From a phage, in the sequence record PZ445443.1: a stretch of DNA of 64,000 nucleotides. One strand, given 5' to 3'. Both the position numbers and the translations under genes were made by a program. Within the stretch, counting starts at the first letter, position 1. The number at the start of each line of letters is the position of its first letter. The notes under the pieces are model-generated. The model had not been told where the DNA came from, did no database searches, and saw nothing but the letters and a program-made list of their open reading frames with translations. Below are positions 1 through 64,000 of this stretch, in pieces.

Positions 1-1
1 A

Positions 2-355
2 TTGGAAGATGCTGAAAAAGAGCTTGCAGAAGTTCTGAACAGCGGGTATACTTTTCTATCATGCGCCTGCTCAGACACCTACGTTGTGTGGACACTTATC
101 CGGAAGGAAGATCCTGCAGGGATCTTGGTGCCAAATCCTAAGATTATTAGTGAGGTGGATGACTACTCTCAGGACGGCCTGCCAGAAGGTTGGGAAGTAT
201 GGGAAGGTGGTGAAAACCCTGCACCAGGTAAGTGGGTAAAATACAAACTACGTAGCGGTGCACAGTACGCTGACTACTCTGATGACCTAGACTGGAGTCA
301 TTCTTCACCAGGATCATCTGCAAGTTCATATGATATCGTAGCTTTTCAGGAATAA
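2..355 (+). CDS. hypothetical protein (5' end outside window)
   Basis: Open frame from window edge to stop at 353-355, co-oriented with downstream genes; no recognisable motif. Confidence 0.4.
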   Translation: MEDAEKELAEVLNSGYTFLSCACSDTYVVWTLIRKEDPAGILVPNPKIISEVDDYSQDGLPEGWEVWEGGENPAPGKWVKYKLRSGAQYADYSDDLDWSHSSPGSSASSYDIVAFQE

Positions 356-367
356 GGAGAAGAAGGT

Positions 368-850
368 ATGTCAGATTTTATGTGGAAAGTAGGTTACGCA
401 ACCCCTGAAATGTGTGAGGCTTGCTTTGTTAAAATAGGCCGCGAGGATATCGACAAAGTGATCCTTAAGTTTCGTGATGTGGCTGTGATCGGCAACCGAG
501 TGCTTAAGCACTTAAAGAATCTGAAGCTCACCAAAAAGAAGTTCTTCGGACTTTTCGAAGAGAAGGTTGATGCTTGGACTCATTGCATTCAGGAAGCCAA
601 ATCTCACTACAGTGCCATCGTTACTCCAGAACGGGTAGCAAAGATGGAAGGATTCATCAACAGCACAGAATTTGAGTGCCTAAAGGCTGCCCTTGATAGC
701 TATCCAAAGTGCCTCAAACACCTTGACAAGTATGCAGAAAAGGATGGTGAAATGTATCTCACCCTGGACGCATATTATGAGATGCAAGAAATTTTAAATT
801 TAGATTTGACATTGGTATCCACCGAGTATACAATAGGTATCCGGGTTTAA
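368..850 (+). CDS. hypothetical protein
   Basis: ATG 368 preceded by AAGGAG RBS (354-359); followed by intrinsic terminator. Confidence 0.55.
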   Translation: MSDFMWKVGYATPEMCEACFVKIGREDIDKVILKFRDVAVIGNRVLKHLKNLKLTKKKFFGLFEEKVDAWTHCIQEAKSHYSAIVTPERVAKMEGFINSTEFECLKAALDSYPKCLKHLDKYAEKDGEMYLTLDAYYEMQEILNLDLTLVSTEYTIGIRV

Positions 851-856
851 CACTAG

Positions 857-883
857 GCCCTGCCCGAAAGGGTGGGGCTTTTT
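857..883 (+). terminator. rho-independent terminator
   Basis: GCCCTGCCC-GAAA-GGGTGGGGC hairpin (GNRA loop, two G-U pairs) followed by TTTTT; identical copy at 11631. Confidence 0.7.
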
Positions 884-901
884 GCATTAGGAGACAGCAA
901 A

Positions 902-1666
902 TTGAAATTTATCTACAAAGAACACTACCACAAAGGTGTTGTGTGGAGTCTATTTGACGGGTCTGGTGGTGCAGTCATTGACTGGGCAAAAGCTGGGTAC
1001 CTGTGCCTGTGCTTTAATGCAGAAGGTGCTGATCACGGCAGTTATGCAGAGGTTATAACCGATCATCCCAACATTCACTATGTGGATTATTGGATTGACC
1101 CATGGTTCCCTCAGGAAACTTTTTGCATGTACCCAGCTCCAGACTTTATTCTTGCATTTCCTCCGTGCACGCATTTAGCGGTATCAGGTGCTGCACATTT
1201 TAAGAAAAAGCTGGCTAAGGACCCCATGATCCAAATTAATGCTGTAAAGGATGCTCGGGTTGCGGAAGAGCTGGGAGAGATTTACGATTGCCCGTGGCAT
1301 GTAGAGAATCCTGTGGGTGTTATGTCCACACTGTGGCGTAAACCTGATTACCGTTTTCATCCTTCTGACTATGGTGGGTATTTACCGGAGGATGATGTAA
1401 ACCCTTGGTTTCCTGAATTTATAGCTCCACGTGATGCCTATCCAAAAATAACTTGCGGCTGGATAGGTAATGGATTTATAATCCCGCCCACAAAACCTGT
1501 CCCGCAAATAGTTGACGCGGTTAGCGGGTATTCCATGCAACACGCCAAGCTGGGTGGAAAGAGTGCAAGAACGAAGATGATTCGAAGCCTCACACCACGT
1601 GGCTGGGCAAAAGCCGTATTCCTGGCAAACGAGCCTGTAGTAAGGAGCAGAATTAATGGGAAGTAA
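902..1666 (+). CDS. DNA (cytosine-5)-methyltransferase-like protein
   Basis: Motif I LFDGSGG, motif IV-like FPPCTHLAVSGA (Pro-Cys with Thr in place of Gln), ENV motif (HVENPVG); start set at TTG 902 after AGGAGA because the track start GTG 872 lies inside the terminator hairpin. Confidence 0.55.
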   Translation: MKFIYKEHYHKGVVWSLFDGSGGAVIDWAKAGYLCLCFNAEGADHGSYAEVITDHPNIHYVDYWIDPWFPQETFCMYPAPDFILAFPPCTHLAVSGAAHFKKKLAKDPMIQINAVKDARVAEELGEIYDCPWHVENPVGVMSTLWRKPDYRFHPSDYGGYLPEDDVNPWFPEFIAPRDAYPKITCGWIGNGFIIPPTKPVPQIVDAVSGYSMQHAKLGGKSARTKMIRSLTPRGWAKAVFLANEPVVRSRINGK

Positions 1667-3734
1667 ATTTATGGCATCTGCATACAACCGTTTCGGTGAG
1701 CCAAACCCGAAAGCAACTAAGTATAAAAGTGGGGGAAGTGTGAAACGAGACTATCGTGATGAAAAAGAAGTTGAAACTGTAGAGACTGTTTTAGAAAATA
1801 CTAAAATTGTCCCTGTCCCACAACAAAATATCGGTCTGATGGCTGCACAATATTTTGGTGTGCGATCAGCATTGTCACAAGAAGACGGTGTGACAGTCAC
1901 TGCAACATATTTCCCATATTACGACCGCTACGGAAATCTGTCCGGTTTCAAAAAGCGTGACTGGACGATTCCTAAAGAGCAAAGGGGCCATTTCTCAGTT
2001 GTTGGCATAGTAAAGGCTAACTCTCAGATGTTTGGGCAAAAGCTGTGTGCATCTTCCAACAACCGTAAGCAAATTAACGTTTGTGAGGGGGAAGGTGATG
2101 TTATTGCAGCATGGCAGGCTGCATATCAGATACAAGTAAAAGGGATTCTCACCAACGCTAAAGCCCCGGCAAAGGTGAAGCAGTGGGCTAAAGAGGTCCA
2201 GGACGGGATCGACGCAGTTATCAACGGTGGTGATCTGGCAGGAAAACCCTGCCTGCCTTTTGTTGGAATTAACTGTGGATGTGCAAACGCAGTAGATACT
2301 TTTGCAAACAATGAGAAGTTTATCCGTAGCTATGGAACAGTTGTGCTGGCAATGGATAACGATGCAGCTAACGAGGTAGAGAAGCAAAAACACGTCATTA
2401 AAGGTGTTGAGGCCACGCACAATATCGCAGCATTTTTGATGGCCGATAACGTTTACCACGTAGAATACCCTGGTGAAGTAAACGACCCTGACGGTGTAAA
2501 AGATATCCGAGACATGCTGAAGGCTAAAAAGCTGGAAGATATTGTCAACATGTTCCGGCACCCTGTTAAATATGTGCCTGATGCTGTGTCGGATTTAGAA
2601 GACTTCTCTATCGAGTCTTTGCGGAAAAAGACTTCCAACGGGGTAGATATCAGCGCAGAGTTCCCAAAACTGCAAAAAATGCTAAAAGGCTTGCACAAAG
2701 GGACACTCGTAATGCTTACAGGTCCGTCAGGTGGCGGTAAAACAACCGTAGCTAAAAAACTGGAACACTGTATTGCAAGATACCTAATGGACCCGACATG
2801 TCCGAAGGCCGATGACTACGAAGAGGATGATCGTCTATGCATGATCCATCTTGAGGAGGACCCAGAGGAAGCAATTAACTCCTTGTATGCAAACCAGTTA
2901 GGGTTTGATGTTAAAGAGTTTGTTGAAGATCCTAGCCAGTTTTTAACTGATCAAGAACACGCAGAGATTCACCAATCATGGGCAAAAGCTGGAAAAATCA
3001 AAGTGTTCAAACATTTCGGATCTATTCCGGTGGACGAGTTGATTACTAAGCTTAAGCAAATGGTTTGCCTGTACCATTGTCGTTATATTGTACTGGATCA
3101 CCTGTCCATGGTAATTTCAGGGCTTAATGTTAAGGATGAGCGAAAAGAACTGGACATGGCTATGACCCAACTGGCTGCGTTTTGTAAGCAGTTTAACGTG
3201 TTTATCTTGGTGATCGCTCACCTCAAACGTACAGAGATTGTGCCTCCTAAGGACAAGGATGGTAACCCGTTACCTTTCTGGTATCCTGTGCGAAAAGAGA
3301 ATTTGCGAGGATCGGCGGGGCTTGAACAGTTGAGTTGGGTAGTCATAGGTGTCGAGGCCGAAGAAATGGTGGATCGTTCTCGTGGACGTGTCCGTCTGGT
3401 AGGTCTTAAAAACCGTCCAGCAAAAGCTCTAGGTATTGCTGACACTTTGGTTATGGACCCGCACACAGGTAAGTTCCATGATGCCAGTAATTGGTACTGG
3501 GACAAAGAAATGCAAATGTTTACAGATGGAGAAGGTGGGGAGGTTGTTTGGAGACCTCAGGCTATGTTTGAGGATCAGGAGCATGCAGTTGTAGAAACAC
3601 CTATGGGCAAGGTTGTGGCTGATAAGGTTGTAACTCCTACTGTTAAGCCTGTTGACACGCAGGAAGAACTCCAGTACGATGATCCGTCCTCTGACCATGT
3701 TCCTGGTTTTGAGGATGATGAAACACCTTTTTAA
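1656..3734 (+). CDS. DNA primase/helicase (TOPRIM primase fused to DnaB-family helicase)
   Basis: TOPRIM motifs CEGEGD and LAMDNDAAN; Walker A GPSGGGKTT; Walker B-like IVLDHLSMV; AAGGAG RBS; 692 aa. Confidence 0.8.
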   Translation: MGSKFMASAYNRFGEPNPKATKYKSGGSVKRDYRDEKEVETVETVLENTKIVPVPQQNIGLMAAQYFGVRSALSQEDGVTVTATYFPYYDRYGNLSGFKKRDWTIPKEQRGHFSVVGIVKANSQMFGQKLCASSNNRKQINVCEGEGDVIAAWQAAYQIQVKGILTNAKAPAKVKQWAKEVQDGIDAVINGGDLAGKPCLPFVGINCGCANAVDTFANNEKFIRSYGTVVLAMDNDAANEVEKQKHVIKGVEATHNIAAFLMADNVYHVEYPGEVNDPDGVKDIRDMLKAKKLEDIVNMFRHPVKYVPDAVSDLEDFSIESLRKKTSNGVDISAEFPKLQKMLKGLHKGTLVMLTGPSGGGKTTVAKKLEHCIARYLMDPTCPKADDYEEDDRLCMIHLEEDPEEAINSLYANQLGFDVKEFVEDPSQFLTDQEHAEIHQSWAKAGKIKVFKHFGSIPVDELITKLKQMVCLYHCRYIVLDHLSMVISGLNVKDERKELDMAMTQLAAFCKQFNVFILVIAHLKRTEIVPPKDKDGNPLPFWYPVRKENLRGSAGLEQLSWVVIGVEAEEMVDRSRGRVRLVGLKNRPAKALGIADTLVMDPHTGKFHDASNWYWDKEMQMFTDGEGGEVVWRPQAMFEDQEHAVVETPMGKVVADKVVTPTVKPVDTQEELQYDDPSSDHVPGFEDDETPF

Positions 3735-3749
3735 TGTTTAACAAAGAGT

Positions 3750-3778
3750 GGGAGGGGTAGTACAACCGCCTCCCCTTT
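3750..3778 (+). terminator. putative intrinsic terminator
   Basis: GGGAGGGG...CCGCCTCCCC imperfect hairpin followed by TTT, directly after primase/helicase stop. Confidence 0.4.
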
Positions 3779-3792
3779 AAGGAGAACTGTAT

Positions 3793-6570
3793 ATGAGCAT
3801 GTGGTCTTTCGATTTTGAGTCATCCGGTTTGCTGGAAGACCCAGATCTTTATTATCACTGCGGCCTGTTTAAAGAGCTGAATAAGAACCGTTTTATGCTG
3901 TTCCTTCCTCTAAATGACCGCACACACTACTCCGAGGAGGATATAGAGAAGGCTAAGAACTTTATTCTGGCAAAGAAAACTCTTTATAAAGATTTTGAAG
4001 TTCGCATAGCAGATTTTTCGGAGTTAGAAGGTTGGCTTACAGGCAATTCCGACTGGTCACCAACAGCTTTGAACTGCCATAACTGCTACAGTTATGACTT
4101 TATGCTGATGGAAAGATTATCCGGTATTCATTTTGATATGTTCCGTGATCCTAAATGCATGGGGACTATCAACGACCACCAGGTCAACCTGTTTGATACG
4201 TTGGCGATGAGCCGAATCTTATGGCCTGATCGCCCTTTACCAAAAGGTTGTCCGGACTCTGTATTCAACCCGGTTACTAAGAAAATGCAGCCTGTCGGTC
4301 CTCACGGCCTTATGGCATGGGGCTACGCCCTTGGTAACCAGAAAGTTCAAATTGATGACTGGCGCGATCTTCCGTTGTGGAAGTATGTGGATCGTGTATT
4401 CGAGGACGTTATCATCCAGGAGCTGCTCTGGAAAGAGCTGGTAGCGGAATCAAAAGGTGTATTCTACGGCAAATCTGACATGCAGAACTTTATGTACGAT
4501 CCTGCCAAAGAGAAGCCGAAAGGGTTCAAGAAGATCACCTGGAAGAACGCATTACGCCGAGGCATGCTGCAGCACTTCCTGATGGAGCTGCAGGCCCGTC
4601 AGGGTGTGTATTTTGACATAGATGGGGCTATTGCTTTACGTGACCGTTGCGATGCGTGGATGAAAGAAATCGCTGATCGTGTTGAACCGCAACTACCTTT
4701 AAAAGAGCTGTCAATGTCTCAGCGGCCCAAGTTCCCTGAAAAGCCGTTTAACCAAGATGGGACAATCTCCAATAATGGTTGGAAATGGTTAAAAGATAAG
4801 CTTGGCTATCCTGTAGATATGAGCGCTTTAGAGTTCAAAGCCCCGCCTAAGCGAGCATTTACCTCTACAGGAGATGTCAGTAAGATGGGGATAAAATGGT
4901 GTGAAGAGATGGGCTGCAAAGACCCCGATAAGATGGCTGATTTCTTGAGAGGCTATATTAAGGGCACCTCCACACCACAACCTTTACCTAAAGAGCTAAT
5001 GGATCAGGCAATAAGTGATCTACAGCAGAAGCGAATGCCGGACTGCAAGATACCTATGAAAATCAGCAACCAGGACGACATTAAGCGATACCTGATCAGT
5101 GCTGGTTGGCTTCCGACAATGTGGAGAACTAAGGATGTAACTAAAGACAGCAAGAAGAAAGCTCTACCTGATGCAGATGTTGATGCACGAGTATATGCAT
5201 ATATGGACGAGCTTTTAGAGTCAGAGTATTGTGACCTGATTATCAACTTCTGGAACAAAACTGATGCTAAGTTCCAGACAACCGTGCACAAGTTCCGAAG
5301 CTTTCCTAACTCCGAAAGGATTAAAAAGGAAGTATTCGGGAAAATACGTAGAAAAGCTAGGGCACTTATTACTTCTCCGCAACTGAAAGATACGTTTGGA
5401 CACCTATGCCCTAATCTTGAAAAATTGAACGGAGAGATGGCTAAAGATATCGTCTTGTGGTTATCATTGCGAAACCGCAGATCGGTACTTGATCCAATCA
5501 AGGAGGATAAGGTTGATACTGGTCTTCTTAATCACCCACGTTTGAAGATTGACCATAAGCTTCCTGCTAAAAGTTCTGGGTTAACAAACACTTCCCGACA
5601 GAAACACAGTATTTGTGCAAACATGCCTAAACCATCTCCTAAAGTGGTTATGGGTAAAGAGATGCGTAGTCTGTGGGGTGTTCCTCCAGGATACTTTGAG
5701 ATCGGTATTGACGGGTCCAACTTAGAGCAGCTTATCGGGGCTTGGGGTGCCTTTGAGTTCGACAACGGCCTGTATTACGATGTTGTAAGTAACGGGGACG
5801 CACACCAAAACAATGCTGAGGCATATACAAAAGTAGCAGGTAGAGAGGTGTCTCGTAACGACGGTAAACCTATCACGTATGGGGTTATGTATGGGGCACA
5901 AAAAGATAAAGTTGCAGATATGCTGGACATCTCTCCAGAGTTGGGACAAAGGGTAATCGATGCACTCTGGGATGCCAACCCTGGTCTTAAGGGGCGTAAA
6001 GAAGATCTGGAGAAATTCTGGGAAGCAACGGGTAAGAAGTTTATCTACTCTTTTGATGGTCATGCTATCTGGACCCGATCTAAACACTCTTTACTTAATG
6101 CATACCAACAAAATGGCGGCGCATCGTTGTGTGACTTAGTTGGGATACTCATGCACCATCAAATGGTGAAGCGTGGGTGGTACGATGAAGGTGTTCGTCG
6201 TATTATCTATTACCATGACGAATATCAGCTTCAAGTCCCTGACACACCGAAGTATAAGACTGTGTACACCTTCGACACAATCGAAGAACTGGAAGCATTT
6301 AAGGCAGAGCAGGAGGCCAAACTTCATGTGTTCGACGGTCATAAGTACAAAAAGGCACGCAAGGATGAGGACGGAAACGAAGTGGTTGACAGAGACGGAA
6401 ACACGGTGTACGATCCTATCCTGAACGATGACGGAAAGCTTGAACTTATCTGGAGCCCTGTGGGTGAAATGGTGGTGCATTGCTTCTGGCAAGCTTCTAA
6501 AATGATGGGCGTCCCGTTCCAGATCACAGGTGAATACCTGTGTGGTCGTAATTGGGGTGATTGTCACTAA
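3793..6570 (+). CDS. DNA polymerase, family A (T7-like) with 3'-5' exonuclease domain
   Basis: Exo I FDFESSGL; motif B-like KPITYGVMYGAQKDKVADML; motif C YHDEYQLQV; AAGGAG RBS; 925 aa. Confidence 0.85.
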   Translation: MSMWSFDFESSGLLEDPDLYYHCGLFKELNKNRFMLFLPLNDRTHYSEEDIEKAKNFILAKKTLYKDFEVRIADFSELEGWLTGNSDWSPTALNCHNCYSYDFMLMERLSGIHFDMFRDPKCMGTINDHQVNLFDTLAMSRILWPDRPLPKGCPDSVFNPVTKKMQPVGPHGLMAWGYALGNQKVQIDDWRDLPLWKYVDRVFEDVIIQELLWKELVAESKGVFYGKSDMQNFMYDPAKEKPKGFKKITWKNALRRGMLQHFLMELQARQGVYFDIDGAIALRDRCDAWMKEIADRVEPQLPLKELSMSQRPKFPEKPFNQDGTISNNGWKWLKDKLGYPVDMSALEFKAPPKRAFTSTGDVSKMGIKWCEEMGCKDPDKMADFLRGYIKGTSTPQPLPKELMDQAISDLQQKRMPDCKIPMKISNQDDIKRYLISAGWLPTMWRTKDVTKDSKKKALPDADVDARVYAYMDELLESEYCDLIINFWNKTDAKFQTTVHKFRSFPNSERIKKEVFGKIRRKARALITSPQLKDTFGHLCPNLEKLNGEMAKDIVLWLSLRNRRSVLDPIKEDKVDTGLLNHPRLKIDHKLPAKSSGLTNTSRQKHSICANMPKPSPKVVMGKEMRSLWGVPPGYFEIGIDGSNLEQLIGAWGAFEFDNGLYYDVVSNGDAHQNNAEAYTKVAGREVSRNDGKPITYGVMYGAQKDKVADMLDISPELGQRVIDALWDANPGLKGRKEDLEKFWEATGKKFIYSFDGHAIWTRSKHSLLNAYQQNGGASLCDLVGILMHHQMVKRGWYDEGVRRIIYYHDEYQLQVPDTPKYKTVYTFDTIEELEAFKAEQEAKLHVFDGHKYKKARKDEDGNEVVDRDGNTVYDPILNDDGKLELIWSPVGEMVVHCFWQASKMMGVPFQITGEYLCGRNWGDCH

Positions 6571-6619
6571 TGTAAACTATCAACACATGGAAGTGTTGTT
6601 GAGCAAAGAGGAGACTTTT

Positions 6620-6904
6620 ATGGTAGTAGAACCAACAAAAACATTTACATCCATGACTATCCCTGTTATTATGCAGGTGGAGTGTGTTCAGGTATCTCAA
6701 GTGTGGCCAGGCACTAAAATCCCAACAGGGCCTGATTTCTTTCAGGTTGGGAAAGTGTACAATGTCTGGAAGGCACCAGATTGTCACCCTTTCATTAAAG
6801 ATGACCGTGGAATGCTGTGGTATCTTGGAAATGATTTGACACTGCACCTTGGGAATGCTATTATTGCAGTATTCAGACTTAACAAGAAGGAGACTGATCA
6901 ATGA
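6620..6904 (+). CDS. hypothetical protein
   Basis: In-frame ATG 6620 after AGAGGAG RBS; co-oriented. Confidence 0.45.
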   Translation: MVVEPTKTFTSMTIPVIMQVECVQVSQVWPGTKIPTGPDFFQVGKVYNVWKAPDCHPFIKDDRGMLWYLGNDLTLHLGNAIIAVFRLNKKETDQ

Positions 6905-7128
6905 CGACTTTGGTTAAAGCTACCTTTGTAGAAGAAAAGATGACAGACCTGTCATTCTTTAAAGAAGGAAAGACCTACGAGGTTTATTACGATAAAGCTC
7001 GTGCAAACAAGATGATTAAAGACGAGGAAGGGATTGCCTGGTTTATCTCCCATCTGGCAAACGGTGAGTATCATATCTACGGAACCACCCTGCTTGCCAA
7101 GTTTGTAGCTGTTGAAGAGGACCTATGA
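6901..7128 (+). CDS. hypothetical protein
   Basis: ORF with ATGA overlap to upstream gene. Confidence 0.5.
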   Translation: MTTLVKATFVEEKMTDLSFFKEGKTYEVYYDKARANKMIKDEEGIAWFISHLANGEYHIYGTTLLAKFVAVEEDL

Positions 7129-7319
7129 AAGTAAAGTATCTGGCTGAGGGCATGAGTAGGTATTTCACCCTTGGTGAAGAATATTGGCCCTTTACAAGCA
7201 ACGGCGATGTCTACGTGAAAGATAATTTCGGCACGCCGTGGTTTCTGCACTCTAATGGGCTGGGATACTCCATTTACTGCGGTGCAGTGAACAACACAAC
7301 TCTTGCAGAGTTCGTTTAG
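7125..7319 (+). CDS. hypothetical protein
   Basis: ORF with ATGA overlap to upstream gene. Confidence 0.5.
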   Translation: MKVKYLAEGMSRYFTLGEEYWPFTSNGDVYVKDNFGTPWFLHSNGLGYSIYCGAVNNTTLAEFV

Positions 7320-7329
7320 AGGAGGTAGG

Positions 7330-7701
7330 ATGTTAGTAAAAGGTACCCACACAGTCAAACAACGTATTGAAGTTGAGATTGATGATTGTGAGCTGAAGCA
7401 TATTTTACGGTCATGCTCCAACGTTTTGCTCCTTAGTATTCTTCAGGAGCGAGCGGAGAACGAGTTCTTAAATGCATTGGCAGGCCGTCCCGGTGACTTC
7501 TGTGTGCGTAAGCGTGGTGACAACAAGTCATGGTTGTGGGAAATCGATGCCGACTGGGATTACCACAAAAATGAGGGTATAGATGAGCCTATTCGTGAAC
7601 TGACTGACAAAGAGATTCAGATGTACAATGAAGTTTGTCATTGGGCAACACGCCAACAAATTTACCTAGACCCTGTGTGGCTGATTGAAAATAGCCATTG
7701 A
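7330..7701 (+). CDS. hypothetical protein
   Basis: ATG 7330 after GGAGG RBS (7321-7325). Confidence 0.5.
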   Translation: MLVKGTHTVKQRIEVEIDDCELKHILRSCSNVLLLSILQERAENEFLNALAGRPGDFCVRKRGDNKSWLWEIDADWDYHKNEGIDEPIRELTDKEIQMYNEVCHWATRQQIYLDPVWLIENSH

Positions 7702-7726
7702 CAAGAAGTAAGATTAGATATAAGAT
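7698..7726 (+). promoter_or_regulatory. sigma70-like promoter
   Basis: TTGACA (7698-7703), 17 bp spacer, TAAGAT. Confidence 0.5.
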
Positions 7727-7777
7727 GCTTCGCACAAACAGAGTGTTGATTTTTAAATAACTAAGGAGACTGCTAAG

Positions 7778-8032
7778 ATGAAAATTACTTTGAAGTCAGA
7801 ATGCGTTGCAAATGACCGAGCTTTTAAAGATTGCACAGTCGGTGCAATTTATGAAGCAGAGTTTTGTGAGAACCCTCTGGTAAAAGCCCTCCTGGAAGAA
7901 GGGGCCCCTTTATCACAAGAAGAGATCGATGAGCTGGAAAACTCAGCACAGTGCCTTACCTTTAAAGATGATGAAGGAGACTCTGTATGGTGCACTGTTA
8001 ATGAAGTAGTTTTTGTAAAACCTGAACATTAA
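7778..8032 (+). CDS. hypothetical protein (tandem paralog pair, member 1)
   Basis: AAGGAG RBS; shares AF(K/R)DCT and DD(E/N)GD...C(T/T) motifs with 8096-8356. Confidence 0.55.
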   Translation: MKITLKSECVANDRAFKDCTVGAIYEAEFCENPLVKALLEEGAPLSQEEIDELENSAQCLTFKDDEGDSVWCTVNEVVFVKPEH

Positions 8033-8035
8033 TAC

Positions 8036-8064
8036 TTGACAACAGTGATGGGGCCTAATATAAT
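8036..8064 (+). promoter_or_regulatory. sigma70-like promoter
   Basis: TTGACA (8036-8041), 17 bp spacer, TATAAT (8059-8064). Confidence 0.6.
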
Positions 8065-8095
8065 GGCCCTATCAAAACGAAAGGGGACCACAGCA

Positions 8096-8356
8096 ATGAC
8101 CAAACAATACCAACGAATTAAAGCCAAGGTTAAGCCAGACTATCTGGAGAAAGACTTTGCTTTTCGGGACTGCACAGCCGACAAAGTTTACACAGGGGCT
8201 GTCCTGTTGAACGATAAACTTGAAGTAGATGTGCTGGGTAAAGAGGCCGTTATCGAGGATGACAACGGTGACTGTGTTTTCTGCACCACACGGGAGCTAG
8301 AAGTCTTAGAATACTTCGGTGAAATCTTCAACTCTTTAGACGACGAGGAAGCGTGA
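8096..8356 (+). CDS. hypothetical protein (tandem paralog pair, member 2)
   Basis: ATG 8096 after AAAGGGGA RBS; paralogous to 7778-8032. Confidence 0.5.
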   Translation: MTKQYQRIKAKVKPDYLEKDFAFRDCTADKVYTGAVLLNDKLEVDVLGKEAVIEDDNGDCVFCTTRELEVLEYFGEIFNSLDDEEA

Positions 8357-8745
8357 TGAAAAATATTTGGGATATTGATATCTTTGAAGCCTCTAAGCTT
8401 GACGGTGCTGATGGAGTTATTATGGTGTCTGATGGCAAGGCAACACTAACTTCCGGAGATATCATCTATGCCTTGGACGAGCTGGCGCTTCTGAAATCTA
8501 CCGGTAACACTTTAGAGGAGCGTCTTCAAGGCTTCGCCTTCAAAGAAGGCACAAATACAGCCATGATGTGCACCACACGGACAGTTCAGGTGGGTAACGG
8601 TGTCTATATGATCATTGCTGTGTGTCCTAAATTCAGCAACGTCAACAAAGATGATGCTGACGCTGTCAACGATGTGGTTGTTCTCTTCGTGGGTGACGCT
8701 ATGGCAGACCTGATGAATGCAGGAGAAGCGGCAAATGAAGACTGA
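8353..8745 (+). CDS. hypothetical protein
   Basis: ORF with ATGA overlap to upstream gene. Confidence 0.5.
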   Translation: MMKNIWDIDIFEASKLDGADGVIMVSDGKATLTSGDIIYALDELALLKSTGNTLEERLQGFAFKEGTNTAMMCTTRTVQVGNGVYMIIAVCPKFSNVNKDDADAVNDVVVLFVGDAMADLMNAGEAANED

Positions 8746-9037
8746 AAACATTACCCCAGCAGGGTTCTTAAAAGTATACCGTGAACTGCTATATACTACA
8801 GAGGACAGTGTTCTAGAGTATCCAGAATATCTTTTGCTGTATAAGTATCTACAGGAAGCTGGTGAAAATCTGCCAGTTAGTGCAGAAGGCGGTCCGAACT
8901 GGGTATACAGCGCATGGAGAAAGGTTGACATTCTCCCAGATCCAGGTAAAGATATGGTAGTTTGGCAGCTTATCAACAACATCGGGATTCCAATCTTTGA
9001 TGAAGCTGTTAAAATCTATTTTGAACTTGACGATTAA
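8735..9037 (+). CDS. hypothetical protein
   Basis: ATG 8735 after GGAGAAG RBS. Confidence 0.45.
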   Translation: MKTENITPAGFLKVYRELLYTTEDSVLEYPEYLLLYKYLQEAGENLPVSAEGGPNWVYSAWRKVDILPDPGKDMVVWQLINNIGIPIFDEAVKIYFELDD

Positions 9038-9054
9038 TATCAGGAGACCTTAAG

Positions 9055-9300
9055 ATGACTGAAGTAGTTGCTCGCGCAGGACAGAAAGTACGTTGTGTTG
9101 AAGTAGGTTTTGGTGGCAAAGGGTGTCAAAACTTGACTCAAGGTAAGGAATACGCTGTTATTTCTGGTGGTGGCGACGAAAGTATTGTGTTCGAGGGCCA
9201 CATCCTGGATGCTGAAAACTTTGAAATCTTTGACGACGATGGGGATCCAATCACCTGCCTGCTGGACGGGAATTGGGGAACTTTCGAAGTGATTGGCTAA
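9055..9300 (+). CDS. hypothetical protein
   Basis: ATG after CAGGAGA RBS. Confidence 0.5.
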   Translation: MTEVVARAGQKVRCVEVGFGGKGCQNLTQGKEYAVISGGGDESIVFEGHILDAENFEIFDDDGDPITCLLDGNWGTFEVIG

Positions 9301-9383
9301 CAAATACCTATTGTAATTTGCAGAAGGGGATGCTAAAATAGTGTCTCCTTCTATGTTGTTCAAATAAAATCGGAGATTCCATA

Positions 9384-9749
9384 ATGGAACAAATGAACGA
9401 TCAAGCGTCGGTTGCGATGAACGAGCAAGAACAACCTCAAGAATTTTTCTTAGGGTTAAGTAAAGATCAAGTGTCTCTTCTACTAGTGCTTTCTTCTTTC
9501 ATGGGAAGACTTCAGGAGCTCACACAACAACCAGAGGCTGAACAATTATTTCAAGCTCTGCGTGAAGAAGAAAAATATCGTCGTTTGGACTATGCCTTAG
9601 GTTGGGTAGCTCAACAACGAGATATGCTGATGGCCCTCTCTGGGACCACAAGTTTTGCAATGGGGCTGTTGGCTCAAGTTCAGGACAAATTAATTCAAGC
9701 AGGGTTTGCACACACGGCAAACACTAACGAAGAACAAGGAGACAAATAA
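9384..9749 (+). CDS. hypothetical protein
   Basis: ATG after CGGAGA RBS; Gln/Glu-rich. Confidence 0.5.
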   Translation: MEQMNDQASVAMNEQEQPQEFFLGLSKDQVSLLLVLSSFMGRLQELTQQPEAEQLFQALREEEKYRRLDYALGWVAQQRDMLMALSGTTSFAMGLLAQVQDKLIQAGFAHTANTNEEQGDK

Positions 9750-11020
9750 TGAGCGTTATTCAACAATTCGCTAACCCGATGAATCCGCGTGAAACTGTTT
9801 TACTGGCTCACGGCATGATTAAACGTGTCAGCATCAAGCCTATCAAAGGTGCTGATCCTACAACAGGTATTAAAACCACTGTGTGGCAAGGTAAGAAAAT
9901 TGAATCCAGCCACACCATCTCTTTACTGATTTCTGAACTGGATTCCTCTGATAACCTGCTTCAAGGTGGTGAAGAAGTCTGGATCAGTATGGGTGATAAA
10001 CTGCTTAAACCGGGTCATCAAGACTCTGTCTCTGTTAAAATTGATGACAAGTGGGAAACCGTAACACCGGGATGGATCGTAAATATCCCTTTGAAGGCAA
10101 ACGAGCATAACGGTAAGACCTATTACAAAGGCTCACTGGCTAAGATGGTCAAGCTGGGTGCAGGAGAGGCTCCAGCAGCGACTCAGCAGCAAAAACAGCA
10201 ACAAGGTGCACAATCACAAGGCCAGAAGCAGAAACCTCAGCAGAATGCCAATCAGGACGTTTTACGCATCTATGGTGATGTGACTCAGATTGTTGGCAAC
10301 GTGGTTACTGTTAATGACCACAAGATTGGCGAAGGTGCTATGGTTGTCACTGATGAGCAGCTTAAAGACCTGGTGGTAGGTGGTCGTGTTGCAGCCATTG
10401 TTGACAAAGACACCGGAAACATTATCAGTGGTTTCAAAGCCTATCCACCTAAGGCAGAGAACGGCACCCAAGGCTCTGGTGGCAAGCGTAAATCCTCTTA
10501 CGACCCTATTGGTGTGGAGACGGGACATAGCATCAATGCGTTGCAAATCATCCTAGATCGCGGGTTTAAGGTGGACGACCCACTAAGCGTGGCTAAAACA
10601 CTGCACGTAGTCACCATTGAGCTTAAGAAAGAGTATGCTCAAGCCACCAACCGAACTGAAGATGAAGTAGGTGCCAGTGTCGGTAATGCGGTGTTGAACG
10701 CTTGTCGCCGTATTGACAAGAAAACGAAAGTTGATGATTTTGCAGCGGCAATTACTGCAGAAGCAAAAGATGTCTTGACTAATCTGGCTGAGCCGTTGTA
10801 CGATTGGATCAAGAACGGTGCTGGGTCCACTGACCATCAAGAACCTCAAGCTGCCAAACAGGAAGCTGCTTCACAGCAAAATACTGTAGACGCTCCTCCT
10901 GTAAATGACGAGGAAGATGACCCGATGGGTCAGAATCCGGCGCAGTATGACTTCTGTGATGACATACCTTTCGCTCCGGTAGGTTTGCAATATGGCAAAA
11001 GTAGAATCCACGCATTGTAA
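9749..11020 (+). CDS. putative ssDNA-binding protein
   Basis: Gln/Gly-rich low-complexity linker ([20 protein letters not shown]) and acidic tail with DFCDDIPF resembling the bacterial SSB DDDIPF tip; sits in the replication module; inference only. Confidence 0.35.
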
Positions 11021-11615
11021 GAGGTGCATCAAGTGCGGAGAGGTGAAAGACCTCTCCGAGTTCTACAAACACCAAAAGATGTCTGACGGTCATCTTAATA
11101 AGTGCAAAGAGTGTTGCAAGAAGGCCAGTAGGGAGGCTGACCAATTTTCCTACGACTCTTCAGAAAAAGGTGTAATACGCGTGCTGTACAAGGCTCAAAA
11201 GTGCAACAGCAAGCAAAGAGGTCACCCGCCTCCGACTTACACCAAAAAAGAGTTTAAGGAGTGGCTATACCTAAACGGTTACAAAGAGTTGTATGATCAA
11301 TGGGTAGCCAGCGGATACGACAAAAGGAAAAAGCCTTCTTGTGACAGGATAGATGATTTCAAAGGGTACTCTTTTGATAATATCCGTTTAACGACTTGGG
11401 GAGAAAATAAAGACAAGCAGACAGAGGATATTCTGTTGCATAGAAGCACCAGCGGTAGACGGTGTAAAAATGTAAGGAGGCTGGACATGAATGGCAACGT
11501 TCTTAAAGAATGGGTGTCCCACAACTCTTGTAGAAGAGAAACCGGAATATGTGTTGATTACTACATTCATGAAAAAATTCCAGCCCCAGATGGATACCTC
11601 TATGAATACTTTTAG
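10992..11615 (+). CDS. putative HNH-family endonuclease
   Basis: N-terminal Cys cluster (CKRCIKCG...CKECC) and C-terminal [23 protein letters not shown] resembling HNH_3-type motifs. Confidence 0.4.
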
Positions 11616-11630
11616 CACCTAACTAACATA

Positions 11631-11658
11631 GCCCTGCCCGAAAGGGTGGGGCATTTTT
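11631..11658 (+). terminator. rho-independent terminator
   Basis: Exact copy of the 857 hairpin GCCCTGCCC-GAAA-GGGTGGGGC followed by ATTTTT. Confidence 0.7.
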
Positions 11659-11677
11659 GTATAAGGAGATCTGAAAA

Positions 11678-12094
11678 ATGACATTAGAAGATATCATTGT
11701 TAAGCCTGAGAACTATGACCAATACAACCTGTCAACTCAATCTGTAGACCTTGGATGCGCCACGGTCAGTGCGTGGCTGGTTAACGGAAAAGAGCTGGAT
11801 AAATGCTTAGAAGCTCACATGTCTATTAACAAGTTTCTGGATGAAAATACTCACTGGCTTGATGGTGCAGGCGTATATGCTTCATGGTTGGAGAGTATGG
11901 GATTCGACTACCAATCTGAAGAGGGGTGGTGGAGCTATTTAGCTATCTGTCCAGAGACGCTACAATGCTTCATGAAATATTCTGAAGATTTGGAGTACCG
12001 GGCGGTGGTTGATAGTGCTATTGCCCGTTATAGCCGTAAACCTTTTTCCCACGACATTAAAACTGTGGAAGAATTTGTTGAAGTTTTCTGTTGA
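11678..12094 (+). CDS. hypothetical protein
   Basis: ATG after AAGGAGA RBS. Confidence 0.55.
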   Translation: MTLEDIIVKPENYDQYNLSTQSVDLGCATVSAWLVNGKELDKCLEAHMSINKFLDENTHWLDGAGVYASWLESMGFDYQSEEGWWSYLAICPETLQCFMKYSEDLEYRAVVDSAIARYSRKPFSHDIKTVEEFVEVFC

Positions 12095-12122
12095 CATAGA
12101 TTGAAAGGTGTGCAATTATAAC
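12091..12122 (+). promoter_or_regulatory. putative sigma70-like promoter
   Basis: TTGACA (12091-12096) with weak AATTAT/TATAAC -10 candidates. Confidence 0.35.
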
Positions 12123-12190
12123 TTCATAGAACGGGAGGACGTGATGAACGAAGAAAACTGGGATGTATAACTAACAGGAGGCCACTGCCC

Positions 12191-12388
12191 ATGATTTATC
12201 GAATCCGTGTAAGAGAAGATGCACCAGGCTGTTACTTTGACTGGCGTGGGTGGTGGTTTCTCCACCCAATGGATGGACTCACAGATAGAATGCTGGATGC
12301 TGCCCTTTACACAGATACCGACATAGAATATAATCTCTATCTGAAGGACGGTATAGATAACGGCCTGTTTGAAGCAATTCCTGCGTAA
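12191..12388 (+). CDS. hypothetical protein
   Basis: ATG after AGGAGG RBS. Confidence 0.5.
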   Translation: MIYRIRVREDAPGCYFDWRGWWFLHPMDGLTDRMLDAALYTDTDIEYNLYLKDGIDNGLFEAIPA

Positions 12389-12456
12389 GAGACTGTGATA
12401 GCTATGTTTTATGATCTTCCTGTAGCGCCACCACCTGTTGAACCCGGAGAACTAAG

Positions 12457-12882
12457 ATGATCTATGAAATGCCAAAACTGATTCGTGACGATGCCCAAAA
12501 CGCTCACACCATTATTATGGGCAAACGCATGGATATTATTTGTCATAAAGATTTCTGGGAAGGAAGTTACTTCACAGAGTATTTTGGTAAACTGGACAAT
12601 GGTCTGCTGATCCAGTTCTACACCGATGCGGAAAACAACATTACCTGGGAGTTCGAAACTGAAGATGTCCATAAACTTTTCACCTTCCTCGGTATTAAGG
12701 TTAAGGCCAAGTTTGAAGAAGGTGAGTGCGACGATTGTGGATTTTATGAGGTAACAGATTTCTACCTTCCTAGCGGTAAGAACCTTTACTATGAAAGCCA
12801 CTTCGGTAACTCCAATATGCCACAGTGCTGGACTGAGTTTTTTGAAATTGCGGAAGAGGAGCTGGCTTACCGTGATTATTGA
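12457..12882 (+). CDS. hypothetical protein
   Basis: ATG after CGGAGAA RBS; directly upstream of and overlapping the macrodomain gene. Confidence 0.5.
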   Translation: MIYEMPKLIRDDAQNAHTIIMGKRMDIICHKDFWEGSYFTEYFGKLDNGLLIQFYTDAENNITWEFETEDVHKLFTFLGIKVKAKFEEGECDDCGFYEVTDFYLPSGKNLYYESHFGNSNMPQCWTEFFEIAEEELAYRDY

Positions 12883-13330
12883 TACTGTGGAGGGAGATTT
12901 AATCTCCCTTTTTAAGATCGGTGCTGGTCACCTGATCCACGGTTGTAACTGCTTCCACACAATGGGCAAGGGTATAGCAAAACAGATTGCCCGTGAGTTT
13001 CCTCAAGCACTGTCAGCCGACAAAGAGACTAGATACGGTTGCCTAAGTAAACTGGGTGCGTTCTCCCGATGGGAGCACTTATCTCCGATAGGTATTGTCT
13101 ACGGAATCAATCTATATACCCAGTTCTACCCAGGACCTAATGCTGAGTATTTCTCAATCCTGAAAGGCTTTGAGCTAGTCAATGAAGTATTCAGCGGATC
13201 GACTTTACCATTCTACATCCCTAAGATCGGGTGCGGCATAGGCGGTTTGAAGTGGGAACACGTAGAGGACGTTATCAACCTTGCCACTTTCGACATAGAT
13301 ATTGTCGTGGTGGAGTACAAAAAGTGTTGA
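12872..13330 (+). CDS. macrodomain protein, DarG/TARG1-like ADP-ribosyl hydrolase
   Basis: GDLISLFKIGAGHLIHGCNCFHTMGKGIAKQIAREFP and PKIGCGIGGLKWEHVED match the DarG macrodomain segments [25 protein letters not shown] and PPLGVGNGGLDWEDVE; start set at GTG 12872 after GAGGAG. Confidence 0.8.
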   Translation: MIIDTVEGDLISLFKIGAGHLIHGCNCFHTMGKGIAKQIAREFPQALSADKETRYGCLSKLGAFSRWEHLSPIGIVYGINLYTQFYPGPNAEYFSILKGFELVNEVFSGSTLPFYIPKIGCGIGGLKWEHVEDVINLATFDIDIVVVEYKKC

Positions 13331-13355
13331 CGACCATCTTCTGAGGTGATATAGT
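13327..13355 (+). promoter_or_regulatory. sigma70-like promoter
   Basis: TTGACG, 17 bp spacer, TATAGT. Confidence 0.45.
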
Positions 13356-13384
13356 TTCCACGACAACTAAGAGAGGAGAGCACT

Positions 13385-13555
13385 GTGGAGACTAAAATCT
13401 TAATTCTTGCTGTGGTAGATACAACCGAAGGAGCTATATTCGAATCTGCAGGAGGGTATTTCTACCTACCATACGGAAAAAGAACTTCCGAGCCAAGTAA
13501 AGATTCAATCCTCAAAGTGTTCCCGTGTGCTTTCTGGCTGGAGATTTTGGTATAA
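13385..13555 (+). CDS. hypothetical small protein (56 aa)
   Basis: GTG start after AGAGGAGAG RBS, downstream of promoter 13327; below the 60 aa ORF-track cutoff. Confidence 0.35.
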   Translation: METKILILAVVDTTEGAIFESAGGYFYLPYGKRTSEPSKDSILKVFPCAFWLEILV

Positions 13556-13581
13556 GATTGCAGAGGATTTGGGAGAGAATT

Positions 13582-13776
13582 ATGAGAAACAAGAAAGAAC
13601 TTTACTCTGGTGAGTGGATCAACGATCAACAGGTGGGAGAGGTAACCTGCTTCCGATGTTTTACCAGGTACAATCTTAAAACTGCACCAAAAAGTGTTCC
13701 AAAGACTGACGGTTACTACATAAAAGAACCTCATTGCCCAAAATGTAAATGCCGATTGTACTGGAGCAATCTGTAA
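13582..13776 (+). CDS. zinc-ribbon protein
   Basis: CFRCF...CPKCKC Cys pairs; ATG after GGGAGAG RBS. Confidence 0.45.
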   Translation: MRNKKELYSGEWINDQQVGEVTCFRCFTRYNLKTAPKSVPKTDGYYIKEPHCPKCKCRLYWSNL

Positions 13777-13780
13777 GAGG

Positions 13781-13808
13781 TTGACATCTGAAAACTGCAG
13801 TGTATAAT
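13781..13808 (+). promoter_or_regulatory. sigma70-like promoter
   Basis: TTGACA, 16 bp spacer, TATAAT with TG extension. Confidence 0.6.
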
Positions 13809-13839
13809 ATACGCATAAACTAACAGAGGGCGATGTATT

Positions 13840-14031
13840 ATGGTAATTTTTAACCGGGATGGTATCATAGTTAGACAGCACCCGTTCCTTGAATACTATC
13901 AAATTGAGCAATGGTGCTACGGGGATTGCAGTCACTCCTATGGGCAAAGTTGGGGATATCGTACAGTTTTTGAATCCACAGACCTTGACAAAGTAAAACA
14001 GAAAGTTTTAGAACTTCTTAACAACAAGTGA
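13840..14031 (+). CDS. hypothetical protein
   Basis: ORF downstream of promoter 13781. Confidence 0.5.
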   Translation: MVIFNRDGIIVRQHPFLEYYQIEQWCYGDCSHSYGQSWGYRTVFESTDLDKVKQKVLELLNNK

Positions 14032-14041
14032 GTATCGTGCC

Positions 14042-14374
14042 ATGGTAACATTGGAAAGACGTAAAGCTATTGCCGCCACACTGGCAGACATCTTTTGGGA
14101 TTGTAATTTAAAATCTACCCGAAATTGTGGTGCATCTGTAGATGTATTATTCCCACGGCCTACTATTGTTGCAATGGGCAACCTGCTCGATGTGGTATAT
14201 GGAGCATGGGACAAGGAAGGTGGATTCTATATCTGGCAACCTGACTACGGGACTTGGAAAGAGGTTAGTGGTTCTTCGGACTTCACTCCTGCAGTGGCTA
14301 AAATGGATGGCTGGAAAATCTATGTCGGTAACGACATGGAACTGAAAGGCGAAATTGTTTACTGGTTACCTTAA
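14042..14374 (+). CDS. hypothetical protein
   Basis: Co-oriented ORF, compact spacing. Confidence 0.45.
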   Translation: MVTLERRKAIAATLADIFWDCNLKSTRNCGASVDVLFPRPTIVAMGNLLDVVYGAWDKEGGFYIWQPDYGTWKEVSGSSDFTPAVAKMDGWKIYVGNDMELKGEIVYWLP

Positions 14375-14395
14375 GAAAGTCCAGGAGATAAAGTT

Positions 14396-14641
14396 ATGAA
14401 CAAAGGGTGGACATTTGTAGACGGCGTTAAAAACATGCCTCTAGGAAAGTATATTGTAGCCATGGCAGATGAGAATGGCAAGGTGGATTTCGGAGTTTGC
14501 GAGGTTGTTCTTGCAGGATCTGGTGACTATGCTCACAAAACTGGGATAATTAACGGTCATTTCTACTTTGATTACAACCCTGTTGTGGCGTATATGGCTA
14601 TGCCAGAGTTAGAGCTCCCAAAGGAGGGTGCAGATGTTTAA
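14396..14641 (+). CDS. hypothetical protein
   Basis: ATG after CAGGAGA RBS. Confidence 0.5.
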   Translation: MNKGWTFVDGVKNMPLGKYIVAMADENGKVDFGVCEVVLAGSGDYAHKTGIINGHFYFDYNPVVAYMAMPELELPKEGADV

Positions 14642-14831
14642 GCTTAAATCTGCATGGAACATCGCTGTAGGGGACGAGATCCGCATCCCAGGTGGAAAGA
14701 CCATTATGAAGATATCACGTATCGAGTATGAAGGTGATCGTGTATTTCATATCTTTGCAGAAGATGGTCGAGAAATTTATATACAGGCAGGCTCTCACAT
14801 CTATATCCGTAAGAAAGGGGACGACAAATGA
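14628..14831 (+). CDS. hypothetical protein
   Basis: Co-oriented ORF overlapping neighbours by a few nt. Confidence 0.45.
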   Translation: MQMFKLKSAWNIAVGDEIRIPGGKTIMKISRIEYEGDRVFHIFAEDGREIYIQAGSHIYIRKKGDDK

Positions 14832-15160
14832 CAGAGATCATCGTTTCAACTGCAGGGTATGTATTCCTGACAATCATTGCGCTGGCTATTCTGGTGGCGG
14901 TGTATGGATTTGTTATCCTGCCTATTCTTGAGACATTTAGTTTGTGTCGGTGTTGGAGAAAAGCTTACGGACCACAACCGTGGAAAGACTGGTTCCATTT
15001 GGTGCGTATAGCGTTCTCTTATGCCTATGACCACTCCAGCAGTGCATGCGTAACCGGGTACCATGCCTACAACTGGAACTGGGAAGGTGTGGGAAGGTGG
15101 ACTGTTACAAAAACTATACCCTTGCGTTTATATAAAGGAAAGAACAAACTGGGCACCTGA
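14828..15160 (+). CDS. putative membrane protein
   Basis: Hydrophobic stretch IVSTAGYVFLTIIALAILVAVYGFVILPIL; ATGA overlap with upstream gene. Confidence 0.45.
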   Translation: MTEIIVSTAGYVFLTIIALAILVAVYGFVILPILETFSLCRCWRKAYGPQPWKDWFHLVRIAFSYAYDHSSSACVTGYHAYNWNWEGVGRWTVTKTIPLRLYKGKNKLGT

Positions 15161-15187
15161 TATTTTTAAATTGCCAAGTTGCCAGAA

Positions 15188-15228
15188 ATCAGGAGAATTT
15201 CTAAAATGGATTTTCTCCTGATATTTTG
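15188..15228 (+). terminator. putative intrinsic terminator
   Basis: 10 bp inverted repeat ATCAGGAGAA/TTCTCCTGAT followed by ATATTTTG, just after the last gene of the sub-block. Confidence 0.4.
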
Positions 15229-15469
15229 AACACATAGATATTTTAAAATTCTTAGAAAATCAGAAAATGGATCGAAAACTAAAATGGATTTTTTCAACAC
15301 AGGCGCGGAAAATTGTGCCAATCTATCTAGCCGTTTGCACCATATTCGAGATCACCGTTCCAGATTTCCTACACATACACACCTCTCCACCATACCTTTC
15401 TCCACTCACTCTTAGTGATTTATGACGGAAAACCCATCACTATCTTGAAGTTGCGGTGCAGTTTTCCAA

Positions 15470-15556
15470 GTACTCGATCTGTTTTTCGTTTCAAAGATTG
15501 AATTTTCTGAAAATTTTTCTCGATAAATTTCTCAGTACTCGATCTGTTTTTCGTTT
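15470..15556. repeat. direct repeats AGTACTCGATCTGTTTTTCGTTT (two copies, 65 bp apart)
   Basis: Identical 21-23 nt copies at about 15470 and 15535 inside a non-coding AT-rich region with further AAAATGGAT repeats. Confidence 0.6.
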
Positions 15557-15761
15557 TCTGAATCGGATTTTCTGGAAATCGTTCCGGCTCTCGACCTGAA
15601 ATTTTTGGGGACGAAATCGATTTTTCGTTTTCAGAAATGGATTTTTAAAATTTCTATATAGGAATATTTTAGTGGATACTATTTTATAGGAAATTGTTAC
15701 GGAGGGTAATTAGCGTGCTAATTAAATTTATTAAATGTGAGGAGTTCTCATTTAGAATTTT

Positions 15762-15778
15762 GAATGATAATCATTCTC
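15762..15778. promoter_or_regulatory. Fur-box-like palindrome
   Basis: GAATGATAATCATTCTC matches GATAATGATAATCATTATC at 15 of 16 aligned positions. Confidence 0.4.
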
Positions 15779-15892
15779 GTTTGCAGAATAACGGGCAGGC
15801 CCGGTGATTGTCTCCCGGCCCCTGTTGCCCCGGCTTGTTATTATAGTATCACACAGGACAAAGAAAGCAAGGATTTTTTGCATAAATTTTTA

Positions 15893-15917
15893 AATGATAA
15901 TGATAACCGTTCTCATT
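15893..15917. promoter_or_regulatory. Fur-box-like site
   Basis: AATGATAATGATAACCGTTCTCATT contains GATAATGATAA (about 16 of 19 to Fur consensus); second copy of a diverged tandem unit. Confidence 0.35.
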
Positions 15918-16302
15918 TTATGCAGCGCCCATCCCCGGTGGTTGTCTCCCCCGTCACCGGTGCCTGCCGTCCTTTCGATAGGTATATTGTGCTACCTGGC
16001 GGGGCCGCTGTCAACACCTTTCAAAAAAAAAATTATAACCAGGTGCGCCCACTGCCAGTACCTGGCGGGGCCAACCTGGCAGGTCCGCGCTATAAAGTGA
16101 ACAGATGAAGAAGAGGTACATAAATGAAAGGTAATATGATCCCCTGGAAAATGTAGCTATTAATGACGCTGAGGCTATCGCCCTGGTTGAAAAGGCTATG
16201 GCGGGAGCGTTGGAACATAAAGAAGAGTACGAAAAAATGATGGTTAACCTGGCAGGGGCGGCGGCTGGAGAATTCTGCCCAAAAAATAATTTTAACTAAT
16301 GG

Positions 16303-16331
16303 TTGACAGCTCGGACAGTTCTTGTTATTCT
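16303..16331 (+). promoter_or_regulatory. sigma70-like promoter
   Basis: TTGACA, 17 bp spacer, TATTCT. Confidence 0.5.
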
Positions 16332-16383
16332 TATCCTCGCAAGGTGAACAACACCACACTAATTAACAGAGAGGATAAAAATC

Positions 16384-16581
16384 ATGAACGCCTACGGAAT
16401 CAAAGTACGTCGCAGCACTCGCCAGGTGGTCACCGATCAAATGGTTTGCCGGGTGGATGTAACCATCAACAACGGGCAAGGCCTTTATAAATTTCGTCGC
16501 GGTCATAGCTATACCCTGCAACAGCTTAACCGTTGCTCCCTGACAAAAGGTCAGATCAACCACTGGTTTAATAAAAAATAA
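16384..16581 (+). CDS. hypothetical protein
   Basis: ATG after AGAGAGGA RBS, downstream of promoter. Confidence 0.55.
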   Translation: MNAYGIKVRRSTRQVVTDQMVCRVDVTINNGQGLYKFRRGHSYTLQQLNRCSLTKGQINHWFNKK

Positions 16582-16584
16582 ATA

Positions 16585-16613
16585 TTGACATGTGGTCTGA
16601 CACAAAATATACT
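16585..16613 (+). promoter_or_regulatory. sigma70-like promoter
   Basis: TTGACA, 17 bp spacer, TATACT. Confidence 0.55.
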
Positions 16614-16645
16614 GAAATCACAAAAGACACTAAGAGGATAAAATC

Positions 16646-17044
16646 ATGAAAACCACAACCTTTAATTTTGATAATGCCGACTTCTCTTTTTCTGATGTTA
16701 AAAGCTGCCGCCGTGATCGCGGATTCTACAAGGCCTATAATCTGGTGGGCCTGGACGATGACAATAATTTGCACGAAGTAGCTGAGATCCGGTATTATGC
16801 CGCCGCCAGCGGTAACACTCATTACTGTGTATTTTGGATTCACGACAACAAGAACAATAAGTACGGTTATACTGGCGGCAAGGCGAGCGGTCACGGTTAT
16901 GATAAAGCCAACGCTGCACTTGAAAGCGCATTAAGTGCCATGGGAATCACTGCCGACGGCTGGATCTATGAAGAAGAGTTTTTGGCGGCACTTGCTAACC
17001 ACTTGGGCTATAAAAAGCACATTGTAACATGCGCCCACGAATAA
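16646..17044 (+). CDS. hypothetical protein
   Basis: ATG after TAAGAGGA RBS. Confidence 0.55.
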   Translation: MKTTTFNFDNADFSFSDVKSCRRDRGFYKAYNLVGLDDDNNLHEVAEIRYYAAASGNTHYCVFWIHDNKNNKYGYTGGKASGHGYDKANAALESALSAMGITADGWIYEEEFLAALANHLGYKKHIVTCAHE

Positions 17045-17058
17045 AAAAAAAAAAATTA

Positions 17059-17086
17059 TTGACACGCTGCAAAATTCAAGTAAACT
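17059..17086 (+). promoter_or_regulatory. sigma70-like promoter with upstream A-tract
   Basis: A12 tract, TTGACA, 16 bp spacer, TAAACT; followed by hairpin GGCGGGAAACATCCCGCC. Confidence 0.55.
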
Positions 17087-17131
17087 AGGCACAAAAGGCG
17101 GGAAACATCCCGCCAACACAGAGGAAAAGCT

Positions 17132-17527
17132 ATGAATAAGAACGTACGCCGCATCATGAACGAACTGGCAAACGATGAAAAAATTATTGACATGCATTTG
17201 GTCAACATTTGCCGCCGTTGTGTAACATATAACAACCGCGCCGCAAAAGCGCGTGAGATGAACGCAAAAGGCACCTTAAAGCCCTTTCAGGTGGTTGTAA
17301 AATCTATAACTAATGCAGCAGGCCAGGCGCATGATCACAACAACGAGAGCACTAATATTGATCCGTCTTACGTAATGAAACGGATCCGGACTTGCAAGAA
17401 TAAAGAGCAGGTGTATAACGTCATAGATTGGCTTGATTCCATGGGCGACGTGGTTTATAATAGGTTTTCTGCAGCTATCGAGATCCAGCTTGACAGGTTG
17501 GACGGGAAAGTACTAAAAACTTATTAA
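17132..17527 (+). CDS. hypothetical protein
   Basis: ATG after AGAGGAAAAG RBS. Confidence 0.55.
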   Translation: MNKNVRRIMNELANDEKIIDMHLVNICRRCVTYNNRAAKAREMNAKGTLKPFQVVVKSITNAAGQAHDHNNESTNIDPSYVMKRIRTCKNKEQVYNVIDWLDSMGDVVYNRFSAAIEIQLDRLDGKVLKTY

Positions 17528-17528
17528 G

Positions 17529-17576
17529 CTTATTTTTAGATGGCCTTGACTCCAGGGCCATCAATAAAGTAAACTA
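17529..17576 (+). promoter_or_regulatory. repeated promoter/operator-like cassette, copy 1
   Basis: TTATTTTTAGATGGCCTTGACTCCAGGGCCATCAATAAAGTAAACT: T-rich tract, TTGACT, imperfect inverted repeat, TAAACT 18 bp downstream. Confidence 0.45.
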
Positions 17577-17608
17577 ACCACAGTTAAGCGGAAAAGGGGG
17601 GCTTGAAG

Positions 17609-17728
17609 ATGAGTACTACACGCCAACACACAAAGGTAACTATTATCGTTTGCATCATTGGTTACATCCTGGCGCAAATGTTGATGGGTAGCGCCAATGA
17701 TTTCGCAAAATTTTTCTTAAACTTTTAA
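17609..17728 (+). CDS. small hydrophobic peptide (39 aa)
   Basis: ATG after AAAAGGGGGG RBS; MSTTRQHTKVTIIVCIIGYILAQMLMGSANDFAKFFLNF; below ORF-track cutoff. Confidence 0.4.
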   Translation: MSTTRQHTKVTIIVCIIGYILAQMLMGSANDFAKFFLNF

Positions 17729-17756
17729 TTGACAAGCTAACTTAAATCAGTATAAT
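17729..17756 (+). promoter_or_regulatory. sigma70-like promoter
   Basis: TTGACA, 16 bp spacer, TATAAT. Confidence 0.6.
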
Positions 17757-17809
17757 ACTAAGCACATAAACGGGAAAACTTCCCAGAACACACAAAAGGA
17801 GAAAACATT

Positions 17810-18160
17810 ATGAATACTTCCATCACTATGACCACCGAAGAAAAAGCCCTGCAGATCGCCGCTCTGAAAAAACAGATTGCAGAACTGGAAGACAAGATCG
17901 ACAATTTTGAAATCGACGAAGACAAATACGATGATAAATATGATGAATGGTTGGACGAGATCCACGGCGAAATTATGATCGGTTGTATCTCTTTCCTCCC
18001 TTCACGTATCCTTAGGGAGCTGGATCCTATCGCTTACCGTTGCGGCTTTAGCGATTATATTGATAGCCTAGATATTGAAGATGACGAAGAATACCAGGAA
18101 TTGCAGACAGAGCTTGAAGAAGCAAAAGAAGAGCTTGCAGAACTGGAAGAAAACGAGTAA
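17810..18160 (+). CDS. hypothetical highly acidic protein (116 aa)
   Basis: ATG after AAAGGAGAA RBS; Asp/Glu-rich coiled-coil-like sequence. Confidence 0.55.
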   Translation: MNTSITMTTEEKALQIAALKKQIAELEDKIDNFEIDEDKYDDKYDEWLDEIHGEIMIGCISFLPSRILRELDPIAYRCGFSDYIDSLDIEDDEEYQELQTELEEAKEELAELEENE

Positions 18161-18210
18161 ATTTATTTTTAGATGGCCTTGACTCCAGGGCCATCAATAA
18201 AGTAAACTTT
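18161..18210 (+). promoter_or_regulatory. repeated promoter/operator-like cassette, copy 2
   Basis: Near-identical to 17529 copy. Confidence 0.45.
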
Positions 18211-18249
18211 ACACTGTTAACACTGAACTAATACAGAGGAGTTAAAACC

Positions 18250-18495
18250 ATGGCAGCACTAATCACCAAATATTATGCCCCTACCAACACCAAAAGCGCC
18301 CGTATCATGGTAAAAGGCTTCGGACGTAAAAAGGTTTACACCTGGGATTATTCCCTAGACATGGAAGACAACTACACCAACGCAATGACCGATTTTATTA
18401 ATGAACTAAATAAGCAGATCTTGACAAGTTATAAAGTGACAGATATTGCTTATATAGGTGAAGGCGGGATCTGTTTTGTGGGCATTGTGAAATAG
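18250..18495 (+). CDS. hypothetical protein
   Basis: ATG after AGAGGAG RBS. Confidence 0.55.
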   Translation: MAALITKYYAPTNTKSARIMVKGFGRKKVYTWDYSLDMEDNYTNAMTDFINELNKQILTSYKVTDIAYIGEGGICFVGIVK

Positions 18496-18545
18496 TTATT
18501 TTTTCGGTGGTCCTGGCTGCAGGGCCATCTATAAAGATAATTTAT
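18496..18545 (+). promoter_or_regulatory. repeated promoter/operator-like cassette, diverged copy
   Basis: TTATTTTTTCGGTGGTCCTGGCTGCAGGGCCATCTATAAAGATAAT shares the CAGGGCCATC(A/T)ATAAAG core. Confidence 0.4.
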
Positions 18546-18569
18546 TAACACCATGAAAGGAGAAAGTAC

Positions 18570-18923
18570 ATGATCAGCGGGGCTAGTTTTATTATTGGCG
18601 CTATTGCTACGGCTTTAATTGTAAACAAGATCCAGGATAAAAAGGAAAGAGGAAGTACCGCCCTTGCAGAATATCCATTTTGGACATTTAACGATAACGA
18701 AGATTATATTATAAAGTATAAAAATAAAGAGGGTGACCAAGTAACACCGCGACCGATCCCAGCTTACAAGATGCAGGAAACACTATACCGCCTGGAGGCG
18801 GGGGGCGCAAAAATTGTAGACTTTTGGGGATACGACCACACAGATCAGGAAGTTATAAAGCGCCGTATCCGGGCTATTCAGGCCAATATTGAAGTTAGCA
18901 AGGGGGGAATATATGAAAATTAA
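18570..18923 (+). CDS. hypothetical protein with N-terminal transmembrane segment
   Basis: ATG after AAAGGAGAAAG RBS; MISGASFIIGAIATALIV hydrophobic start. Confidence 0.5.
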   Translation: MISGASFIIGAIATALIVNKIQDKKERGSTALAEYPFWTFNDNEDYIIKYKNKEGDQVTPRPIPAYKMQETLYRLEAGGAKIVDFWGYDHTDQEVIKRRIRAIQANIEVSKGGIYEN

Positions 18924-19110
18924 TTTCGAGAAAATTGTAAAGCGCCCTCATGATTCCGAAGAGCTGCCAGAACGCCGCCAGCGTAACAATAAACTGAATA
19001 AGCCAAAAAGGTTTGGGAAGATCTGGCGTAATCATTATGATCGTAAATTGCCCGGCCTACTTTTGGAGCGTGAACGACAGGCAGAACGATACCGCCATAA
19101 AGACAAATAA
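18913..19110 (+). CDS. hypothetical basic protein
   Basis: ATG 18913 after AAGGGGGG RBS; Arg/Lys-rich. Confidence 0.45.
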   Translation: MKINFEKIVKRPHDSEELPERRQRNNKLNKPKRFGKIWRNHYDRKLPGLLLERERQAERYRHKDK

Positions 19111-19117
19111 CAACCAA

Positions 19118-19146
19118 CGCCCAGCCATTGTGCGGGGCTTTTTATT
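19118..19146 (+). terminator. rho-independent terminator
   Basis: GCCCAGC-CATTGT-GCGGGGC hairpin followed by TTTTTATTT. Confidence 0.6.
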
Positions 19147-19268
19147 TCTATCCTACGAATAGCGCCCCTGGTTGGCCCTGTAAGCGCCAAAAAGGCCCCC
19201 ACCTATGCAATCGCCCCCTTTAACCTGAAAACATCGCCCAGGGCCGTTTCATGGCGTTAAAAATATCA

Positions 19269-19296
19269 TTGACATCGTCAACAGGTTAGCTATACT
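19269..19296 (+). promoter_or_regulatory. sigma70-like promoter
   Basis: TTGACA, 16 bp spacer, TATACT. Confidence 0.55.
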
Positions 19297-19328
19297 AACC
19301 ACATCAAAGAGAGAAAGGAGTAAACGCC

Positions 19329-19601
19329 ATGCGTAAATTAAAAAATTTTGATAAAGTTGATGTTATCCTGAATAATTTTTACTACTGCAACAACAAGGCT
19401 ATTTGGTGGCGTGATAGTTCCACCGATAAAGTCAGGGCGCGCTTTCTTCAGGGGCACTGGCAAGGCCGCCCGGTGATTAAAATCATGGGGCAATTGGTAG
19501 CGTTTAAAAATTGCCGCCGTGTTGATGACGTTGAGGAGATTTTAAACATTTTGCGCCACAATAATTTAAAAAAAATAGTGTTGACAAGTAAGCCTCAATA
19601 A
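19329..19601 (+). CDS. hypothetical protein
   Basis: ATG after AAAGGAG RBS. Confidence 0.55.
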   Translation: MRKLKNFDKVDVILNNFYYCNNKAIWWRDSSTDKVRARFLQGHWQGRPVIKIMGQLVAFKNCRRVDDVEEILNILRHNNLKKIVLTSKPQ

Positions 19602-19608
19602 GTATACT
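19581..19608 (+). promoter_or_regulatory. sigma70-like promoter
   Basis: TTGACA, 16 bp spacer, TATACT; followed by hairpin GGCGGGAAAACTTCCCGCC. Confidence 0.55.
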
Positions 19609-19665
19609 TAAACACACAGGCGGGAAAACTTCCCGCCACTAACAAAGAAAATAGGAGAAAATATC

Positions 19666-20289
19666 ATGACCACCGTTAACATTACCGCAGGTTACAATTT
19701 ATCTTTCGACGTGCTGACCGACGAACAAAAAGAAAAAGCCGTTGAAATGGTCCGCGAAAGAGAAGAACACAGCGGGGATAACTTTTTTGCAGAAAGTGTA
19801 ATTGAATACTATAAAGAATATGTTTTTCCAGAGTATGGCCTTGAAGATACCGAAGTACATTGGTCAGGCTTTTGGTGCCAGGGTGACGGCGCGTCAATCA
19901 GTGCTGAAAACGTGGATTTAGAAAAATTTTTGCGTAAAGTAAAGGCCCTGACCAAGTTCCGATCAATTCGTCACTTGTTCGGCACAATGCACGATGGCGA
20001 GTTATCAGCCAGTGTTGAACGCGACAAGTACAGCCATTACAGCCATGAAAACACTGTAAGCGGGTACATTGATACCACTTGGCTAGATCTGACCGCCAAA
20101 CAAGAAAACAAAGTTGAAGAGCTGGAAGAGCTGATCACCGAGACGGTACGGGAGCTATCCCGCAAGGTTTACGTAGACCTGGAGGAGGCCTATCTTGAAC
20201 AGTTTACTACCGAAAACCTGATCGGCCTTATTGAAGCCAATGATTGGCGGTTTGATGTGGATGAATATGGGGAGATGAGTTTTTCATAA
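19666..20289 (+). CDS. hypothetical protein
   Basis: ATG after ATAGGAGAA RBS; 207 aa. Confidence 0.55.
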   Translation: MTTVNITAGYNLSFDVLTDEQKEKAVEMVREREEHSGDNFFAESVIEYYKEYVFPEYGLEDTEVHWSGFWCQGDGASISAENVDLEKFLRKVKALTKFRSIRHLFGTMHDGELSASVERDKYSHYSHENTVSGYIDTTWLDLTAKQENKVEELEELITETVRELSRKVYVDLEEAYLEQFTTENLIGLIEANDWRFDVDEYGEMSFS

Positions 20290-20297
20290 ATAAAGTG

Positions 20298-20325
20298 TTG
20301 CAATAATCTAAAAACCTGCTATATT
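20298..20325 (+). promoter_or_regulatory. sigma70-like promoter
   Basis: TTGCAA, 16 bp spacer, TATATT; followed by hairpin GGGGCGAGATGACTTGCCCC. Confidence 0.5.
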
Positions 20326-20378
20326 AAAACTCAAGGGGCGAGATGACTTGCCCCACACAAAACAAAGAGGATAACATC

Positions 20379-20759
20379 ATGAAAAACACCACCAAGGCCA
20401 TTGACACCGTTATGTTTAACCTGGTTACATTCCGTGAAGATATGAAAGATCTTCCACGTGAAACAGTGTGCGACCATATCGAAAACTATCGCAAACTTAT
20501 TAAAGAATTGCCATTGAAACGAGATCAGTACGCGGCTAACGCCATGCTTAACGCCATGATCAAAAAGATGATTCAGTGTGATTTAACTCTGGCCTATGAT
20601 TATGCAGGTGGTCGTTTTGCAGTATACAATCAGCCCGTGCCTGGTATGAGCACCACCGAAGAATTGCACGCGCTCAATCTAAAACAAGATGTGTGGGATA
20701 GTATGCCCCGCGTGGTGGTATGGGTAGAAAGCGGAAAGATTTACGGCGATAATTTTTAA
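20379..20759 (+). CDS. hypothetical protein
   Basis: ATG 20379 after AAGAGGA RBS. Confidence 0.5.
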   Translation: MKNTTKAIDTVMFNLVTFREDMKDLPRETVCDHIENYRKLIKELPLKRDQYAANAMLNAMIKKMIQCDLTLAYDYAGGRFAVYNQPVPGMSTTEELHALNLKQDVWDSMPRVVVWVESGKIYGDNF

Positions 20760-20826
20760 TCAGGTAACAGGCGGCGGCATATTTGCCGCCTTATTGTTAA
20801 TCAGAACTGTAAAAGAGGTACATAGA

Positions 20827-21198
20827 ATGGAATTTATCATTTTGGCTATATTAGTTGCCTTGTTTAACGCCTGGATCGCTGGCAAGATGGGTAGATCCGC
20901 CTTTTTATGGTTTATTATATCTATCTTCCTGGGAGTGGTTGCAACTATTGTATTGGTTATCCTTGCAATTGTTGACAAGGGGAATAATAGAAAGGGTAAA
21001 GTATTTTCAGACCTGTACGACGCTCAAACGTTTGTCAACGCCTATTATAGTGATCTTCCAGTCTCCCTACGTTGCAGCCTTGCACAACAGGTTTTCGATG
21101 AAGCTAAAACCAGAGATCACGCCCATGAGATTTGTTTAACTGAGGCGGATCGCCTATTTGAGAGGAATAGAAAATATGTGGACCAGCCGTTTAAATAA
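20827..21198 (+). CDS. putative membrane protein
   Basis: ATG 20827 after AAAGAGG RBS; two hydrophobic segments. Confidence 0.5.
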   Translation: MEFIILAILVALFNAWIAGKMGRSAFLWFIISIFLGVVATIVLVILAIVDKGNNRKGKVFSDLYDAQTFVNAYYSDLPVSLRCSLAQQVFDEAKTRDHAHEICLTEADRLFERNRKYVDQPFK

Positions 21199-21397
21199 TG
21201 CCACGTTAATTAACCCCTTTAGTGAAGATTTGAAGCCAGCCGCCTGGCGTGATGGATTCAATAACGAAAGCTTTATTTTCAGGCCTGATCTTAAGGAATT
21301 TTATAACAATGGATCGAACAACGACAGAGATAATTTTTCTTGTAATGTGCGTGGTGATAATACTCCTGGGGGCCATTGCAAACCACGTCACTGCTAA
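21176..21397 (+). CDS. hypothetical protein
   Basis: ATG 21176 after GAGGAA RBS. Confidence 0.4.
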   Translation: MWTSRLNNATLINPFSEDLKPAAWRDGFNNESFIFRPDLKEFYNNGSNNDRDNFSCNVRGDNTPGGHCKPRHC

Positions 21398-21417
21398 CAG
21401 GAGGGAAGGGGGAGACG

Positions 21418-21537
21418 ATGACACCCAAGGATAAGCCCCGCACCGATAAGGCGCGCCGTGTTATGGTATGGCTTGAGATCATCGCCCTTGAAATATTGTT
21501 AGGCGTAGGGATGTATTTTATCGCTGTAAGTAACTGA
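21418..21537 (+). CDS. small hydrophobic peptide (39 aa)
   Basis: ATG after AGGAGGGAAGGGGGAG RBS; followed by terminator. Confidence 0.4.
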   Translation: MTPKDKPRTDKARRVMVWLEIIALEILLGVGMYFIAVSN

Positions 21538-21541
21538 TAAC

Positions 21542-21578
21542 GGCCCCCGATCCCTGGGGGCCTAACTTTTTAATTTTT
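21542..21578 (+). terminator. rho-independent terminator
   Basis: GGCCCCC-GATCCCT-GGGGGCC hairpin followed by T-rich run. Confidence 0.65.
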
Positions 21579-21592
21579 TTTCTCCCTGGGTG

Positions 21593-21620
21593 TTGCAATC
21601 CGATCCAGAATATGGATAAT
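21593..21620 (+). promoter_or_regulatory. sigma70-like promoter
   Basis: TTGCAA, 16 bp spacer, GATAAT; spacer shares AATATGGATAATAA with promoter at 22759. Confidence 0.45.
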
Positions 21621-21679
21621 AACAATCAACGGGGAGACACTCCCCACCGCACAGACAAAGTTCCAAAAGGAGAAACAAA

Positions 21680-21880
21680 ATGAGCAATAATATCCGCGTT
21701 ATTAACTTCAAAAAAGAAGAAAAAATTGCTGTACTGGTTGATGGTCAAGAAATCTTCAAGGGCGATTATGAAGATCATCAAACGGCGATTAGTATCACTC
21801 GCGTGATTGGTTACCATAATTTCTACCCCCAAGGCGCTGAGGCAGCAGTTAAACGAATCAAAGAGATTGTAGGCCTGTAA
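21680..21880 (+). CDS. hypothetical protein
   Basis: ATG after AAAGGAGAAA RBS. Confidence 0.55.
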   Translation: MSNNIRVINFKKEEKIAVLVDGQEIFKGDYEDHQTAISITRVIGYHNFYPQGAEAAVKRIKEIVGL

Positions 21881-21930
21881 AATTTATTTTTAGATGGCCT
21901 TGACTCCAGGGCCATCAATAAAGTAAATTT
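21880..21930 (+). promoter_or_regulatory. repeated promoter/operator-like cassette, copy 3
   Basis: Near-identical to 17529 and 18161 copies; -10 candidate TAAATT. Confidence 0.45.
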
Positions 21931-21973
21931 AAACCCTGTTAAAATACCACGCAGTTAACAAGGAGTGATAGAC

Positions 21974-22273
21974 ATGTTTATCCAGGCTAATAATCTTTAT
22001 TTCTTTGATGGTCAGATCGTAGATGGTGTGGAAGTGGAGATCACCGGGTGCCCTGGCGGTCAGGCTATGACTTTCCGGAATAATGCCTTTGATGATTCTC
22101 ATATCGTTATGAAAATGGAAGTTACGAAGCTGGACGACAAGAAAGCACTCATTGACTATTCTGTGAAAGATCATCCAGACTACCACATGATCTATGGTGA
22201 TTTGTGCATTGTTGACCGTGACAAGGTAGGCGGCATTGTGATCGCTATTGTGAACGATGTTTTCTCAAACTAA
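21974..22273 (+). CDS. hypothetical protein
   Basis: ATG 21974 after AAGGAG RBS (track start GTG 21965). Confidence 0.5.
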   Translation: MFIQANNLYFFDGQIVDGVEVEITGCPGGQAMTFRNNAFDDSHIVMKMEVTKLDDKKALIDYSVKDHPDYHMIYGDLCIVDRDKVGGIVIAIVNDVFSN

Positions 22274-22290
22274 TTTCAGCAGGTGATTTT

Positions 22291-22641
22291 ATGAAAGTCA
22301 AACTATATTACCTTAATGAGCTTAACCCCCTTGCCCAGGTCCGCGCCCTGGCTAATACCTTGATTTGTGAGAAATCTGTATATTGTGTTGAGCTTAACGC
22401 CATGCGTGAACGTCTCAAAGGTGGTTACTTTGACATCCATGCTGCAATCAACGGCCTGAATATGGAATTTATACGCCTACGTAACAGCCGCCGGAATCTG
22501 GCAAGAATGGAACAAGATCCGGCCCACCTTCGTAAACTGGTTATTGAAAATCATCTGATGTTCAATGCCGAGGGTGATTATTACCATTTTAACCGCAAAC
22601 GTTGGTACCGTGGCGGCAATACAGACAAGGATGCAAAATAA
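22291..22641 (+). CDS. hypothetical protein
   Basis: ATG after AGGTGA RBS. Confidence 0.5.
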   Translation: MKVKLYYLNELNPLAQVRALANTLICEKSVYCVELNAMRERLKGGYFDIHAAINGLNMEFIRLRNSRRNLARMEQDPAHLRKLVIENHLMFNAEGDYYHFNRKRWYRGGNTDKDAK

Positions 22642-22677
22642 GGCCCCTAGCAGGGCCTGCAGCGATATAATCACATA

Positions 22678-22710
22678 AAGGCCATGCAACCGCATGGCCT
22701 TTATTATTTT
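22678..22710 (+). terminator. rho-independent terminator
   Basis: GGCCATGC-AACC-GCATGGCC hairpin followed by TTTATTATTTT. Confidence 0.7.
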
Positions 22711-22758
22711 GGCGTTACAACGGCATACGGAGCGCTTAAAAATTTTTTAAATAAGTAC

Positions 22759-22786
22759 TTGCATCATGTCCGACAATATGGATAAT
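22759..22786 (+). promoter_or_regulatory. sigma70-like promoter
   Basis: TTGCAT, 16 bp spacer, GATAAT. Confidence 0.45.
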
Positions 22787-22845
22787 AAGAGTTGTCGAAG
22801 GGGCTATGCCTCCAATCATTAACCGGATAGATAGGAGTTAAAATC

Positions 22846-23130
22846 ATGGCTATTGTTACCGCTGGTGATGTAGTAGAAATGGAAGCAAAATACTTAAAAA
22901 CTGGTATGCATATCCTACGCAACGATCTTGAACTGGTCCTGACAATGGTTGACTATAACCCAGGGCAAGATTATCCAAGTGTTGACTACTTTTTTGAGTA
23001 TGTCGATGAAGAGCTAAAAGAGGATGAGGCCTACTGCGGAGAATTCTGCAACTACTTTTGCCCTGACGAGGTTGTAAAAGTTATCTACCAACCTGGCGTA
23101 CCTTTCCCGCTACACGCTATCAATAAATAA
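22846..23130 (+). CDS. hypothetical protein
   Basis: ATG after ATAGGAG RBS. Confidence 0.55.
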   Translation: MAIVTAGDVVEMEAKYLKTGMHILRNDLELVLTMVDYNPGQDYPSVDYFFEYVDEELKEDEAYCGEFCNYFCPDEVVKVIYQPGVPFPLHAINK

Positions 23131-23185
23131 ACCTGGCGGGGCCGAAAAGGCCCCCAATTATGAAAATAAAGAGAGGCAAATCATC

Positions 23186-23419
23186 ATGATGGAACAAATT
23201 AAACGCGCCGAGGCTATTAATGGCAACGTGATCTATTTTGTCAGCAAAAACGAAAAAGGCGTACCCTATGCGGCGGTAATAGTACAGCCTGACGGCGATT
23301 ATTGGTGCACTGTGTACGGCGCTTATTCTTTTGGGCGTCCAGTGCATGATAAAATTTTGAAAGTAGCGAACCCTACCGGGAAAAATATCACAGCAGAAAA
23401 ATTTTTTGAAAATAGTTGA
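23186..23419 (+). CDS. hypothetical protein
   Basis: ATG after AAGAGAGG RBS; 5' UTR hairpin GGGGCCGAAAAGGCCCC. Confidence 0.55.
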   Translation: MMEQIKRAEAINGNVIYFVSKNEKGVPYAAVIVQPDGDYWCTVYGAYSFGRPVHDKILKVANPTGKNITAEKFFENS

Positions 23420-23443
23420 CACGACCATATAAGACTGTAGTAT
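23416..23443 (+). promoter_or_regulatory. sigma70-like promoter
   Basis: TTGACA, 16 bp spacer, TAGTAT. Confidence 0.45.
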
Positions 23444-23496
23444 ATAAATCAAAGGGGGGCAACAAGCCCCACCAACCACAAAGAGGATAAAAAATC

Positions 23497-23676
23497 ATGG
23501 CTATTATTGCAAAGACTGAGATCGTAGGCTTAGATTCTATTCTTCTCGCATATGAGGAAGCTATAGAAATGTATGTGGTTTCCTATGGTGAATATATCCG
23601 TGAATATAAATCTATTGATCTAGCTTTTGAATGTTATATTCGCCAGGTCAATAAAGCATATGATGATTATCGTTAA
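23497..23676 (+). CDS. hypothetical small protein (59 aa)
   Basis: ATG after AAGAGGATAA RBS with promoter and 5' hairpin; below ORF-track cutoff. Confidence 0.5.
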   Translation: MAIIAKTEIVGLDSILLAYEEAIEMYVVSYGEYIREYKSIDLAFECYIRQVNKAYDDYR

Positions 23677-23682
23677 AATAGT

Positions 23683-23710
23683 TTGACAACAGTCAACAAT
23701 CTGGTAAAGT
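23683..23710 (+). promoter_or_regulatory. sigma70-like promoter
   Basis: TTGACA, 16 bp spacer, TAAAGT; followed by hairpin GCGGGAATACTTCCCGC. Confidence 0.45.
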
Positions 23711-23758
23711 GTACTACATAGCGCGGGAATACTTCCCGCCATTAATGAGGATAATTTA

Positions 23759-23896
23759 ATGAAAACTTTCAACGCAACAGTCTCGACAATTGGTTATATT
23801 ATTACAGTACAAGCCGTGGATCTGGTAGCAGCAGCAAACAAGATTAAAAAGATGATTCCGCCAGGCAGTGAATTTTCCGTTTGGAAAGTAAAATAA
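23759..23896 (+). CDS. hypothetical small protein (45 aa)
   Basis: ATG after TGAGGA RBS; below ORF-track cutoff. Confidence 0.4.
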   Translation: MKTFNATVSTIGYIITVQAVDLVAAANKIKKMIPPGSEFSVWKVK

Positions 23897-23899
23897 ATC

Positions 23900-23927
23900 T
23901 TGACAATAGTTTATTACTTGATAGACT
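23900..23927 (+). promoter_or_regulatory. sigma70-like promoter
   Basis: TTGACA, 16 bp spacer, TAGACT. Confidence 0.4.
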
Positions 23928-24094
23928 GTATTTCGTAGGGCGGGGCAATAAGGCAACGCCCATTAATGATGGTAGAATCATGTTAGATAAAATTTTCACG
24001 GTTGTAGTAGTTGGCCTGGCATTATAGGTTGGAGTGGTTGCAACTATGGCTAACATGATCCTATCTTCCCATGGTATCGGTTAAGGTGAATCAA

Positions 24095-24310
24095 ATGATC
24101 ACGAATAAGACAGGTAAAACGGAATTCTTGCGCGGCTTGCAGATCGGCAAGCCAGAGATCTGGTATTGCACTAAAACACCACGTGACGAAATGAAAGACT
24201 TCACCGCCACGCTGCAACGGGTAAAGATATCCATCACGCAGAAAAAGGCCTTGATAGTGGTGGAAGGTGAGATCCCTCAAACCGTTGTTATAGTTGAGCG
24301 TACAGCATAG
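24095..24310 (+). CDS. hypothetical protein
   Basis: ATG 24095 after AAGGTGA RBS. Confidence 0.45.
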   Translation: MITNKTGKTEFLRGLQIGKPEIWYCTKTPRDEMKDFTATLQRVKISITQKKALIVVEGEIPQTVVIVERTA

Positions 24311-24401
24311 TTTAATTTATAGCGATACCTGAAAATTAACCAATAAATCATAAACAGGCGGTTACCGCCGCCTTAAACGTAGCAGAAAGAGGCTAGACAC
24401 A

Positions 24402-24686
24402 ATGAAAAAGATGATCGCAGTAGTTGCCCTGGTTGTTGGACTTAATGCACCTGTAATGGCTAAAGAGCTGGCAAAAGAGGTTAATCTAACGGATATCCAT
24501 GCCGTCAATCAAATCGGGGTTACTTATCGCTTATGCCTTGCCGCTAAAACTTTTAATGACGGTACAACAGAGTACTACGGATTCGAAGGTATCCGGTGCG
24601 GTGAGCTTGCTCGCGACCTTAAGGAAGATCCAGACCTGGAAGATCTGCCCATCACCGTAAACGGTAAAGCTTACGTAAACCGTTAA
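24402..24686 (+). CDS. putative secreted protein
   Basis: N-terminal signal-peptide-like MKKMIAVVALVVGLNAPVMA; ATG after AAAGAGG RBS. Confidence 0.55.
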   Translation: MKKMIAVVALVVGLNAPVMAKELAKEVNLTDIHAVNQIGVTYRLCLAAKTFNDGTTEYYGFEGIRCGELARDLKEDPDLEDLPITVNGKAYVNR

Positions 24687-24688
24687 CC

Positions 24689-24823
24689 ATGAGAAAGATA
24701 ATCATCACCTTGGGGATTGTGGCGGGATCGCTGGCGCTCTTTCCCCTTATGGTTAGGTATGTGCTGATCAGTATTGTCCTGGTAGTCAGTGATCTATTGG
24801 AAACGGTTGGCACCTTGTTTTAA
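24689..24823 (+). CDS. small hydrophobic peptide (44 aa)
   Basis: ATG 2 nt after upstream stop; MRKIIITLGIVAGSLALFPLMVRYVLISIVLVV...; no strong RBS. Confidence 0.3.
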   Translation: MRKIIITLGIVAGSLALFPLMVRYVLISIVLVVSDLLETVGTLF

Positions 24824-24835
24824 AGAGCGGTAAAA

Positions 24836-25027
24836 ATGAATATCGAACAAGTTAGAAAAGTATTAGCGGTACTGCGTTATCATAATCATAGAAAGGTCAT
24901 AGACGATCCTGATTATGTTGATTCAAGCCTGGAAGGGGATACACTACAAGCTATAAGTAACATGCAAGAATTGCTAAAGCGCATGACAGAGAAAAACCGA
25001 CCGGACTACATAGGCGAAAAAATATAA
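24836..25027 (+). CDS. hypothetical protein
   Basis: Co-oriented ORF followed by hairpin. Confidence 0.45.
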   Translation: MNIEQVRKVLAVLRYHNHRKVIDDPDYVDSSLEGDTLQAISNMQELLKRMTEKNRPDYIGEKI

Positions 25028-25043
25028 TATTTATAAACTACAA

Positions 25044-25071
25044 AACAGGGCTTGCAATGGTCCTGTTTTTT
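25044..25071 (+). terminator. putative intrinsic terminator
   Basis: AACAGGG...CCTGTT imperfect hairpin followed by TTTTTTG. Confidence 0.4.
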
Positions 25072-25155
25072 GTTATACTTGTTTCACGGCAGGCACCTGG
25101 CGACGGGTGGAGACAATCACCGGGCCTGCCTGTCATATAAGAACTATAAAAACCG

Positions 25156-25184
25156 TTGACATCTGCCATGGGGTGGGGTAACAT
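25156..25184 (+). promoter_or_regulatory. putative sigma70-like promoter
   Basis: TTGACA with weak TAACAT -10. Confidence 0.35.
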
Positions 25185-25238
25185 TTATCTTGAAGGGGCA
25201 AAAGTGCCCACACAACAACCAGGAGAGAGGAAAACACT

Positions 25239-25511
25239 ATGTCAAGCTGGATTAATCAAGAAGTCGAATCACGTTTTAATGCTATTTGGGATCTCATCGA
25301 AAAAGAGGACGGAACATCAAGCCCCTACCTCAACAATTTGGAATTCCATTTTGTGGAAGCGATGAACGCAGAACATGATCACGAAGGTGGCGCGGATGAG
25401 TTCGCTAAAGGTTATGGCTTTAACAATGCCAACGAAATGATCGAGGCGGTAGTACTCCAGGCTGAGGAAGATTATCAATTAAAAACGCTTGAATTCTGCC
25501 GCCATAAGTAA
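25239..25511 (+). CDS. hypothetical protein
   Basis: ATG after AGGAGAGAGG RBS. Confidence 0.55.
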   Translation: MSSWINQEVESRFNAIWDLIEKEDGTSSPYLNNLEFHFVEAMNAEHDHEGGADEFAKGYGFNNANEMIEAVVLQAEEDYQLKTLEFCRHK

Positions 25512-25571
25512 TAAGATAATGACACGGGCCAAAAGGCCCACTAATCAGAACCGCACAAAGAGGTAAACATC

Positions 25572-25835
25572 ATGAAACGTCTTGACCAGCTCAAACTAGT
25601 TCAATATATGGCTTATCGTGTTCTTGAAGTCCAGAAAGGTAGCAAAAAAGAGGTTTGCGAGAAAGCTTATAAGATCTTTACCCGCAAAAAAGATGACTGG
25701 ATGCTACGCCAGACCAAAAAAGCCGATATACTGGGGTACCTGGAAGAAGAGATCCGCCTTGAAGAACAAGAAGAGATCCGCCGTAGTGAGGCAGATTATC
25801 AGGCAGCTTGGGAAAACTGGATGAGCAACAAATAA
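25572..25835 (+). CDS. hypothetical protein
   Basis: ATG after AAGAGGTAAA RBS; 5' hairpin GGGCCAAAAGGCCC. Confidence 0.55.
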   Translation: MKRLDQLKLVQYMAYRVLEVQKGSKKEVCEKAYKIFTRKKDDWMLRQTKKADILGYLEEEIRLEEQEEIRRSEADYQAAWENWMSNK

Positions 25836-25903
25836 TACAACAAGTTACATGGTCAGGGGGGCAATAAAGCCCCTTGATCGCATGAAAATTATGCTATCTC
25901 TGG

Positions 25904-25932
25904 TTGACAGGGATCGGCAGTTTTGCTATATT
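25904..25932 (+). promoter_or_regulatory. sigma70-like promoter
   Basis: TTGACA, 17 bp spacer, TATATT. Confidence 0.55.
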
Positions 25933-25981
25933 CTTTTTTAAAGGGAAGTTGTAAGAAAATTAACTAAGAGGTAAAAACACC

Positions 25982-26401
25982 ATGAATATTAAATCTGATA
26001 ATCCGGCATATAGCTTTGATAACGCTTTTTGTCACGGTCCGGCGGCGAAAGGTTTTGAAATTGATGGTAAACTAGTTATTGTCAATGTTGACGGGGAAGA
26101 GGTTGCAGTGTATCCGGTGGCAGACGTTAAAAGCCGTTTACAATGCCGCATCGATGTTACCGCATATCAGCTTGATCCGGTCCGCGTAGTCTCCCTGGTC
26201 CTGGAGGAAGAAATCAAAGCAATGCACCACAGCAATAAGTTTATCGGTGACGCGCAAGATAATATGAAGGTATGCCGCTATAAAGTTAATGAAGTGCTTA
26301 AAGAATATGGATTTAAGGATCTGATGATCAAACGTGATGAAAAATTTCGTTATCGTAACGACCTGGCAAATCGAATCTATGAAATATACGAATCATTATA
26401 A
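25982..26401 (+). CDS. hypothetical protein
   Basis: ATG after TAAGAGGTAAA RBS; last gene of forward block. Confidence 0.55.
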   Translation: MNIKSDNPAYSFDNAFCHGPAAKGFEIDGKLVIVNVDGEEVAVYPVADVKSRLQCRIDVTAYQLDPVRVVSLVLEEEIKAMHHSNKFIGDAQDNMKVCRYKVNEVLKEYGFKDLMIKRDEKFRYRNDLANRIYEIYESL

Positions 26402-26420
26402 TTTTTTAACTGAATTATCA

Positions 26421-26444
26421 AGGGGCTTAGGCCCCTTTCTTTTT
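26421..26444 (+). terminator. rho-independent terminator
   Basis: AGGGGC-TTAG-GCCCCT hairpin followed by TTCTTTTT. Confidence 0.7.
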
Positions 26445-27052
26445 GTCTGCTCTTCCCCTACCATAAACGGCCATACATGGCAAGTGGAATAATTGACGAG
26501 CCATCAATCCCACACACTGTACAAATATACATGTAAAATAACTATTGCATAACTTTTCATTGTGTGGTAGCAGGGCCATTTTTACACGTTTTTCCTTCCA
26601 AAATTGCACGTAATGCAGCATTTGCACAAAATTTAACCTGATGCATATCTTCAATAGCTTGTCAACAACTAAAAATCTTTATAAGTCATACACTTACATA
26701 ACTACAAAAGCGTTTTCTACGTGAAAAATCGAGTATAACTATAGCCGCCAGACCTCAGAATTTACGTACGCTCGACATTCTATAGCCTGCTAAGCATTTA
26801 TTCCAACCATAGAATAACGGAATAGTCAATACCTGCATAAAATAATTATTCGTGTAAACTGCATAACATAAATCGGCCCAGGTGTCAACATTTTTCGTAA
26901 ACAGTCCGAAATTATCACTATGAGTTATCATAAACAGGGAAATCTTTAGTCGTCTAATGTTTACTGTACATTACTATACTGACTGGAATCATTAGATGAC
27001 TAAGAGAAAGATAAGAAATAATTAACAATACAATTATTTTATCTGTAACAAT

Positions 27053-27322
27053 AAGGCAACTATGCAAACGAATGGCATGGCGCGACGGAGTCGCGACATA
27101 ATATAAAAGCAGTAACCATCACCCCCGTGATAGTTTGTCTGCAAACTATTAATCAGATCATAGTTGCCTTGTATTTAGTTAATCATGACATAACAAGCAA
27201 GGCAACTATAGATCTGCTAATAGTTGCCCTGCTTTTATATTATGTCATAGAAACACCCGAAGGGGTGACCAAAGGTCACCTGGCATGGCCAGTGAAAGAT
27301 TATTAACTTGCTAATAGTTATC
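27053..27322. repeat. array of 11 bp motif AAGGCAACTAT in both orientations (about 5 copies)
   Basis: AAGGCAACTAT at 27053 and 27199; reverse complement ATAGTTGCCTT at 27160; close variants at 27220 and 27314; flanked by duplicated GCAAACGAATGGCATGGC (27064, 27325). Confidence 0.6.
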
Positions 27323-27354
27323 ATGCAAACGAATGGCATGGCTGATTATCGGTG

Positions 27355-27440
27355 TGTAAACAGTCAATCATGTAAATGGTTAGCATGTGAACAATCAGGA
27401 ATGTAAACAATCCAGTGTGTAAACTAATAGGTGTGTAAAA
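27355..27440. repeat. six phased TGTAAAC-like repeats at about 16 bp spacing
   Basis: TGTAAAC 27355, TGTAAAT 27371, TGTGAAC 27386, TGTAAAC 27402, TGTAAAC 27418, TGTAAAA 27434. Confidence 0.6.
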
Positions 27441-28029
27441 GTGTCATGTTGTGTCAGTTAGGTCACATTATGTCATATTGTGTCAGACAAGTTTTTCTCC
27501 TCTTTGTCAAGTGCTGCATGAAAAATTTACAATCTGGTATGGTAGCATTTTTGCGGCCCTGTTTACATTCAGGGGTGTATGTATAATCCTTGTTGTGTGG
27601 GCGTTTAGACGTCTGGACGGTCAGAAGTCTGCAGGTTAATATCTAATCTATTGGCTGCTAACTATATCCCACACAAATAGTAAGAAATATGATTGTTATA
27701 TGCGTAAACTGTAACTCATGTTATCAATCCCTGTATGTATCGCCAGTGGTGCGCATAATGGGTATTATGTTAAATTGCCCGTAATGATAAAGGTTCTCAC
27801 AATGATAGGTATTCTCATTCACCCCCACAAAATAGATTGCAAATGTTGTGCCACTGTGTGAACGGCCTAGCCTATTAATTTGCCTCACTGCCTCGATATT
27901 TGAGAATTGTTATAAGAATGAGAAGTATTCCCATTTCGTCCGCCTGGCAGCACTCCTGTAGGTCAGGTCAAAATCGTGGTAGAACTGGACCTGTTCAGAT
28001 ATTTCTGGCTGACTCTTCAGGTCTGTGTG

Positions 28030-28555
28030 GGAAAAGCCAACCTCTCCGGCGGGGCAGGGGATAGGTCAATTAAAAAATTTACGTGGTGTATGAAGCGCTC
28101 TTCAGGTAAGGCAGGTATTATGGGATGAAACCCTCTTCAGGCAATGATATTTGTGGGTGTGATATTTGCTGGAAAGCCAGATATGACGGGACTCCCGGCG
28201 GGGCAGGGGTGGTACAGACAGGGAAAATATGAAGGATGTGGTTGGGTAGATTGATCAGACAGGTAGAGTATGGAATATGTTACAAGTATGTTAAATATGG
28301 AGGTTGAATATCTGTAGGATTTGTGTGTAAAATCAAAGACTTAAGTGGTGTTGTGGTATTTTCTATAAATAATTCAAGTTTAATAGGTGATATTTGTCTC
28401 TATCCGCTTTGTGTGGTAAACAGATTCAGATGAGATTGGTTTACAAGTGTATACATAATATACAAATTAAAGATACAAGAAACCCCCCTCCCCCTTCGGC
28501 TACCATTCACCTTTTCCTCTGACTGGTACTTAAACACTTATTCAGACTCTTCAGG
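28030..28555. repeat. dispersed direct repeats CTCTTCAGG (x4) and CCGGCGGGGCAGGGG (x2)
   Basis: CTCTTCAGG at 28030, 28115, 28150, 28547; CCGGCGGGGCAGGGG at 28063 and 28212, each preceded by AAAGCCA. Confidence 0.55.
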
Positions 28556-28905
28556 TTATCACCTATATATCATATGGCAGTGACTGGTGTCCTCCGGCCC
28601 CTCTTTCGTCACCCGTCCGCTTCGCCATGCTAATGCCATAGCCAATGGTTCGGTTGTTCACCCTGTTCACTCAGGTGTATCTCCATACCCCTTCAAACCG
28701 AAGAGAACAGAAAACCCGAATTACTCGGTAAAAGAAAAGAGAAGAACTTAATTTTATCAGGATAGGCAAGAATGTCAAGGCATGACTGCTCACTAAACAA
28801 GCAAACAGTCATGTGTGGGAGGTAAGTGATTGTGGTGGTAGGAAATTTAGTTGAAAGATGTGTTATAGGTGCTTCCAGCACTTTAGCCGGGCAGCTAATT
28901 GTGTG

Positions 28906-29121
28906 TCAGTCCAGCGGTTCATCCTCTACTTCACTGAAATCAATGTTCATGGTCTCCTCCCAACCATCGATCTCAGCACAAGAGTGGAGTTCTTTAGGGT
29001 TTACTCCCAAAGCCTCAGCAACAGAGTCTATATTTAACACCTCTGGCAGGTATGATTCATCAAATTCAAGGTAAATCAGGCCACGAGTGTTGTCAGCCCC
29101 ACCAAATATTTCTATCTTCAT
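28906..29121 (-). CDS. hypothetical small acidic protein (MKIEI-type N-terminus)
   Basis: ATG after AGGAGA RBS; last gene of reverse block. Confidence 0.5.
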   Translation of the reverse strand: MKIEIFGGADNTRGLIYLEFDESYLPEVLNIDSVAEALGVNPKELHSCAEIDGWEETMNIDFSEVEDEPLD

Positions 29122-29242
29122 GAAATCTCCTCTGGAAATGAGAGTGTGAACAGGGTTTTATGCGTTCCAATACGCTGGAATTATACACGTTTGCCTCTTC
29201 AGGCCATGCTTTAGCATGAGGAACCTGTGTGGGCTCGGTGCT

Positions 29243-29656
29243 TCATAGTCTACCACCTCTGAACTCTTCGTGCTCAGGCATAATAGAGAACCAGATATCT
29301 ACGATGTCTCCCCACGTTAGGTCATCAGCCTCAGGATCTACCTGGAGCGAAGATGGAGAATCTTCAGAATCGAAGTTTTCCTCTTTCACTGGCTCAGCCA
29401 AGGGACATATAGCCACTCCTTTGGATGTCTCTTCAGATGCATGTGTGTTTATCATGTTCCACCCGTGAGTATTCCGGCAACAGCCACTATGGACGTAATG
29501 ATCATCAGAATCACCACCAAAACCTCTGACAATGTTTTCATTGTGTATCCCATATTCTCCAAACGATGTGTGGATACTATCACTGGAGCGACAATGTGTC
29601 AACAGAAACGCCGCGAGGGTTTGGTTAAAATCCGAGCGTATGGTGATTTGGGTCAA
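29243..29656 (-). CDS. hypothetical protein (start uncertain)
   Basis: Co-oriented ORF; acidic C-terminal half; alternative ATG at 29455 would give 70 aa. Confidence 0.35.
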   Translation of the reverse strand: MTQITIRSDFNQTLAAFLLTHCRSSDSIHTSFGEYGIHNENIVRGFGGDSDDHYVHSGCCRNTHGWNMINTHASEETSKGVAICPLAEPVKEENFDSEDSPSSLQVDPEADDLTWGDIVDIWFSIMPEHEEFRGGRL

Positions 29657-29815
29657 AACGGACGTGCGTTCTCGCTACGCTCGAAATATAGAGTTGTTTG
29701 CAGGAAGCTCTTAAACGCTCTGTAATGAGATTAACTACCCAAGGTATGCAATCGTGCACCAGATAAAGAAAAGGACGCCACAGAGCGTCCTAGGTGTCTT
29801 AAATTTGATATTTTG

Positions 29816-30115
29816 CTATACCCACGAGGGCTTATCAAGATTGGAGTAGCTGAAAGGTGTCAAAAGGTGACTGTCAAAATCTCTCAAACTATCCAAATCT
29901 TTTTCCTCGTCCTGACACCATCTGTGCCTACATTTATTGTTGTAGTGCATGGAATGCATAGCGTTCTGCAACTTAACAGGCACAAGTGATTCAGGAGTAG
30001 ATAGTATTGTAGGGTATGCCAGAACCACCTCAAACAGTGGAAACACATCGAAACTAAAGTCTACCTCTGCAGAGGTTGATGGCATATAGGAGTATTTAGC
30101 CGCCTTTGTAGACAT
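29816..30115 (-). CDS. hypothetical protein
   Basis: ATG 30115 after GAGGTGG (track start GTG 30127). Confidence 0.45.
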   Translation of the reverse strand: MSTKAAKYSYMPSTSAEVDFSFDVFPLFEVVLAYPTILSTPESLVPVKLQNAMHSMHYNNKCRHRWCQDEEKDLDSLRDFDSHLLTPFSYSNLDKPSWV

Positions 30116-30123
30116 AATCCACC

Positions 30124-30450
30124 TCACACAGGTTTGATAATACCTTCACCGAATAACTCTTCATATCTAATCTTATCCGGATCCCACTCCTGGATAATTT
30201 CGAAGACAATATCCAACCCAGGAATAATCACTTCTCCAGTGTCAAGTTTGGCAAGAACAAAACCAGAAGGCTGAATGGTTTCCCAGTTGCGACGATTGGA
30301 ATAGAAGACCTCGAAAATATCACCGACCTTGATCTGTTGATCAAGATGTTCAAGATTCTCTTTCATATAGACGCAGCGGATTTTTCGTGCAGGCCATAGA
30401 CCACCTGCATCACGTTCATTTAGCTCTTTCACAGTGATTGGCATTCTCAT
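30124..30450 (-). CDS. hypothetical protein
   Basis: ATG 30450 after AAAGGAA RBS, downstream of terminator hairpin. Confidence 0.5.
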   Translation of the reverse strand: MRMPITVKELNERDAGGLWPARKIRCVYMKENLEHLDQQIKVGDIFEVFYSNRRNWETIQPSGFVLAKLDTGEVIIPGLDIVFEIIQEWDPDKIRYEELFGEGIIKPV

Positions 30451-30465
30451 AGCTGGTTCCTTTTG

Positions 30466-30496
30466 CAAATAGTGAAAGAGGGGCCGTAGCCCCTCT
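30466..30496 (-). terminator. putative intrinsic terminator (reverse strand)
   Basis: AGAGGGGC-TACG-GCCCCTCT hairpin followed on the reverse strand by TTTCACTATTT. Confidence 0.45.
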
Positions 30497-30502
30497 GCCA
30501 TA

Positions 30503-30808
30503 TTATTCTACAGAGCGTTTGAACAGAATGTCTGCCTCAGACATGTGCTCAACCTCTTCTTCAATCTTAGCGCGACGTTTTTCAGCTTCGTAGCGGATAT
30601 CAAACTCTGTAGCCACCAAAGATTTGATGAATTTAGGAGAATACAGATGATCCTGCTTCTCAACAAGAATGATATCCTTGATGGCATCTTTCAAATCTTT
30701 AATCTGAAGCTGGAGTTCCACCAGTTCTTCAATTGTTTTGCGAAGGCGATCACGTTCTGCAGTGTCAGAAGGAAGAGAGGTGAACAGTTCAACTTTAGAT
30801 TTAGCCAT
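30503..30808 (-). CDS. hypothetical coiled-coil protein
   Basis: ATG after AAGGAG RBS. Confidence 0.5.
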   Translation of the reverse strand: MAKSKVELFTSLPSDTAERDRLRKTIEELVELQLQIKDLKDAIKDIILVEKQDHLYSPKFIKSLVATEFDIRYEAEKRRAKIEEEVEHMSEADILFKRSVE

Positions 30809-30836
30809 AGTAAGAGTCTCCTTATGTTGTTTTAAA

Positions 30837-31088
30837 TTAACGTTCTACAAAAATACCGTTCAGTTCAATAACCAGGAATTTCTGGTCTTCACTATCGTCT
30901 CGTGCCAACACCTCACAGACGTATCGGTCATCCCCATCATCATCGCAGTCAAATACAAGACTGAGGACTTTATCATGATAAACCTTCGCCACTATCGCCT
31001 CGTAAGTATTGCCGATTGTGAATCCAAGATAATCTCCAATGCATTTGACAACAACATGATCGCCAGCATTCAAGTCAATCTTCGTCAT
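30837..31088 (-). CDS. hypothetical protein
   Basis: ATG 31088 after AAGGGG RBS. Confidence 0.45.
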   Translation of the reverse strand: MTKIDLNAGDHVVVKCIGDYLGFTIGNTYEAIVAKVYHDKVLSLVFDCDDDGDDRYVCEVLARDDSEDQKFLVIELNGIFVER

Positions 31089-31243
31089 TACTGCGCCCCT
31101 TGGGTAATAATACTGTATGTAAAACTTTAACCAGAGATGTGAATAACGCCCCAAAACACACCGATAGCGCTAAAACAGACAAGGCCATCATTAAAGCTTC
31201 AGTAAAATCAGTCACCCCTCACCTCTTGTTAGTCACTATACTG

Positions 31244-31507
31244 TCATTTATCCTTGCCGTCAAGAACTTTTTTAAATCTTTCAGGGATATCGCCTGTTCT
31301 TAGATAGCTCATGACCTCACAAGGTTCCCACTTAAATTTCTTACAAAGCAGGGCGGCTGAGATTGTTTCATTGCGAAAAGAAAGGATATTAATATCCCAT
31401 TCTGAGAACCCCAACTTCCGAAGGGTAGCTACAGAAATCCTCACCGCAACCCAGCAGCAAAAACATGCAACAAACGCCACTGCTATAACCCACATCAGGA
31501 TGTTCAT
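31244..31507 (-). CDS. putative membrane protein
   Basis: ATG after GAGGTG RBS; N-terminal hydrophobic WVIAVAFVACFCCWVAV. Confidence 0.5.
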   Translation of the reverse strand: MNILMWVIAVAFVACFCCWVAVRISVATLRKLGFSEWDINILSFRNETISAALLCKKFKWEPCEVMSYLRTGDIPERFKKVLDGKDK

Positions 31508-31596
31508 ACAAGCACCTCACTGAAATACAAGACACAGTGTTAAGGTTACTGACCAGCAAATAATTAACAGTGCCGTTGCAACCTTGGCAAGATTTA

Positions 31597-31884
31597 TCAT
31601 AGTGCCTCTAAGATTTCATATCCTTCGGGTCGGAATACAAGCCACTCCGTGGCTCCGTTTGGTCGATACGCTTTATACAGAACAACCTGATCTCGGCACA
31701 TGCACATAGCTACATAGTTTTCATCCACACCTGCAGCCTGCATTGCAGCTTCTTCTCCGGCAACTGCTTTGCTTACAACCTCCTTGGTAGGCAGGTGTGC
31801 GATCAGCTCGTCACCATCATTAATTCCAAAATGACTGAGTTCTCCATTGGTATCTTTAATCTTAATCTTAACCAGATCTTTCAT
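31597..31884 (-). CDS. hypothetical small protein
   Basis: Co-oriented ORF, ATGA overlap with upstream gene. Confidence 0.5.
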   Translation of the reverse strand: MKDLVKIKIKDTNGELSHFGINDGDELIAHLPTKEVVSKAVAGEEAAMQAAGVDENYVAMCMCRDQVVLYKAYRPNGATEWLVFRPEGYEILEAL

Positions 31885-32213
31885 TAGTCTTCCTCCAGGT
31901 TCAAAGGCCCTAAGATTTCATATGCCAGATTAGAAGTTACCAGAGGGTCTTCTGCATCTTTAGTATTGTACCACCCGTGAATAACCAGAGTCCCACTTTG
32001 TTTCATGTCCAACTGGAACTCTTCTGCCGTTTCCTCATCCAGCTCCAAGATTTCCATGAGGTATTTGATGTTAGGAAGGTATGCAGCTGTTACAGTTCCC
32101 TCCACCAAACCTTCGGGCCAACCTACATCCGGATGACAAGTAGGAACCAAGTTGGTCAACTTAATGGTGTACGCTTTTTCTGCACGAGCCTTCAGTAACG
32201 GGTCAATCTTCAT
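31884..32213 (-). CDS. hypothetical small acidic protein
   Basis: Co-oriented ORF, start/stop overlap with neighbours. Confidence 0.5.
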   Translation of the reverse strand: MKIDPLLKARAEKAYTIKLTNLVPTCHPDVGWPEGLVEGTVTAAYLPNIKYLMEILELDEETAEEFQLDMKQSGTLVIHGWYNTKDAEDPLVTSNLAYEILGPLNLEED

Positions 32214-32563
32214 TATTCGTCCTCCTCTTCGGTGCCTGCTTCCAGTAATAAGTTAAGAATATCTTCTGCACAAGGCTCATAGAACTCTTGGCCTTCATTA
32301 TCGATGATTTTGTAGTCATCTCCGCGAATAATCAGAGGATCACTCTCAAAATTATCGAGACCTTTAACAACGACAACACGATCGATTGCCATCATTGTAA
32401 GAACTTTATCGACATCTTCCTCTGCTACACCATACTGCAGCAGAATGTCTTTGGTAGGAGGAACAGCATCCACCACAACACCGTTACCAAAACCTTCCGG
32501 TAAGTTAGCTAAAATATCTTCCGGAACCACACTAACATCAAAACCAGTAATTTCTACTTTCAT
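32213..32563 (-). CDS. hypothetical small acidic protein (paralog family B)
   Basis: MKVEITG start, GFGNG motif, acidic C-terminus; similar to 32564 and 33985. Confidence 0.5.
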   Translation of the reverse strand: MKVEITGFDVSVVPEDILANLPEGFGNGVVVDAVPPTKDILLQYGVAEEDVDKVLTMMAIDRVVVVKGLDNFESDPLIIRGDDYKIIDNEGQEFYEPCAEDILNLLLEAGTEEEDE

Positions 32564-32824
32564 TTACAGCACCTCTTCGTCAACTACTTCATAAAAATGG
32601 CCTGGGATTGCAATAGCGTTCTCACCTTCACCTACAAACACAGTTCCGTCAAGAATCAACATCATAAGAGTTTCTGGAATATCCTCTTCCTGAACGTTGC
32701 CAAAACCTTTAATCAGCTCGTAGGTTGGAAGATTTACCTCTAAGATGTCACCATCTTTAGAGCGGAAATCAACACCATCCTGAATCTCTGCCATTTCAAG
32801 GTTTTTCAGTTTAATCTTCATCAA
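32564..32824 (-). CDS. hypothetical small acidic protein (paralog family B)
   Basis: MMKIKL start, GFGN motif, C-terminal FYEVVDEEV. Confidence 0.5.
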   Translation of the reverse strand: MMKIKLKNLEMAEIQDGVDFRSKDGDILEVNLPTYELIKGFGNVQEEDIPETLMMLILDGTVFVGEGENAIAIPGHFYEVVDEEVL

Positions 32825-32900
32825 TCAGTCTCCCGTCTTGTTAAGATGAAGGTATTATTTCACACAGGGTTGGTGTTGTCAACACCTGTGTGCAAGAAAA

Positions 32901-33293
32901 TTACTGAAACAGTGCGGATAAATTACCTTCTGGTGGGAACTTATCTGCCAAAAACGGTGTTAGCACAGTAGCCTTCTGAAGATCTGGGGTCCACTCGTTG
33001 TTCAGAACATCCCAGTAGTACGCAATGTTGCTGTGTGGGTGCCGCATTACGAACTTTTTCCCTTCGTAGTCATCTGAAACCTCTACAGAAGAAATGACAA
33101 CAGAATCTTCAAGTTCTTCATAGAAAGATCCGCCTTCAAATTTCCAACGAGATGCAAGAGCCCCTGCCTTGAACGCTGCAGATAACGGACTGTCGGCAAG
33201 AACATACATTTCTTGCACTCTGTCGCTGCGATCTTTGCTTCTTACGTTGTATACAGTATCTGAGCTATACTCAACACGGTATAGGCTTACCAT
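32901..33293 (-). CDS. hypothetical protein (paralog family C)
   Basis: Shares HP...YWxxxxxxWTP segment (VMRHPHSNIAYYWDVLNNEWTP) with 35100-35498. Confidence 0.5.
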   Translation of the reverse strand: MVSLYRVEYSSDTVYNVRSKDRSDRVQEMYVLADSPLSAAFKAGALASRWKFEGGSFYEELEDSVVISSVEVSDDYEGKKFVMRHPHSNIAYYWDVLNNEWTPDLQKATVLTPFLADKFPPEGNLSALFQ

Positions 33294-33652
33294 TACCGCA
33301 CCTCCTCAATAACTTCCACATCTGAACCCACCACAAATGCAAAAGGACAGGTTTCATGAAAGACATCCGGATCGCCGCCAAGCTTGCTAACAATTTCTCC
33401 ACCACTAATAAACACAAGCTCACCGATATTCATCAGATTGCTGAAATAGTATCCATAATGATTAAAGAATGCAGCAGGGTCAGGTAGACTAGTAGCCTCA
33501 AGCACTACATCGGTTGAGGTTACTTTCTTATCATAGCCTCTCGCCTTCTGAGATGCAAGATCTGCAGAATCCTCAGGCGACCGGAGATGCACAGGAATTG
33601 TTTCACCAATAAAGCGTACTTTCATATTATCACCCAACAACCATAGCTTCAA
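33293..33652 (-). CDS. hypothetical protein (paralog family A)
   Basis: Contains MKVRFIG and C-terminal FAFVVGSDVEVIEEV like 35511, 35755, 39410. Confidence 0.5.
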   Translation of the reverse strand: MKLWLLGDNMKVRFIGETIPVHLRSPEDSADLASQKARGYDKKVTSTDVVLEATSLPDPAAFFNHYGYYFSNLMNIGELVFISGGEIVSKLGGDPDVFHETCPFAFVVGSDVEVIEEVR

Positions 33653-33893
33653 AAGGGGTCATGAACGAATAAACGGCATCATCATCTGCTTCAGGGAATG
33701 CTCCCAAAGACTTCATGTCAGATCCCTTGACAAATACAAGGTTTTGATCAAAGGCTTCTTGGGGATCAATCCGATACATATTTCGTAGAATATCTCCTAC
33801 CTCCTCATCAAGAGGTGAGTATGCTGTGCACGTTTTTCCGATCAAGCTTTGAGAATCAGGGTATCCACCTGAAGTTTTAAAATAAACAATCAT
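33630..33893 (-). CDS. hypothetical protein (paralog family A)
   Basis: ATG after GAGGTG; LIGKTCTAY and VFVKGSD...AVYSF segments resemble family A. Confidence 0.5.
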   Translation of the reverse strand: MIVYFKTSGGYPDSQSLIGKTCTAYSPLDEEVGDILRNMYRIDPQEAFDQNLVFVKGSDMKSLGAFPEADDDAVYSFMTPFEAMVVG

Positions 33894-33984
33894 ATAGTAT
33901 CACCTCTGGTAAGAGATTGGGATTCCTTTCCCACAAATAATTACAAACCTTCCTTGTCGAGGAAGTATGCTAATCCAAGCAGGA

Positions 33985-34254
33985 TTATTCCTCTACAATC
34001 TCATACACATCCGGAGTTACAATCAACTCTTCTCCGTTACCCGGTGCAACAAACACCACCAAACCTTCAGGTGTGTGCTTTTTAGCCATCTCGATAACAT
34101 CTTCTCGCAGAGCTGGCTCCATCAGATCAAAACCTTCACCCAGGGCATCACGAACCACCTTCATATAGTCAACTGGTTGTGCTTCGACAATCATGCCTTC
34201 AACCAGTCCACAGTTTTTGTCTGCCAGCTCAGTTTTGAATAATTTAATTTTCAT
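33985..34254 (-). CDS. hypothetical small acidic protein (paralog family B)
   Basis: MKIKLF start, C-terminal VYEIVEE. Confidence 0.5.
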   Translation of the reverse strand: MKIKLFKTELADKNCGLVEGMIVEAQPVDYMKVVRDALGEGFDLMEPALREDVIEMAKKHTPEGLVVFVAPGNGEELIVTPDVYEIVEE

Positions 34255-34280
34255 TTAGAGGTCTCCTCAATTATTTGATA

Positions 34281-34382
34281 TTAATAGCCGTAACCTAACA
34301 CATTAACTACAACTGCGATTGCAAACATAATTTCAAAGCATGCAATCTCTACATTTGGGACTAATTTCTTAATCACGCCCAT
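34281..34382 (-). CDS. small hydrophobic peptide (33 aa)
   Basis: ATG after GAGGTG; MGVIKKLVPNVEIACFEIMFAIAVVVNVLGYGY; RBS overlaps the hpf stop. Confidence 0.3.
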   Translation of the reverse strand: MGVIKKLVPNVEIACFEIMFAIAVVVNVLGYGY

Positions 34383-34391
34383 TGTAGCACC

Positions 34392-34709
34392 TCATTCTCC
34401 AAAGTCAATCTTTACTTTGCCTTTCCCCTTACCTTTCTTTCCACCGCATTTAGCCAGCTGACGTGCTGCAACATCTACCATACGGTCAGTTGCCTCGTAA
34501 GCATCACTACCTTTAGCCTTGGCAATAACTTCTTTTCCAGAAGTGTCAAAAATGAACGCCATAACTTCCTGGTGATCATTTTCAACTTTTACACTTACAC
34601 GTGCATGATTTACAGAAGGATGTAGACGCTCCAGTTTTGACATTTTGTGGGAAATGAAAGACACCATGCCTTCGGTGATTTCTACGTTGCCAGTGATCTC
34701 AATTTGCAT
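34392..34709 (-). CDS. hpf: ribosome hibernation promoting factor / RaiA (YfiA) homologue
   Basis: MQIEITGNVEITEGM...KLE...VKVE...G.E.IAKAKGSDAYEATD...ARQL aligns along its length with E. coli HPF (MQLNITGNNVEITEAL...KLEQ...LKVEK...EGQDMYAAIDGLIDKLARQL); own promoter and RBS. Confidence 0.8.
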   Translation of the reverse strand: MQIEITGNVEITEGMVSFISHKMSKLERLHPSVNHARVSVKVENDHQEVMAFIFDTSGKEVIAKAKGSDAYEATDRMVDVAARQLAKCGGKKGKGKGKVKIDFGE

Positions 34710-34756
34710 AACGTGTTCCTTTTAAAGAAGAGGGAATAACTCTCTCTTTGAAAACA

Positions 34757-34785
34757 ATAATACTATAGCTGAAGCGTTGTGTCAA
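34757..34785 (-). promoter_or_regulatory. sigma70-like promoter for hpf (reverse strand)
   Basis: Reverse strand reads TTGACA, 17 bp spacer, TATTAT. Confidence 0.55.
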
Positions 34786-34791
34786 CAGTTT

Positions 34792-35082
34792 TTACAGATT
34801 GTTGTCGATAGTATTTAAAATATCCACAGCAAGATTTGCCATTTTTCGAACATACTCTGCAAACTCAACAGGATCCTTGATCAAAGAATTTACAGGGTCG
34901 TACCCTAGAGCGTTCAAAATGGCTGCAGCATCTACAACCTTTTCATCATTTGCAAAGATCTCTCCGTCAAACTTATAGGTCCATTTTGAGTCAATCTTGG
35001 CAGGGCATGGCTGGTCCATGCTTGTTACACCATCGTCTTTAACCTCTCCTGCGTTATCAATATTCAGAACTAAATCCATCAT
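34792..35082 (-). CDS. hypothetical protein
   Basis: Co-oriented ORF upstream of hpf promoter. Confidence 0.5.
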   Translation of the reverse strand: MMDLVLNIDNAGEVKDDGVTSMDQPCPAKIDSKWTYKFDGEIFANDEKVVDAAAILNALGYDPVNSLIKDPVEFAEYVRKMANLAVDILNTIDNNL

Positions 35083-35099
35083 AGTGGCACCTCACTGTT

Positions 35100-35498
35100 T
35101 CAGTTTAGCTTTTCTTCAACAACCCCATAGCTCGGGGCAGAGTCAAGAGCTTTTTGGTTTAAAAGTGGTGTAGCAGAATCTGCAAACGGTGTCCAAGTTT
35201 TTGTTCTGGCATTCCAGTAATGCTTCACTCTGGAATCTGGATGCACTATAACAAAAACTTTTTCACTTGTCAACACATTAATTTCTTCTACACCCTTGCT
35301 GATAATTTCTCCGTCATAGCCCCCAGTCTGGTATCCTTCGTACCAGGTTCTTGCATAGGCATAGCCAGCCTGCCAGCATGCAGCCTCCTCCGAGGTGGAG
35401 ACTACGTAGAAGTCTTTCTCAAATTCTGGAATACGCCCTTGCTTTACGCTCCAAGCTCCGCGAATTTTCATTGTAACTTTAAACAGTTTATTTTTCAC
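35100..35498 (-). CDS. hypothetical protein (paralog family C)
   Basis: VIVHPDSRVKHYWNARTKTWTP matches the 32901 paralog. Confidence 0.5.
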   Translation of the reverse strand: MKNKLFKVTMKIRGAWSVKQGRIPEFEKDFYVVSTSEEAACWQAGYAYARTWYEGYQTGGYDGEIISKGVEEINVLTSEKVFVIVHPDSRVKHYWNARTKTWTPFADSATPLLNQKALDSAPSYGVVEEKLN

Positions 35499-35510
35499 AA
35501 CGGTTACCCA

Positions 35511-35765
35511 TCACAGCTCTACAATATCTGCATCTGACCCTACCCCAAAGGCATAATAGGACTCTTCCCCGAAATAATATTCAGGTGCACCAGCGGTGAT
35601 CAGGTCTGATCCCAAGATAAACACCACGTTGTGGCCTACATAACTGTGATGTTGCCGCACAGGATCATCCCACGGCAACCCTTCAAAGTATACCGCAGGA
35701 ACTACCTTTCCCTTCAGGAAGGATTGTCCCAAGTAGACGTTAGAATCAAGAATTTTAACCTTCAT
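35511..35765 (-). CDS. hypothetical small protein (paralog family A)
   Basis: MKVKILD, GKVV, DLITAGAPEYYFG motifs. Confidence 0.5.
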   Translation of the reverse strand: MKVKILDSNVYLGQSFLKGKVVPAVYFEGLPWDDPVRQHHSYVGHNVVFILGSDLITAGAPEYYFGEESYYAFGVGSDADIVEL

Positions 35766-35982
35766 GATCGTCCTCCACTACCTCTACATCCTCGCCTAGG
35801 GCAAAGTTGTAGGTCCACTGACTGTCAAAGCAGTCCTGAGGTGCACCAGCGGCAATAAGATCTGCTCCTTTTATTTTTAAAAGGTCAGGGTAATCTTCGT
35901 TAGGGACAGCAGTAAACACTTTTCCTACTAAAGGCTCCTGACCAATATAGAAGCTTGAATCTAAAACTTTAACTTTCATCAA
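35755..35982 (-). CDS. hypothetical small protein (paralog family A)
   Basis: MMKVKVLD, GKVF, DLIAAGAP, EVVED motifs. Confidence 0.5.
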   Translation of the reverse strand: MMKVKVLDSSFYIGQEPLVGKVFTAVPNEDYPDLLKIKGADLIAAGAPQDCFDSQWTYNFALGEDVEVVEDDHEG

Positions 35983-36266
35983 CGGTCTCCATCAGGTGGT
36001 TGTGGGACGTAAACACTGTTACGAATATCGTCCGCAGTATAGTAATAAGTGTCTCCAACCCTATCTCTGGCTGCAATGTACTCTGCTATACCAATAAGTG
36101 CCATTGATTTGGTGGCGTATCTTCCCAGCTCGTTAGCTCCCCAGTAGAATTTAGACCAATAGGGAATAAGACCGAACAAATATACCTTTTGACGAACTTC
36201 CCAGTAAGTGCCTTTCCCGACAAGTTTAAACTCAACTTCACCACTGTTAATCTTTTTCATTATCAA
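35979..36266 (-). CDS. hypothetical protein
   Basis: Co-oriented ORF, ATGA overlaps. Confidence 0.5.
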   Translation of the reverse strand: MIMKKINSGEVEFKLVGKGTYWEVRQKVYLFGLIPYWSKFYWGANELGRYATKSMALIGIAEYIAARDRVGDTYYYTADDIRNSVYVPQPPDGDR

Positions 36267-36559
36267 TCTCCCTCCACCGTGGTTGGATTGTCAGTAAGAA
36301 ATTGAGCATTAGCTGGAGGCACGCCTGACATTTTCCACACAACCATAAGTTTGTAACCAGGCACTCTATTAAGTGCAGATCGAGTAGAGTTTGTGCACGT
36401 ATATTTTCGCTTTCCAAACCCGTTCTCCATCATAATCCAGTACCCAGTATCTTTGTCACCAGGTATTGGTAGACCACCTTCATCAACCCACTGAATGGAC
36501 CACGGCACGATGGCTACAGCTTTATATTTAAACTTTTTAAACCACTCAAAAAGTTTCAT
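36263..36559 (-). CDS. hypothetical protein
   Basis: Co-oriented ORF. Confidence 0.5.
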   Translation of the reverse strand: MKLFEWFKKFKYKAVAIVPWSIQWVDEGGLPIPGDKDTGYWIMMENGFGKRKYTCTNSTRSALNRVPGYKLMVVWKMSGVPPANAQFLTDNPTTVEGD

Positions 36560-36562
36560 AAT

Positions 36563-36652
36563 TCAGCCTCGCATAGACATAATCACTATAAACAGGCAAA
36601 CAATGAATCCGAATGCCACGCCACCCATAAACGTTAATATTGATGCAATCAT
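36563..36652 (-). CDS. small hydrophobic peptide (29 aa)
   Basis: ATG 2 nt after upstream stop; MIASILTFMGGVAFGFIVCLFIVIMSMRG. Confidence 0.3.
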   Translation of the reverse strand: MIASILTFMGGVAFGFIVCLFIVIMSMRG

Positions 36653-36654
36653 AG

Positions 36655-36840
36655 TCAATCAGCCTCGCTTGGCAATTCTTCCACCTTAACATGCCGAAAA
36701 GTGTTACCGTAATGGTTGATCCATGACATCAGCTCACTTTCTTGCTCTTCCTCTGGGATGAACTCTCGAATACTGACAAGTTTTAAGAAAACCCAATCAC
36801 AATCTGCACCCATTCTACCAGACAGACAATAGTGCTTCAT
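36655..36840 (-). CDS. hypothetical protein
   Basis: Co-oriented ORF. Confidence 0.45.
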   Translation of the reverse strand: MKHYCLSGRMGADCDWVFLKLVSIREFIPEEEQESELMSWINHYGNTFRHVKVEELPSEAD

Positions 36841-36859
36841 AAAAACCCTCCACCCTGGT

Positions 36860-37060
36860 TTAGAATACTGCCTCTTTTAATGATCCAAGGAGCAGCAGGT
36901 GTGAAATCTGATCCACATTCATGGTAGATTCAATCTCCTCTCTTTTGAAAGGTTCTCGGCAAAACAGTACTACATTCGGGTTTTCGCTACGCACTATATA
37001 ATACAGATCGTTCAAATCATTCTCATAGTAGGTATTAAATTTAAGAATTTTGTCACTCAT
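36860..37060 (-). CDS. hypothetical protein
   Basis: Co-oriented ORF. Confidence 0.45.
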   Translation of the reverse strand: MSDKILKFNTYYENDLNDLYYIVRSENPNVVLFCREPFKREEIESTMNVDQISHLLLLGSLKEAVF

Positions 37061-37344
37061 TTTCTAATCCTCTTCTTAGATTTTTGGGGAGAAACGCTTT
37101 CTGCAATACGAGACAAACGTTCTTCTGAAGCCTTGCCTATTCCAGGTTTTTTGAGTGGATTATCTTTATGACCACAATCCAATTGGATATTGGATACCTC
37201 TCCAACCTTGTAAGTCAATTCTAGCAAAAGGTTGTCGTCCTTGTCAAATGTTCTTACGATAAATTTTTTATCGTTCTCCTGAACTTCGTATCTGGTACCT
37301 GCAGTATACAGCATGGTGCCATCAGCATAGGATATCCAGATCAT
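37057..37344 (-). CDS. hypothetical protein
   Basis: Co-oriented ORF, ATGA overlap. Confidence 0.5.
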   Translation of the reverse strand: MIWISYADGTMLYTAGTRYEVQENDKKFIVRTFDKDDNLLLELTYKVGEVSNIQLDCGHKDNPLKKPGIGKASEERLSRIAESVSPQKSKKRIRK

Positions 37345-37688
37345 TGAACCTCCTTCTGCTGCAACAGCATTAACTCTTTGTTAGAGATCTTTACTGCTGT
37401 TTTTATTGTTCCATCTTTACGGAACCACGACCAGAACTCTACAGTGTCCCCACTATCAAGCAAAGCATACCCGTGGTAGAAGTCTTTGTCCTTGGACAGT
37501 TTCTCATCTATGTCTGCATCGACACATTCGTGATCCATAGCATTTTGCCTGAATGCATCGGTTATGCCAATGCACGCCTTGCTCTCAAAACTGGCATATC
37601 CGATATCTTTTAATTCAGTTTCCCAAACCCAGAACCCTATAAAAGCCACAACAGCTACCCACATTAATATCGATTTAATCTTTGACAT
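37341..37688 (-). CDS. putative membrane-anchored protein
   Basis: N-terminal hydrophobic ILMWVAVVAFIGFWVW. Confidence 0.5.
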   Translation of the reverse strand: MSKIKSILMWVAVVAFIGFWVWETELKDIGYASFESKACIGITDAFRQNAMDHECVDADIDEKLSKDKDFYHGYALLDSGDTVEFWSWFRKDGTIKTAVKISNKELMLLQQKEVQ

Positions 37689-37748
37689 TCTCTCTACCTC
37701 TTTCTTAGTTTATTTAGTTATGGCACATCCTTTGTGCCTTATTGCACG

Positions 37749-38210
37749 CTACTTAAACAACAGTTCAAGATAGTGCAAAATTAACAGAAGTTGAATTACG
37801 CCTAGCACCACGGCAAGTATGTTAATCTTAGAATCAAAAAACTTCTTAACTTTTACCCTAAAAGGCTCCTTGATGTCCTTTACGATCCTATTTATAGATG
37901 ATTTCATATCCCTGATTACCATCCTAAACATTAGAGACGGATCTTCCTTCTCTGTAATAGAATCGAAAACATACTCTCTTCGGTCATAAGGACCTCCAGA
38001 TCTGCGTATTAACCTCTCCACAGAGACCTCGTACGACACACCTGTAACGTAATCATCTATGACAAGTAGTGACGGGTCTTTATCATCTAAGGGTATCAAA
38101 GTTATCTTTCCAGATTTTGTTAAAATTTCTCCTTTTTCAAGCAAGGTGTACCAATGCTCTCTACCAAGATTGTTGAGGCACGTTTTTACATATTTAACAA
38201 ACATCGTCAC
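37749..38210 (-). CDS. hypothetical protein with C-terminal transmembrane helix
   Basis: C-terminal ILAVVLGVIQLLLILHYL. Confidence 0.5.
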   Translation of the reverse strand: MTMFVKYVKTCLNNLGREHWYTLLEKGEILTKSGKITLIPLDDKDPSLLVIDDYVTGVSYEVSVERLIRRSGGPYDRREYVFDSITEKEDPSLMFRMVIRDMKSSINRIVKDIKEPFRVKVKKFFDSKINILAVVLGVIQLLLILHYLELLFK

Positions 38211-38392
38211 CCCTCATCGCACGTCTGATATAACCATTCTATGAAATCTTGATACCATTCGCCCTCTGAGCGCTCCGTAGGCCAATAATCTTCACCCTCT
38301 CGTGCATTAAAATCTGAGTATTCAACTTTCCACTCCTTTACCAGTTCGTGTAGAAGGTTTTCAGCCTGTTCTAAGGATTTATTTTTTGTCAT
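38207..38392 (-). CDS. hypothetical protein
   Basis: ATG 38392 after AAAAAGGGGA (track start TTG 38410). Confidence 0.45.
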   Translation of the reverse strand: MTKNKSLEQAENLLHELVKEWKVEYSDFNAREGEDYWPTERSEGEWYQDFIEWLYQTCDEG

Positions 38393-38498
38393 TACTGTCC
38401 CCTTTTTCAAGATAATTATACATTAGCGCCGCACCACCCAAAATGGCTACCAGCAGTAATACTCCTGAGAGCATTTCAATAAACATGGCTTGAAACAT
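38379..38498 (-). CDS. small hydrophobic peptide (39 aa)
   Basis: ATG after AGAGGGGA; start overlaps stop of 38498-38629 ORF (TAATG). Confidence 0.3.
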   Translation of the reverse strand: MFQAMFIEMLSGVLLLVAILGGAALMYNYLEKGDSNDKK

Positions 38499-38629
38499 TA
38501 GAAGGTCCCCTCTAATTTCACGCACCATTTTAAATACACACTCTTTTCCCATGAAGATACTGAACTAAGGTCTGTATAGAATGCAATCTCCCTAAGAACA
38601 GTATAAACAGTTTCAGTCACTGTTACCAT
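38498..38629 (-). CDS. hypothetical small protein (43 aa)
   Basis: ATG after AGGAGG RBS lying within the 3' end of 38613-38849. Confidence 0.3.
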   Translation of the reverse strand: MVTVTETVYTVLREIAFYTDLSSVSSWEKSVYLKWCVKLEGTF

Positions 38630-38849
38630 TCTTATCTGCCTCCTTCATTTTTCTGACGGTTTTACAGTGATCTACCAAGCACATAACAACAATGAAGAGA
38701 ACGACAGGCCAAAAAGGTGCGGCAGTGATTATAATTATAAAGTCGTCAAACTTCACCCTTCGTGTGAACACGATGCATACACCTGTCAAGAATACAGCCG
38801 TTATAACGGCTATTACCAGGTAACCTATTAGCACAACATTTATACTCAT
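38613..38849 (-). CDS. putative membrane protein
   Basis: Two hydrophobic segments (VLIGYLVIAVITAVFLTGVCIVF; PFWPVVLFIVVMCLV). Confidence 0.5.
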   Translation of the reverse strand: MSINVVLIGYLVIAVITAVFLTGVCIVFTRRVKFDDFIIIITAAPFWPVVLFIVVMCLVDHCKTVRKMKEADKNGNSD

Positions 38850-38879
38850 TAGTCCTCCCTTTGTAGGTTAAATTATATA

Positions 38880-39413
38880 CTACAGATGGTTGCTGATGGT
38901 GTCAAGAAAATTATCTCGTTCTTTCTCGGAGTTTTCACGGGTGTAGCTGAAAAACATATCTAGAATAACCTTATTGATATATTCCAGCTCCTCTGTGTTC
39001 AGGTACTTAGCAGGATCTACAATGACATCCCAAATATCATACAGACCACACTCATGATATCCATAACGCCACTCAATTGTCAAGCTGAGCGGCAAATCTT
39101 TACCGTCACAAACAACCTTCCATCTACATATGTTGGTATCTGGGCGTATCTGTGCACGGTATACCTGTACAAAATCCAATTTGAATTTGAGGTATTCGTC
39201 ATGCAATTTAAGCACAAAGCTCTCGATTTGTGGAGACACTTTTGCAGCAAACTGTGCGTATTTGTATTTGCACTGGATGATCTTTCTGCGTTTTGCAGTT
39301 AAATTTTTTGCCGCCAGTTGTTCTTCAGTGTATCTCCACCTACGATCAATAAACGCAACAGGGTCTTTGTCCCCATAGAGGTCTTCCCAGTTAATCAGAA
39401 GCATACCTGTCAC
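38880..39413 (-). CDS. hypothetical protein
   Basis: Co-oriented ORF, 177 aa. Confidence 0.5.
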   Translation of the reverse strand: MTGMLLINWEDLYGDKDPVAFIDRRWRYTEEQLAAKNLTAKRRKIIQCKYKYAQFAAKVSPQIESFVLKLHDEYLKFKLDFVQVYRAQIRPDTNICRWKVVCDGKDLPLSLTIEWRYGYHECGLYDIWDVIVDPAKYLNTEELEYINKVILDMFFSYTRENSEKERDNFLDTISNHL

Positions 39414-39643
39414 TCCTCCACAACTTCAAGGCCTTTGCCGCCTCGCTCTGGCAGATTACTTAAAGACAGGTAATACGTATAGTCAGGAGAGATCCTGCCA
39501 GACTCTGCACCTGCAGCTAGTAAATCTTTTCCCTTAACCATGACAGCATTATCGTTTGCAGATAGTCGTTTTGCTTCCACAATTTTACCAACGCAGTCAA
39601 CCAAGGAAGGGTACCCTAAATCTGTAAGAAATTTAACTTTCAT
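39410..39643 (-). CDS. hypothetical small protein (paralog family A)
   Basis: MKVKFL, GKIV, DLLAAGAE, EVVEE motifs. Confidence 0.5.
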   Translation of the reverse strand: MKVKFLTDLGYPSLVDCVGKIVEAKRLSANDNAVMVKGKDLLAAGAESGRISPDYTYYLSLSNLPERGGKGLEVVEE

Positions 39644-39682
39644 GCTACCTCCTACTTCTACCGTCCCTGGTAAGATAAATTA

Positions 39683-40081
39683 TTACTGAACAGAGCGCGG
39701 AGCTGGGAAGGATAACTCTTCTAAAGAGAAGATTTCATTTCCCACAATCCATGTTGCAGGATCATCTGGGTTGACTGGATAGATAATCATCACCTCGTCA
39801 GTGTTACATACCCGCTTTTTACCTGTGGAGTCATCAGCAACCAGCATGCGCGGTTCTTCAGAAATGCACAGGTAGCCTCCTCGGCCCACTGTTCCTTCCA
39901 CAGGGTCTTGTCCTTTGATCACGATGATTATCTTCTCTCCTGAGGCGATATTACCTTGCACACTCACCGTTTGACCAACCTTGGATGTGCCAATCTTAGT
40001 GACTTCGAACATTACATCCCGAATTACTGTTGCATAATCGCCAGACACTTTCTTACCTTCTTTAGTGATCTCAATCTTCAT
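39683..40081 (-). CDS. hypothetical protein
   Basis: MKIEIT start; co-oriented. Confidence 0.5.
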   Translation of the reverse strand: MKIEITKEGKKVSGDYATVIRDVMFEVTKIGTSKVGQTVSVQGNIASGEKIIIVIKGQDPVEGTVGRGGYLCISEEPRMLVADDSTGKKRVCNTDEVMIIYPVNPDDPATWIVGNEIFSLEELSFPAPRSVQ

Positions 40082-40344
40082 ACACTAGGCTCCTTAAATG
40101 AATCTATGTAATCAATTAAATCCCAAGCATCCCTATGACCTGTCAGAGGGTATACTTCTCCAAGAGGGATCATAGCAATAAGCCTATCAAAAACCCAATC
40201 TGGACGCAACATTTTATGATGATATTCCCACTCACCTTCTACAGATTTTTTCTGAGTGATCAGAATCTCTGTGTAGTGTTTTGCCTGTCTTGAGTAAATT
40301 GAAAATGACTTATACATAGATGACCCCCCTCTTGTTGAAAACAA
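40078..40344 (-). CDS. hypothetical protein
   Basis: Co-oriented ORF. Confidence 0.45.
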   Translation of the reverse strand: MFSTRGGSSMYKSFSIYSRQAKHYTEILITQKKSVEGEWEYHHKMLRPDWVFDRLIAMIPLGEVYPLTGHRDAWDLIDYIDSFKEPSV

Positions 40345-40353
40345 AATACACTA

Positions 40354-40638
40354 CTACCAAGTCACTGTCAAGTAGGCAACCGTGTTATTTTTCTCCGGAG
40401 AGATGCCAACAACATCCACCTGCAGACCTCCTGCCCTCAAATCCCCAACAATGTGTGGGAAGTAGTCTGAGAGGTGTGATGGGAGATTTATCGAAAATCC
40501 GCATCCCAGAAAGCCTGCTACCGCTTTATTTTGTATCTCCCCTACAATCGCATCATAAATAGAGTTAAGCTCGTCAGGAAGCGTTACAGGGCGTTTTAGC
40601 GCTAACTGGTGCAACTTGTCCTTAGCACTCATTTTCAT
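40354..40638 (-). CDS. hypothetical protein
   Basis: ATG 40638 overlaps the methyltransferase stop (ATGA). Confidence 0.45.
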   Translation of the reverse strand: MKMSAKDKLHQLALKRPVTLPDELNSIYDAIVGEIQNKAVAGFLGCGFSINLPSHLSDYFPHIVGDLRAGGLQVDVVGISPEKNNTVAYLTVTW

Positions 40639-41168
40639 TTCAAGTCTGCCTCTGGAGGTGCCAACCACATAAATGGCGGCAGGTCTAAACGGTTCTTCTT
40701 GTCCCACACAAAATATGCATATGCTTGCCCGTCAGTTCTGCCATTCGATTGGAATGATGGACGCTTAGATATTGTGATCACAGTGGTAGGTGCATTATCA
40801 AGCCACCATTCAAATCTGGCTTTGCTTTCCAGAAAATTAAGACGCAAAAGCATAATAACTACGTCAGCATCTTTCAACGCCTTGTCTACAAACTCACGAG
40901 CCAAGCTGTACGGTGGGTTGGTGATAATACAGTCAACATGGTTGTATTCTGTATTCAGATAGTCAACACCTTCTTGGATTTCTCCCCATGCAGATCCTAA
41001 CGGCATACGGGAGTAGAACACGCCTGAGGCGCTATTTCTGCAAGGCTCCAAATAGGTCCAATCTTCTGGGAACGGAATGAGGTCATACAGCCCTTCTGCA
41101 CACCACTCCGGTGTCACATACTCATCGTAGGCGTTACGTTGTTCATCAGGTTTTCTAGCACAAGTCAT
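40635..41168 (-). CDS. DNA N6-adenine methyltransferase (small phage Dam-like)
   Basis: Catalytic NPPY motif (DCIITNPPYSLAREFV); 177 aa; GGAGA RBS. Confidence 0.6.
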   Translation of the reverse strand: MTCARKPDEQRNAYDEYVTPEWCAEGLYDLIPFPEDWTYLEPCRNSASGVFYSRMPLGSAWGEIQEGVDYLNTEYNHVDCIITNPPYSLAREFVDKALKDADVVIMLLRLNFLESKARFEWWLDNAPTTVITISKRPSFQSNGRTDGQAYAYFVWDKKNRLDLPPFMWLAPPEADLK

Positions 41169-41182
41169 GCAAATCTCCAGAT

Positions 41183-41208
41183 CATAAAAGCCCTCCGAAG
41201 AGGGCTTT
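41183..41208 (-). terminator. rho-independent terminator (reverse strand)
   Basis: Reverse strand AGCCCTC-TTCG-GAGGGCT followed by TTTTAT, after the ClpP-like gene. Confidence 0.6.
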
Positions 41209-41219
41209 AGAATTAATGT

Positions 41220-42269
41220 TTAAGCTTCTTCGACAATTCCTGCGCCCAGGATTTTTTCATTAAGCTCTTTTGCTGTTTTAATAATATTGTCCACCAGACG
41301 CTTGCGAGTCTTATCTTTCACCTGAACTTCTTCACCTCCGTTCAGGGTAGTTTTCAATTGGGACAAAATGTCCTGAAGCTCTACCACAGAGAATCGCTGC
41401 AGATCTTCCGAGGTAATCTCACCTAGTGCAATCTTAACGGTCTCACCACTCTCCATCTGCAGATTCAGGAACACAGTGTGAACATCACCTTTCATACCAT
41501 TTTCTTTTGCAGACTCAACAGCATGAACCAGCTCGTCCAAAGATGTGCATTGGTGAATCTCTGGAAGGCCTGCTTCACCTAACACACCTTCTTCATCGCT
41601 TTTTTCCAAAAGCTTTTTCGGTTTCTGTCCATTCTGAATGCGCTGAATGTTTTCATCGTCCAAGATGATAGCACCAGTTCTAGATGCCAGCTCTTCTCCA
41701 TCCAACCACACTTCGCCACCAGCTGTGATTGATGCAATCTCATCTTCTGTTAGCACTCCACCATAGTATTTTTCAATCAGGCGTTCAAAACGTTTCTTCC
41801 AGTAGTTGACCTGGGTATTCATGTTCACACCATTGCCATAAGTACCGCCTTGATAGTAGTGGAACATAAATTCTGTGTCCGGAGCCACAGTCCGTTCTTT
41901 GCAACCCAGCCATAAGATTGTTCCTGCTGAGCAGCACATCCCTTCAGCGTGTACGACAACGCTTGCCTGAGACTCTCGGAATGCCTGCAAATACGCCATA
42001 GCAATGTGAACGCAACCACCAGGACTGTTAATGATTACACGAATGCTTTCTTCCGGCTGAGCCATACGGATCGTCTGCAGACGAGACATATGATCTTGTA
42101 AGTCTTCCAAATCGTCGATATAAAGAACGTGGTCAACAACAGGCGTTGGGTAGCTGTATGTTTCCATAATACCACCCGGCATACCAAACATTTTATTACT
42201 CATAGGTTCGAAACCGTTCTGTTTTTCTTTCATGCCGTGTACCATGGTTCTGCGAGGTGTTAAATTCAT
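41220..42269 (-). CDS. ClpP-family serine peptidase with N- and C-terminal extensions
   Basis: INSPGG, Ser-site GMCCSAG and His-site MFHYYQGG match ClpP INSPGG / GQAASMG / MIHQPLGG; about 140 aa C-terminal extension; AAGGA RBS. Confidence 0.65.
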   Translation of the reverse strand: MNLTPRRTMVHGMKEKQNGFEPMSNKMFGMPGGIMETYSYPTPVVDHVLYIDDLEDLQDHMSRLQTIRMAQPEESIRVIINSPGGCVHIAMAYLQAFRESQASVVVHAEGMCCSAGTILWLGCKERTVAPDTEFMFHYYQGGTYGNGVNMNTQVNYWKKRFERLIEKYYGGVLTEDEIASITAGGEVWLDGEELASRTGAIILDDENIQRIQNGQKPKKLLEKSDEEGVLGEAGLPEIHQCTSLDELVHAVESAKENGMKGDVHTVFLNLQMESGETVKIALGEITSEDLQRFSVVELQDILSQLKTTLNGGEEVQVKDKTRKRLVDNIIKTAKELNEKILGAGIVEEA

Positions 42270-42329
42270 GAGAAATCCTTAATATTGGAAGTTGAAAGCT
42301 ATTTATTTAAACCTGATTAACATTTACCT

Positions 42330-42641
42330 TTATTTAGCAATCACTATAGAATACTTACGATTGTCAGAAGCATCCCAGCTCAATGATTGCCAGTCTACCA
42401 CATACCACGTATCATTGTCAACAATTACTTTATCGCCTGTTCTGTAGCAGGTGCTGCTTTCAATAATCCGAGACTCGATAAAGAATCTGTGTCTGCGCTC
42501 ACGTAGCAACGCTAAGTTGATTATATTACCACCACTGTCCTTGATCCACACATTCTTGGATCCTTTATTTGCCAAAATTGTCTCGCCGTTATAGACAAAC
42601 AGGCAGTATATTTTATTCAGTCTCTCTTGTATTGTAGCCAT
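42330..42641 (-). CDS. hypothetical protein
   Basis: Co-oriented ORF. Confidence 0.45.
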   Translation of the reverse strand: MATIQERLNKIYCLFVYNGETILANKGSKNVWIKDSGGNIINLALLRERRHRFFIESRIIESSTCYRTGDKVIVDNDTWYVVDWQSLSWDASDNRKYSIVIAK

Positions 42642-42744
42642 ACTATTTCCTTCTCCTTGTCTTGTCCGATAATAATATCTAAAGCTTACCTGTTTGTCAA
42701 CAACTGTTTTAGATATTTAAGGGTGGAATAACCACCCTTCTGTA

Positions 42745-43533
42745 TTACTCAGAAACAGGGGTCCAAATATGATTTGCACGATCCTCAATAAGATTGAGTG
42801 CAATCTGACGACCCAACCCGGAACGAACGACATCGTCTGGACTATCAAAGCTGATCATTCCAACCTCAGGATCTGGATGACGAGTAAAGAAATCCGTCAC
42901 CCATGCAAGGCCAGATTTACCAGGGATGTCACGTTGGCTATTATCGCCCATAATTACAAGGGTGGCCTGATCAGAGATCCTTGTGATAATTGACAACATT
43001 TCTTCAGGGTTAGTTTGCTGTGCCTCGTCAATCAGGACAAAGCATCGCTCATCGAAACTACGACCACGAATGCTTTCAACTTCACAAATCTCGATACGGC
43101 TGTTCTGACCGTCTCCCAGCATTGCGGCAAAAGCACCTTTGCCAACACGACGACAAATCGTGTCCATCATACTACGAAGGTAAGGCCAAAGCTTCTGCAT
43201 TGACGTTCCCGGTTTGTATCCGCTTGATTTTCCGGTCTGTACATAAGGACGTGCAACAATGATCTTATCAATCTCATTCTTACGCAGAAGATCACCTGCA
43301 TATGCAGATGCCATGAATGTCTTACCGGATCCAAACACACCGTTTACAATAATAATCTTACGTGACCCTAGATAATCAAGATACTTTTGCTGCTTTTTAT
43401 TCATTGGTCGGAGAGCTGGAGCGGTGTGCTCTCGTTCGTCAGCAAATTTCTCAGCAGCCTTACGCAGGCGATCAGATTTGCGAGCCTCTCTAGCTTCATC
43501 ACGCATGCGTTTTGTTTCTTTAGCTCGACCCAT
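42745..43533 (-). CDS. phoH: PhoH-like ATPase
   Basis: Walker A GVFGSGKTF; Walker B CFVLIDEAQ; AAGGAG RBS. Confidence 0.75.
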   Translation of the reverse strand: MGRAKETKRMRDEAREARKSDRLRKAAEKFADEREHTAPALRPMNKKQQKYLDYLGSRKIIIVNGVFGSGKTFMASAYAGDLLRKNEIDKIIVARPYVQTGKSSGYKPGTSMQKLWPYLRSMMDTICRRVGKGAFAAMLGDGQNSRIEICEVESIRGRSFDERCFVLIDEAQQTNPEEMLSIITRISDQATLVIMGDNSQRDIPGKSGLAWVTDFFTRHPDPEVGMISFDSPDDVVRSGLGRQIALNLIEDRANHIWTPVSE

Positions 43534-43571
43534 GTTGGGACTCCTTTCAGATTGAGATGTGCCAAGTACTT

Positions 43572-43922
43572 TTACTGCAACAGTTTTTCAATAGCCGCTT
43601 CCATGCTGCTTGCAACAGCCTGAACTCGGATATTCATCTCTTCTTGGTGGATCAGCTCCTTAAGCTCTTTAATGGTAAATTCTTTAGAGAAACCTTCCAC
43701 CATAATCTTGTGCAAGGCTTCTTGCGTATCTACTTGCAAGAACTTTTCCAGTTTGTTGGCAGAGGCTTCTAAATCAGCCCGAATACGAGGGTCATCTGTG
43801 CGATTCAGCATTAGACGTAAGCCATCAAGATTAGTAGAAATAGCGTCTGCATGTTGAGTAACTAACCGTGGCAAAATGAGATCTACAAACTTATTAGCCA
43901 AATCGATACGTTCTTGTGTCAC
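43572..43922 (-). CDS. hypothetical protein
   Basis: GTG start overlapping upstream stop. Confidence 0.45.
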   Translation of the reverse strand: MTQERIDLANKFVDLILPRLVTQHADAISTNLDGLRLMLNRTDDPRIRADLEASANKLEKFLQVDTQEALHKIMVEGFSKEFTIKELKELIHQEEMNIRVQAVASSMEAAIEKLLQ

Positions 43923-44032
43923 TGTTGCACCCCCTCTTCATCCTCATGATATTTCTTTTCACGCTTGTGTTTTTTCTTAAGCTCAAGCGCAATCTCTTTT
44001 TTGTACGCCTTCTTCAAGGCTTTTTTAGCCAT
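43919..44032 (-). CDS. small basic protein (37 aa)
   Basis: ATG after GAGGAGG; MAKKALKKAYKKEIALELKKKHKREKKYHEDEEGVQQ. Confidence 0.35.
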   Translation of the reverse strand: MAKKALKKAYKKEIALELKKKHKREKKYHEDEEGVQQ

Positions 44033-44094
44033 TTGGCACCTCCTCTGCTCTTATTACGCTAATTATAACCAACTTAACAAAGCTTTGTCAACGA

Positions 44095-44568
44095 TTAGTC
44101 AACCTGAACCCAACCATCCGCTACCTTTTTAAACATTCTTTGGTTATCACTACCTCTGAATGGTTTTTTGGTGGGGTTATCTTTTTCGTACTTACCATCC
44201 ATAATGTAATCGACACTATCTTTAATGTAATCTGGGACTTCTTCAAACAAATACCCTGTGTACACCCAGATAGTTTTTGTGTTGCCGAAGCGTTCACGGA
44301 TAGCGAGAATGATCGAGTACATACCATCGATATTGTAAGGCGCTAAAGGTTCGCCACCACACAATGTAACTCCGGTAATATGTTTCGGCTCTATAGAGTG
44401 AAGTATACTCTCAATTGTGTCATTTGTTAACGGTTCCCCTTTAGCGGGTGACCAAACACTTTTGTTTTGGCAACCAACGCAGTGATGTGGACAACCAGAA
44501 CAGAACACCGTTGTCCTAATGCCTGGGCCGTCAACCATGCTACACTCTATAATATTAACAACATTCAT
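44095..44568 (-). CDS. nrdG: anaerobic ribonucleotide reductase activating protein
   Basis: DGPGIR and Cys cluster CSGCPHHCVGC; adjacent to nrdD. Confidence 0.75.
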   Translation of the reverse strand: MNVVNIIECSMVDGPGIRTTVFCSGCPHHCVGCQNKSVWSPAKGEPLTNDTIESILHSIEPKHITGVTLCGGEPLAPYNIDGMYSIILAIRERFGNTKTIWVYTGYLFEEVPDYIKDSVDYIMDGKYEKDNPTKKPFRGSDNQRMFKKVADGWVQVD

Positions 44569-44801
44569 TCCTTATCCTCTTTGAGGTAGGGATATTCAGG
44601 CCCACAATAAGCTCTATCTAAGAAAACAGCTTCTTCCCCTCTGGAATCAGTAGATCTATAATACCCATCCCCATGGTAACTAACGAACCAGTAGCACCCA
44701 TCATCGCTTTCTACTGTTGTGGCTCTGTCCGAATGAAAGATAATTTCGTAATCCTTACCGAATGTAAACCATCTGTTAGCTTTTACACAGACACCTATCA
44801 T
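44565..44801 (-). CDS. hypothetical protein
   Basis: Co-oriented ORF, ATGA overlap with nrdG. Confidence 0.45.
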   Translation of the reverse strand: MIGVCVKANRWFTFGKDYEIIFHSDRATTVESDDGCYWFVSYHGDGYYRSTDSRGEEAVFLDRAYCGPEYPYLKEDKE

Positions 44802-44952
44802 AAGGAACCTCTCTTCTGTGGTGTGCTTCTATTCAAGATAAACCTATAAAAGTCCATTTGATGAAGCCGTATAACTTTTTATACTTACGCTTCAGTGCTA
44901 ACAATTTTATCTTGATTTTCTTGATAGATTTCCGCATTTCGCCCCCTTATGC

Positions 44953-45069
44953 TTATAAGTACTCCGCATCGCATTCAGGGCAATGCCAAATAAAATCGTC
45001 CAGTGCCTTGCACCAACGAAGATTGCAACGACAACCACACTTGCAAATTTTATAAATACCTTTAGACAT
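44953..45069 (-). CDS. small Cys-rich protein (38 aa)
   Basis: ATG after AGGAGG RBS; CKCGCRC...C...HCPEC. Confidence 0.4.
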   Translation of the reverse strand: MSKGIYKICKCGCRCNLRWCKALDDFIWHCPECDAEYL

Positions 45070-45130
45070 ACTGTACCTCCTAGTTCACTGTGCCAACAAT
45101 ATGCCACATCCTTGTGGCTTTTGTCAAGTA

Positions 45131-47254
45131 TCAGCAACCACAACTTCCGTAGTGCTTAACCCGTTCTATAACTTCCGCTTGCTTACCTTTATTGTAAGGA
45201 CGGGAGTTAGGACTGGAAAGGTATCCAGACACACGTCGAATTACGCTGATCGTTCCCTCTTCATGGTTTCCACACTCTGGGCATACAAAGCCTTTAGCTG
45301 TTGCACTGAACTCACCAGAGAAACCACACTTGAGACATTTATCCACAGGCTGGTTGATACCAAAATACATAATGTGTTTATATCCGAAATCAACAAGAGC
45401 TTCCAAAGCATCTAAGTTGTTTTTCAGATTTGGTGTCTCTACGTATCCGATGTTGCCACCAGAGGAGATCATAGCAAAACCTTCCTCATACTCCCACTTA
45501 TCAAAAGGAGAGCTATTGATCCATACTGGCTGATGGAAACTGTTGGTGAGATATTCATGCTCGTGCTTCAACACTTCCGGATATTCACGATCCAGACAGG
45601 TTGCAGCTTTATAGCATAGACTCTCAGAAGGAGTGCCGTACAAGCTAAATGCTAGTCTACTTTCCTTCTTGTATCGCTCACAAGCATCTCTCATGTGCTG
45701 AAGTATTCCAAGAGCTAAAGCCTTGTCACCCTCCCTGCCCAAAATCTGACAGGTTTCATACACACCAATATACCCAATACTGATGGAAGCGTACCCGTCA
45801 TAGAAGAGTTTATCAATACTCTCTTCAGGATCCAGGCGAGCAAGAGCGCCTTCACACCACATGATGGGGTTCTGCCCTGCCTTTGTTCCTTTTAGACGGT
45901 TAACCCTTACAAGGTGAGCCTCGTATGCAAGATTCAGGTATTCGTCAAGAACTGCAAAGAAATCAACACCTTCCGTTTTAGCTTTTGCCGCAATCATTGG
46001 CAGGTTAAGGCTAACAACGCCTAAGTTAAATCTGCCAAGGTATTTCTCCTCGCCTGTTTCCAAGTCATTGTATTTGCTAAGAAAACTCCGGCAACCCATG
46101 CTCGTTACTTTGCCATCTGTCGAGCCTGTCACTTTACTATTTAGTGGAACAGAAACAAAGTCAGGATAAATCCGCTCTGCAGAGCATTCCAGAGCTAATC
46201 GTTTCAAATCATAGTTGGGATCTCCAGGGCTCATGTTGACACCCTCTTCTAGGAAGAACAGCACTTTAGGGAACACAGGTGTGATACGTTCTTCACCAAG
46301 ACCCATTTTGTGGACTTTCAAGTAGTTTTTGGTAATCATTCTACCAAAGACCGAGGTATCCAGTCCTAAACTTAATGTGATGAATGGAGTTTGCCCGTTG
46401 ACAGAGGTTAACGTATTGATTTGATATAGCAAAGTCTGCATGCTGTCAAATACGTCTTTATCTGTCATTTGCATTGCAACAGTCTCAGCATCTGGCAACC
46501 AGTGTTCCTGGCAAAATTTAAGGTTCTTCTCATAGGTCGCCTCAGCATACTGTGCCAGATAATGATCAATATGGCTCATAGTCTGACCCCCATATTGAGC
46601 ACTAGCTACTGCACTAGAGATTTGGCTAAGGATTGTTGTTGCAACCCCTATTGACTTCGGCTTACTGACATGGGCGTTACCAATGTTGAATCCGTTTTCC
46701 AACATATCTGGATAATTTACCAAACAACAGTTTGTTAACGGACTGATCAAGTAGTCAAGATCATGCACATGGATGAAGCCTTTATTGTGCTCTTCTGAGA
46801 CACGGTCTGGCAGGATCTGTGTTGATGCAAGGTGTTTGCTAAGGATGCCTGCAAGCAGGTCACGATGAGTGTGTACATGATTGGTAGGCTTATTTGCGTT
46901 TTCTTTTGTAAATTCATCACAAGTTCGATCCAAGAAGCCACTAATATCTGCAAGCAGTTTTCCACCTGCCTCTCTGTTATTATCTCTTGTCTGTCTATAC
47001 TGGATGTATTCTCTGGCTGCACATTTTAAACCCATATCCATAAGAGCATCTTCAACAAGGATATGGATATTTTTTACAGAGATCGTGCACTGATCGGTTG
47101 GTAGATTGTTAGCAACAACTTCATTAACCGCACAAGCGATCCGGTAAGCTTCTTCTTCAGTATGTCCAGACTCAAGTAAGGCGGACTCTGCCGCCTTGAT
47201 CACCTTAATTCCGTTATAGACCTCTTCTCTACCGTCCCGTTTTACAACTTTCAC
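45131..47254 (-). CDS. nrdD: anaerobic ribonucleoside-triphosphate reductase, class III
   Basis: C-terminal CLKCG...CPECG zinc ribbon followed by glycyl-radical motif RRVSGY; 707 aa. Confidence 0.85.
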   Translation of the reverse strand: MKVVKRDGREEVYNGIKVIKAAESALLESGHTEEEAYRIACAVNEVVANNLPTDQCTISVKNIHILVEDALMDMGLKCAAREYIQYRQTRDNNREAGGKLLADISGFLDRTCDEFTKENANKPTNHVHTHRDLLAGILSKHLASTQILPDRVSEEHNKGFIHVHDLDYLISPLTNCCLVNYPDMLENGFNIGNAHVSKPKSIGVATTILSQISSAVASAQYGGQTMSHIDHYLAQYAEATYEKNLKFCQEHWLPDAETVAMQMTDKDVFDSMQTLLYQINTLTSVNGQTPFITLSLGLDTSVFGRMITKNYLKVHKMGLGEERITPVFPKVLFFLEEGVNMSPGDPNYDLKRLALECSAERIYPDFVSVPLNSKVTGSTDGKVTSMGCRSFLSKYNDLETGEEKYLGRFNLGVVSLNLPMIAAKAKTEGVDFFAVLDEYLNLAYEAHLVRVNRLKGTKAGQNPIMWCEGALARLDPEESIDKLFYDGYASISIGYIGVYETCQILGREGDKALALGILQHMRDACERYKKESRLAFSLYGTPSESLCYKAATCLDREYPEVLKHEHEYLTNSFHQPVWINSSPFDKWEYEEGFAMISSGGNIGYVETPNLKNNLDALEALVDFGYKHIMYFGINQPVDKCLKCGFSGEFSATAKGFVCPECGNHEEGTISVIRRVSGYLSSPNSRPYNKGKQAEVIERVKHYGSCGC

Positions 47255-47529
47255 TTTTTCTCTCCAAAACCATTCTTAACAAAAGAGATGAAATCGTCGG
47301 CACCGCCTATATGGACACTTTCAAGATTGCTTTCTAAGAAGATCTGCGGCAACGTTCTGGGTACGATTGGACTGCACTTCTCAATAAGCTCTTCTTTTGT
47401 GTAACCCTCGCCAAGTGTCTTATATACAAAAGGCAGACCTTTACTGACTGCAAATTCTTTTGCTCTTACACAATGTGGGCAGTTATCTTTACCGTAAATA
47501 ATAAAGAAAAAAGATTTTTCACAGCTCAT
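47251..47529 (-). CDS. glutaredoxin/NrdH-like redoxin
   Basis: CPHC active-site motif in a 92 aa protein between nrdD and nrdB. Confidence 0.65.
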   Translation of the reverse strand: MSCEKSFFFIIYGKDNCPHCVRAKEFAVSKGLPFVYKTLGEGYTKEELIEKCSPIVPRTLPQIFLESNLESVHIGGADDFISFVKNGFGEKK

Positions 47530-47532
47530 GTA

Positions 47533-48621
47533 TTAAAACTCCCAAATTTCTTCTTCAGCGTCATTAACAGTTGTGTTGACGCGGTAGTCAGTGTTCGACA
47601 TTTCTTGGTTCGCCGTCTGTTGCAATGAAGGTTTCATCCACACCTGCATAAACGGTAGAGGGTCCTTTGTTGGCGGCACAAAGTCTTTGTCGATGCCGTA
47701 GTAATCATAAATCGGTGAGCAGTTATAGTCAACCCATTCTTTAAGCAACGGTGAGTTAAGACCTATAATCGCTCTTCCTTCGCTGAAAATATAGTCACTC
47801 CAACCGTACTCTTTGGTTCGTACTTCATCAAGAATCTCTTTTAACTCCCCTTTTATCTCAAGGAAGCTTTTCTCCCATGCTGGATCATTAAGCAGGATAT
47901 CAATGATGGCAAAATCACCTTTCGAGTGTAGCATTTCGTCAAGCATGATTTTTTGAACAAGCTGCGCCACCTGAACAAAAATACCCTGTTCAGCTACTGC
48001 GAAAGTGCATGCAAAACTTGCAATAAACTCAATACTCTCCAGAGCTAAAAGTGCAAAAAGCGCTCTAAGAATGCATTTCCGCACAACATCTTCTTCAACA
48101 CTAGAAGGATCCAGTCGGTATTTTGCACCAATAACCTCAAGCTCTTGCATATATTTGACAATAACGCCGGATCTGCTCAGAACGTTTTGGTTTTCCTGAA
48201 TCTCTTCTATAATCTCACGGGCATTGGGGAGGCATTGTCTAACAATCTCTGAGTAAGTTAGTGCGTGAAGAACTTCAATCTCTGACTGTTTCATCAATAG
48301 AGTGAAAAGCTCACTATTGGTGATAAATGGTGAAAACAGACAAATGATAGATCTTGCCGCAACGCTATCAGCCTCCCATTGCCACATCAAGGTCTGCACC
48401 ATCACGTCATAAGTTGACTTTGAGCATGTTACAAAATCTGAAATAGATTGCGACAAATCCACTTCATCCTCTGCCCAGTCTTGTTCTTTTTGTTTTTTGT
48501 ATAGTTCAAACAGTTGTGGATATTTTTTGTTGATAGAGTCGTACATACCCATTTGCTGTCCCAGAAACAGCGGATAGTCACCAGTTTTATGAGCGGTGTT
48601 CTCAGCATTAAATACAGCCAT
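47533..48621 (-). CDS. nrdB: ribonucleotide reductase small (beta) subunit
   Basis: Di-iron ligand segments (LESIEFIASF, LDEMLH); AGAGG RBS. Confidence 0.8.
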   Translation of the reverse strand: MAVFNAENTAHKTGDYPLFLGQQMGMYDSINKKYPQLFELYKKQKEQDWAEDEVDLSQSISDFVTCSKSTYDVMVQTLMWQWEADSVAARSIICLFSPFITNSELFTLLMKQSEIEVLHALTYSEIVRQCLPNAREIIEEIQENQNVLSRSGVIVKYMQELEVIGAKYRLDPSSVEEDVVRKCILRALFALLALESIEFIASFACTFAVAEQGIFVQVAQLVQKIMLDEMLHSKGDFAIIDILLNDPAWEKSFLEIKGELKEILDEVRTKEYGWSDYIFSEGRAIIGLNSPLLKEWVDYNCSPIYDYYGIDKDFVPPTKDPLPFMQVWMKPSLQQTANQEMSNTDYRVNTTVNDAEEEIWEF

Positions 48622-48633
48622 TATTCTAACCTC

Positions 48634-48656
48634 TAAAATGGGGCCGAAGCCCCTTT
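48634..48656 (-). terminator. terminator-like hairpin between nrdA and nrdB
   Basis: Reverse strand GGGGC-TTCG-GCCCC followed by ATTTTA; weak T-tract. Confidence 0.35.
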
Positions 48657-48660
48657 AAAA

Positions 48661-50976
48661 TTATAGTGCACAGCTTTCGCAATACGGATCTTCAACTGAA
48701 CTATCTGCAATCAAAGGATAGTTCTTTCTGGTTTCATCTTCAGCCTGTTTCTTGGCATGAAGTTCCTCTGCCAAGGAGTCACCAGCACCAACCCTAGAGT
48801 TTAAATAATACCATGTCTTCATCCCGAATTTAGTGGCACGGATAAGGTACCCTAGCTGCTCCTTCATTGAAATTTTACCATCTTTCAACTTGGTGTAGTC
48901 TATGTATAAATCCGCGCTGATTGCCTGACCTGTGAATTTTTGAATCACAGCATACATATCGATCATGTCGTTAGTATCAACGTCCCAAGCCGAAGTGTAA
49001 TACTCTTTCAACTCATCATAGTCAGGAACGATAAACAGCACCTGCCCTTGTGGCGACTTTTTAAAGATAATGTGCTCACGGACAGGATAAACCCCGTTAG
49101 TGGTGTTTGTTGCCAGCGAAGAGCTTTCATTAGGCATATATGCTTCAAGAACGCTATTACGTAGCCCACCATTTTCAATGATCTCTTTACGTAACCCTTC
49201 CCAATCCTGTTTAAGAGAAGGATCTTTCACCACGCTATCGACCTCTTTGTTATAGGTGTCGATTGGTAACCAACCTTCTGGATATTTTGTCTTATGCATC
49301 CACTCGCAGACACCACGCTCTTTTGCCAACCGTAAACTTGCCTTATGCAAGCTGTAGCTGTGAAGTTCTGCAAGATCGTGAACAAGCTGTTTACTTTCAG
49401 GAGATCCGTAAGCAACCTTGTGGCTGGCAATAAAATGTGCAACATTGGTAAGGCCAACCCCGATGGATCTGCGTTTTTTAACAGTGCTCTCCATATTTTC
49501 ATACGGATATGTCATGATTTCCATAACATTGTCAATCATAAGCACCGTGTAGTATGCAACATCCTCATACTCCTCTGGGGTAACCCTTCCAGCTACAAGG
49601 GATGACAGGAAGCACAATGCAACCTCACCATCATCAACATCGTACTTGAAGATATTACGCATATCTGAATAGCCTTTTGTCGGGAGGGCTATTTCTGCAC
49701 ACAGGTTACTTGAATAGATCACATCTTTAAAAGGTGTATGTCTATTCATCTCATCTGTCCAGTATACGAACAGCCTTCCAACCTCAGTACGCTGCGTGAG
49801 CAGTTCAACAGCAAGATCTCTAGCTCGGATCCATGTTTTAGGAATACTGTCATCTTTAGCGATACGATCAACCTCTGCATCAAACTCCTCCATAGACATG
49901 GTGAAGATACCCTCATGCAGTTGAGGCGCGTGCTTATAAGAAACAAGCATCCAATCCAAATTCTTAGCCACACGGTTGATAAACGACCTATTAATACCGA
50001 TGGAGTAGTCCATGGTGTTGATTCTTTTTGAAGCAACAGTCATAGGGTTTCTCAAACGGATTAGCTCATCAATCTGCGGGTCCAGTGCAAGGAATGATAC
50101 TGTTGCAGAACCGCCACGTGATTGTTGTCTGTTCTCCTTAACACCAGCATCAATACCTCGATAATATGGAATCTTACCCATATGTTTAATAGTGTTACCA
50201 CGAACACCATCGCCTGCAGATCTTGAGGATAAGTAGTAGCCGATACCTGCTTGGTTAACCGTCATTGTGTACGCAACTTCACGTGCCACACCAATAGATT
50301 TTGCTGTATCATCAGCTTTTATTACACAACAAGATGCATACCCTGTCTTACCTGTACGCAGCCCGTTTAAGTACGGTGTCGGAGCATTGATCTTTAGGTC
50401 GGACAGATAAGTGTATAATTTTACAACATCGTTGATACGACGTTCTTTCGGCATATTCTTCATGACAGCCATTGCTATCCCCATAAACATCATCTGGGGA
50501 GATTCAAACAGGGTGTCTTTAAGAGTATCCTTGATCCCGTATTTGTCGCGAAACTGTTTAAGGACTGCATAGCCATAACCGAGATCTTTACTGTGATCAA
50601 TAACAGTGCCTAAAGTGTTTAACTCGGTAAAGCTATAACCCATATCCTCCCAATACCCTTTCTCAACCATGTCGTTGTAAAATGATGGTAAGGAAGGGAT
50701 CTTTGTAAACCCTCCAAAAGCCTCTTTATAAATCTGACCAATAAGAACACGACCAGCCATACGGGAATGTGCTTCGTCTTTACGGCTAACACAGGAGTCT
50801 ATGATAGCTTGGTTAACTTCTTTGGTCGTACATCCATCATACAGTCGTTTGTATGCATCCAGTGCAATGTGTGACCAATTGCCGTTACCGTCGTCACCGA
50901 AAATAGCTGCCTTATTTAAACGTTCTGGATCGAATGCCACTTCACATCCGTTGCTTTTAATTACCTTGGTGATCAA
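48661..50976 (-). CDS. nrdA: ribonucleotide reductase large (alpha) subunit, class I
   Basis: N-terminal ATP-cone (VIKSNGCEVAFD); active-site SSNLCAEIALP; 771 aa. Confidence 0.85.
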   Translation of the reverse strand: MITKVIKSNGCEVAFDPERLNKAAIFGDDGNGNWSHIALDAYKRLYDGCTTKEVNQAIIDSCVSRKDEAHSRMAGRVLIGQIYKEAFGGFTKIPSLPSFYNDMVEKGYWEDMGYSFTELNTLGTVIDHSKDLGYGYAVLKQFRDKYGIKDTLKDTLFESPQMMFMGIAMAVMKNMPKERRINDVVKLYTYLSDLKINAPTPYLNGLRTGKTGYASCCVIKADDTAKSIGVAREVAYTMTVNQAGIGYYLSSRSAGDGVRGNTIKHMGKIPYYRGIDAGVKENRQQSRGGSATVSFLALDPQIDELIRLRNPMTVASKRINTMDYSIGINRSFINRVAKNLDWMLVSYKHAPQLHEGIFTMSMEEFDAEVDRIAKDDSIPKTWIRARDLAVELLTQRTEVGRLFVYWTDEMNRHTPFKDVIYSSNLCAEIALPTKGYSDMRNIFKYDVDDGEVALCFLSSLVAGRVTPEEYEDVAYYTVLMIDNVMEIMTYPYENMESTVKKRRSIGVGLTNVAHFIASHKVAYGSPESKQLVHDLAELHSYSLHKASLRLAKERGVCEWMHKTKYPEGWLPIDTYNKEVDSVVKDPSLKQDWEGLRKEIIENGGLRNSVLEAYMPNESSSLATNTTNGVYPVREHIIFKKSPQGQVLFIVPDYDELKEYYTSAWDVDTNDMIDMYAVIQKFTGQAISADLYIDYTKLKDGKISMKEQLGYLIRATKFGMKTWYYLNSRVGAGDSLAEELHAKKQAEDETRKNYPLIADSSVEDPYCESCAL

Positions 50977-51224
50977 TTTGCTTCCTCCACTTCATTAACG
51001 TATTTATCAAGGCAGGTATCAGTATCTTGCTGGATAAAGGTATCCTCTTCTACAGAGATATTTATAATTTTACCTGTATACTCGTCATAATAAACATCAT
51101 CATACATTTTAATATCGTTTGTCAGGCCGTTGAACCAAAGCCAACCAACATATTCTGCCCGACTTGCAAAACCAAGATCCTTCCACTTGGAGTTATGACT
51201 CATCTTCACCACCTTAGCTTTCAA
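50973..51224 (-). CDS. hypothetical protein
   Basis: Co-oriented ORF, ATGA overlap with nrdA. Confidence 0.45.
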   Translation of the reverse strand: MKAKVVKMSHNSKWKDLGFASRAEYVGWLWFNGLTNDIKMYDDVYYDEYTGKIINISVEEDTFIQQDTDTCLDKYVNEVEEAN

Positions 51225-51714
51225 TACCGAATAATTTTTCTAGGCGATGCAGATCTTCAAAATTGAAAGGTTCATCAACAATATGAATATCTTCAGCCTT
51301 TTCAGATTGTTTTGTATACTTTCTTACATTAACACGATCCTCTACAGGGATATCATACGGAAGATCTTGAACAAGCATTGCCTCACCGGGTGCTTTATCT
51401 ACATCCAAAATATCTACACCGTTATACATTTGCGGGTATCTAAAGTCTGCACGCATGACACCAGCAAATACATCTGCCTTTCGATAATGTGTTGGCTTAT
51501 TTTTGCATCGAACGTTTTTTCCACGAAGAACATCAATACTTTTTAAATCAAACCCTACGGCAAAGAGTGCAGCTCGGAGACCGTTTCGTGTGCGAACGTT
51601 AAACCCTGGAACGGTAGATAGGAAATCCAAAGTAACTGAAATAAATGTCTTTTTAGGAATCATAACATTACTCATATCTGTCTCCATTTCTGGCTCACCA
51701 ACAAAGTGAGCCAT
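51214..51714 (-). CDS. hypothetical protein
   Basis: Co-oriented ORF, 166 aa. Confidence 0.45.
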   Translation of the reverse strand: MAHFVGEPEMETDMSNVMIPKKTFISVTLDFLSTVPGFNVRTRNGLRAALFAVGFDLKSIDVLRGKNVRCKNKPTHYRKADVFAGVMRADFRYPQMYNGVDILDVDKAPGEAMLVQDLPYDIPVEDRVNVRKYTKQSEKAEDIHIVDEPFNFEDLHRLEKLFGIES

Positions 51715-51773
51715 TATTATAGATTATCTGATACTATTAGTCAACACAAAAGTTACCTATCGCTGTGATAGGA

Positions 51774-52757
51774 TTAACCTTTCACGAAGTGGTTATTAAG
51801 CAGTTGTCTGTGCTGAACCCACCCACAAAAGTTGGCAGACCAGAATTTACCATCACGGTCTTGATGGGTTACACCTTCCTGCCAAGTACTAATGTCTTGT
51901 GTGATTTCACATGAAGACAGGTAGTAGTTTAAACGTTCCATTGCGTTATCATGATCCATAGGTGTTGCCTGGTGTTCGTAAGGGCTTGCATGAATACGAT
52001 CCCCACCAATCAATTTTTTAGCCACACTGTCTGCCTTTTCAAACGTACTGTCAATATTTCGATAAGATACTTGTGCACAGCAACTAGCACTAATAGACAG
52101 AGCTTCTTTAGTATCAAGAATGCAGAGCTTTCCTTCTGTGTCACGTACAGCGTAGTTAAACTCTCCGTCCAAATAAACGTGCTCTACATATGGAGTGTGC
52201 CATTGACCTGGTTTAAGGATTTCAGGAGTGCTATTCACAAGAGCTTCCCACATACAATTAGCCAACATCTGAATCGTAGGATCCGCATCGTGCCAGCAAC
52301 GGAGATGGAAAAAATTATTCCACTCTGTGCTTGTTACAACTGTTTTCATGCGCTGAAACGGCTCCACTAAGCGGTTACATACTTGTTTATGGTAACCAGC
52401 AAGGGCGAACTTCTCTGCATGCCAAGCGGCGTTTTTTGCAGCTTCTTTCCAAAACTCTTCAGGGGTTAGCTCCATGTCAGTGTACTCTACACGGATCTTT
52501 TGATCATGTTCCCCACCATCTTCCATCCCTCGCTTATTTACACCGAAGCGAACTGGCATTGCCGGATTCTCCACAATCTGCTGCAGCATCTTGCCGACAG
52601 GCACTGCACGGGAAGACATGGCGTTTCGGCTGAATACTCGATGCGTCATAAGCTCTGAGTGAATAATTCGAGGATACTCTAGCTCAAAAGTGGTGATGCG
52701 CTTACCTTTCTCGGAAATGCTGTCAGCAATGATCTTTGCAGTGCACAGTTTTAGCAT
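51774..52757 (-). CDS. thyX: flavin-dependent thymidylate synthase
   Basis: ThyX signature region ELMTHRVFSRNAMSSRA (HR-x7-S). Confidence 0.75.
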   Translation of the reverse strand: MLKLCTAKIIADSISEKGKRITTFELEYPRIIHSELMTHRVFSRNAMSSRAVPVGKMLQQIVENPAMPVRFGVNKRGMEDGGEHDQKIRVEYTDMELTPEEFWKEAAKNAAWHAEKFALAGYHKQVCNRLVEPFQRMKTVVTSTEWNNFFHLRCWHDADPTIQMLANCMWEALVNSTPEILKPGQWHTPYVEHVYLDGEFNYAVRDTEGKLCILDTKEALSISASCCAQVSYRNIDSTFEKADSVAKKLIGGDRIHASPYEHQATPMDHDNAMERLNYYLSSCEITQDISTWQEGVTHQDRDGKFWSANFCGWVQHRQLLNNHFVKG

Positions 52758-52957
52758 TATTTAGCTCTCCTTGTTTTAATTTTGGAAATTTCGTCTGGGT
52801 TTATATTGGCCTTAAATGCAAGGTATCTGTTAAACATATCAGAGCACATGTCTTGGGTGATCCTGGAGGCATACACTAGCTTACCCCCCAGATCATATAC
52901 CTCCAGCCAGTCACCGTATCTGACTACAGGATCTCCACCTTTAGAACATCTGCCCAT
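52757..52957 (-). CDS. hypothetical protein
   Basis: Co-oriented ORF. Confidence 0.45.
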   Translation of the reverse strand: MGRCSKGGDPVVRYGDWLEVYDLGGKLVYASRITQDMCSDMFNRYLAFKANINPDEISKIKTRRAK

Positions 52958-52958
52958 T

Positions 52959-53552
52959 TCAAATACCTTCTAAAAACTTTCCTATTTTATACCAACTATT
53001 AGCGATATAGTCAACACTGACCTTTAACTCCTCGAATTGCTCATAAGGCGTATCTTTTAGGATTTTAATAACTTCAGGTCGTGAAGCGAATTGGTTAAGG
53101 TATTCATGCCTGTCGTCAATTATAACATCTACAGCCACATTTCCTTTGAAATGTGTGGCGTAGAAGCCGTGACCCTGGGTGTGATCGTCCAGATCCATAA
53201 AATCACTGGTCCAACGCTTTAAGAACCTTGATTTAGATGCAAGGTGACCTTTCTTGCATACCGAGATAAATGCAAGCTTGTGACCACGAGCCACCAAATC
53301 TTTCATAACCTCAATAGCCCCCTCTTCAGGCTTAAGAAAGTCGTAGAGGAATGGGTCACTCCAGAAATCAAAAGGCCCTATGATGTTTTCTTTGGGGCGA
53401 TCAGGCCAATACTTTGACAGATCGTAATACATCAGCCCATTAGAAGGTTTAGCGACTGCCTTACTGGCTGGACCATACAAACGCTCCAACCACTCCCACC
53501 ATGCTGTTCCTGAATCTACCAGTGTCAAATCTACATCAATTCCGATTAACAT
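52959..53552 (-). CDS. HAD-family 5'-(deoxy)nucleotidase
   Basis: N-terminal HAD motif I MLIGIDVDLTLVD (DxDxT). Confidence 0.55.
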   Translation of the reverse strand: MLIGIDVDLTLVDSGTAWWEWLERLYGPASKAVAKPSNGLMYYDLSKYWPDRPKENIIGPFDFWSDPFLYDFLKPEEGAIEVMKDLVARGHKLAFISVCKKGHLASKSRFLKRWTSDFMDLDDHTQGHGFYATHFKGNVAVDVIIDDRHEYLNQFASRPEVIKILKDTPYEQFEELKVSVDYIANSWYKIGKFLEGI

Positions 53553-54163
53553 TCTTCTTGGGCCTCTTTAGCATCAATATACTTGCACACAATCTCCGAT
53601 GCACACTCCCAAGGTGCACCTTCAGGGTTTACAACATCGAACTCAATCCCTTTTATTCCGTTCTTTTCCAGACTTAGATAGGTTCTGGAATCATTTCCCC
53701 AGTCATATCCGACACGGTGAATACGGAACAACAACAGATCTCCACCTGTGCTGTATGCGTACTCGCTAAGGCATGCCAGCTCCTCTCTGAAGCCACCATC
53801 GGAGTAAACAACAACCCCTTTACCTTTAGGGAAATCTTTCTTCAAAGATTCGACTGCGGCTTTACCGAAAGCATCCTCACCAAAAATAGGTTTAATCAGA
53901 TTTTCACTACAATGGATCATCCATTCTCGCGGAGAAACATGCTTGCCGTCTATCATTAAGAAAGGGCAAGGCTCTTCTTTGTAGTGGCGGTCATAAAGTG
54001 CATTCCAGAGCTGAGGAGTTACACCAGCTGCCTTAATTGCCACACTGAATAGCATCTCCTTAACCTCACGGTGGTGTGAGTTAGGAATAGCTTCCAACAA
54101 GAGATCTGCAATGTGATCCTTACCACTGCTAGGTGGGGCATTAAGAACAATAATATCCATCAA
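53546..54163 (-). CDS. putative deoxynucleoside monophosphate kinase
   Basis: P-loop-like NAPPSSGKD near N-terminus, resembling T4 gp1 (..RSGKD). Confidence 0.5.
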   Translation of the reverse strand: MMDIIVLNAPPSSGKDHIADLLLEAIPNSHHREVKEMLFSVAIKAAGVTPQLWNALYDRHYKEEPCPFLMIDGKHVSPREWMIHCSENLIKPIFGEDAFGKAAVESLKKDFPKGKGVVVYSDGGFREELACLSEYAYSTGGDLLLFRIHRVGYDWGNDSRTYLSLEKNGIKGIEFDVVNPEGAPWECASEIVCKYIDAKEAQEEC

Positions 54164-54363
54164 AAACCTCCGTGGTATTCTTCAACTGCATCAATAATAC
54201 TTTTACACTTATCTACCAGCTCGTTAGCCACTACAGCATCGTCTTCCCAAACAGCTTCCTCAATCTGATCAAGCAATGATCGCATCTTGCCCATCATTTC
54301 TGGGATAAAGTTTTCTGAAAAGCTGTCTGGAATTGTTAACTTTAGTGTCATTGCGGTCTCCAA
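54160..54363 (-). CDS. hypothetical protein
   Basis: Co-oriented ORF, ATGA overlap. Confidence 0.45.
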   Translation of the reverse strand: METAMTLKLTIPDSFSENFIPEMMGKMRSLLDQIEEAVWEDDAVVANELVDKCKSIIDAVEEYHGGF

Positions 54364-54378
54364 CCATACTATGCGTTA

Positions 54379-54837
54379 TTAGAAGTTTGTTTTTACACGT
54401 CCCTTTTCATCGACTTCGTTATTAGCTAAAAGCGTTACAAAGTCTGTGAAACGGACATGAAGAACTCTTTTCTTATCAAGGTATCCTAAAGCCACCCCTG
54501 AGAAATTTAGCATCAAAGGGGCTAAAGAAGCTCTGGCACTGAAATGCTGTTGTTCTACCCTTCCAACACCCTTAGTGTAGGAAGGGTTAAGATTGTAAGT
54601 TCTGAATCCTAGTTTTGTTGGAGCTTTAGAATTAAAAACAACTTTATAGCGTTTCTTACTCAACTTATGCTCCAGGATAAGCATTCCCTTATCACCCTTG
54701 ATAAGTTGAAAATCTGTAAAGTGCTCTTTTAAGACGAAAGGTAGTGCCAGCCCCATCGCCTGCCCCCTTTGTACCGCTGTCTCACCAAAAGCTTTTGCAT
54801 CAGTAAGTTCTTTGGTCAAGTCTATGCTTTTGATCAT
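54379..54837 (-). CDS. hypothetical protein
   Basis: ATG after GGAGA RBS. Confidence 0.5.
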   Translation of the reverse strand: MIKSIDLTKELTDAKAFGETAVQRGQAMGLALPFVLKEHFTDFQLIKGDKGMLILEHKLSKKRYKVVFNSKAPTKLGFRTYNLNPSYTKGVGRVEQQHFSARASLAPLMLNFSGVALGYLDKKRVLHVRFTDFVTLLANNEVDEKGRVKTNF

Positions 54838-55618
54838 ACCTAGTCTCCAAAATGTATTGTAGTTCTTTCTTACCTATACTCTTCATTCCGGCAGTCTTAC
54901 CTGCTTCTTCTTGAAAAGAAGAATAGCATTCAGCAAACACTCTGTCAACACCGTCAACTAAAGATTTTATGAAATATGTTGATTCTTCAGATTTTGGGTC
55001 ATCATCCCCCAATACTTTTCCAGCATTATACCCAACACGTCTTACACAGAAGTCGTAGTCATCTGGTGTGCTAAAAGAAAATAACTTATTCTCTCCAATC
55101 TTTACAGGATCCCTATTGCACTCCTTTTTCTCCCAAATTTGGAAAACACATGGCACGTCATAAGGTTTGCCATTAAGTAAAAACGAGTTCTTAGGGCACC
55201 TTTCGCTGTAGACAAGGTGCATCGACATGTCCAATTTGTTTGCAAAAAATATTTTTTCAAATGTCCGTGGCAAGATGAAGGCTATAGCCCCTCCAAGCTC
55301 TAGCAATGATGCACAATGGTTAAAGAATTTGCAAGCTAAGGATGAATTCTTGCCAAATGGTGGGTTACCTATGAAGACATCTGCCTTGGGATGCACCTCC
55401 AAGAAGTTTGCCTGAATGCACGGTGTTGGTCCTTCAAATTCAGGGTCTGGTACTAAATCGTACGACAGTATCTCTGAAAATAGTTTTGAAAAAGAACCCC
55501 TTCCAGCAGAAGGCTCAACGTATGCACAATTCCCATATTTGTCTTTTACTTTACCAACAAGATATTCTGCATACCCTGGGTTTGTGTAATATTTGTCGTT
55601 AGACTCTTTCTTGCTCAA
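54800..55618 (-). CDS. DNA methyltransferase (N6-adenine or N4-cytosine)
   Basis: Catalytic NPPF motif (FIGNPPFGKNS); 272 aa. Confidence 0.6.
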   Translation of the reverse strand: MSKKESNDKYYTNPGYAEYLVGKVKDKYGNCAYVEPSAGRGSFSKLFSEILSYDLVPDPEFEGPTPCIQANFLEVHPKADVFIGNPPFGKNSSLACKFFNHCASLLELGGAIAFILPRTFEKIFFANKLDMSMHLVYSERCPKNSFLLNGKPYDVPCVFQIWEKKECNRDPVKIGENKLFSFSTPDDYDFCVRRVGYNAGKVLGDDDPKSEESTYFIKSLVDGVDRVFAECYSSFQEEAGKTAGMKSIGKKELQYILETRYDQKHRLDQRTY

Positions 55619-55664
55619 AGTGCCTCCAAAAGGAAAAGGGAGGCTTGCGCCTCCCCTCTACTTG

Positions 55665-56654
55665 TTAGATTATCTGAATCAGGGTGTTTTTCATCTCTTC
55701 TCTGGTACGGATGTTGTTACGATCACGAACAACAGATCCACAACCTTCGCAGCGGTATGTTTTAAATGCACTCAGCTGAGTATACGCCAAAGCTTCTTCC
55801 TCGTGAAGGTGTTCTCCACCACAGCGTGGGCAACGAACCTTTAGCTCCTCGTCCTGGTAGTACAATGACATGTTTGGGTGCTGCTTAGCAAACGGGCGAG
55901 CCAGCAAATACAGGCCTTCCAGAGACAGGATATCACCAACATTATACTCCCGCATCTGTTTAAATGCCTCAAGATCACCGTGAACACACTTGATCCACAT
56001 TTCAAATGTGTGGTCAATCAGTTTCTGCCGGGCTAGTTGGAAGTATTTGCATGCATACTCTAAAGTGTTTGCATTCAAACGGAATGCCTTCTTGATCATT
56101 TTAAGGGTGTCAACCTCTTTGTAGGGGCTTGTTGGAGGCAACCCGTGAAATGCAAATCGTTGGTTGGCCCACCCGCAGTCAAAACCTGAATTGTGGGCTA
56201 CTGCGACATCGCATTTATCCAGATAATACCACAAATCCTGAATCAATTCGAGATCATTGTGAATATCCTCATCCCACATTTTGTAATCGGGAAGAGCGCA
56301 GTCAACCACACTAGGGCTGTCTAACCACTTACCTGCGAAAGTTAGCATATAAGGCATAACTTCAATACCACAGGTTTGAATGTTGGTCTTATAGTGCCCA
56401 AAGAACCAGCCGTTTGTTGGGGATGTCTCTGTATCATACACCCAAACTTTAGCGCCTTTGTGCTCTTCAAGGAAGCGCTCCGTTGCTTCTCCTACAATCT
56501 CTGACATATTCTCTTGTGCACGTTTAAGCTGTAGTCGGATCCAGCTCTCACGTGACTCACGGCCTAAAAATTCACGAGCAATTTGTCTATTAGTGTATCC
56601 CTGTTGCTTTAGTGTTAAAATTTGCTCAAGAGTTAACTTTGTCATCATCGTCAA
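55665..56654 (-). CDS. DEDD-family 3'-5' exonuclease with C-terminal zinc ribbon
   Basis: Exo motifs VWVYDTETS, VAHNSGFDCGW, H...D (HGDLEAF); C-terminal CPRCGG...CEGCG. Confidence 0.55.
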   Translation of the reverse strand: MTMMTKLTLEQILTLKQQGYTNRQIAREFLGRESRESWIRLQLKRAQENMSEIVGEATERFLEEHKGAKVWVYDTETSPTNGWFFGHYKTNIQTCGIEVMPYMLTFAGKWLDSPSVVDCALPDYKMWDEDIHNDLELIQDLWYYLDKCDVAVAHNSGFDCGWANQRFAFHGLPPTSPYKEVDTLKMIKKAFRLNANTLEYACKYFQLARQKLIDHTFEMWIKCVHGDLEAFKQMREYNVGDILSLEGLYLLARPFAKQHPNMSLYYQDEELKVRCPRCGGEHLHEEEALAYTQLSAFKTYRCEGCGSVVRDRNNIRTREEMKNTLIQII

Positions 56655-56660
56655 GATTCC

Positions 56661-56882
56661 TTAGTAAAACTGAAGAATGTCTTTTAAAGCGAAGTCACGA
56701 TATTCGCCCTTGTCTACATCGAAGGCACGCATCAACCACTGCTCTTCTTTATGATACTCTGTAGAGCCAAACCATAAATTAGGCTCAGTAACGCAGCGAT
56801 CTGCAACAACACCTTTCCAGTTACGGTATTTCATCCTGATCAGGACTGAGTCGCAAGGATTGAATACCTTTTTCATCCCCAT
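56661..56882 (-). CDS. hypothetical protein
   Basis: ATG after GAGGAGAGAG RBS. Confidence 0.5.
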   Translation of the reverse strand: MGMKKVFNPCDSVLIRMKYRNWKGVVADRCVTEPNLWFGSTEYHKEEQWLMRAFDVDKGEYRDFALKDILQFY

Positions 56883-57426
56883 AGAAGTCTCTCTCCTCAG
56901 TTTTCTTTATAAACTCCTGCATGTAGGACTCAATAGCCTCATGCTTGGTGCACTCTGGATTAATGACAAGATTGAGATCTGATTCTGCTCGTGCAATAAC
57001 CGTAGCTTTAGAGCATCTCCTCAAGAACTTTGTCATATCATCTCTGTAGTTTTTGTGGAGCGGGAAGTCGCTGTAGTCTTTCTCCAGATAGTCAGCCATC
57101 CGGCGCAACGCCTCTGATAAGCTGCAATCTGTATACTCGTTACAGTATTTCATCCAGTATTTAAGCACATACCCCTCAAAGGTATTAGTGCACTGAGACA
57201 AAACACCCCTGCAACGACCAGTCAGATGATCATGATCTAAACAAGGCTTACGAAGTGGCTCGCACAAGATCGGATCAAGACCATCCTGCTCCTCTGACAA
57301 TTCTTTTCGAAAGTTGGCTATGTCCTTAGAATCTTTTAGCCACCCGCTATGAACGGGGGCTTTGACAGCTTTCTTTCTTATTTTACGCTTTGCGATAACC
57401 CCTCCAGATGCGCCCTGCCTATCCAA
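56821..57426 (-). CDS. endonuclease VII-like (His-Me finger) protein
   Basis: CLDHDHLTGRCRGVLSQCTN matches the EndoVII core HxDHxTGxxRGxLCxxCN. Confidence 0.55.
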   Translation of the reverse strand: MDRQGASGGVIAKRKIRKKAVKAPVHSGWLKDSKDIANFRKELSEEQDGLDPILCEPLRKPCLDHDHLTGRCRGVLSQCTNTFEGYVLKYWMKYCNEYTDCSLSEALRRMADYLEKDYSDFPLHKNYRDDMTKFLRRCSKATVIARAESDLNLVINPECTKHEAIESYMQEFIKKTEERDFYGDEKGIQSLRLSPDQDEIP

Positions 57427-58007
57427 TAAGCATCTGCGAGATCGGCCTTACCTTGTACCAAATTGATCCCATCTAGGAACCCTGGTTCAGATACTTCGCA
57501 GGCCTTAACCATCAACTTTTTATCCATCGTAACAGGTTTCTTCACAGTATGCTCTTTACCTGTCTTTTTGTCAAGCTTTTTCTTCTCCTCAAAAGCAAGT
57601 TCTTCAGGAAGATGACTACGAGCAAACTTTTTGGCAGTTGTTGGTGTCACTGTGTGAACCTTAAACAGGCCGTCATTTTCACAATCAGCTAAAGCATCCC
57701 AAAGCATAACTTCGAGACCGTAAAACAACCCAGCCAGTTCACGTGTGGCATCCCCGCGAGATCCGAAGGAAAGTCCTTCCATAACCACGGTGTCAACGCC
57801 GTGCGTGTGGATATAATATCTGACCTGTTTGCAGATCCAGTCAATACGCTCAGCAGCTGTTGCAAAAGAAACCGTCCCTGGTTTCTTCTCTTTTGCAGAT
57901 GAGCTTTGAGTTCGTAACACAACCTTATGAACAGGCTTTCCATCGTCCCATACAACGCAAGCTGTGTGTGTCAACGACTGGTCTATGGATAATAGACGCT
58001 CTCTCAT
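57378..58007 (-). CDS. putative RuvC-like Holliday junction resolvase
   Basis: RNase H-fold-like acidic residues (SIDQSLTHTACVV; VVMEGLSFG; ADAYWIGRA); inference from motif spacing. Confidence 0.45.
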   Translation of the reverse strand: MRERLLSIDQSLTHTACVVWDDGKPVHKVVLRTQSSSAKEKKPGTVSFATAAERIDWICKQVRYYIHTHGVDTVVMEGLSFGSRGDATRELAGLFYGLEVMLWDALADCENDGLFKVHTVTPTTAKKFARSHLPEELAFEEKKKLDKKTGKEHTVKKPVTMDKKLMVKACEVSEPGFLDGINLVQGKADLADAYWIGRAHLEGLSQSVK

Positions 58008-58339
58008 ACTTCCTCATCCTCCTCTCCTTCATCAGGAGCATAAGCCTTATCTTTGAACAAGACGAGAGAGCAAAGCTTAACATCTGTTTCCACACTGGTG
58101 AACATGCATAACCGCTCGCCCTCAATCAGTTCACAATCCTCTTTTAAAACAGCAGACCATACACGGTCATCTGCGTAATCATCAGTGTACAGGATGTATG
58201 AAATGGTGTCATCTTCATACAACCGCCACATACCTGTGGCAACAACGAATGTATTTTTTGTTTTAAGTGTCCCTGTTGTATGATCATCCTCAAAAACAGC
58301 TTCCATAATTGCACTATCTACAGAATTTTTAGTCATCAA
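58004..58339 (-). CDS. hypothetical protein
   Basis: Co-oriented ORF, ATGA overlaps. Confidence 0.45.
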   Translation of the reverse strand: MMTKNSVDSAIMEAVFEDDHTTGTLKTKNTFVVATGMWRLYEDDTISYILYTDDYADDRVWSAVLKEDCELIEGERLCMFTSVETDVKLCSLVLFKDKAYAPDEGEEDEEV

Positions 58340-59475
58340 ATTGCTCCAACATTTCTAAGAACGTTAACAAGTTTTGTTTGATCATTGAATGTTCGCTTCA
58401 TATACAAACAGTCAAAAATTATACTCATCCATTGACCTACGGAAATTCTACGATCAACACCATTGAAGTCAGTATACTTAACAACACCTTTCGGGAACCA
58501 CTTCTTGTACTGATCAATAATAGCCACCCACATCTCCTTTGGAGTGCTGCACTGAGACAGTAGGTAGAATGCTGAGGCATCCCCGAACTTACCCTTACCG
58601 ATAAGTCCTTGATACGGCTTGATATTGTCAGCAGAGTCACCACACAGCATTTGGTATCCGAAGAACAGCATTCCGTAACCACCAACCTCTCCATTAGGCT
58701 TCATGAAGATGTTTCCCATACCGTTATCGATCAGCATAGGGGTTTCCCTTACAAAATCTCCCTTATCGTTTCGCATGGGATCGAACACAAGCCCCGGTAG
58801 TGTTCTTTGGTCCTTATCAATAGAGATAATAAACTTGTTGAACTTACCTGTTTTTTGGTAGTGGTTCCAACCTTCAAATTGCTGGATAGCTAACCAGTCG
58901 TCAGCCTCGATACCGTTGATCACTTGAGCATTATACTGCTTTTGGAGATACTGTCTTGCATCTCCAAGCAGCAGTGGTCGAAGAGTATTGTTACGGTTGG
59001 CTTTGTATCTTTCCGGCATGGGAAGATCTAGTCTGAAATTACCTGTGCCTCCAAGTACCCCCACGCACCGATCTTCCGGAATACCGAGATAATTAAGGAC
59101 TGCATTAGCTTTACACTTAATTGTGTGCAAGCAGTTCTCTACAGGATCAGGGGTTTGGATATCCAAGACATCGAAATCTTCTCGTGTCCACGGAATAAAC
59201 TCCTTGCCAGCCTTTTTACATGCAGCTTCACGGTTGGTATTCTCAGCTTTTAACCAACCACCAACGGTGTTCTTCTGCCGCCCCCAGAACTCTGTTCGTG
59301 TTTTAAACATCTTCTTACGTCCGGAGGCTTTGTGTGTTACCTCAATTGTCCTTTTTTCACAACTTGCTGCAGCTTGATATGCAACCTGATCGAAGTCATA
59401 ATAAACTATAGCGTCAGGTTCAAGAAGATCAGCCAGACAATCTATGGACTCAATAAGTGGATATTCTCTACTCAA
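58336..59475 (-). CDS. 5'-3' exonuclease / flap endonuclease
   Basis: H3TH motif LCGDSADNIKPYQGLIGKG (T5 D15: GDLGDNIRGVEGIGAKRG) and GIEADDWLA (GVEADDMAA). Confidence 0.65.
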   Translation of the reverse strand: MSREYPLIESIDCLADLLEPDAIVYYDFDQVAYQAAASCEKRTIEVTHKASGRKKMFKTRTEFWGRQKNTVGGWLKAENTNREAACKKAGKEFIPWTREDFDVLDIQTPDPVENCLHTIKCKANAVLNYLGIPEDRCVGVLGGTGNFRLDLPMPERYKANRNNTLRPLLLGDARQYLQKQYNAQVINGIEADDWLAIQQFEGWNHYQKTGKFNKFIISIDKDQRTLPGLVFDPMRNDKGDFVRETPMLIDNGMGNIFMKPNGEVGGYGMLFFGYQMLCGDSADNIKPYQGLIGKGKFGDASAFYLLSQCSTPKEMWVAIIDQYKKWFPKGVVKYTDFNGVDRRISVGQWMSIIFDCLYMKRTFNDQTKLVNVLRNVGAI

Positions 59476-59776
59476 AGACCCTCCTGTTAGTTATTCTGCA
59501 AGATGGTTGGATGCTGTAATGGAATGCATCATCACTTTCTGCAATAAGTGACTCAACATCCCAATACTTTTCAAAAAGGAACGGATTAGAACCCCAGTGA
59601 TGAGTTATTTTCATCAAGGAGTCTGGTATCAGATAACCAGAGATCTTAACTACATCACCAGGTTGAATTGTGTTTTCATGAAGGTTGCTTGCCTTCTTCA
59701 GGATCATACCTTTATGATTCTCGTTTGCATACAACTGGACAATATCTTTATCTTCAACAATAAAAATTTTAAGCAT
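59468..59776 (-). CDS. hypothetical protein
   Basis: Co-oriented ORF. Confidence 0.45.
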   Translation of the reverse strand: MLKIFIVEDKDIVQLYANENHKGMILKKASNLHENTIQPGDVVKISGYLIPDSLMKITHHWGSNPFLFEKYWDVESLIAESDDAFHYSIQPSCRITNRRVFE

Positions 59777-59835
59777 ATCTAGTTCTCCTGGTTTATAAAT
59801 ATCTGAACGATAATATCAGATTAATAACACTTTTG

Positions 59836-60129
59836 TCAAGACTTTTTAGTCTTTCTTGGAGAGCTTTTTGTTGATCTTTTCCTTTTGTGGTAGATTCCAA
59901 GTGCAGCGTTTTCTTGGGCGCACGTTTTAACAGTTCTCAGACAAGAACTTTCAGCTTTAGGCAGGTTTAACTCCCACCAACCAAGCCAGTAAAGTTCTGA
60001 TTCAGACAACTGCTCAGATTCAGCCTTCCGATACAAGGCTTGCATACCTCTAATGATATCGTCCAGAGGTGTATCGAATACAAAAGCTGTCTTATCGAAT
60101 TTCTCTTTTACAGGTCTCTTAGCCATCAA
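59836..60129 (-). CDS. hypothetical protein
   Basis: Co-oriented ORF, basic C-terminus. Confidence 0.45.
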   Translation of the reverse strand: MMAKRPVKEKFDKTAFVFDTPLDDIIRGMQALYRKAESEQLSESELYWLGWWELNLPKAESSCLRTVKTCAQENAALGIYHKRKRSTKSSPRKTKKS

Positions 60130-60583
60130 GGTAACCCTCTATCCACGAAAAGTCAGTCTTCCATTCTGGAACTTTACTAAGCTCACGCCACTCTGCAAAG
60201 CAGTCTCGGTAATACGCCTCTGCCATACCTTTGGTGATCTTATTCACCTTAGCCAACTGATTAACTGCCTGAGCATACTTTCCACGGATATTTGCTAACC
60301 CAGGATGCACCGATGTGTGACAATCTGGGCACAACGCTATCAGTCCGACAAGCCGGATCACTCCCTCTTCGAAAGTGTAAAGTTCATGACACTCCACTGG
60401 GTGTTTGCTGCCTTTACCTCCGCACACCTCACAAGTGTAGTTGGCTTCTCTGTAGCACTTCTTACGGATCTTATCCCACTCACTCTTCTTCACAGCGTTT
60501 CGGAGGTTATTATACCAAGCTGTTTCTGGGATCAGTTGCACAATAAGCCTGCGTTCAGACTTCATTAAACGTCCGTCTTCCAC
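60119..60583 (-). CDS. putative HNH-family nuclease
   Basis: CEVCGG...HPVECHELY...CPDCH zinc/HNH-like arrangement. Confidence 0.45.
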   Translation of the reverse strand: MEDGRLMKSERRLIVQLIPETAWYNNLRNAVKKSEWDKIRKKCYREANYTCEVCGGKGSKHPVECHELYTFEEGVIRLVGLIALCPDCHTSVHPGLANIRGKYAQAVNQLAKVNKITKGMAEAYYRDCFAEWRELSKVPEWKTDFSWIEGYLDG

Positions 60584-60592
60584 GTATCCTCC

Positions 60593-60799
60593 TCATTCAA
60601 AGAAATGGGTGCGAGGGCAGGAACCTGCCTCACCTTGTTTCACAAGTTCGTAGAGCTCACCTTGGCTTGTCTCATAAAGGCAAATACGTTTACCATTGTC
60701 CCGATATACATCGACAAGATACGCTGTTTCACCTGCAAACACGACACCACAGGCCAGACATGCTGCCATGAACAAAATTGCCAACAGAAAATCTTTCAT
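60593..60799 (-). CDS. putative small lipoprotein/secreted protein
   Basis: Hydrophobic N-terminus LLAILFMAACLACGVV with Cys residues; near the lysozyme gene. Confidence 0.4.
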   Translation of the reverse strand: MKDFLLAILFMAACLACGVVFAGETAYLVDVYRDNGKRICLYETSQGELYELVKQGEAGSCPRTHFFE

Positions 60800-60862
60800 G
60801 GTTAAACCCTCCTAAACATTTTATGAGGTAAAAATACCACGTCCGTGTGGTTATGTCAATGA

Positions 60863-61624
60863 TTAATCCTCAACACAAGGTCTTGGATAGCCTCTGGATA
60901 ACTTCCACTCAGTTAGTGACATCCCTCCGTAGAGACAGTTTACTTCCCAAGATTTTCTTGCACAAACTGCCTCCCACCACGGATTTAGCCACTTCCTGTC
61001 GTTGAAGCACCTTAAGTTTCTTCCTTTGTTATCTCGTGCCCTCCAACAGGTATCTTTCTTAGACCAATCAATACCAGGCAGGATATTATTCTTGTGCGGG
61101 TTTGGAACTATCTTTAAAGCCTCTTCAGGGTTAGCTATTGACCATTCAATCCTAGACTTAGCCTCTTCGAAAGTGTCAAAATCTCCCAACCTAACATTTA
61201 CCCTATTTATCCTTCTACTTGCCCTCCACTTACCCTCTCTTTTCAGCCATACCACCCCAGTCACTGTAGAGGTATTATTGCTTTGTACATTTTCCAAGGC
61301 TCTCTTACAGTAGTTATCCCAAGGCTTCAACATTTGAAGGTTTTCTATCTTGTCTACAGGCACCCCGTTAGTAGAATTTTTCTTAGAGACAATATGATCG
61401 ATATGCCAAGTATCTGTGACACATCCGTAAAACATGTCAAAAATTTCCCTATGTCTGCCACGTTTAACATTTGTCAGCTTATTATACACTTGGAAATATC
61501 CAGTCTTTTTGTTGTAGTGTCCAGCCCTATTTCCATTTCTACTGCAGCCAGGTTTCCAAAAGATTAGATCACCATCCTTGTACCAATAAGGATAGTGATC
61601 ATTAAAAAAGAAATGTATCGTCAT
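60863..61624 (-). CDS. HNH homing endonuclease with AP2-like DNA-binding domain
   Basis: GYFQVYNK and WHIDHIVSKKNS...ENLQML HNH core; downstream VVWLKREGKWRASRRINRVNVRLGDFDTFEEA AP2-like segment. Confidence 0.65.
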   Translation of the reverse strand: MTIHFFFNDHYPYWYKDGDLIFWKPGCSRNGNRAGHYNKKTGYFQVYNKLTNVKRGRHREIFDMFYGCVTDTWHIDHIVSKKNSTNGVPVDKIENLQMLKPWDNYCKRALENVQSNNTSTVTGVVWLKREGKWRASRRINRVNVRLGDFDTFEEAKSRIEWSIANPEEALKIVPNPHKNNILPGIDWSKKDTCWRARDNKGRNLRCFNDRKWLNPWWEAVCARKSWEVNCLYGGMSLTEWKLSRGYPRPCVED

Positions 61625-61678
61625 ATCTCAACACACCTCTGGTGTAGCAAGGTAGGCGAGTGGCCTACCTTTTGATCA

Positions 61679-62176
61679 TTAATCCAGAACAACACCTCCA
61701 AACTCTACAAATTTCTTAAGCAACTTGTCAATGGTTTTTGGATTTTGGTCGTACTGGTTGTATGGGAACGAAGCCCAAATATTTGAGGTCTTACGTATAG
61801 CAGATTTAATATGACCGTTATCTATATCTTCAAGTGCTTTACGTTCTCTGATCAACTGGATCGCCCACTTATCCTGACTGTCTGGTCCAAAATCAGGCAA
61901 CTTAAGCTGTTTTTTGTAGTGTTCCCAGTATTTGACAAGAAATTGATATTTACCGCAGGCTGTAGTTCTTTGCCCTTTTGAGTTAAACACTTTACCAGGG
62001 CGACCGTTTGCAAAAGGGTGCGTAGAAAAATCTGTAAAGATTTCAGGTTTTCCGTCCATCCCGTATGCTACAACATCGTATCCTCCACATTTGGTGGCAG
62101 GGTGGGTTGTTGTTCCCTCTGCCCAGCCAATAAGATCCAAGAAAGCTTTTCGTTGAACATTTTTATCAAGTTTCAT
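61679..62176 (-). CDS. lytic transglycosylase (lambda R-type endolysin)
   Basis: About 50% identity by eye to lambda R: QRKAFLD, EGT, GYDV, G.YQ.L, KQL.L.DF.P.SQD, SNIWAS, F.E.GG.V. Confidence 0.9.
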   Translation of the reverse strand: MKLDKNVQRKAFLDLIGWAEGTTTHPATKCGGYDVVAYGMDGKPEIFTDFSTHPFANGRPGKVFNSKGQRTTACGKYQFLVKYWEHYKKQLKLPDFGPDSQDKWAIQLIRERKALEDIDNGHIKSAIRKTSNIWASFPYNQYDQNPKTIDKLLKKFVEFGGVVLD

Positions 62177-62299
62177 TTTTCATACTCTCCAGTTTACTCA
62201 TAACTAACCCGATCAACAACACTGCATAGTGTGGTTATGTAGGTGCCAATTGAAAACCATCATTCAATTGGTTACCGTTACCTACTAGACCTTCCTACA

Positions 62300-63565
62300 T
62301 TATTCCAGCACCTCCCAAGTTTCTGGATTAAGATTGCGGAATGCGATACCCACAGGGAATTGAGGCACACCGTCCACCGTACGCTGTTGGAATTTTATCG
62401 TGATAAATTTGCCAACATATGAGCAGCATTTTTCGTAGTTCCTTACGGCAAAAGTGCCTTTCATTTTGCATTTGCATTGTGTCCCATCTTTCTCTTCGCA
62501 GATAAGAACACCTTCTCCGTTTTTATCTTTTTCAACACCGATCACTTTTGCTTCAACATCGGTGAACAGTTTCCACTTGAGCAGATCAGTAGAGCGTTGA
62601 CCGTATTCGTAGGTGCCACGGAAGTTACGAATAATAGATCCTTCATAACCTTCCTGCATGTACTGTCCGATGGAGTTGCGAACCTCTTCCTCGTTGTAGG
62701 CGATCTTGAAAGGAACACCCTCGACGTTGGTGAGATGGTTAACTTCACAATAATCAATAACTTCCTGAAGATTTGTGGCCCGATCTTCCCAGCGATGGAT
62801 GCAATCAGGAACATCGAACACCATCAGTTTCAGGTCATAAGAGCAGTAACCTCCATACCGATCAGAATCACGGACAGGTTCTTCATAAACCGGATGATCA
62901 ACCTTGTTGAAGTCTTTCCAGGTCTCCTCTCCGGCCTTGATCGCTTTCTCACGGCGTTTTATGTCTGCCATGAAGTCCTTATCAATTTCTTTCTCAATGT
63001 CTTCCAGACTACGCCATTTCTTAACGAGGGAGGTTATTTTCTGCAACGGTAGACCGTGAATGTAGAACTCTCCATCAAATTCATCAAAGCCTGTTTCTTC
63101 ATGCAGGTCTTGTAGCTCACGGAGGATGTTACCTTTCGGCTCATACACTTTGTTACCGCGAGAGATGAATTTAGGTACACCGTCTACGAATTTGACAAAG
63201 CAACGGTTCCCGTCAAGTTTGTGTTGCAGGTGGCATGGATACACAATAGCGTGTGGTTTTTTCGAAGCATCTTGCGCCAGCATAGGTGAAATGTCAATGG
63301 CCTCAAGGTCTTCGACATTTTCTTTGTAACCCAGCCGGACTTGCTTTTCCCATTTAGACTGCGCCTCTAAAACAGCTTGTTCTTCTGCTGTAGTTTCGTT
63401 GGATCGCCCGATGTTTTTGGCTTCACATTTTGTGGTTTTTGATTGTACAGCGCCACCAACCCTGCCGAACACAACAATAACCTCGTTGCCGCTTGTATCG
63501 ACTTTCCACATCTGGATGGACCCGTCTTTATTGCGAGCATAAAGTGTTGTTTTGAATTGATGCAT
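62300..63565 (-). CDS. ATP-dependent DNA ligase
   Basis: Adenylation motif I KxDGxR (HKLDGNRCFV); 421 aa. Confidence 0.75.
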   Translation of the reverse strand: MHQFKTTLYARNKDGSIQMWKVDTSGNEVIVVFGRVGGAVQSKTTKCEAKNIGRSNETTAEEQAVLEAQSKWEKQVRLGYKENVEDLEAIDISPMLAQDASKKPHAIVYPCHLQHKLDGNRCFVKFVDGVPKFISRGNKVYEPKGNILRELQDLHEETGFDEFDGEFYIHGLPLQKITSLVKKWRSLEDIEKEIDKDFMADIKRREKAIKAGEETWKDFNKVDHPVYEEPVRDSDRYGGYCSYDLKLMVFDVPDCIHRWEDRATNLQEVIDYCEVNHLTNVEGVPFKIAYNEEEVRNSIGQYMQEGYEGSIIRNFRGTYEYGQRSTDLLKWKLFTDVEAKVIGVEKDKNGEGVLICEEKDGTQCKCKMKGTFAVRNYEKCCSYVGKFITIKFQQRTVDGVPQFPVGIAFRNLNPETWEVLE

Positions 63566-63834
63566 TACTCTACCTCTTCCTTAAAAATTTTAAACATCTC
63601 TTCTTTACTCATTACCAACCAGTCACCCATAAAATCAACAAGCCAATCACCCTGGTACAAGACTAGGTTACCAAACGGCTCTACAAGCTCACACATACGA
63701 CGAAGATCTCTGGTCCGAACAGGTGACGATGTAAACACACCTGTATCAATCCACCGTTGCAGATCAGATACTGATGAAGAGCTTCCGTCAAACTGGTGTG
63801 CTTCTACAGGTTTAGCAAGATTAAATAACGGCAT
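63565..63834 (-). CDS. hypothetical protein
   Basis: ATG after AAGGAGG RBS; ATGA overlap with ligase gene. Confidence 0.5.
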   Translation of the reverse strand: MPLFNLAKPVEAHQFDGSSSSVSDLQRWIDTGVFTSSPVRTRDLRRMCELVEPFGNLVLYQGDWLVDFMGDWLVMSKEEMFKIFKEEVE

Positions 63835-64000
63835 TGCAGTCCTCCTTATCTAATAGGTCTTTTATCGGGTAAACAAGCAGGTGTGGATCGTAATAATTTA
63901 TAGTTTTATTCTGCCACACTATGAACTTAATTACAACTAAATTTACCACATCTTTATCTCCATGCAGTCCAACACACAGATTTGTCCATATTTTGTGGTT

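What the first reader, a model, noticed from the sequence alone, without database searches (positions are those of the whole stretch)
902..55618. Three DNA methyltransferases of different classes in one window
A C5-cytosine-like enzyme (902-1666), a small phage Dam-like NPPY enzyme (40635-41168) and an NPPF enzyme (54800-55618) imply extensive self-methylation, presumably to evade several host restriction systems. None has a cognate restriction endonuclease next to it.
Basis: partly seen in the sequence, partly recalled or inferred. Interest (0 to 1): 0.45.

Follow-up and report, generated by a model that had tools for sequence, protein, structure and literature searches.

The report
Orphan DNA methylases of rV5-like phage
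The window comes from a well-known rV5-like E. coli phage, and its three methylase genes are real but already annotated; one was shown in 2025 to methylate every GATC site of the phage genome, so the finding is correct but ordinary.

Summary
All three ORFs exist at the stated coordinates and are methyltransferases. The window is 97-98.6% identical to rV5-like Vequintavirus genomes, in which these genes are already annotated.

- **ORF2 (40635-41168, 177 aa)** is 100% identical to phage Bas51 gene bas51_0176. Published escape mutations D69G, D79G and T83P fit only this protein. The T83P mutant loses GATC m6A (1405 to 35 called sites). Bas51 has 703 GATC sites, or 1406 adenines, so methylation is essentially complete.
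- **GTAC** is also fully m6A-methylated (509 of 516 adenines) and does not depend on ORF2. The writer is unassigned. I favour ORF3 (about 0.65).
- **ORF3 (54800-55618, 272 aa)** is homologous to ORF2 (hhalign 97.9%), so these two belong to one gamma-type class, not two. In about 26 of 80 bacterial loci, ORF3 relatives sit next to a conserved, uncharacterised nuclease-like gene that the phage lacks.

No restriction enzyme is adjacent to any of the three, and a fourth methylase lies just upstream of the window. The idea of evading several restriction systems is only narrowly supported, because the BASEL study found these phages exceptionally sensitive to all tested RM types.

The parts
902..1666 (+). 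ORF1: compact C5-cytosine DNA methyltransferase-like protein (254 aa). TTG start. Its stop overlaps the primase/helicase start (1656) by 11 nt. It is the orthologue of bas51_0074 / bas55_0073, annotated 'Dcm-like C5 cytosine methyltransferase'.
   Evidence: - ORF and start codon.
- phrog_757, E 4e-87.
- Invariant GSG, PPC(89) and ENP(135-137) in 29 relatives.
- 5 of 29 relatives match Pfam PF00145 at E <= 0.01, one of them above the curated cut-off, but the window protein does not.
- 253/254 residues identical to Bas51.
40635..41168 (-). ORF2: minimal (177 aa) gamma-type N6-adenine DNA methyltransferase that writes G6mATC. It is identical to Bas51 bas51_0176.
   Evidence: - ORF.
- phrog_799, E 5e-67.
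- Motif order DxYxTP, EPxxGxG, D69, D79, T83-NPPY.
- Profile hit to M.TaqI, E 1.4e-5.
- 100% identical to the only Bas51 methylase that has D69, D79 and T83.
- Published data: D69G, D79G and T83P abolish retron triggering, and T83P drops GATC 6mA from 1405 to 35 sites (PMC12548924).
54800..55618 (-). ORF3: compact (272 aa) gamma-type N6-adenine methyltransferase with an NPPF motif. It is a distant paralogue of ORF2 and the probable (not proven) writer of GT6mAC. TTG start. Its 3' end overlaps the next ORF (54379-54837) by 38 nt.
   Evidence: - ORF and start codon.
- phrog_5172, E 9e-129.
- Invariant EPxxGxGxF and GNPPFG motifs.
- hhalign to the ORF2 family: 97.9%.
- AlphaFold model pLDDT 92.3.
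- Bacterial relatives are paired with a conserved downstream nuclease-like gene in about 26 of 80 loci.
- 3 substitutions in 272 residues relative to Bas51 bas51_0200.

Best explanation
The window is part of an rV5-like Vequintavirus genome. Its three genes are orphan DNA methyltransferases embedded in the replication and nucleotide-metabolism gene blocks, and they methylate the phage's own newly made DNA.

- **Shown, for an identical protein in phage Bas51:** ORF2 writes N6-methyladenine at essentially all GATC sites on both strands. Host Dam does not substitute for it at the threshold used. The enzyme is dispensable for plaque formation in the laboratory and toxic when expressed alone. It is a liability as well as an asset, because retrons Asa1 and Squ1 use its activity as an infection signal.
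- **Shown:** GTAC is also fully m6A-methylated in that phage, independently of ORF2.
- **Inferred:** ORF3 is the GTAC enzyme (about 0.65). The alternative is the type III Mod-like methylase just outside the window.
- **Inferred from fold and motifs only:** ORF1 is an active C5-cytosine methylase with a very small target-recognition region and an unknown target.
- **Inferred function:** narrow-spectrum protection against restriction enzymes blocked by these particular marks. ORF3 looks like the methylase half of a bacterial two-gene restriction-modification family that the phage took without the nuclease. This is not broad restriction evasion.
For: - **Identity of the phage:**
- **ORF2 is the GATC methylase:** it is 100% identical to bas51_0176, and D69, D79 and T83 occur only in that Bas51 methylase. 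The paper reports the same three mutations and loss of GATC 6mA. Site arithmetic agrees: 703 GATC sites x2 = 1406 against 1405 called; 258 GTAC sites x2 = 516 against 509-511 called.
- **Gamma-class assignment:**
- **C5 fold and catalytic motifs of ORF1:**
- **ORF3 as a DNA enzyme:** its family is paired with a conserved downstream PD-(D/E)xK-like gene in about 26 of 80 bacterial loci, some of them decayed, and that gene is absent from the phage.
- **ORF3 as the GTAC enzyme:**
  - The other candidate resembles type III Mod subunits, which from general knowledge usually target asymmetric sites.
  - A known GTAC m6A enzyme, M.HpyAXII, is M.TaqI-like with its motif IV Asn at position 87; ORF3 has N85.
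  - GTAC is the most depleted 4-bp palindrome (0.75) around bacterial loci that keep the nuclease partner (weak).
- **Restriction pressure on the genome:** six GC-rich 6-bp palindromes are absent, and the GTAC observed/expected ratio is 0.59.
- **Orphan status:**
- **ORF1 family in prophages:** a relative sits in the nin region of a lambdoid prophage next to a PF05869 Dam and with no nuclease.
Against: - The BASEL study found Vequintavirinae exceptionally sensitive to RM systems, so any anti-restriction benefit is limited to cognate specificities that were not tested there.
- A protective effect of GATC or GTAC methylation has not been shown for these phages.
- The T83P mutant plated as well as wild type on the control strain without a retron.
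- All usual hosts are Dam+, which makes GATC-cutting host enzymes unlikely. ORF2 may therefore serve something other than restriction evasion.
- GTAC remains strongly avoided although it is methylated.
- No measurement of m5C exists. ORF1 scores below Pfam's threshold and has little room for a target-recognition domain.
- The assignment of GTAC to ORF3 is circumstantial.
Confidence: 0.75

Rival explanations
1. The methylases, ORF2 above all, serve the phage's own DNA transactions rather than restriction evasion. Possible roles are keeping replicating DNA fully GATC-methylated so that MutH does not nick it, marking DNA for packaging or replication, or timing gene expression, as known for P1 and other phages that carry their own Dam.
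For: - Hosts are Dam+, yet host Dam leaves phage GATC essentially uncalled in the T83P mutant (35 of 1406 adenines). The phage therefore invests in a mark that the host genome already carries.
- GATC is not avoided in the genome (ratio 0.98).
- The genes sit in replication and nucleotide-metabolism operons.
- The phages remain highly RM-sensitive.
Against: - The T83P, D69G and D79G mutants plated as well as wild type on the control strain without a retron, so no essential role is visible.
- The idea does not explain GTAC or C5 methylation.
- ORF3's relatives are halves of restriction-modification-like pairs, which points to restriction as the selective context.
Confidence: 0.3
2. ORF3 is not a DNA methylase but an RNA N6-adenine methylase of the METTL5 / 'COG2263 predicted RNA methylase' type that modifies host or phage rRNA or tRNA. 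On this reading GTAC methylation is done by the 441-aa Mod-like enzyme outside the window.
For: - The best profile hit in the PDB is Ta1320, followed by METTL5.
- JGI labels several relatives 'predicted RNA methylase'.
- The PHROG family is listed as unknown function.
Against: - The RNA-enzyme matches cover only the 139-154-residue Rossmann core, whereas DNA methylases M.BseCI, CamA, MmeI and M.TaqI align over 229-251 of 272 residues.
- ORF3 is homologous to ORF2, a proven DNA enzyme.
- Bacterial relatives are paired with a nuclease-like gene in an M-R arrangement, with decayed partners as is typical of restriction-modification systems.
- A GTAC activity needs a writer, and type III Mod-like enzymes usually target asymmetric sites.
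Confidence: 0.12
3. ORF1 is not a sequence-specific DNA m5C methylase. It is either an inactive relic or a C5-fold enzyme with another substrate or product, such as tRNA (as for Dnmt2) or a group other than methyl.
For: - No Pfam or NCBIfam hit for the window protein.
- Only 254 aa, with about 40 residues where C5 methylases usually carry a target-recognition domain.
- No m5C data for these phages in the papers searched.
Against: - PPC, ENP and a further 38 columns are invariant across 29 relatives down to 50% identity, and the family has more than 3500 members, so it is under purifying selection and not a relic.
- The closest folds are DNA enzymes, including DNMT3B, which also has a minimal target-recognition domain.
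- Five of 29 relatives match PF00145 at E <= 0.01, and one passes its curated cut-off.
- Relatives occupy the classic orphan-methylase slot of lambdoid prophages.
Confidence: 0.12

Closest known systems
Bas51 (Escherichia phage WalterGehring, MZ501111.1) 'N6 adenine methyltransferase' bas51_0176, the retron Asa1/Squ1 trigger (PLoS Biol 2025, PMC12548924)
   Same: ORF2 is 100% identical over 177 aa and sits in the same gene neighbourhood: ClpP-like protease upstream and the 'glycosidase' five genes downstream. GATC m6A specificity and the loss-of-function positions D69, D79 and T83 carry over directly.
   Different: Nothing at the protein level. The window comes from a different isolate, closest to ECO111 5-P and JeffSchatz at 98-98.6% DNA identity.
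Classical Dam enzymes (E. coli Dam and T4 Dam, alpha class) and the phage Dam family PF05869/TIGR01712 (T1- and HP1-type)
   Same: Same product (G6mATC), and the same status as an orphan, phage-borne enzyme. ORF2 has a weak similarity to PF05869 (E 0.001) and a similar small size.
   Different: ORF2 has the gamma-type motif order (X, I, then IV) and its best solved relative is M.TaqI. It scores 19 bits against a cut-off of 28 for PF05869, and 16 against 97 for TIGR01712. The alpha-class Dam family did not appear among its Pfam matches. It works like Dam without being a member of either family by curated criteria.
M.TaqI-like gamma-class N6-adenine DNA methylases (M.TaqI, M.BseCI, CamA, MmeI methylase domain; M.HpyAXII for GTAC)
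   Same: ORF2 and ORF3 share the motif order, the (D/E)PxxGxG SAM loop and the NPP(Y/F) catalytic loop. ORF3 aligns over 229-251 residues with these structures. M.HpyAXII writes GT6mAC and has its motif IV Asn at position 87, against N85 in ORF3.
   Different: ORF2 (177 aa) and ORF3 (272 aa) lack the separate C-terminal DNA-recognition domain of M.TaqI (421 aa) and M.BseCI (585 aa). I could not test sequence similarity of ORF3 to M.HpyAXII, and no Helicobacter locus appeared among the 80 best relatives.
C5-cytosine DNA methyltransferases (PF00145: M.HhaI, M.HaeIII, Dcm, DNMT3A/B; prophage methylase 3g7u)
   Different: ORF1 is 254 aa against 320 or more for bacterial enzymes. It has no Pfam hit of its own, no clear QxRxR motif VIII, and a C-terminal IRSLTPRG motif in place of the usual motifs IX/X. 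hhalign to E. coli Dcm is not significant (E 0.16), although it pairs PPC with PCQ. 'Dcm-like' in the database annotation says nothing about CCWGG specificity.
Orphan methyltransferases of lytic and temperate phages (general phenomenon reviewed by Murphy et al. 2013, cited in PMC12210895)
   Same: Several methylases of more than one type without nucleases, located among replication genes. A Vequintavirus paper already notes four methylase CDSs (BME3), and related genera report adenine plus cytosine methylases.
   Different: Nothing essential.

Membership tests
C5-cytosine DNA methyltransferase (PF00145) - ORF1 | Class I SAM-methyltransferase fold closest to known C5 methylases | tested here: met
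C5-cytosine DNA methyltransferase (PF00145) - ORF1 | Catalytic motif IV Pro-Cys and motif VI Glu-Asn-Val, plus the motif I FxGxG loop | tested here: met
   P87-P88-C89 and E135-N136-P137 (ENP variant) are invariant, and G20-S21 are nearly invariant with G22 following, in 29 relatives. The profile aligns motifs I-IV to DNMT3B and M.HaeIII, but weakly (E 0.18-0.5).
C5-cytosine DNA methyltransferase (PF00145) - ORF1 | Score above Pfam's gathering threshold | tested here: not met
   No PF00145 hit for the window protein. Five of 29 relatives match at E <= 0.01 (best 1.3e-6). P0054 scores 24.7 bits against a cut-off of 22.
C5-cytosine DNA methyltransferase (PF00145) - ORF1 | Target-recognition domain between motifs VIII and IX; m5C produced at a defined DNA motif | not testable with these tools
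   Only about 40 residues separate the strand at 184-189 from the C-terminal IRSLTPRG motif. No cytosine methylome of an rV5-like phage turned up in the papers searched.
Dam (GATC N6-adenine methylase), by function - ORF2 | Writes m6A at GATC in DNA | tested here: met
   Sequence identity to the characterised Bas51 enzyme was computed here. The activity itself comes from PMC12548924: GATC 1405 to 35 called sites in T83P. The count matches 2 x 703 GATC sites.
Phage Dam family PF05869 / TIGR01712 - ORF2 | Score above the curated family thresholds | tested here: not met
   PF05869: 19.2 bits against 28.1. TIGR01712: 16.1 against 97. 15 of 43 relatives reach E <= 0.01; the best-scoring one, P0203, has 25.1 bits against 28.1.
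Gamma-class (M.TaqI-like) N6-adenine DNA methylases - ORF2 and ORF3 | Motif order X, I, II/III, IV (NPPY/F), with the SAM loop N-terminal to the catalytic loop; similarity to solved gamma enzymes | tested here: met
Gamma-class (M.TaqI-like) N6-adenine DNA methylases - ORF2 and ORF3 | Separate C-terminal target-recognition domain | tested here: not met
   ORF2 ends about 90 residues after NPPY. ORF3 is 272 aa, roughly the size of the M.TaqI catalytic domain alone. Recognition must use loops of the core or a small C-terminal extension.
GTAC-specific m6A methylase (M.HpyAXII / M.CviQI / M.PabI type) - ORF3 | Writes GT6mAC | not testable with these tools
   GT6mAC exists in Bas51 and is independent of ORF2. 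The candidates are ORF3 and the 441-aa Mod-like enzyme. Circumstantial support for ORF3.
METTL5-like RNA m6A methyltransferase - ORF3 | Small single-domain NPPF methylase acting on rRNA | tested here: inconclusive
Type II restriction-modification system - all three | Cognate restriction endonuclease encoded next to the methylase | tested here: not met
   Neighbours are a primase/helicase, a ClpP-like protease, a DnaQ-like exonuclease, a dNMP kinase-like protein and small proteins of unknown function. There is no homologue of the A4 partner family in the window. The unknown small neighbours cannot be formally excluded.

The most novel reading that the evidence does not exclude
ORF1 may not be a plain Dcm-like methylase. 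It could be a C5 enzyme almost lacking a target-recognition domain and giving an unusual output: either a very short (2-3 bp) recognition sequence, or transfer of a group other than methyl. Its second-best structural match is a DNA C5-carboxymethyltransferase. If so, rV5-like phage DNA would carry a cytosine modification nobody has looked for, since only 6mA has been called.
Probability: 0.08. Interest if true: 0.55.

Novelty: already known. Interest (0 to 1): 0.2.

Why it matters
As stated, the finding adds nothing new. The genes are annotated in more than 100 rV5-like genomes, multi-methylase content has been noted for this group, and ORF2's activity and its role as a retron trigger were published in 2025.

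What remains open is modest but concrete:
- which enzyme writes GT6mAC;
- what ORF1 modifies;
- what the roughly 349 non-GATC, non-GTAC 6mA calls in Bas51 are;
- whether these marks protect against anything, given that the phages are notoriously restriction-sensitive.

The analysis also turned up a conserved, uncharacterised nuclease-like partner of ORF3's bacterial relatives. If it is a restriction enzyme, it would define a small new restriction-modification family and explain why the phage carries ORF3.

Tried and rejected
- **Single-sequence searches** of the three proteins against the PDB gave nothing useful. Profiles and structure models were needed.
- **Curated libraries:** Pfam and NCBIfam gave no hit above a curated threshold. 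PF26055, precomputed for many ORF3 relatives, is not in the local Pfam copy, so I could not name it.
- **hhalign of the ORF1 family to E. coli Dcm** was not significant (E 0.16) and aligned only the PPC/PCQ segment.
- **Structure libraries:** afdb50 was not available. BFVD gave no named, characterised viral methylase for ORF3.
- **ORF3 partner gene:** the Poseidonibacter downstream gene and the A4 partner family had no Pfam or PDB match, so the partner's nuclease nature rests on its position, its motifs (E15, D40, S54-x-K56) and the decayed copies.
- **GTAC depletion around bacterial ORF3-family loci** is only a weak hint: 0.75 with the partner against 0.87 without.
- **Literature searches** found no cytosine methylome or restriction-digest study of rV5-like DNA. 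One attempted search failed on syntax.
- **Rejected ideas:**
  - A further methylase paralogue in the window.
  - A nuclease remnant next to ORF3 in the phage.
  - The 'TrmN6 tRNA methylase' label that one record gives ORF2, because the identical protein methylates DNA.

Full report
**What the window is.** Megablast of both ends of the finding places the window in rV5-like myoviruses of E. coli (Vequintavirus, Vequintavirinae). It is 98.6% identical to phage ECO111 5-P and 98.3% to BASEL phage JeffSchatz. More than 110 records cover at least 80% of each query. In JeffSchatz, window position 1 corresponds to record position 65626. The annotated records show a replication block on the + strand, a long run of small unknown genes, and a nucleotide-metabolism and replication block on the - strand.

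**The observation.**
They coincide with CDSs annotated 'Dcm-like C5 cytosine methyltransferase' and, twice, 'putative N6 adenine methyltransferase' in the BASEL genomes.
- ORF1 starts at a TTG at 902 behind an AGGAG. The longer GTG-872 reading has no ribosome-binding site. ORF3 also starts at TTG behind GGAGG, and ORF2 starts at ATG.
- PHROG matches are strong: 4e-87, 5e-67 and 9e-129. None of the three reaches a Pfam or NCBIfam curated threshold, so the calls below rest on profiles, models and literature.
- A motif scan and profile searches of all six frames found no further methylase in the window.
- A fourth methylase ends about 360 bp upstream of the window. It is 441 aa, matches PF01555, carries a DPPF motif, and resembles type III Mod subunits such as EcoP15I Mod.

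**ORF2 (40635-41168, 177 aa).**
- Its family keeps the motif order DxYxTP, EPxxGxG, D69, D79, T83-N84-P85-P86-Y87. The family profile finds M.TaqI first among solved structures (E 1.4e-5), followed by ErmC' and type I M subunits. That is the gamma-type order, with no separate recognition domain.
- The decisive evidence is published. In BASEL phage Bas51, all escapers from retrons Asa1 and Squ1 carried mutations in 'an adenine methyltransferase'. Engineered D69G, D79G and T83P abolished defence. Nanopore 6mA calling gave 1405 GATC, 509 GTAC and 576 other sites in wild type, against 35, 511 and 349 in T83P (PMC12548924).
- Bas51 is phage WalterGehring, MZ501111.1. I fetched its genome and found that, of its three adenine methylases, only bas51_0176 has D, D and T at positions 69, 79 and 83. 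The window's ORF2 is 100% identical to it.
- The same genome has 703 GATC and 258 GTAC sites, that is 1406 and 516 adenines. Both motifs are therefore methylated at about 99-100% of positions. The window itself holds 346 GATC and 130 GTAC sites.
- So ORF2 works like Dam. It is not a member of the classical alpha-class Dam family, and it falls below the cut-offs of the phage Dam family PF05869/TIGR01712.

**ORF3 (54800-55618, 272 aa).**
- Its family has invariant EPxxGxGxF and GNPPFG motifs and is homologous to the ORF2 family over the whole core (hhalign 97.9%, E 4e-13; reciprocal HMM hits). 'Different classes' is therefore wrong for these two.
- I scanned one genome per bacterial species and examined the 80 best-matching loci. 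In about 26 of them a conserved gene of about 215 aa follows directly on the same strand. It carries the motifs HGKxFE, FDI, PTSIKS and LNPKIDSKxQRRLQCS (a PD-(D/E)xK-like pattern). In several loci it is truncated or split.
- That partner has no Pfam or PDB match and no homologue in the phage window.
- This is the arrangement of a type II restriction-modification pair. It argues that ORF3 is a DNA enzyme which the phage carries without its nuclease.

**Who writes GT6mAC?** E. coli K-12 has no GTAC methylase (general knowledge), and the mark is independent of ORF2. The writer is therefore ORF3 or the Mod-like enzyme. I favour ORF3 at about 0.65, for these reasons:
- Type III Mod relatives usually target asymmetric sites.
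- A known GTAC m6A enzyme, M.HpyAXII, is M.TaqI-like with its catalytic Asn at position 87; ORF3 has N85.
- The ORF3 family belongs to type II-like pairs.
- GTAC is the most depleted 4-bp palindrome (0.75) around loci that retain the partner (weak).

The roughly 349 residual 'other' sites are about what a 5-bp asymmetric motif would give in 140 kb. That would suit the Mod-like enzyme, but this is speculation.

**ORF1 (902-1666, 254 aa).**
- Twenty-nine relatives down to 50% identity keep the GSG loop, P87-P88-C89, E135-N136-P137 and a C-terminal IRSLTPRG motif.
- The profile touches only C5 methylases in the PDB, and only weakly.
- Five of 29 relatives match PF00145 at E <= 0.01, and one passes its curated cut-off.
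- The protein has very little room for a target-recognition domain, like DNMT3.
- An E. coli relative lies in the nin region of a lambdoid prophage beside a PF05869 Dam.
- I conclude it has the fold and catalytic motifs of an active C5 DNA methylase, with activity and target untested. I found no cytosine methylome for these phages.

**Function.**
- The genome shows the footprint of restriction pressure. CCGCGG, CGGCCG, CTCGAG, GCCGGC, GCTAGC and GGCGCC are absent, CGATCG occurs once against 15.7 expected, and the GTAC ratio is 0.59 (z -11). GATC is not avoided (0.98).
- Yet the BASEL study found Vequintavirinae 'exceptionally susceptible' to RM systems, seemingly without effective protection. 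The methylases can therefore give only narrow protection against enzymes blocked by their particular marks.
- ORF2's activity also has a cost, because retrons sense it.
- A housekeeping role for GATC methylation (mismatch repair, packaging) remains a live rival. Host Dam evidently does not keep up with phage DNA (35 of 1406 called in T83P), and usual hosts are Dam+.

**Verdict.** The matter is already known: the genes are annotated in many genomes, four methylase CDSs have been noted for a related phage, and ORF2 has been characterised experimentally. Interest is low. The residual open points are the GTAC writer, ORF1's target, and the uncharacterised partner gene of ORF3's bacterial relatives.

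Noticed in passing
Just upstream of window position 1 (JeffSchatz MZ501082.1 63941-65266 = L003:3942-5267; Bas51 bas51_0070): A fourth methylase of 441 aa ends about 360 bp before the window starts. It is beta-class (PF01555, E 3e-42), carries a DPPF motif, and is most similar to type III Mod subunits (H. pylori Mod, E 1e-28; EcoP15I Mod, E 2e-24). The window therefore cuts the phage's methylase set from four to three.
   Followed up: partly
L011-L090 (bacterial loci), e.g. L064:3776-4429, L058:3789-4439, L015:3805-4401: In about 26 of 80 bacterial genomes, the ORF3 homologue is followed directly, on the same strand, by a conserved gene of about 215 aa (alignment A4). Invariant residues include H10, G11, E15, D40, K56 and Q89, and the motif LNPKIDSKxQRRLQCS is conserved. 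It has no Pfam or PDB match, and in several loci it is truncated or split. It looks like an undescribed restriction endonuclease family.
   Followed up: partly
Whole Bas51 genome (L005-L007) and the window: The genome strongly avoids GC-rich 6-bp palindromes. CCGCGG, CGGCCG, CTCGAG, GCCGGC, GCTAGC and GGCGCC all have 0 occurrences, CGATCG has 1 against 15.7 expected, and TGGCCA has 2 against 17.6. GTAC is depleted (ratio 0.59, z -11) even though it is fully methylated, whereas GATC is not avoided.
   Followed up: partly
window 38880-39404 (-): This is the orthologue (95% identical) of the Bas51 'putative glycosidase' bas51_0171. Its R87* mutation abolishes defence by retron Asa1. It lies five genes downstream of ORF2 on the same strand. 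How it contributes to retron triggering is unknown.
   Followed up: no
window 902, 55618; overlaps at 1656-1666 and 54800-54837: Two of the three methylases start with TTG. ORF1's stop overlaps the primase/helicase start by 11 nt, and ORF3's end overlaps the next ORF (152 aa, phrog_9938, unknown function) by 38 nt. This suggests low, translationally coupled expression, which would fit the reported toxicity of ORF2 when it is expressed alone.
   Followed up: no
window about 26400-28800: A stretch of about 2.4 kb without long ORFs lies at the point where the + strand gene block meets the - strand block. The corresponding stretch is unannotated in JeffSchatz and Bas51. No tandem repeats were found in 24500-28500 and no tRNAs anywhere in the window. 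One paper says BASEL Vequintavirus assemblies carry the terminal repeat region 'in the middle' of the record.
   Followed up: partly
Database records hit by window 1-8000 and 39000-57000: Sixteen to 21 records named 'Campylobacter phage' (for example MG065635 C12 and MG065644 A147, host C. jejuni) match this E. coli rV5-like sequence, and their ORF2 is 99% identical. The host labels of these unannotated records look doubtful.
   Followed up: no
window 40635-41168, as annotated in PP488543.1 (phage BP9): One public record names the ORF2 orthologue 'tRNA1(Val) A37 N6-methylase TrmN6'. The identical protein methylates GATC in DNA, so this label is a mis-annotation.
   Followed up: yes

What the first reader, a model, noticed from the sequence alone, without database searches (positions are those of the whole stretch)
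12872..13330. Phage-encoded DarG/TARG1-like macrodomain: candidate anti-DarT (ADP-ribosylation) counter-defence
The protein matches the DarG-type macrodomain in two segments (GDL...NC..MGKGIA.Q....FP and P.IG.G.GGL.WE.VE). In bacteria this domain is the antitoxin half of DarTG and removes ADP-ribose from thymidine in ssDNA. Here it stands alone with no DarT toxin partner, inside a block of small early-type genes, which suggests the phage uses it to reverse host ADP-ribosylation of its DNA. The neighbouring genes 12457-12882 and 13385-13776 could belong to the same anti-defence islet.
Basis: partly seen in the sequence, partly recalled or inferred. Interest (0 to 1): 0.75.

Follow-up and report, generated by a model that had tools for sequence, protein, structure and literature searches.

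The report
Phage stand-alone ADP-ribose-removing macrodomain (AdfM-type)
This rV5-like E. coli phage gene encodes a small macrodomain enzyme, a clear relative of phage T4 Tk.4/AdfM, which most likely strips ADP-ribose off phage DNA to defeat the bacterial DarTG2 defence; the idea is sound, but the kind is already described.

Summary

The window is a Vequintavirus (rV5-like E. coli myophage). GenBank already labels this gene "macro domain protein" or "phosphatase". It is a full-length homologue (39% identity, E 9e-41) of T4 Tk.4. A 2025 preprint named Tk.4 AdfM after its deletion sensitised T4 to DarTG2. The anti-DarT reading is therefore well supported by homology, but it is not new and is untested for this phage.

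Three refinements:
- **Not a DarG.** It lacks the C-terminal DarT-binding domain and scores 45 bits against a 250-bit cut-off. DarG's catalytic Lys80 is an invariant Gln84 here, as in the lysine-free thymidine-ADPr hydrolase SCO6735. PhiKZ AdfM (19% identity) keeps the lysine.
- **Mosaic cassette.** Within the genus the gene is exchanged as a block under purifying selection (dN/dS about 0.1). Some close relatives are Macro-NADAR fusions.
- **Neighbours.** The upstream gene is not linked to the macrodomain elsewhere. The downstream Zn-ribbon gene recurs beside anti-defence-type hydrolases.

Verdict: new member of a known kind, moderate-to-low interest.

The parts
12872..13330 (+). Stand-alone macrodomain gene (152 aa, GTG start). 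T4 Tk.4/AdfM-type, ALC1-like class, with conserved H23, N26, N80, T83, Q84, G120 and G122.
   Evidence: dN/dS is 0.09-0.14 against Vequintavirus orthologues.
12856..12861 (+). GAGGAG Shine-Dalgarno-like motif 10 nt upstream of the GTG start. It lies inside the 3' end of the upstream gene, so translational coupling is possible.
   Evidence: Read directly from the sequence. The same 11-nt ORF overlap is kept in HdK5, JeffSchatz and isim.
12457..12882 (+). Upstream gene (141 aa, phrog_8157, function unknown). It overlaps the macrodomain start and is probably co-transcribed, but there is no evidence of functional linkage.
   Evidence: No Pfam or PADLOC hit. The Krischvirus homologue lies about 9 kb from the macrodomain gene.
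12306..12334 (+). Sigma-70-like promoter candidate (TTTACA-17-TATAAT, 11/12) upstream of the 12457-13330 gene pair. Consensus match only.
   Evidence: The region has 22 promoter-like sites against 13.2 +/- 4.1 in shuffles.
13385..13555 (+). 56-aa ORF (phrog_15268, function unknown) between the macrodomain and Zn-ribbon genes. Found only in Vequintavirus among the loci examined.
   Evidence: No hit in the Krischvirus, Jiaodavirus or T4 loci.
13582..13776 (+). 64-aa Zn-ribbon gene (PF23903 Phage_zn_bind_2). A possible companion or anchor gene that recurs next to small anti-defence-type hydrolases.
   Evidence: Pfam E 8.1e-23. A 78%-identical homologue sits immediately downstream of the macrodomain gene in Krischvirus GEC-3S. 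Other homologues follow an Acb1 homologue in Eneladusvirus and a weak HD_4-like gene (below Pfam's cut-off) in Mydovirus.

Best explanation
The gene encodes an orphan ADP-ribosyl-glycohydrolase 'eraser' of the T4 Tk.4/AdfM type.

**Proposed mechanism.**
1. The gene is probably expressed from host-type promoters among the small genes next to the replication module (inferred).
2. When a host DarT2 toxin ADP-ribosylates thymidines in single-stranded phage DNA and blocks replication, the macrodomain binds the ADP-ribose. Binding uses the two Gly-rich loops (M31-G-x-G34-I-A36 and P117-x-I-G120-C-G122-I-G-G125) and N26.
3. It cleaves the thymine-ribose bond, releases ADP-ribose, and so restores the template (inferred from homologues).

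**How it differs from DarG.**
- It has no C-terminal DarT-binding domain, so it acts only catalytically, on the product of the toxin.
- It has no catalytic lysine. The equivalent residue is an invariant Gln84. This suggests the lysine-independent, water-mediated mechanism proposed for Streptomyces SCO6735, in which Gln85 is essential.

**Shown here:** fold, class, conserved site, orthology-level homology to T4 AdfM, purifying selection, and absence of DarT.

**Inferred:** substrate, timing of expression, and phenotype.
For: **Fold and class.**
- Pfam Macro scores above the gathering cut-off.
- The AF2 model has pLDDT 96.9.

**Homology to characterised anti-DarT factors.**
- 39% identity over the full length to T4 Tk.4, E 9e-41.
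- A tk.4 knockout is DarTG2-sensitive (10.1101/2025.11.20.689424).
- The closest non-Vequintavirus homologue (69.5% identity) sits in the tk.4 slot between vs and tk in Krischvirus.

**Active site.**
- H23, N26, N80, T83, Q84, G120 and G122 are invariant or nearly so in 235 family members.
- N26 aligns to DarG N22 and PhiKZ AdfM N23; the PhiKZ N23A mutant was the catalytic-mutant control in that paper's de-ADP-ribosylation assay.
- Q84 aligns to DarG K80, TARG1 K84 and PhiKZ K78.
- SCO6735 carries Gln85 at that position, hydrolyses dT-ADPr DNA and protects against DarT (PMC9411070).

**Supporting context.**
- dN/dS is 0.09-0.14.
- Three of the 150 best family representatives are Macro-NADAR fusions, and NADAR erases DarT1 guanine-ADPr (PMC11825919).
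- No DarT is present in the window.
Against: - There is no experiment on this protein or on any Vequintavirus. The HIDEN-SEQ study used a Vequintavirinae library (Bas54) but did not report a DarTG2 challenge.
- For T4 AdfM, only genetics is available; hydrolysis is described as 'likely'.
- The biochemically proven phage AdfM (PhiKZ gp104) belongs to the Lys-type lineage and is only 19% identical.
- The family shares H23 and T/S30 with yeast Poa1p, an ADP-ribose-1''-phosphate phosphatase. Databases call it 'phosphatase', so other ADP-ribose substrates are not excluded.
- A bacterial family member (P0051) sits in a housekeeping context without DarT, so the family is not exclusively tied to conflict.
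Confidence: 0.72

Rival explanations
1. It is a general or alternative ADP-ribose-derivative hydrolase. Candidate activities are Poa1p-like ADP-ribose-1''-phosphate phosphatase, O-acetyl-ADP-ribose deacetylase, or removal of ADP-ribose from RNA or protein. It would then counter other NAD+-based defences (for example RNA-targeting ADP-ribosyltransferase toxins) or clear toxic metabolites. DarT2 would not be its main target.
For: - PHROG 335 and RefSeq label the family 'phosphatase'.
- H23 and T30 match Poa1p H23 and S30, the residues mutated in PDB entries 6lfs and 6lft.
- SCO6735 and TARG1 also act on protein substrates (PMC9411070).
- The family is very large (20,070 clusters at 50% identity) and includes bacterial housekeeping contexts.
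Against: - The only phenotype known for a family member is DarTG2-specific. tk.4 was the single significant hit in that screen.
- At the position of Poa1p F152 the family has Gly or Ala. Poa1p has Ser where the family has its invariant Gln.
- The Macro-NADAR fusions point to nucleic-acid base ADP-ribosylation.
Confidence: 0.15
2. It reverses or tunes ADP-ribosylation carried out by the phage's own ADP-ribosyltransferases (as with T4 Alt, ModA and ModB). On this reading it regulates host take-over and is not a counter-defence.
For: - T4, which carries Tk.4, also encodes ADP-ribosyltransferases (established knowledge).
- Macrodomains and ADP-ribosyltransferases are both enriched in large myoviruses (PMC9503650).
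Against: - No ADP-ribosyltransferase family appeared among the 25 Pfam families listed for the 132 window ORFs. Only 64 kb of the roughly 137-kb genome was examined.
- The T4 tk.4 mutant has no defect on K-12 and fails only on DarTG2 hosts.
Confidence: 0.05
3. It is a catalytically dead ADP-ribose binder. It would act as a sponge or reader, or would inhibit DarT by direct binding, because the catalytic lysine is missing.
For: - Q84 replaces DarG K80 and TARG1 K84.
- Catalytically inactive SCO6735, DarG and TARG1 mutants still inhibit DarT by interaction in vitro (PMC9411070).
Against: - The Gln is invariant in 232 of 235 family members.
- In SCO6735 this Gln is required for an efficient hydrolase, and Q85A is dead.
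- The Gly-rich loops and N26 are intact.
Confidence: 0.05

Closest known systems
Phage T4 Tk.4 = AdfM (anti-DarT factor Macrodomain; HIDEN-SEQ preprint, bioRxiv 10.1101/2025.11.20.689424)
   Same: - Same sequence family: 39% identity over the full length, E 9e-41.
- Same size and stand-alone architecture.
- Same motifs: HGCNC, MG.G.A, NLYTQF.PGPN, P.IG.GIG.
- Both are lytic E. coli myophages.
- The closest homologue outside the genus occupies the tk.4 locus in Krischvirus.
   Different: - The genomic locus differs: here it lies downstream of DNA polymerase among small ORFs, not between vs and tk.
- 61% of residues differ.
- No experimental test exists for the rV5-type protein.
Streptomyces coelicolor SCO6735 (PDB 5e3b) and Bacteroides BT1257 (PDB 2fg1/2afc): Gln-type ALC1-like macrodomains
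   Same: - All are stand-alone proteins of roughly 150-180 aa.
- All have Gln at the position of the DarG/TARG1 catalytic Lys.
- SCO6735 hydrolyses dT-ADPr on ssDNA and protects against DarT (PMC9411070).
   Different: - Sequence identity is only about 20-23%.
- They are bacterial chromosomal genes that protect the genome, not phage counter-defence genes.
- The long Lys-rich mobile loop of SCO6735 was not examined here.
DarG (DarG2) antitoxin of DarTG2 (PDB 5m3i, 5m31, 7omu)
   Same: - Same Gly-rich loops and the equivalent of N22.
- Same predicted substrate, thymidine-ADPr on ssDNA.
   Different: - No C-terminal DarT-binding domain: 152 aa against a profile of about 338.
- NCBIfam score is 45 bits against a 250-bit cut-off.
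- No adjacent DarT.
- The catalytic Lys80 is replaced by Gln84.
PhiKZ gp104 = AdfM of chimalliviruses (Cell Rep 2026, PMC13309987)
   Same: - A phage-encoded stand-alone macrodomain.
- It is shown to remove T-ADPr from DNA and to protect against DarTG2.
- The N23 equivalent (N26) is conserved.
   Different: - Only 19% identity.
- It keeps the DarG-like Lys (K78), where this protein has Gln.
- It is imported into the phage nucleus.
- It represents a separate acquisition or lineage that happens to carry the same name.
AdfN (T4 30.3; NADAR orphan antitoxin against DarTG1; PMC11825919)
   Same: - Same strategy: the phage carries an orphan copy of the antitoxin's eraser domain.
- Some members of this macrodomain family are fused to a NADAR domain.
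   Different: - Unrelated fold.
- It acts on guanine-ADPr made by DarT1, not on thymine-ADPr made by DarT2.

Membership tests
Macrodomain superfamily (Pfam PF01661) | Profile match above the curated gathering score | tested here: met
   28 bits against a cut-off of 22, E 2.2e-6.
Macrodomain superfamily (Pfam PF01661) | Three-layer alpha/beta/alpha macro fold with two Gly-rich ADP-ribose-binding loops | tested here: met
   [not shown]
ALC1-like class (TARG1 / DarG / Poa1p / SCO6735 / BT1257) | Closer in structure and sequence to these proteins than to MacroD, viral X-domain, macroH2A or PARG classes | tested here: met
   [not shown]
T4 Tk.4-type AdfM family (PHROG 335) | Full-length homology to T4 Tk.4 with the shared motif set (HGCNC ... 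NLYTQ ... PxIGxGxGG) | tested here: met
   39% identity, E 9e-41, coverage 1-150. PHROG 335 E 1.7e-58. The motif census covers 235 sequences.
T4 Tk.4-type AdfM family (PHROG 335) | Required for phage growth on DarTG2-expressing hosts | not testable with these tools
   Known only for T4 tk.4. This needs a deletion phage and a DarTG2 host.
DarG antitoxin (NCBIfam NF048014 equivalog; PADLOC DarG) | Two-domain protein: N-terminal macrodomain plus C-terminal DarT-binding domain, scoring above the equivalog cut-off | tested here: not met
   45.3 bits against a cut-off of 250. Only profile positions 3-141 of 338 are matched, and the protein ends at 152 aa.
DarG antitoxin (NCBIfam NF048014 equivalog; PADLOC DarG) | Encoded next to a DarT toxin gene | tested here: not met
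   None of the 132 window ORFs hits a PADLOC DarT model at E<=1e-5. The flanking genes have no Pfam or PADLOC hit.
DarG antitoxin (NCBIfam NF048014 equivalog; PADLOC DarG) | Catalytic lysine (T. aquaticus K80) | tested here: not met
   Q84 aligns to the first K of DarG 'PTKK', to TARG1 'ITKK' and to PhiKZ 'PTKD'. The Gln is present in 232 of 235 family members.
SCO6735-like lysine-independent dT-ADPr hydrolases | Gln at the position of the catalytic Lys, essential for hydrolysis | tested here: met
   The residue identity is met (PMC9411070). Whether it is essential for activity was not tested.
SCO6735-like lysine-independent dT-ADPr hydrolases | Extended Lys-rich mobile loop that encloses ssDNA | not tested
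   No residue-level structural superposition was available. The family loop after Q84 (F-x-P-G-P-N) is short.
Poa1p-type ADP-ribose-1''-phosphate phosphatase | Poa1p residues H23, S30 and F152 (the residues mutated in PDB 6lfs, 6lft and 6lfu) | tested here: inconclusive
   H23 is conserved (229 of 235) and T30 aligns to S30. The F152 position is Gly or Ala, and Poa1p has Ser where the family has Q84. Enzymatic activity was not testable.

The most novel reading that the evidence does not exclude
The rV5/T4 Tk.4-type phage macrodomains form a distinct, very large Gln-type lineage that erases nucleic-acid ADP-ribosylation without the DarG/TARG1 lysine. This lineage may therefore have a broader or different substrate range than DarG. 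In this lineage the gene also travels with a small PF23903 Zn-ribbon protein. That protein could be a second, still uncharacterised anti-defence factor, or a partner protein. It marks a hot spot where phages swap small hydrolases that destroy defence products or signals: macrodomain, Acb1, HD.
Probability: 0.15. Interest if true: 0.55.

Novelty: new member of a known kind. Interest (0 to 1): 0.3.

Why it matters
- It extends the newly described macrodomain anti-DarT factor (AdfM) from T4 and the chimalliviruses to the Vequintavirinae, a group used in phage therapy and O157 biocontrol. It predicts that these phages resist DarTG2.
- Two different macrodomain lineages now share the name AdfM. The T4/rV5 lineage lacks the catalytic lysine and resembles SCO6735. 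This matters for mechanism, for inhibitor design and for annotation, because databases still call these proteins 'phosphatase'.
- The gene is very widespread: 2,770 of 50,697 phage records hold a match, and 20,070 protein clusters at 50% identity. Correct functional labelling therefore affects many genomes.

Tried and rejected
- **DarG membership: rejected.** No C-terminal domain, no DarT, no catalytic Lys.
- **Functional link between the upstream gene (12457-12882) and the macrodomain: rejected.** Its Krischvirus homologue lies about 9 kb away from the macrodomain gene.
- **T4 Tk.3, Tk.2 or Tk.1 as homologues of the Zn-ribbon neighbour: rejected.** There is no BLASTP match, and their Pfam families differ (DUF7202, DUF7438).
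- **A macrodomain next to the Zn-ribbon homologue in Eneladusvirus and Mydovirus: not found.** The neighbours there are an Acb1-like and a weak HD_4-like gene.
- **Genomic context of bacterial and metagenomic family members.** P0051 sits in a housekeeping context and P0089 in a phage replication module. Neither has DarT nearby.
- **ATG 12791 as the start codon: rejected.** It would add a 27-aa non-conserved extension that overlaps the upstream gene by 92 nt.
- **Antisense ORFs 13205-13383: dismissed.** They are short and sit opposite a conserved coding frame.

Full report
**1. What is there**

Window 12872-13330 (+) is an intact ORF of 152 codons that starts at GTG.
- The GTG start overlaps the TGA stop of the upstream gene (12457-12882) by 11 nt. 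A GAGGAG motif lies 10 nt upstream.
- Homologues align from residue 1, and GenBank annotates the identical ORF in close relatives (HdK5_00038, 'macro domain protein'). This rejects the in-frame ATG at 12791 as the start.

The window is 99% identical to Vequintavirus (rV5-like) E. coli myophages such as nom, naswa, APECc02 and HdK5.
- 115 of 119 matching phage records hold at least 80% of the 2.8-kb neighbourhood.
- Various records already label the gene 'macro domain protein', 'phosphatase' or 'T4-like protein with Macro domain'.

**2. Is it a macrodomain, and of which kind?**

It is a macrodomain.
- Pfam Macro passes its gathering score: 28 bits against 22.
- PHROG 335 matches at E 1.7e-58.
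- PADLOC DarG matches at 1.1e-12 and NCBIfam antitoxin_DarG at 6.9e-12. Both cover only the N-terminal macro part, and the NCBIfam score is far below its 250-bit cut-off.
- The best PDB sequence hit is the M. tuberculosis DarG macrodomain (5m3i, E 1.4e-6).

An AlphaFold2 model built on 57 family sequences is very confident, with pLDDT 96.9 and pTM 0.91.
- Foldseek against the PDB ranks TARG1, Poa1p, DarG (Mtb, Taq), Thermosipho DarTG, BT1257 and SCO6735 first.

The protein therefore belongs to the ALC1-like (TARG1/DarG/Poa1p) class.

**3. It is the rV5 counterpart of T4 Tk.4/AdfM**

tblastn finds the family in 2,770 of 50,697 phage records. These include T4 tk.4 at 39% identity over 99% of the query; a direct BLASTP gives E 9e-41.

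The closest relative outside the genus is in Krischvirus GEC-3S, at 69.5% identity. It occupies the tk.4 slot between vs and tk.

The literature bears directly on function.
- In a T4 transposon screen, tk.4 was the single gene conditionally required on a DarTG2 host. A clean knockout became sensitive, and the gene was renamed adfM (bioRxiv 10.1101/2025.11.20.689424).
- Independently, PhiKZ gp104 was named AdfM. That paper reports that AdfM removes DarT2-made ADP-ribose from DNA, with an N23A mutant as the catalytic-site control in the gel-shift assay, and that its loss leaves PhiKZ restricted by DarTG2 (PMC13309987).
- No paper in the searched library tests a Vequintavirus macrodomain. The HIDEN-SEQ study made a Bas54 (Vequintavirinae) library but did not report a DarTG2 challenge.

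**4. The active site is not DarG-like**

Seven residues are invariant or nearly so in 235 family sequences: H23, N26, N80, T83, Q84, G120 and G122.

Profile alignments place Q84 opposite three catalytic or putative catalytic lysines:
- the first Lys of DarG 'PTKK' (K80);
- TARG1 'ITKK' (K84);
- PhiKZ AdfM 'PTKD' (K78).

BT1257 also has Gln at this position.

T4 Tk.4 has the same NLYTQF motif. The genetically validated T4 AdfM therefore also lacks the lysine.

Streptomyces SCO6735 provides a precedent. Gln85 occupies this position, and Q85A abolishes activity. The enzyme efficiently hydrolyses thymidine-linked ADP-ribose on ssDNA and protects against DarT. A water-mediated mechanism was proposed for it (PMC9411070).

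Two lineages thus carry the name AdfM. The PhiKZ type has the lysine and is 19% identical to this protein. The T4/rV5 type has the glutamine.

The family shares H23 and T/S30 with yeast Poa1p, but not Poa1p's F152. This is why databases call it 'phosphatase', and why other ADP-ribose substrates cannot be excluded.

**5. Further support and context**

- **No toxin partner.** None of the 132 ORFs in the 64-kb window matches a PADLOC DarT model.
- **Genomic setting.** The window carries replication and nucleotide-metabolism genes: family A DNA polymerase, DnaB-like helicase, ligase, NrdAB, NrdD, ThyX and PhoH.
- **Promoters.** The macrodomain region is modestly enriched in sigma-70-like promoter matches, 22 against 13.2 +/- 4.1 in shuffles. 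One lies upstream of the 12457-13330 gene pair. Early expression is inferred, not shown.
- **Selection.** Purifying selection is strong, with dN/dS 0.09-0.14.
- **Mosaic segment.** Against phage JeffSchatz the flanks are 95-100% identical. The segment from about 12760 to 13330 drops to 63-88% identity per 60-nt window, with dS 1.23. The gene is evidently exchanged as a cassette between deeply diverged alleles.
- **Family size.** There are 20,070 clusters at 50% identity with E<=1e-3 and 1,385 with E<=1e-30.
- **Domain fusions.** Among the best 150 representatives, three (P0177, P0118, P0215) are Macro-NADAR fusions. NADAR is the eraser of DarT1 guanine-ADPr (PMC11825919). The fusion is independent, if indirect, support for a role in reversing nucleic-acid base ADP-ribosylation.
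- **Not only a conflict gene.** One bacterial member (P0051) lies among housekeeping genes without DarT. This resembles SCO6735-type 'genome protector' genes.

**6. The neighbours**

The upstream gene (12457-12882, phrog_8157) has no recognisable domain. In Krischvirus its homologue lies about 9 kb from the macrodomain gene. There is no evidence of a functional link beyond probable co-transcription.

- The first is a 56-aa ORF seen only in Vequintavirus among the loci examined.
- The second is a 64-aa Zn-ribbon protein, PF23903, E 8e-23.

The Zn-ribbon gene has a 78%-identical homologue in Krischvirus, immediately downstream of the macrodomain gene and overlapping it. Macrodomain plus Zn-ribbon were therefore probably exchanged as a block.

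Elsewhere, PF23903 genes directly follow other small enzymes.
- In the jumbo Eneladusviruses they follow an Acb1 (anti-CBASS) homologue. That gene sits inside an NAMPT/Sir2/Nudix cluster and is mis-annotated as 'RNA ligase' or 'structural protein'.
- In Klebsiella Mydovirus they follow a 152-aa protein with a weak HD_4 match (23.6 bits, below Pfam's 27.2-bit cut-off).
- In Jiaodavirus the homologue lies about 1 kb downstream of the macrodomain gene.

This partly supports the 'anti-defence islet' idea, by association only.

**7. Verdict**

It rests on orthology-level homology to T4 AdfM and a conserved SCO6735-like active site.

The protein is not a DarG. It is a new member of an already described kind, the T4-type AdfM.

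The residual novelty lies in three points:
- the lysine-free active site shared with T4 AdfM, whose biochemistry is undetermined;
- the cassette-like allelic exchange within the genus;
- the recurring Zn-ribbon neighbour.

Noticed in passing
window 13582-13776; L003 3446-3640; L005 2471-2689; L012 2980-3195; L011 2938-3123; L004 2501-2641: A small PF23903 Zn-ribbon gene sits directly downstream of a different small enzyme gene in each unrelated phage group examined. The partner is a macrodomain in Krischvirus (one ORF away in Vequintavirus), an Acb1 anti-CBASS homologue in jumbo Eneladusviruses, and a weak HD_4-like match (below Pfam's cut-off) in Klebsiella Mydovirus. It may be an anchor or partner gene at an anti-defence hot spot. 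In KpV477 the homologue is not annotated.
   Followed up: partly
window ~12760-13330 vs L006 (phage JeffSchatz/Bas55): The macrodomain gene is a mosaic segment. The flanks are 95-100% nt identical, but the macrodomain ORF is only 78% nt and 83% aa identical (dS 1.23, dN/dS 0.09). Identity recovers immediately after the stop codon. This points to cassette-like allelic replacement within the genus.
   Followed up: yes
P0177, P0118, P0215: Three of the 150 best family representatives fuse this Gln-type macrodomain to a NADAR domain (TIGR02464 / DS32_2 NADAR). They are candidate dual erasers of thymine- and guanine-linked ADP-ribose, against DarT2 and DarT1. Their genomic context could not be looked up.
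   Followed up: partly
window 10992-11615 (+): An HNH/endonuclease VII-like ORF (207 aa, phrog_1035, E 7e-41) lies between the 9749-11020 gene and 11678. It is absent from HdK5, JeffSchatz and isim, where the upstream protein is 408 aa and not 423 aa. Endonuclease features are annotated at this locus in nom, EmilHeitz, CM1 and I29. It is probably a mobile homing endonuclease that rewrites the 3' end of its neighbour.
   Followed up: partly
L005 2014-2460 (Yersinia phage fHe-Yen9-04 g102); L012 2523-2969 (Erwinia phage pEa_SNUABM_47 gene 00109): Genes annotated 'RNA ligase' and 'putative structural protein' are Acb1 (anti-CBASS, PF23474) homologues, E 2.6e-17 and 4.7e-16. They are embedded in an NAMPT / Sir2 / Nudix NAD-metabolism cluster, so the public annotation is probably wrong.
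   Followed up: partly
one search hit list (for example MG065635.1, MG065655.1, MG065654.1): Sixteen records deposited as 'Campylobacter phage' with host C. jejuni match this E. coli Vequintavirus region; the one listed (C12) is 96% identical. The host labels look doubtful.
   Followed up: no
window 13781-13808 (+): A perfect sigma-70 consensus (TTGACA-16-TATAAT, 12/12) lies just downstream of the Zn-ribbon gene and ahead of the 13840 ORF. This fits host-RNA-polymerase (early) transcription of this block of small genes.
   Followed up: no

Follow-up and report, generated by a model that had tools for sequence, protein, structure and literature searches.

A conserved non-coding control region with candidate Fur operators beside the replication genes of rV5-like phages

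Introduction

Among virulent coliphages of broad host range, those of the rV5-like group are some of the commonest, both in guts and in therapeutic cocktails. The phage considered here is a Vequintavirus (rV5-like) with 95% identity to phage Mangalyan, and the window referred to throughout is the whole stretch of its DNA that was analyzed, 64,000 nucleotides of record PZ445443.1. This window has an interval of about 1.1 kb flanked on one side by a replication-gene operon and on the other by small early genes that form a terminal block (∼11.8 kb), and an earlier note on the DNA had proposed it as a candidate origin or regulatory hub. The question raised by this locus is whether it is an origin of replication, a regulatory hub, a genome end or a set of small genes. 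Literature searches returned no described equivalent of such a control region, and the Vequintavirinae literature that we searched reports neither a transcriptome nor a mapped origin, nor Fur boxes. Judged by comparison with related genomes, the interval is a conserved non-coding control region of rV5-like phages, present subfamily-wide. It offers a testable handle on the rV5-like origin and on early regulation, with elements conserved from phages of Escherichia to those of Erwinia and Pectobacterium.

Results and Discussion

Extent and Coding Content of the Interval

The boundary drawn by the earlier note between a replication/accessory sub-block and an array of promoter-driven small genes lies where it was placed. 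The accompanying claim of ∼1.1 kb without a credible open reading frame (ORF) stands for ∼15161–16110 and fails for 16124–16299, which is a conserved 57-aa gene; the gene-free part was therefore trimmed to ∼15161–16110. A conserved gene, named beforehand as a finding that would overturn the proposed origin or regulatory hub, is present solely in the last 180 bp. The features at this right edge are as follows.

15993–16086, no strand assigned: conserved GC-rich ACCTGGCGGGGCC repeats (15993, 16059 and 16073, with a fourth at 16246) and an A10 tract
16124–16299, + strand: conserved small early gene, 57 aa if intact, frameshifted in this genome and outside the non-coding region
16303–16331, + strand: first strong early promoter, TTGACA-17-TATTCT with TG, heading the promoter-rich early array (P195B in the rV5 annotation)

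Gotham, EduardKellenberger and rV5_ev156 have an intact copy of the 57-aa gene, which in the present genome has suffered a 1-nt loss in a C-run.

Several GenBank annotations treat the interval as protein coding (rV5 ORF197-199, Mangalyan gp204-207 and others), a reading that we consider very improbable and have rejected. ORFs of 33–114 codons do exist there, some records annotate them, and the 57-aa gene is real. However, near-identical genomes carry mutually inconsistent ORF annotations, the interval ORFs have no Pfam match, an indel breaks the 114-aa ORF in rV5_ev156, other genera lack these ORFs, and the conservation across genera is at the nucleotide level in unannotated DNA. All substitutions in a 43-aa minus-strand ORF are non-synonymous in the Vequintavirus alignment, leaving 16124–16299 as the only real gene. 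A further minus-strand ORF (16090–16359) has no homology to PVP-SE1 gp201, KpS8 gp122 or anhysbys_79, the small minus-strand genes that adjoin the region in relatives. Rfam 15 covariance models gave a single chance-level match in the window (E 0.59) and none in the loci of seven relatives.

Genome Ends Map Elsewhere

One further feature lies outside the interval.

27486–27944, no strand assigned: equivalent of the 459-bp direct terminal repeat, mapped from the repeat_region of Gotham

Vequintavirus terminal repeats are short (458–459 bp in the literature) and sit in a non-coding region, and the interval is likewise non-coding and repeat-rich, as a genome terminus, terminal repeat or packaging site might be. 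We give this reading next to no likelihood and have rejected it, because the Gotham 459-bp repeat maps 11.4 kb away, between convergent gene blocks, placing the physical ends at 27486 and 27944; LL12 has likewise been described with its terminal repeat between convergent gene blocks. The terminal repeat carries Fur-like boxes of its own at 27783–27819 and 27917–27935, one of them 9 nt from the genome end. Around it extends a second non-coding region (27.3–28.9 kb) with DnaA-box-like repeats, which make that region an equally good origin candidate. Extended similarity between the interval and the terminal non-coding region is absent, the Fur-like box alone being shared.

Terminator-like Hairpin and C-rich Spacer

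The left part of the interval contains three features.

15183–15228, + strand: terminator-like hairpin, stem 15188–15197 / 15213–15222, with AAAATGGAT in the loop and a T-run after it
15203–15296, no strand assigned: A+T-rich block (GC 22–26%) with three copies of AAAATGGAT, at 15203, 15264 and 15281
15300–15460, no strand assigned: spacer, the most variable block in sequence and conserved in composition (C-rich and G-poor on the + strand)

Every repeat named in the earlier note was found, each above chance expectation. The 10-bp inverted repeat is perfect (arms 15188–15197 and 15213–15222) and belongs to a hairpin with a 15-bp stem (dG −20.9 kcal/mol, z = −5.9) that 0 of 200 shuffles matched in folding. 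Across eight aligned Vequintavirus sequences 100% of the stem cells are paired and the loop is invariant, with one compensatory G-C<->A-U pair and with G-U pairs compatible with the + strand only. The hairpin begins 23 nt beyond the stop codon at 15160 and has the attributes of an intrinsic (Rho-independent) terminator, namely a stable hairpin, then the U-run AUAUUUUG, at the end of an operon. It is accordingly terminator-like in sequence and is predicted to close the upstream replication/accessory operon. With 15 nt, its loop is of unusual size, and its stem is only moderately GC-rich.

Three AAAATGGAT copies fall inside 15203–15289, and the whole window has five against 1.24 expected. The block that holds them is near-invariant in Vequintaviruses, and other genera have related GAAATGG/GAAATCG repeats at the equivalent place. 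The spacer beyond it has 6 G versus 31 C in 80 nt on the + strand, a skew of −0.68 that compares with −0.22 to −0.58 in 18/18 relatives. From this composition, RNA read rightward through the spacer would be rut-like and RNA read leftward G-rich.

Long Direct Repeats and A+T-rich DNA

The next three features occupy the middle of the interval.

15466–15650, no strand assigned: three iteron-like direct repeats (∼15466–15530, 15531–15604 and 15605–15650)
15601–15638, + strand: A/U-rich 16-bp hairpin in repeat 3, terminator-like, with a T-run after it (z −3.7)
15707–15724, no strand assigned: 18-bp palindrome TAATTAGC(A/G)TGCTAATTA, within an A+T-rich stretch

The two copies reported 65 bp apart are an exact 23-mer, AGTACTCGATCTGTTTTTCGTTT, at 15469 and 15534 (0 expected), which forms part of a three-copy family with units of 47–57 nt; the GATTTTCTGRAAAT-type motifs recur at 15501 and 15566 (0.13 expected). 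All three repeats contain the core ACTCGATC/ACGAAATCGA together with TTTTTCGTTT, a short palindrome (ATTTTCnGAAAAT) and an A/T tract. Homologous three-unit arrays with a spacing of 65–76 bp are present in Seunavirus, Mydovirus, Certrevirus, Kashira and LNA4, at an equal distance from the Fur boxes described below. A+T-rich tracts were also correctly noted, with a GC content of 20–30% at 15180–15300, 15460–15580 and 15620–15740; the stretch 15620–15760 has 20–27%. The 18-bp palindrome within it is perfect in most Vequintaviruses, has one mismatch in this genome and is probably a genus-specific site for a dimeric protein.

Fur-Box Palindromes

To the right of the A+T-rich stretch lie palindromes that resemble the operators of the host regulator Fur.

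15734–15781, no strand assigned: Fur-box-like palindromes (box 1), weak at 15734–15752 and strong at 15760–15781 (TTGAATGATAATCATTCTCGTT)
15893–15917, no strand assigned: Fur box 2, two overlapping sites (GATAATGATAACCGTTCTCATT)
15760–15789, + strand: weak rightward promoter-like sequence, TTGAAT-18-CAGAAT, matching 8/12 and enclosing Fur box 1

These palindromes, together with minus-strand promoters and conserved GC-rich hairpins, all within 15730–16015, had been overlooked in the earlier note.

A PWM scored the two sites of box 1 at 13.1 (15734–15752) and 28.1 (15760–15781, the best of the 64-kb window) and those of box 2 at 26.5 and 16.1 bits. Relative to the classical 19-mer GATAATGATAATCATTATC, box 2 (15896) has three mismatches, making it the closest match in the window, and the box at 15760 is second with four; box 1 is invariant in the Vequintavirus alignment. 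In the 1070-bp segments of relatives, 21/21 matches with ≤4 mismatches to GATAATGATAATCATTATC fall within 160 bp upstream of the hairpin, and relatives have up to four tandem boxes spaced 28–29 bp. The PWM had been trained on the boxes of relatives only, and when scanned on 49 kb of E. coli K-12 it placed its top six matches within the fepB-entC, fepD-entS and fepA-fes intergenic regions, with scores of 9.8–15.1 (next 6.8) compared with 13–28 for the boxes in the window. All three are footprinted Fur regions (PMC2189734). The scan shows the phage boxes to be equivalent in sequence to host Fur sites, and we infer that Fur binds them in vivo.

Most relatives have TTGAAT-18-CAGAAT at the equivalent position, a conservation that the Fur box alone could explain. 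If real, this rightward promoter would be Fur-repressed and convergent with the leftward promoter E1. A BLAST search with the Fur-box promoter against 5,426 genomes gave one match (E = 3), the query being too short for a database of that size.

It is well established that multicopy Fur boxes de-repress the Fur regulon, as exploited in the Fur titration assay. The phage boxes might then act as a decoy, their replicated copies titrating host Fur and de-repressing its regulon (iron uptake, RyhB, NrdHIEF), with the other elements of the region unrelated. Several near-consensus boxes at two loci, six or seven per genome, and the tandem boxes of relatives would suit such a role. We regard it as distinctly improbable, however, since the sites are few relative to cellular Fur and every genus has them in fixed positions with respect to promoters and hairpins; this placement, and the box close to the genome end, favor local cis functions over a decoy.

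Predicted Minus-Strand Promoters and GC-rich Hairpins

The same segment contains a tandem pair of predicted leftward promoters and hairpins, with a further copy outside the interval.

15840–15870, − strand: leftward promoter E1, TTGCTT-19-TATAAT, predicted start ∼15833
15986–16014, − strand: leftward promoter E2, TTGACA-17-CACAAT, matching 10/12, predicted start ∼15979
15793–15830, − strand: leader hairpin D1, core GGAGACAATCACC at 15815–15803
15922–15967, − strand: leader hairpin D2, core GGAGACAACCACC at 15949–15937, very similar in sequence to a copy at 25088–25133
25052–25134, + strand: third promoter-plus-hairpin copy, outside the interval, TTGCAA-16-TATACT, then GGCAGGCACC...GGAGACAATCACC...

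Each minus-strand module runs from a sigma-70 promoter through a GC-rich leader hairpin with the core GGAGAC-N3-CACC to a Fur operator. Promoter activity of E1 and E2 is predicted from their conservation: E1 is represented in nearly all of 18 relatives by TTGCAA/TTGATC-16/17-TATATT/TATTAT at +65 to +71 from the anchor, and a minus-strand promoter matching 9–11/12 stands at +212 to +241, the place of E2, in the window and in 18/18 relatives. Positions and hexamers are conserved and spacers variable, the E2 spacer here being one of the ACCTGGCGGGGCC copies. The 19-bp E1 spacer of this genome is unusual and counts against the explanation that we favor.

The hairpin core occurs three times in the window against 0.08 expected, and the unannotated D1 DNA retains 72–88% nucleotide identity from Vequintavirus to Phapecoctavirus. 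The third hairpin (25088–25133), conserved in Vequintaviruses, lies immediately behind a clear + strand promoter (25052–25079) in matching orientation, and the functional orientation of the D elements was assigned on this basis; no antisense promoter was found facing this copy. Folding energy of individual sequences did not discriminate between strands, and RNAalifold on the D hairpins and on the ∼100-nt GC-rich element of the distant relatives gave no decisive consensus structure or strand. The + strand of the E1–E2 zone is C-rich in 18/19 genomes, leftward RNA having 5–9 G-runs versus 1–3 in rightward RNA. We found no genes for E1 and E2 to transcribe: none of the minus-strand ORFs is conserved, and neither Pfam nor Rfam gave a match.

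The third copy has no Fur box and belongs to an mRNA leader, and the hairpin may therefore serve a function other than replication. It is possible, if doubtful, that the whole region is a transcriptional or RNA-level hub with no replication role, in which E1, E2 and the copy at 25.1 kb would make small or leader RNAs whose hairpin is recognized by a protein, RNA polymerase (nut/put-like) or a target RNA. Alternatively, a rightward Fur-repressed promoter and E1 would form a sense/antisense pair with ∼40 nt of overlap, acting as an iron-responsive switch; a phage transcription factor on the direct repeats would time the switch from early to middle expression. Consistent with such a hub are the threefold occurrence of the promoter-hairpin module, the conservation of loop sequence in hairpins whose stems vary, the position of the region at the border of two temporal gene classes, and the rightward promoter-like site, which encloses Fur box 1 in the manner of Fur-repressed host promoters. 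However, no intrinsic terminator follows the hairpins, which have no Rfam family and no strand-specific covariation, the rightward promoter reaches only 8/12 and is missing from unit 2, and such a hub would leave unexplained both the array of long repeats and the A+T-rich DNA, which lie downstream of E1 and E2.

Conservation across Genera

At least six further genera share the layout of Vequintavirus, and the architecture was found in Vequintavirus, Seunavirus, Mydovirus, Certrevirus, Henunavirus, Kashira and Phapecoctavirus, with differing flanking genes. The shared order is terminator hairpin, AAAATGGAT repeats, C-rich variable spacer, three repeats of 65–75 bp, A+T-rich stretch, Fur-box palindromes and two minus-strand sigma-70 promoters, both of which precede a GC-rich hairpin with the GGAGAC-N3-CACC core. 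Conservation is strongest at 15730–16015, and within Vequintavirus 15694–16015 is near-invariant whereas the coding flanks vary. A pattern scan of IMG/VR returned mostly chance matches and recovered ∼12 true relatives. The earlier description of the interval as a regulatory hub is well supported: a terminator, promoters that are conserved, operators for a host regulator and arrays of repeats occur together, and several genera preserve both their order and their spacing.

A conserved untranslated region of ∼1.1 kb with direct repeats, palindromes and host-protein boxes, better conserved than the adjoining ORFs and with further boxes nearer the terminus, recalls Repeat Region 3 of phage T5. By analogy with the T5 injection stop signal, the terminal early block might enter the cell first and DNA transfer then stall at a region bound by Fur. 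The terminal block, from 16.1 kb to the end at 27944, makes up ∼8.6% of the ∼137-kb genome (11.8 kb) against 7.9% in T5, and daunorubicin sensitivity is common to the Vequintavirinae and T5-like phages. Such a pause nevertheless seems improbable: two-step transfer is unreported for the rV5-like group, tblastn with T5 A1, A2 and dmp against the 64-kb window gave nothing at E ≤ 1, the terminal repeat is 459 bp rather than ∼10 kb and the control region lies outside it, the interval has no DnaA boxes, and Fur is a cytoplasmic protein, not a membrane-associated one.

Is the Interval an Origin?

The suggestion of an iteron plus AT-rich origin is plausible but unproven. Speaking for it are the three long repeats, the A+T-rich DNA, the two predicted promoters directed into them and the T7-like replisome encoded nearby; against it are the lack of a GC-skew turning point, of DnaA boxes and of an identifiable initiator, and the equally good candidate around the terminal repeat. 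Classical iterons are repeats of 17–22 bp bound by a cognate initiator encoded nearby. Here, A+T-rich DNA does adjoin the repeats, but these are three units of 65–75 bp rather than several of 17–22 bp, and neither gene neighborhood nor Pfam revealed a recognizable initiator gene beside them. The interval contains no DnaA box (TTWTNCACA) and no IHF site. A GC-skew inflection, proposed as a check, does not occur in the interval, the sole turning point of the window lying at ∼29 kb where gene orientation flips; skew tracks transcription direction here, which confounds the test. The rV5 paper noted the same confounding and could not define an origin.

The arrangement agrees with a transcription-primed origin in two respects, in that the predicted promoters E2 and E1 face the A+T-rich DNA at 15620–15760 and their transcript would be non-coding. 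Just upstream of the interval are genes for a T7-like primase-helicase and a family-A polymerase (PolA). We tentatively favor the explanation that the interval is both an insulator and a leftward, non-coding transcription unit under Fur gating, which probably switches on an origin in the style of T7 or T4. In its left half, the hairpin and the C-rich rut-like tract would end rightward transcription, and the AAAATGGAT motifs and the three long units would serve as arrays for protein binding. In the right half (15730–16015), the tandem pair of minus-strand modules would allow host RNA polymerase to start leftward at E2 and E1 and make G-rich RNAs without coding content. Fur-Fe(II) bound 50–85 nt downstream of each start would determine whether the transcript stops after the hairpin or continues into the A+T-rich DNA and repeats; Fur on box 1 would also repress the weak rightward promoter, should that promoter be genuine. 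Read-through would most likely activate or prime replication as at the T7 primary origin or T4 oriF/oriG, and replication initiation would then respond to host iron status. We infer both the gating of the transcripts by Fur and the origin step; most speculative in this proposal are a role in replication and the direction in which iron would act. Repression by Fur operators downstream of a start site is unusual and counts against Fur gating; the boxes lie at ∼+50 to +85 from the starts of the stronger promoters E1 and E2, whereas box 1 spans the 8/12 rightward site. A broader possibility, which we consider unlikely, is that Fur gates a transcription-primed origin and perhaps also functions related to the genome ends, constituting a subfamily-wide iron checkpoint in lytic phages.

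Should Fur bind and gate transcription or replication here, the region would clearly exemplify a strictly lytic phage whose own cis elements read a regulator of host metal status. Phage performance would then be affected in iron-poor sites such as the gut and infected tissue, and the region would be a site for rational engineering of rV5-like phages (origin cloning, conditional replication). On the conservative reading alone, the spurious ORFs that dozens of GenBank records place here stand corrected.

Comparison with Known Systems

The T7 primary origin consists of the tandem promoters phi1.1A/1.1B and an A+T-rich region, and T4 oriF/oriG of a promoter and a downstream unwinding element with an R-loop primer. 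Like these, the interval has two tandem gene-less promoters that face an A+T-rich stretch and would yield a G-rich transcript, and it adjoins replication genes, which include a T7-type replisome, at an early/middle boundary. It differs in having predicted host sigma-70 promoters, leader hairpins, candidate Fur operators and three long repeats.

In host Fur clusters (fepA-fes, fepB-entC, ryhB, iucA), as in the phage, 19 bp palindromes are clustered or overlapping, and one in the interval spans the −35 to −10 of a promoter-like site. Unlike the host clusters, the phage boxes belong to a virulent phage, have no iron-related gene downstream, stand at +50 to +85 of the better-supported promoters, often have the half-site GAGAAT rather than GATAAT, and are accompanied by more boxes in the terminal repeat.

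The T5 injection stop signal (Repeat Region 3) is likewise an untranslated stretch of ∼1.1–1.2 kb, rich in repeats and palindromes, at the internal border of a terminal early block of ∼8% of the genome; the interval differs in lying outside a long terminal repeat and in having Fur rather than DnaA boxes, with no A1/A2 homologs in the window and no two-step injection known. Iteron origins (lambda ori, plasmids P1/F/pSC101) similarly have direct repeats that adjoin A+T-rich DNA near replication genes, with units of 17–22 bp, adjacent initiator genes and DnaA boxes where the interval has three units of 65–75 bp and neither of the other two elements. The antisense promoter of the interval is weak and present in one of two units, and there is no homology in sequence or structure to ColE1 RNA II / RNA I, a plasmid rather than a phage system, or to other antisense-controlled origins. 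The resemblance to these lies in a possible convergent promoter pair, mutually complementary RNA hairpins at the 5′ end of an origin-bound transcript and a G-rich, primer-like RNA.

Identity and setting of the interval

The noncoding interval 15161-16300 lies within 15100-16400, a region sharing 95% identity with Escherichia phage Mangalyan and 80-94% with ∼120 other Vequintavirus (rV5-like) genomes; the rV5 counterpart of the interval lies between ORF200 and ORF196. Full-length matches of 85-91% identity also occur in 16 or 17 GenBank records titled "Campylobacter phage" (MG0656xx), whose host assignment looks doubtful. Upstream on the + strand are genes for rIIB, a RecD-like helicase, a methylase, a primase-helicase, a family-A DNA polymerase and endonuclease VII, along with small genes, and the same strand continues downstream with ∼40 small hypothetical genes in an array rich in near-consensus sigma-70 promoters (15 score ≥10/12, all 15 on the + strand). 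Direct terminal repeats of Vequintavirus are 458-459 bp long and sited between convergent transcripts. The annotated 459-bp repeat of Gotham corresponds to window 27486-27944, marking the physical genome ends, and the interval is therefore not a genome terminus, a reading we consider refuted. It forms the inner edge of a ∼11.8-kb early block running to the genome end.

The earlier note described ∼1.1 kb without a credible ORF. This holds for ∼950 bp, as 16124-16299 is a conserved early gene of 57 aa (MKGN..ENVAINDAEAIALVEKAMAGALEHKEEYEKM..). The gene is intact in Gotham, EduardKellenberger and rV5_ev156 and frameshifted in the window at a C4/C5 run; homopolymer frameshifts are also present in Mangalyan (C-run), in one IMG/VR contig, and in rV5, nomine and naswa, the last three at homopolymers other than the window's C-run. 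These could stem from errors in sequencing, from the gene being dispensable or from slippage-prone expression. ORFs annotated within the gene-free part differ among GenBank records and have no Pfam match. One of 114 aa is broken by an indel in rV5_ev156, and in a minus-strand ORF of 43 aa every substitution in the Vequintavirus comparison is nonsynonymous. Inconsistent annotation, the lack of Pfam matches and the failure to maintain ORFs make a protein-coding interval very improbable. At 15694-15807 (+) a strong Shine-Dalgarno-like GGAGGG stands 9 nt ahead of an ATG (GTG in the window genome), opening an ORF of 30-37 codons that spans a genus-specific 18-bp palindrome (15707-15724) and Fur box 1 (∼15760-15781); it is probably fortuitous because it is not kept in other genera.

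Probable terminator and repeats

The features behind the earlier proposal of an iteron plus A+T-rich origin, or a regulatory hub, are present: a 10-bp inverted repeat, an exact 23-mer in two copies 65 bp apart (0 expected), three copies of AAAATGGAT inside 90 bp, GATTTTCTGRAAAT motifs and A+T-rich tracts (20-30% GC). A hairpin at 15183-15228 (dG -20.9, z -5.9), with a U-run after it, begins 23 nt past the stop codon that ends the last upstream gene. Every position of its stem pairs in eight Vequintavirus sequences, with one G-C to A-U double change and G-U pairs fitting the + strand, and its 15-nt loop contains AAAATGGAT, invariant in the same eight sequences. In our reading it terminates the replication-gene operon, and the C-rich, G-poor spacer behind it looks, by composition, like a Rho-utilisation tract. 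AAAATGGAT/GGATTTT motifs occur in the terminator loop, twice more at 15264-15289 and once per long repeat, and are probably bound by one protein.

Conservation across genera

Sensitive BLAST matched 15744-15880, at 72-88% nucleotide identity, to unannotated DNA in Phapecoctavirus, Seunavirus, Mydovirus, Certrevirus, Henunavirus and unclassified Vequintavirinae, phages with hosts in Escherichia, Salmonella, Klebsiella, Cronobacter, Pectobacterium, Erwinia and Serratia. The match sits within a gene-free gap of ∼0.9-1 kb in all matched relatives, and side-by-side reading of these gaps revealed a common plan.

Common plan of the gene-free gaps, left to right on the + strand
Element 1: short GAAATGG/AAAATGGAT-type repeats directly after the upstream gene
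Element 2: variable spacer, C-rich and G-poor on the + strand
Element 3: three 65-76 bp direct repeats, each combining a (G)GTnCTCGATC core and TTTTC with a small palindrome and a GAAAAAATTTTT tract
Element 4: one to four AATGAGAATCATTCTCATT-type palindromes, spaced 28-29 bp
Element 5: GC-rich segment with the invariant core GGTG(A/T)TTGTCTC
Element 6: minus-strand sigma-70 promoters

The three-repeat array keeps an equal distance to the next element in five genera. Among 11 Vequintavirus genomes 15694-16015 is almost invariant, with coding flanks differing by up to 20%; the most variable block within the genus is 15300-15460.

Several genera encode an 88-aa protein (motif LGWQGGTVHQVA.ATGL) beside the control region, in either orientation. 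It may be a DNA-binding regulator of the region, and no homologue is present in the window.

Genes for the 88-aa protein in relatives
L005:1814-2080, minus strand
L008:1780-2046, minus strand
L052, + strand, first gene past the region

Fur boxes

The palindromes resemble the classical Fur box GATAATGATAATCATTATC. A position weight matrix was built from 20 distinct boxes of distant relatives only and used to scan 49 kb of Escherichia coli K-12 around the enterobactin cluster. Its six best matches (9.8-15.1 bits; next best 6.8) all fell in the fepB-entC, fepD-entS and fepA-fes intergenic regions, classic Fur-regulated divergent promoters with footprinted sites (PMC2189734). Across the 64-kb window the same matrix scored highest at 15763 (28.1), 15899 (26.5), 15893 and 15734. 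The two best matches to the classical consensus in the whole window are at 15896 (3 mismatches, in Fur box 2, ∼15893-15917) and 15760 (4 mismatches). In the relatives, 21/21 consensus matches with ≤4 mismatches lie in the 160 bp immediately to the left of the GC-rich core, the remainder of their 1070-bp segments having none. Judged by sequence, the boxes are equivalent to host Fur sites and we infer that Fur binds them, although they may be bound by a phage protein of Fur-like specificity instead. That they serve to titrate Fur is among the less likely readings, and we think it quite improbable.

A second cluster of matrix matches (27783, 27801 and 27917) lies within the terminal repeat. There, a double Fur-like box occupies 27783-27819 and a Fur-like palindrome (27917-27935) is 9 nt from one genome end; the Fur-like boxes of the repeat are conserved in Gotham.

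Predicted leftward promoters and leader hairpins

Two promoter candidates in the interval point leftward, and each is associated with a GC-rich hairpin (D1, D2) with the core GGAGAC-N3-CACC, of which a third copy lies in the early block.

Promoters and promoter-hairpin module
16014-15986, minus strand, promoter E2: TTGACA-17-CACAAT, 10/12 in the promoter scan
15870-15840, minus strand, promoter E1: TTGCTT-19-TATAAT
25052-25134, + strand, third promoter-plus-hairpin module: TTGCAA-16-TATACT, then GGCAGGCACC..GGAGACAATCACC..GCCTGCC

Minus-strand promoters (8-11/12) occur at both positions in 18 relatives, +65 to +71 and +217 to +241 relative to the GGTG anchor in the GC-rich core, with conserved hexamers and variable GC-rich spacers. 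The sole rightward candidate, TTGAAT-18-CAGAAT (8/12), is wrapped round Fur box 1, and its conservation may merely reflect that box.

The third copy, a 22-nt exact reverse-complement match at 25109-25130, lies directly downstream of the + strand promoter 25052-25079 in an early-block intergenic region and is conserved in Vequintaviruses. The core occurs three times in the window (0.08 expected), always on the strand that the neighbouring promoter would transcribe. The third copy thus gives independent evidence of orientation, and the functional unit is predicted to be a promoter followed by a leader hairpin. The interval contains two such units, both leftward, with a Fur box 50-85 nt downstream of each predicted start site; no Fur box accompanies the third module, which overlaps the preceding early gene's terminator and has a second promoter behind it, at 25156-25184. 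In 18/19 genomes the + strand of the E1-E2 zone is C-rich, while genome-wide the sense strand is G-rich; the predicted leftward RNA carries 5-9 G-runs. The D hairpins fold moderately well (z -1.5 to -2.6), neither folding energies nor RNAalifold separated the strands, and an Rfam search gave no family match.

Outside Vequintavirus, a highly conserved GC-rich element of ∼100 nt lies between both minus-strand promoters and constitutes the E2 leader (CTACCGGCGATCCACCTT..GCCCCGCCTTTTCGCCGTGGGGTGGCG). It holds a D-like GGAGACGCCACC and one hairpin with compensatory changes, and has no Rfam match; at its position Vequintavirus has Fur box 2 and hairpin D2 instead. In distant relatives two direct TGTAAAGA repeats (minus-strand reading), 10-11 bp apart, immediately precede the E1 -35. 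The pair, absent from the window, may be an activator or repressor site.

Elements in relatives (equivalents occur in others)
L006:1620-1760 and L009:1640-1760, ∼100-nt GC-rich element
L006:1618-1640 and L007:1648-1670, TGTAAAGA repeat pair

One GC-rich sequence forms the spacer of oppositely oriented promoters (window 15993-16086 and 16246; L009:1740-1850). KaOmega has CACCAGGCCAGCCGGGC in both the minus-strand E2 and the first + strand early promoter, and ACCTGGCGGGGCC occurs in four copies in the window. This suggests that the promoter spacer is itself a recognition element.

Proposed mechanism and comparison with known systems

We predict that E1 and E2 fire leftward, producing noncoding, G-rich, hairpin-led RNAs whose extension would be gated by Fur bound just downstream; Fur on box 1 might also repress the weak convergent promoter. 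Most speculatively, transcripts running on into the three repeats and the 20-27% GC stretch could activate or prime replication. A conserved Fur-linked control region with leftward noncoding transcription is, in our judgment, probable. The full model, adding an origin to Fur-gated transcription, is put forward tentatively, at somewhat short of even chances, the origin step being its weakest part. T7-type replisome genes adjoin the interval, consistent with that step. Counting against it, the leader hairpin occurs also in an ordinary mRNA leader. The interval has no DnaA boxes and no GC-skew turning point, the inflection that the earlier note had offered as a check, and no recognisable initiator gene was found. 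A purely RNA or transcriptional hub would account for the promoter-hairpin modules but leaves the repeat array and A+T-rich DNA unexplained, and we regard it as rather unlikely.

The noncoding region at 27.3-28.9 kb competes with the interval as a candidate origin, holding Fur-like boxes, the terminal repeat and clustered TGTGTAAA repeats that resemble DnaA boxes. Three copies of TGTGTAAA(A/C) lie just outside the terminal repeat at 27353, 27416 and 27432 (within 27340-27440), and one more is at 28324; their reverse complement reads TTTACACA, and copy 27432 fits the DnaA-box consensus TTWTNCACA.

In position, the interval closely parallels the injection stop region of T5. That region is an untranslated, conserved stretch of repeats, 1.2 kb long, which carries boxes for host DnaA and marks the inner edge of the first 7.9% of the T5 genome; the interval, a 1-kb region with Fur boxes, bounds the last 8.6%. 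However, the long terminal repeat, DnaA boxes and A1/A2 proteins of T5 are all missing here, making a DNA-entry pause site improbable.

The rV5 paper marks only a "non-coding" box, and no origin could be defined; for Vequintavirinae, the literature searched yielded no report of a transcriptome, of origin mapping or of Fur boxes. The only phage Fur boxes mentioned there stand upstream of the sitABCD cargo operon in temperate lambdoid phages. Noncoding control regions and promoter-driven origins are already known kinds, and the proposed read-through-driven replication is modelled on the T7 primary origin, with its tandem promoters and A+T-rich region, and on T4 oriF/oriG. The novelty lies in the Fur wiring, in leftward promoters that stand in tandem without a gene and share a conserved leader hairpin, and in the retention of these features across at least seven genera.
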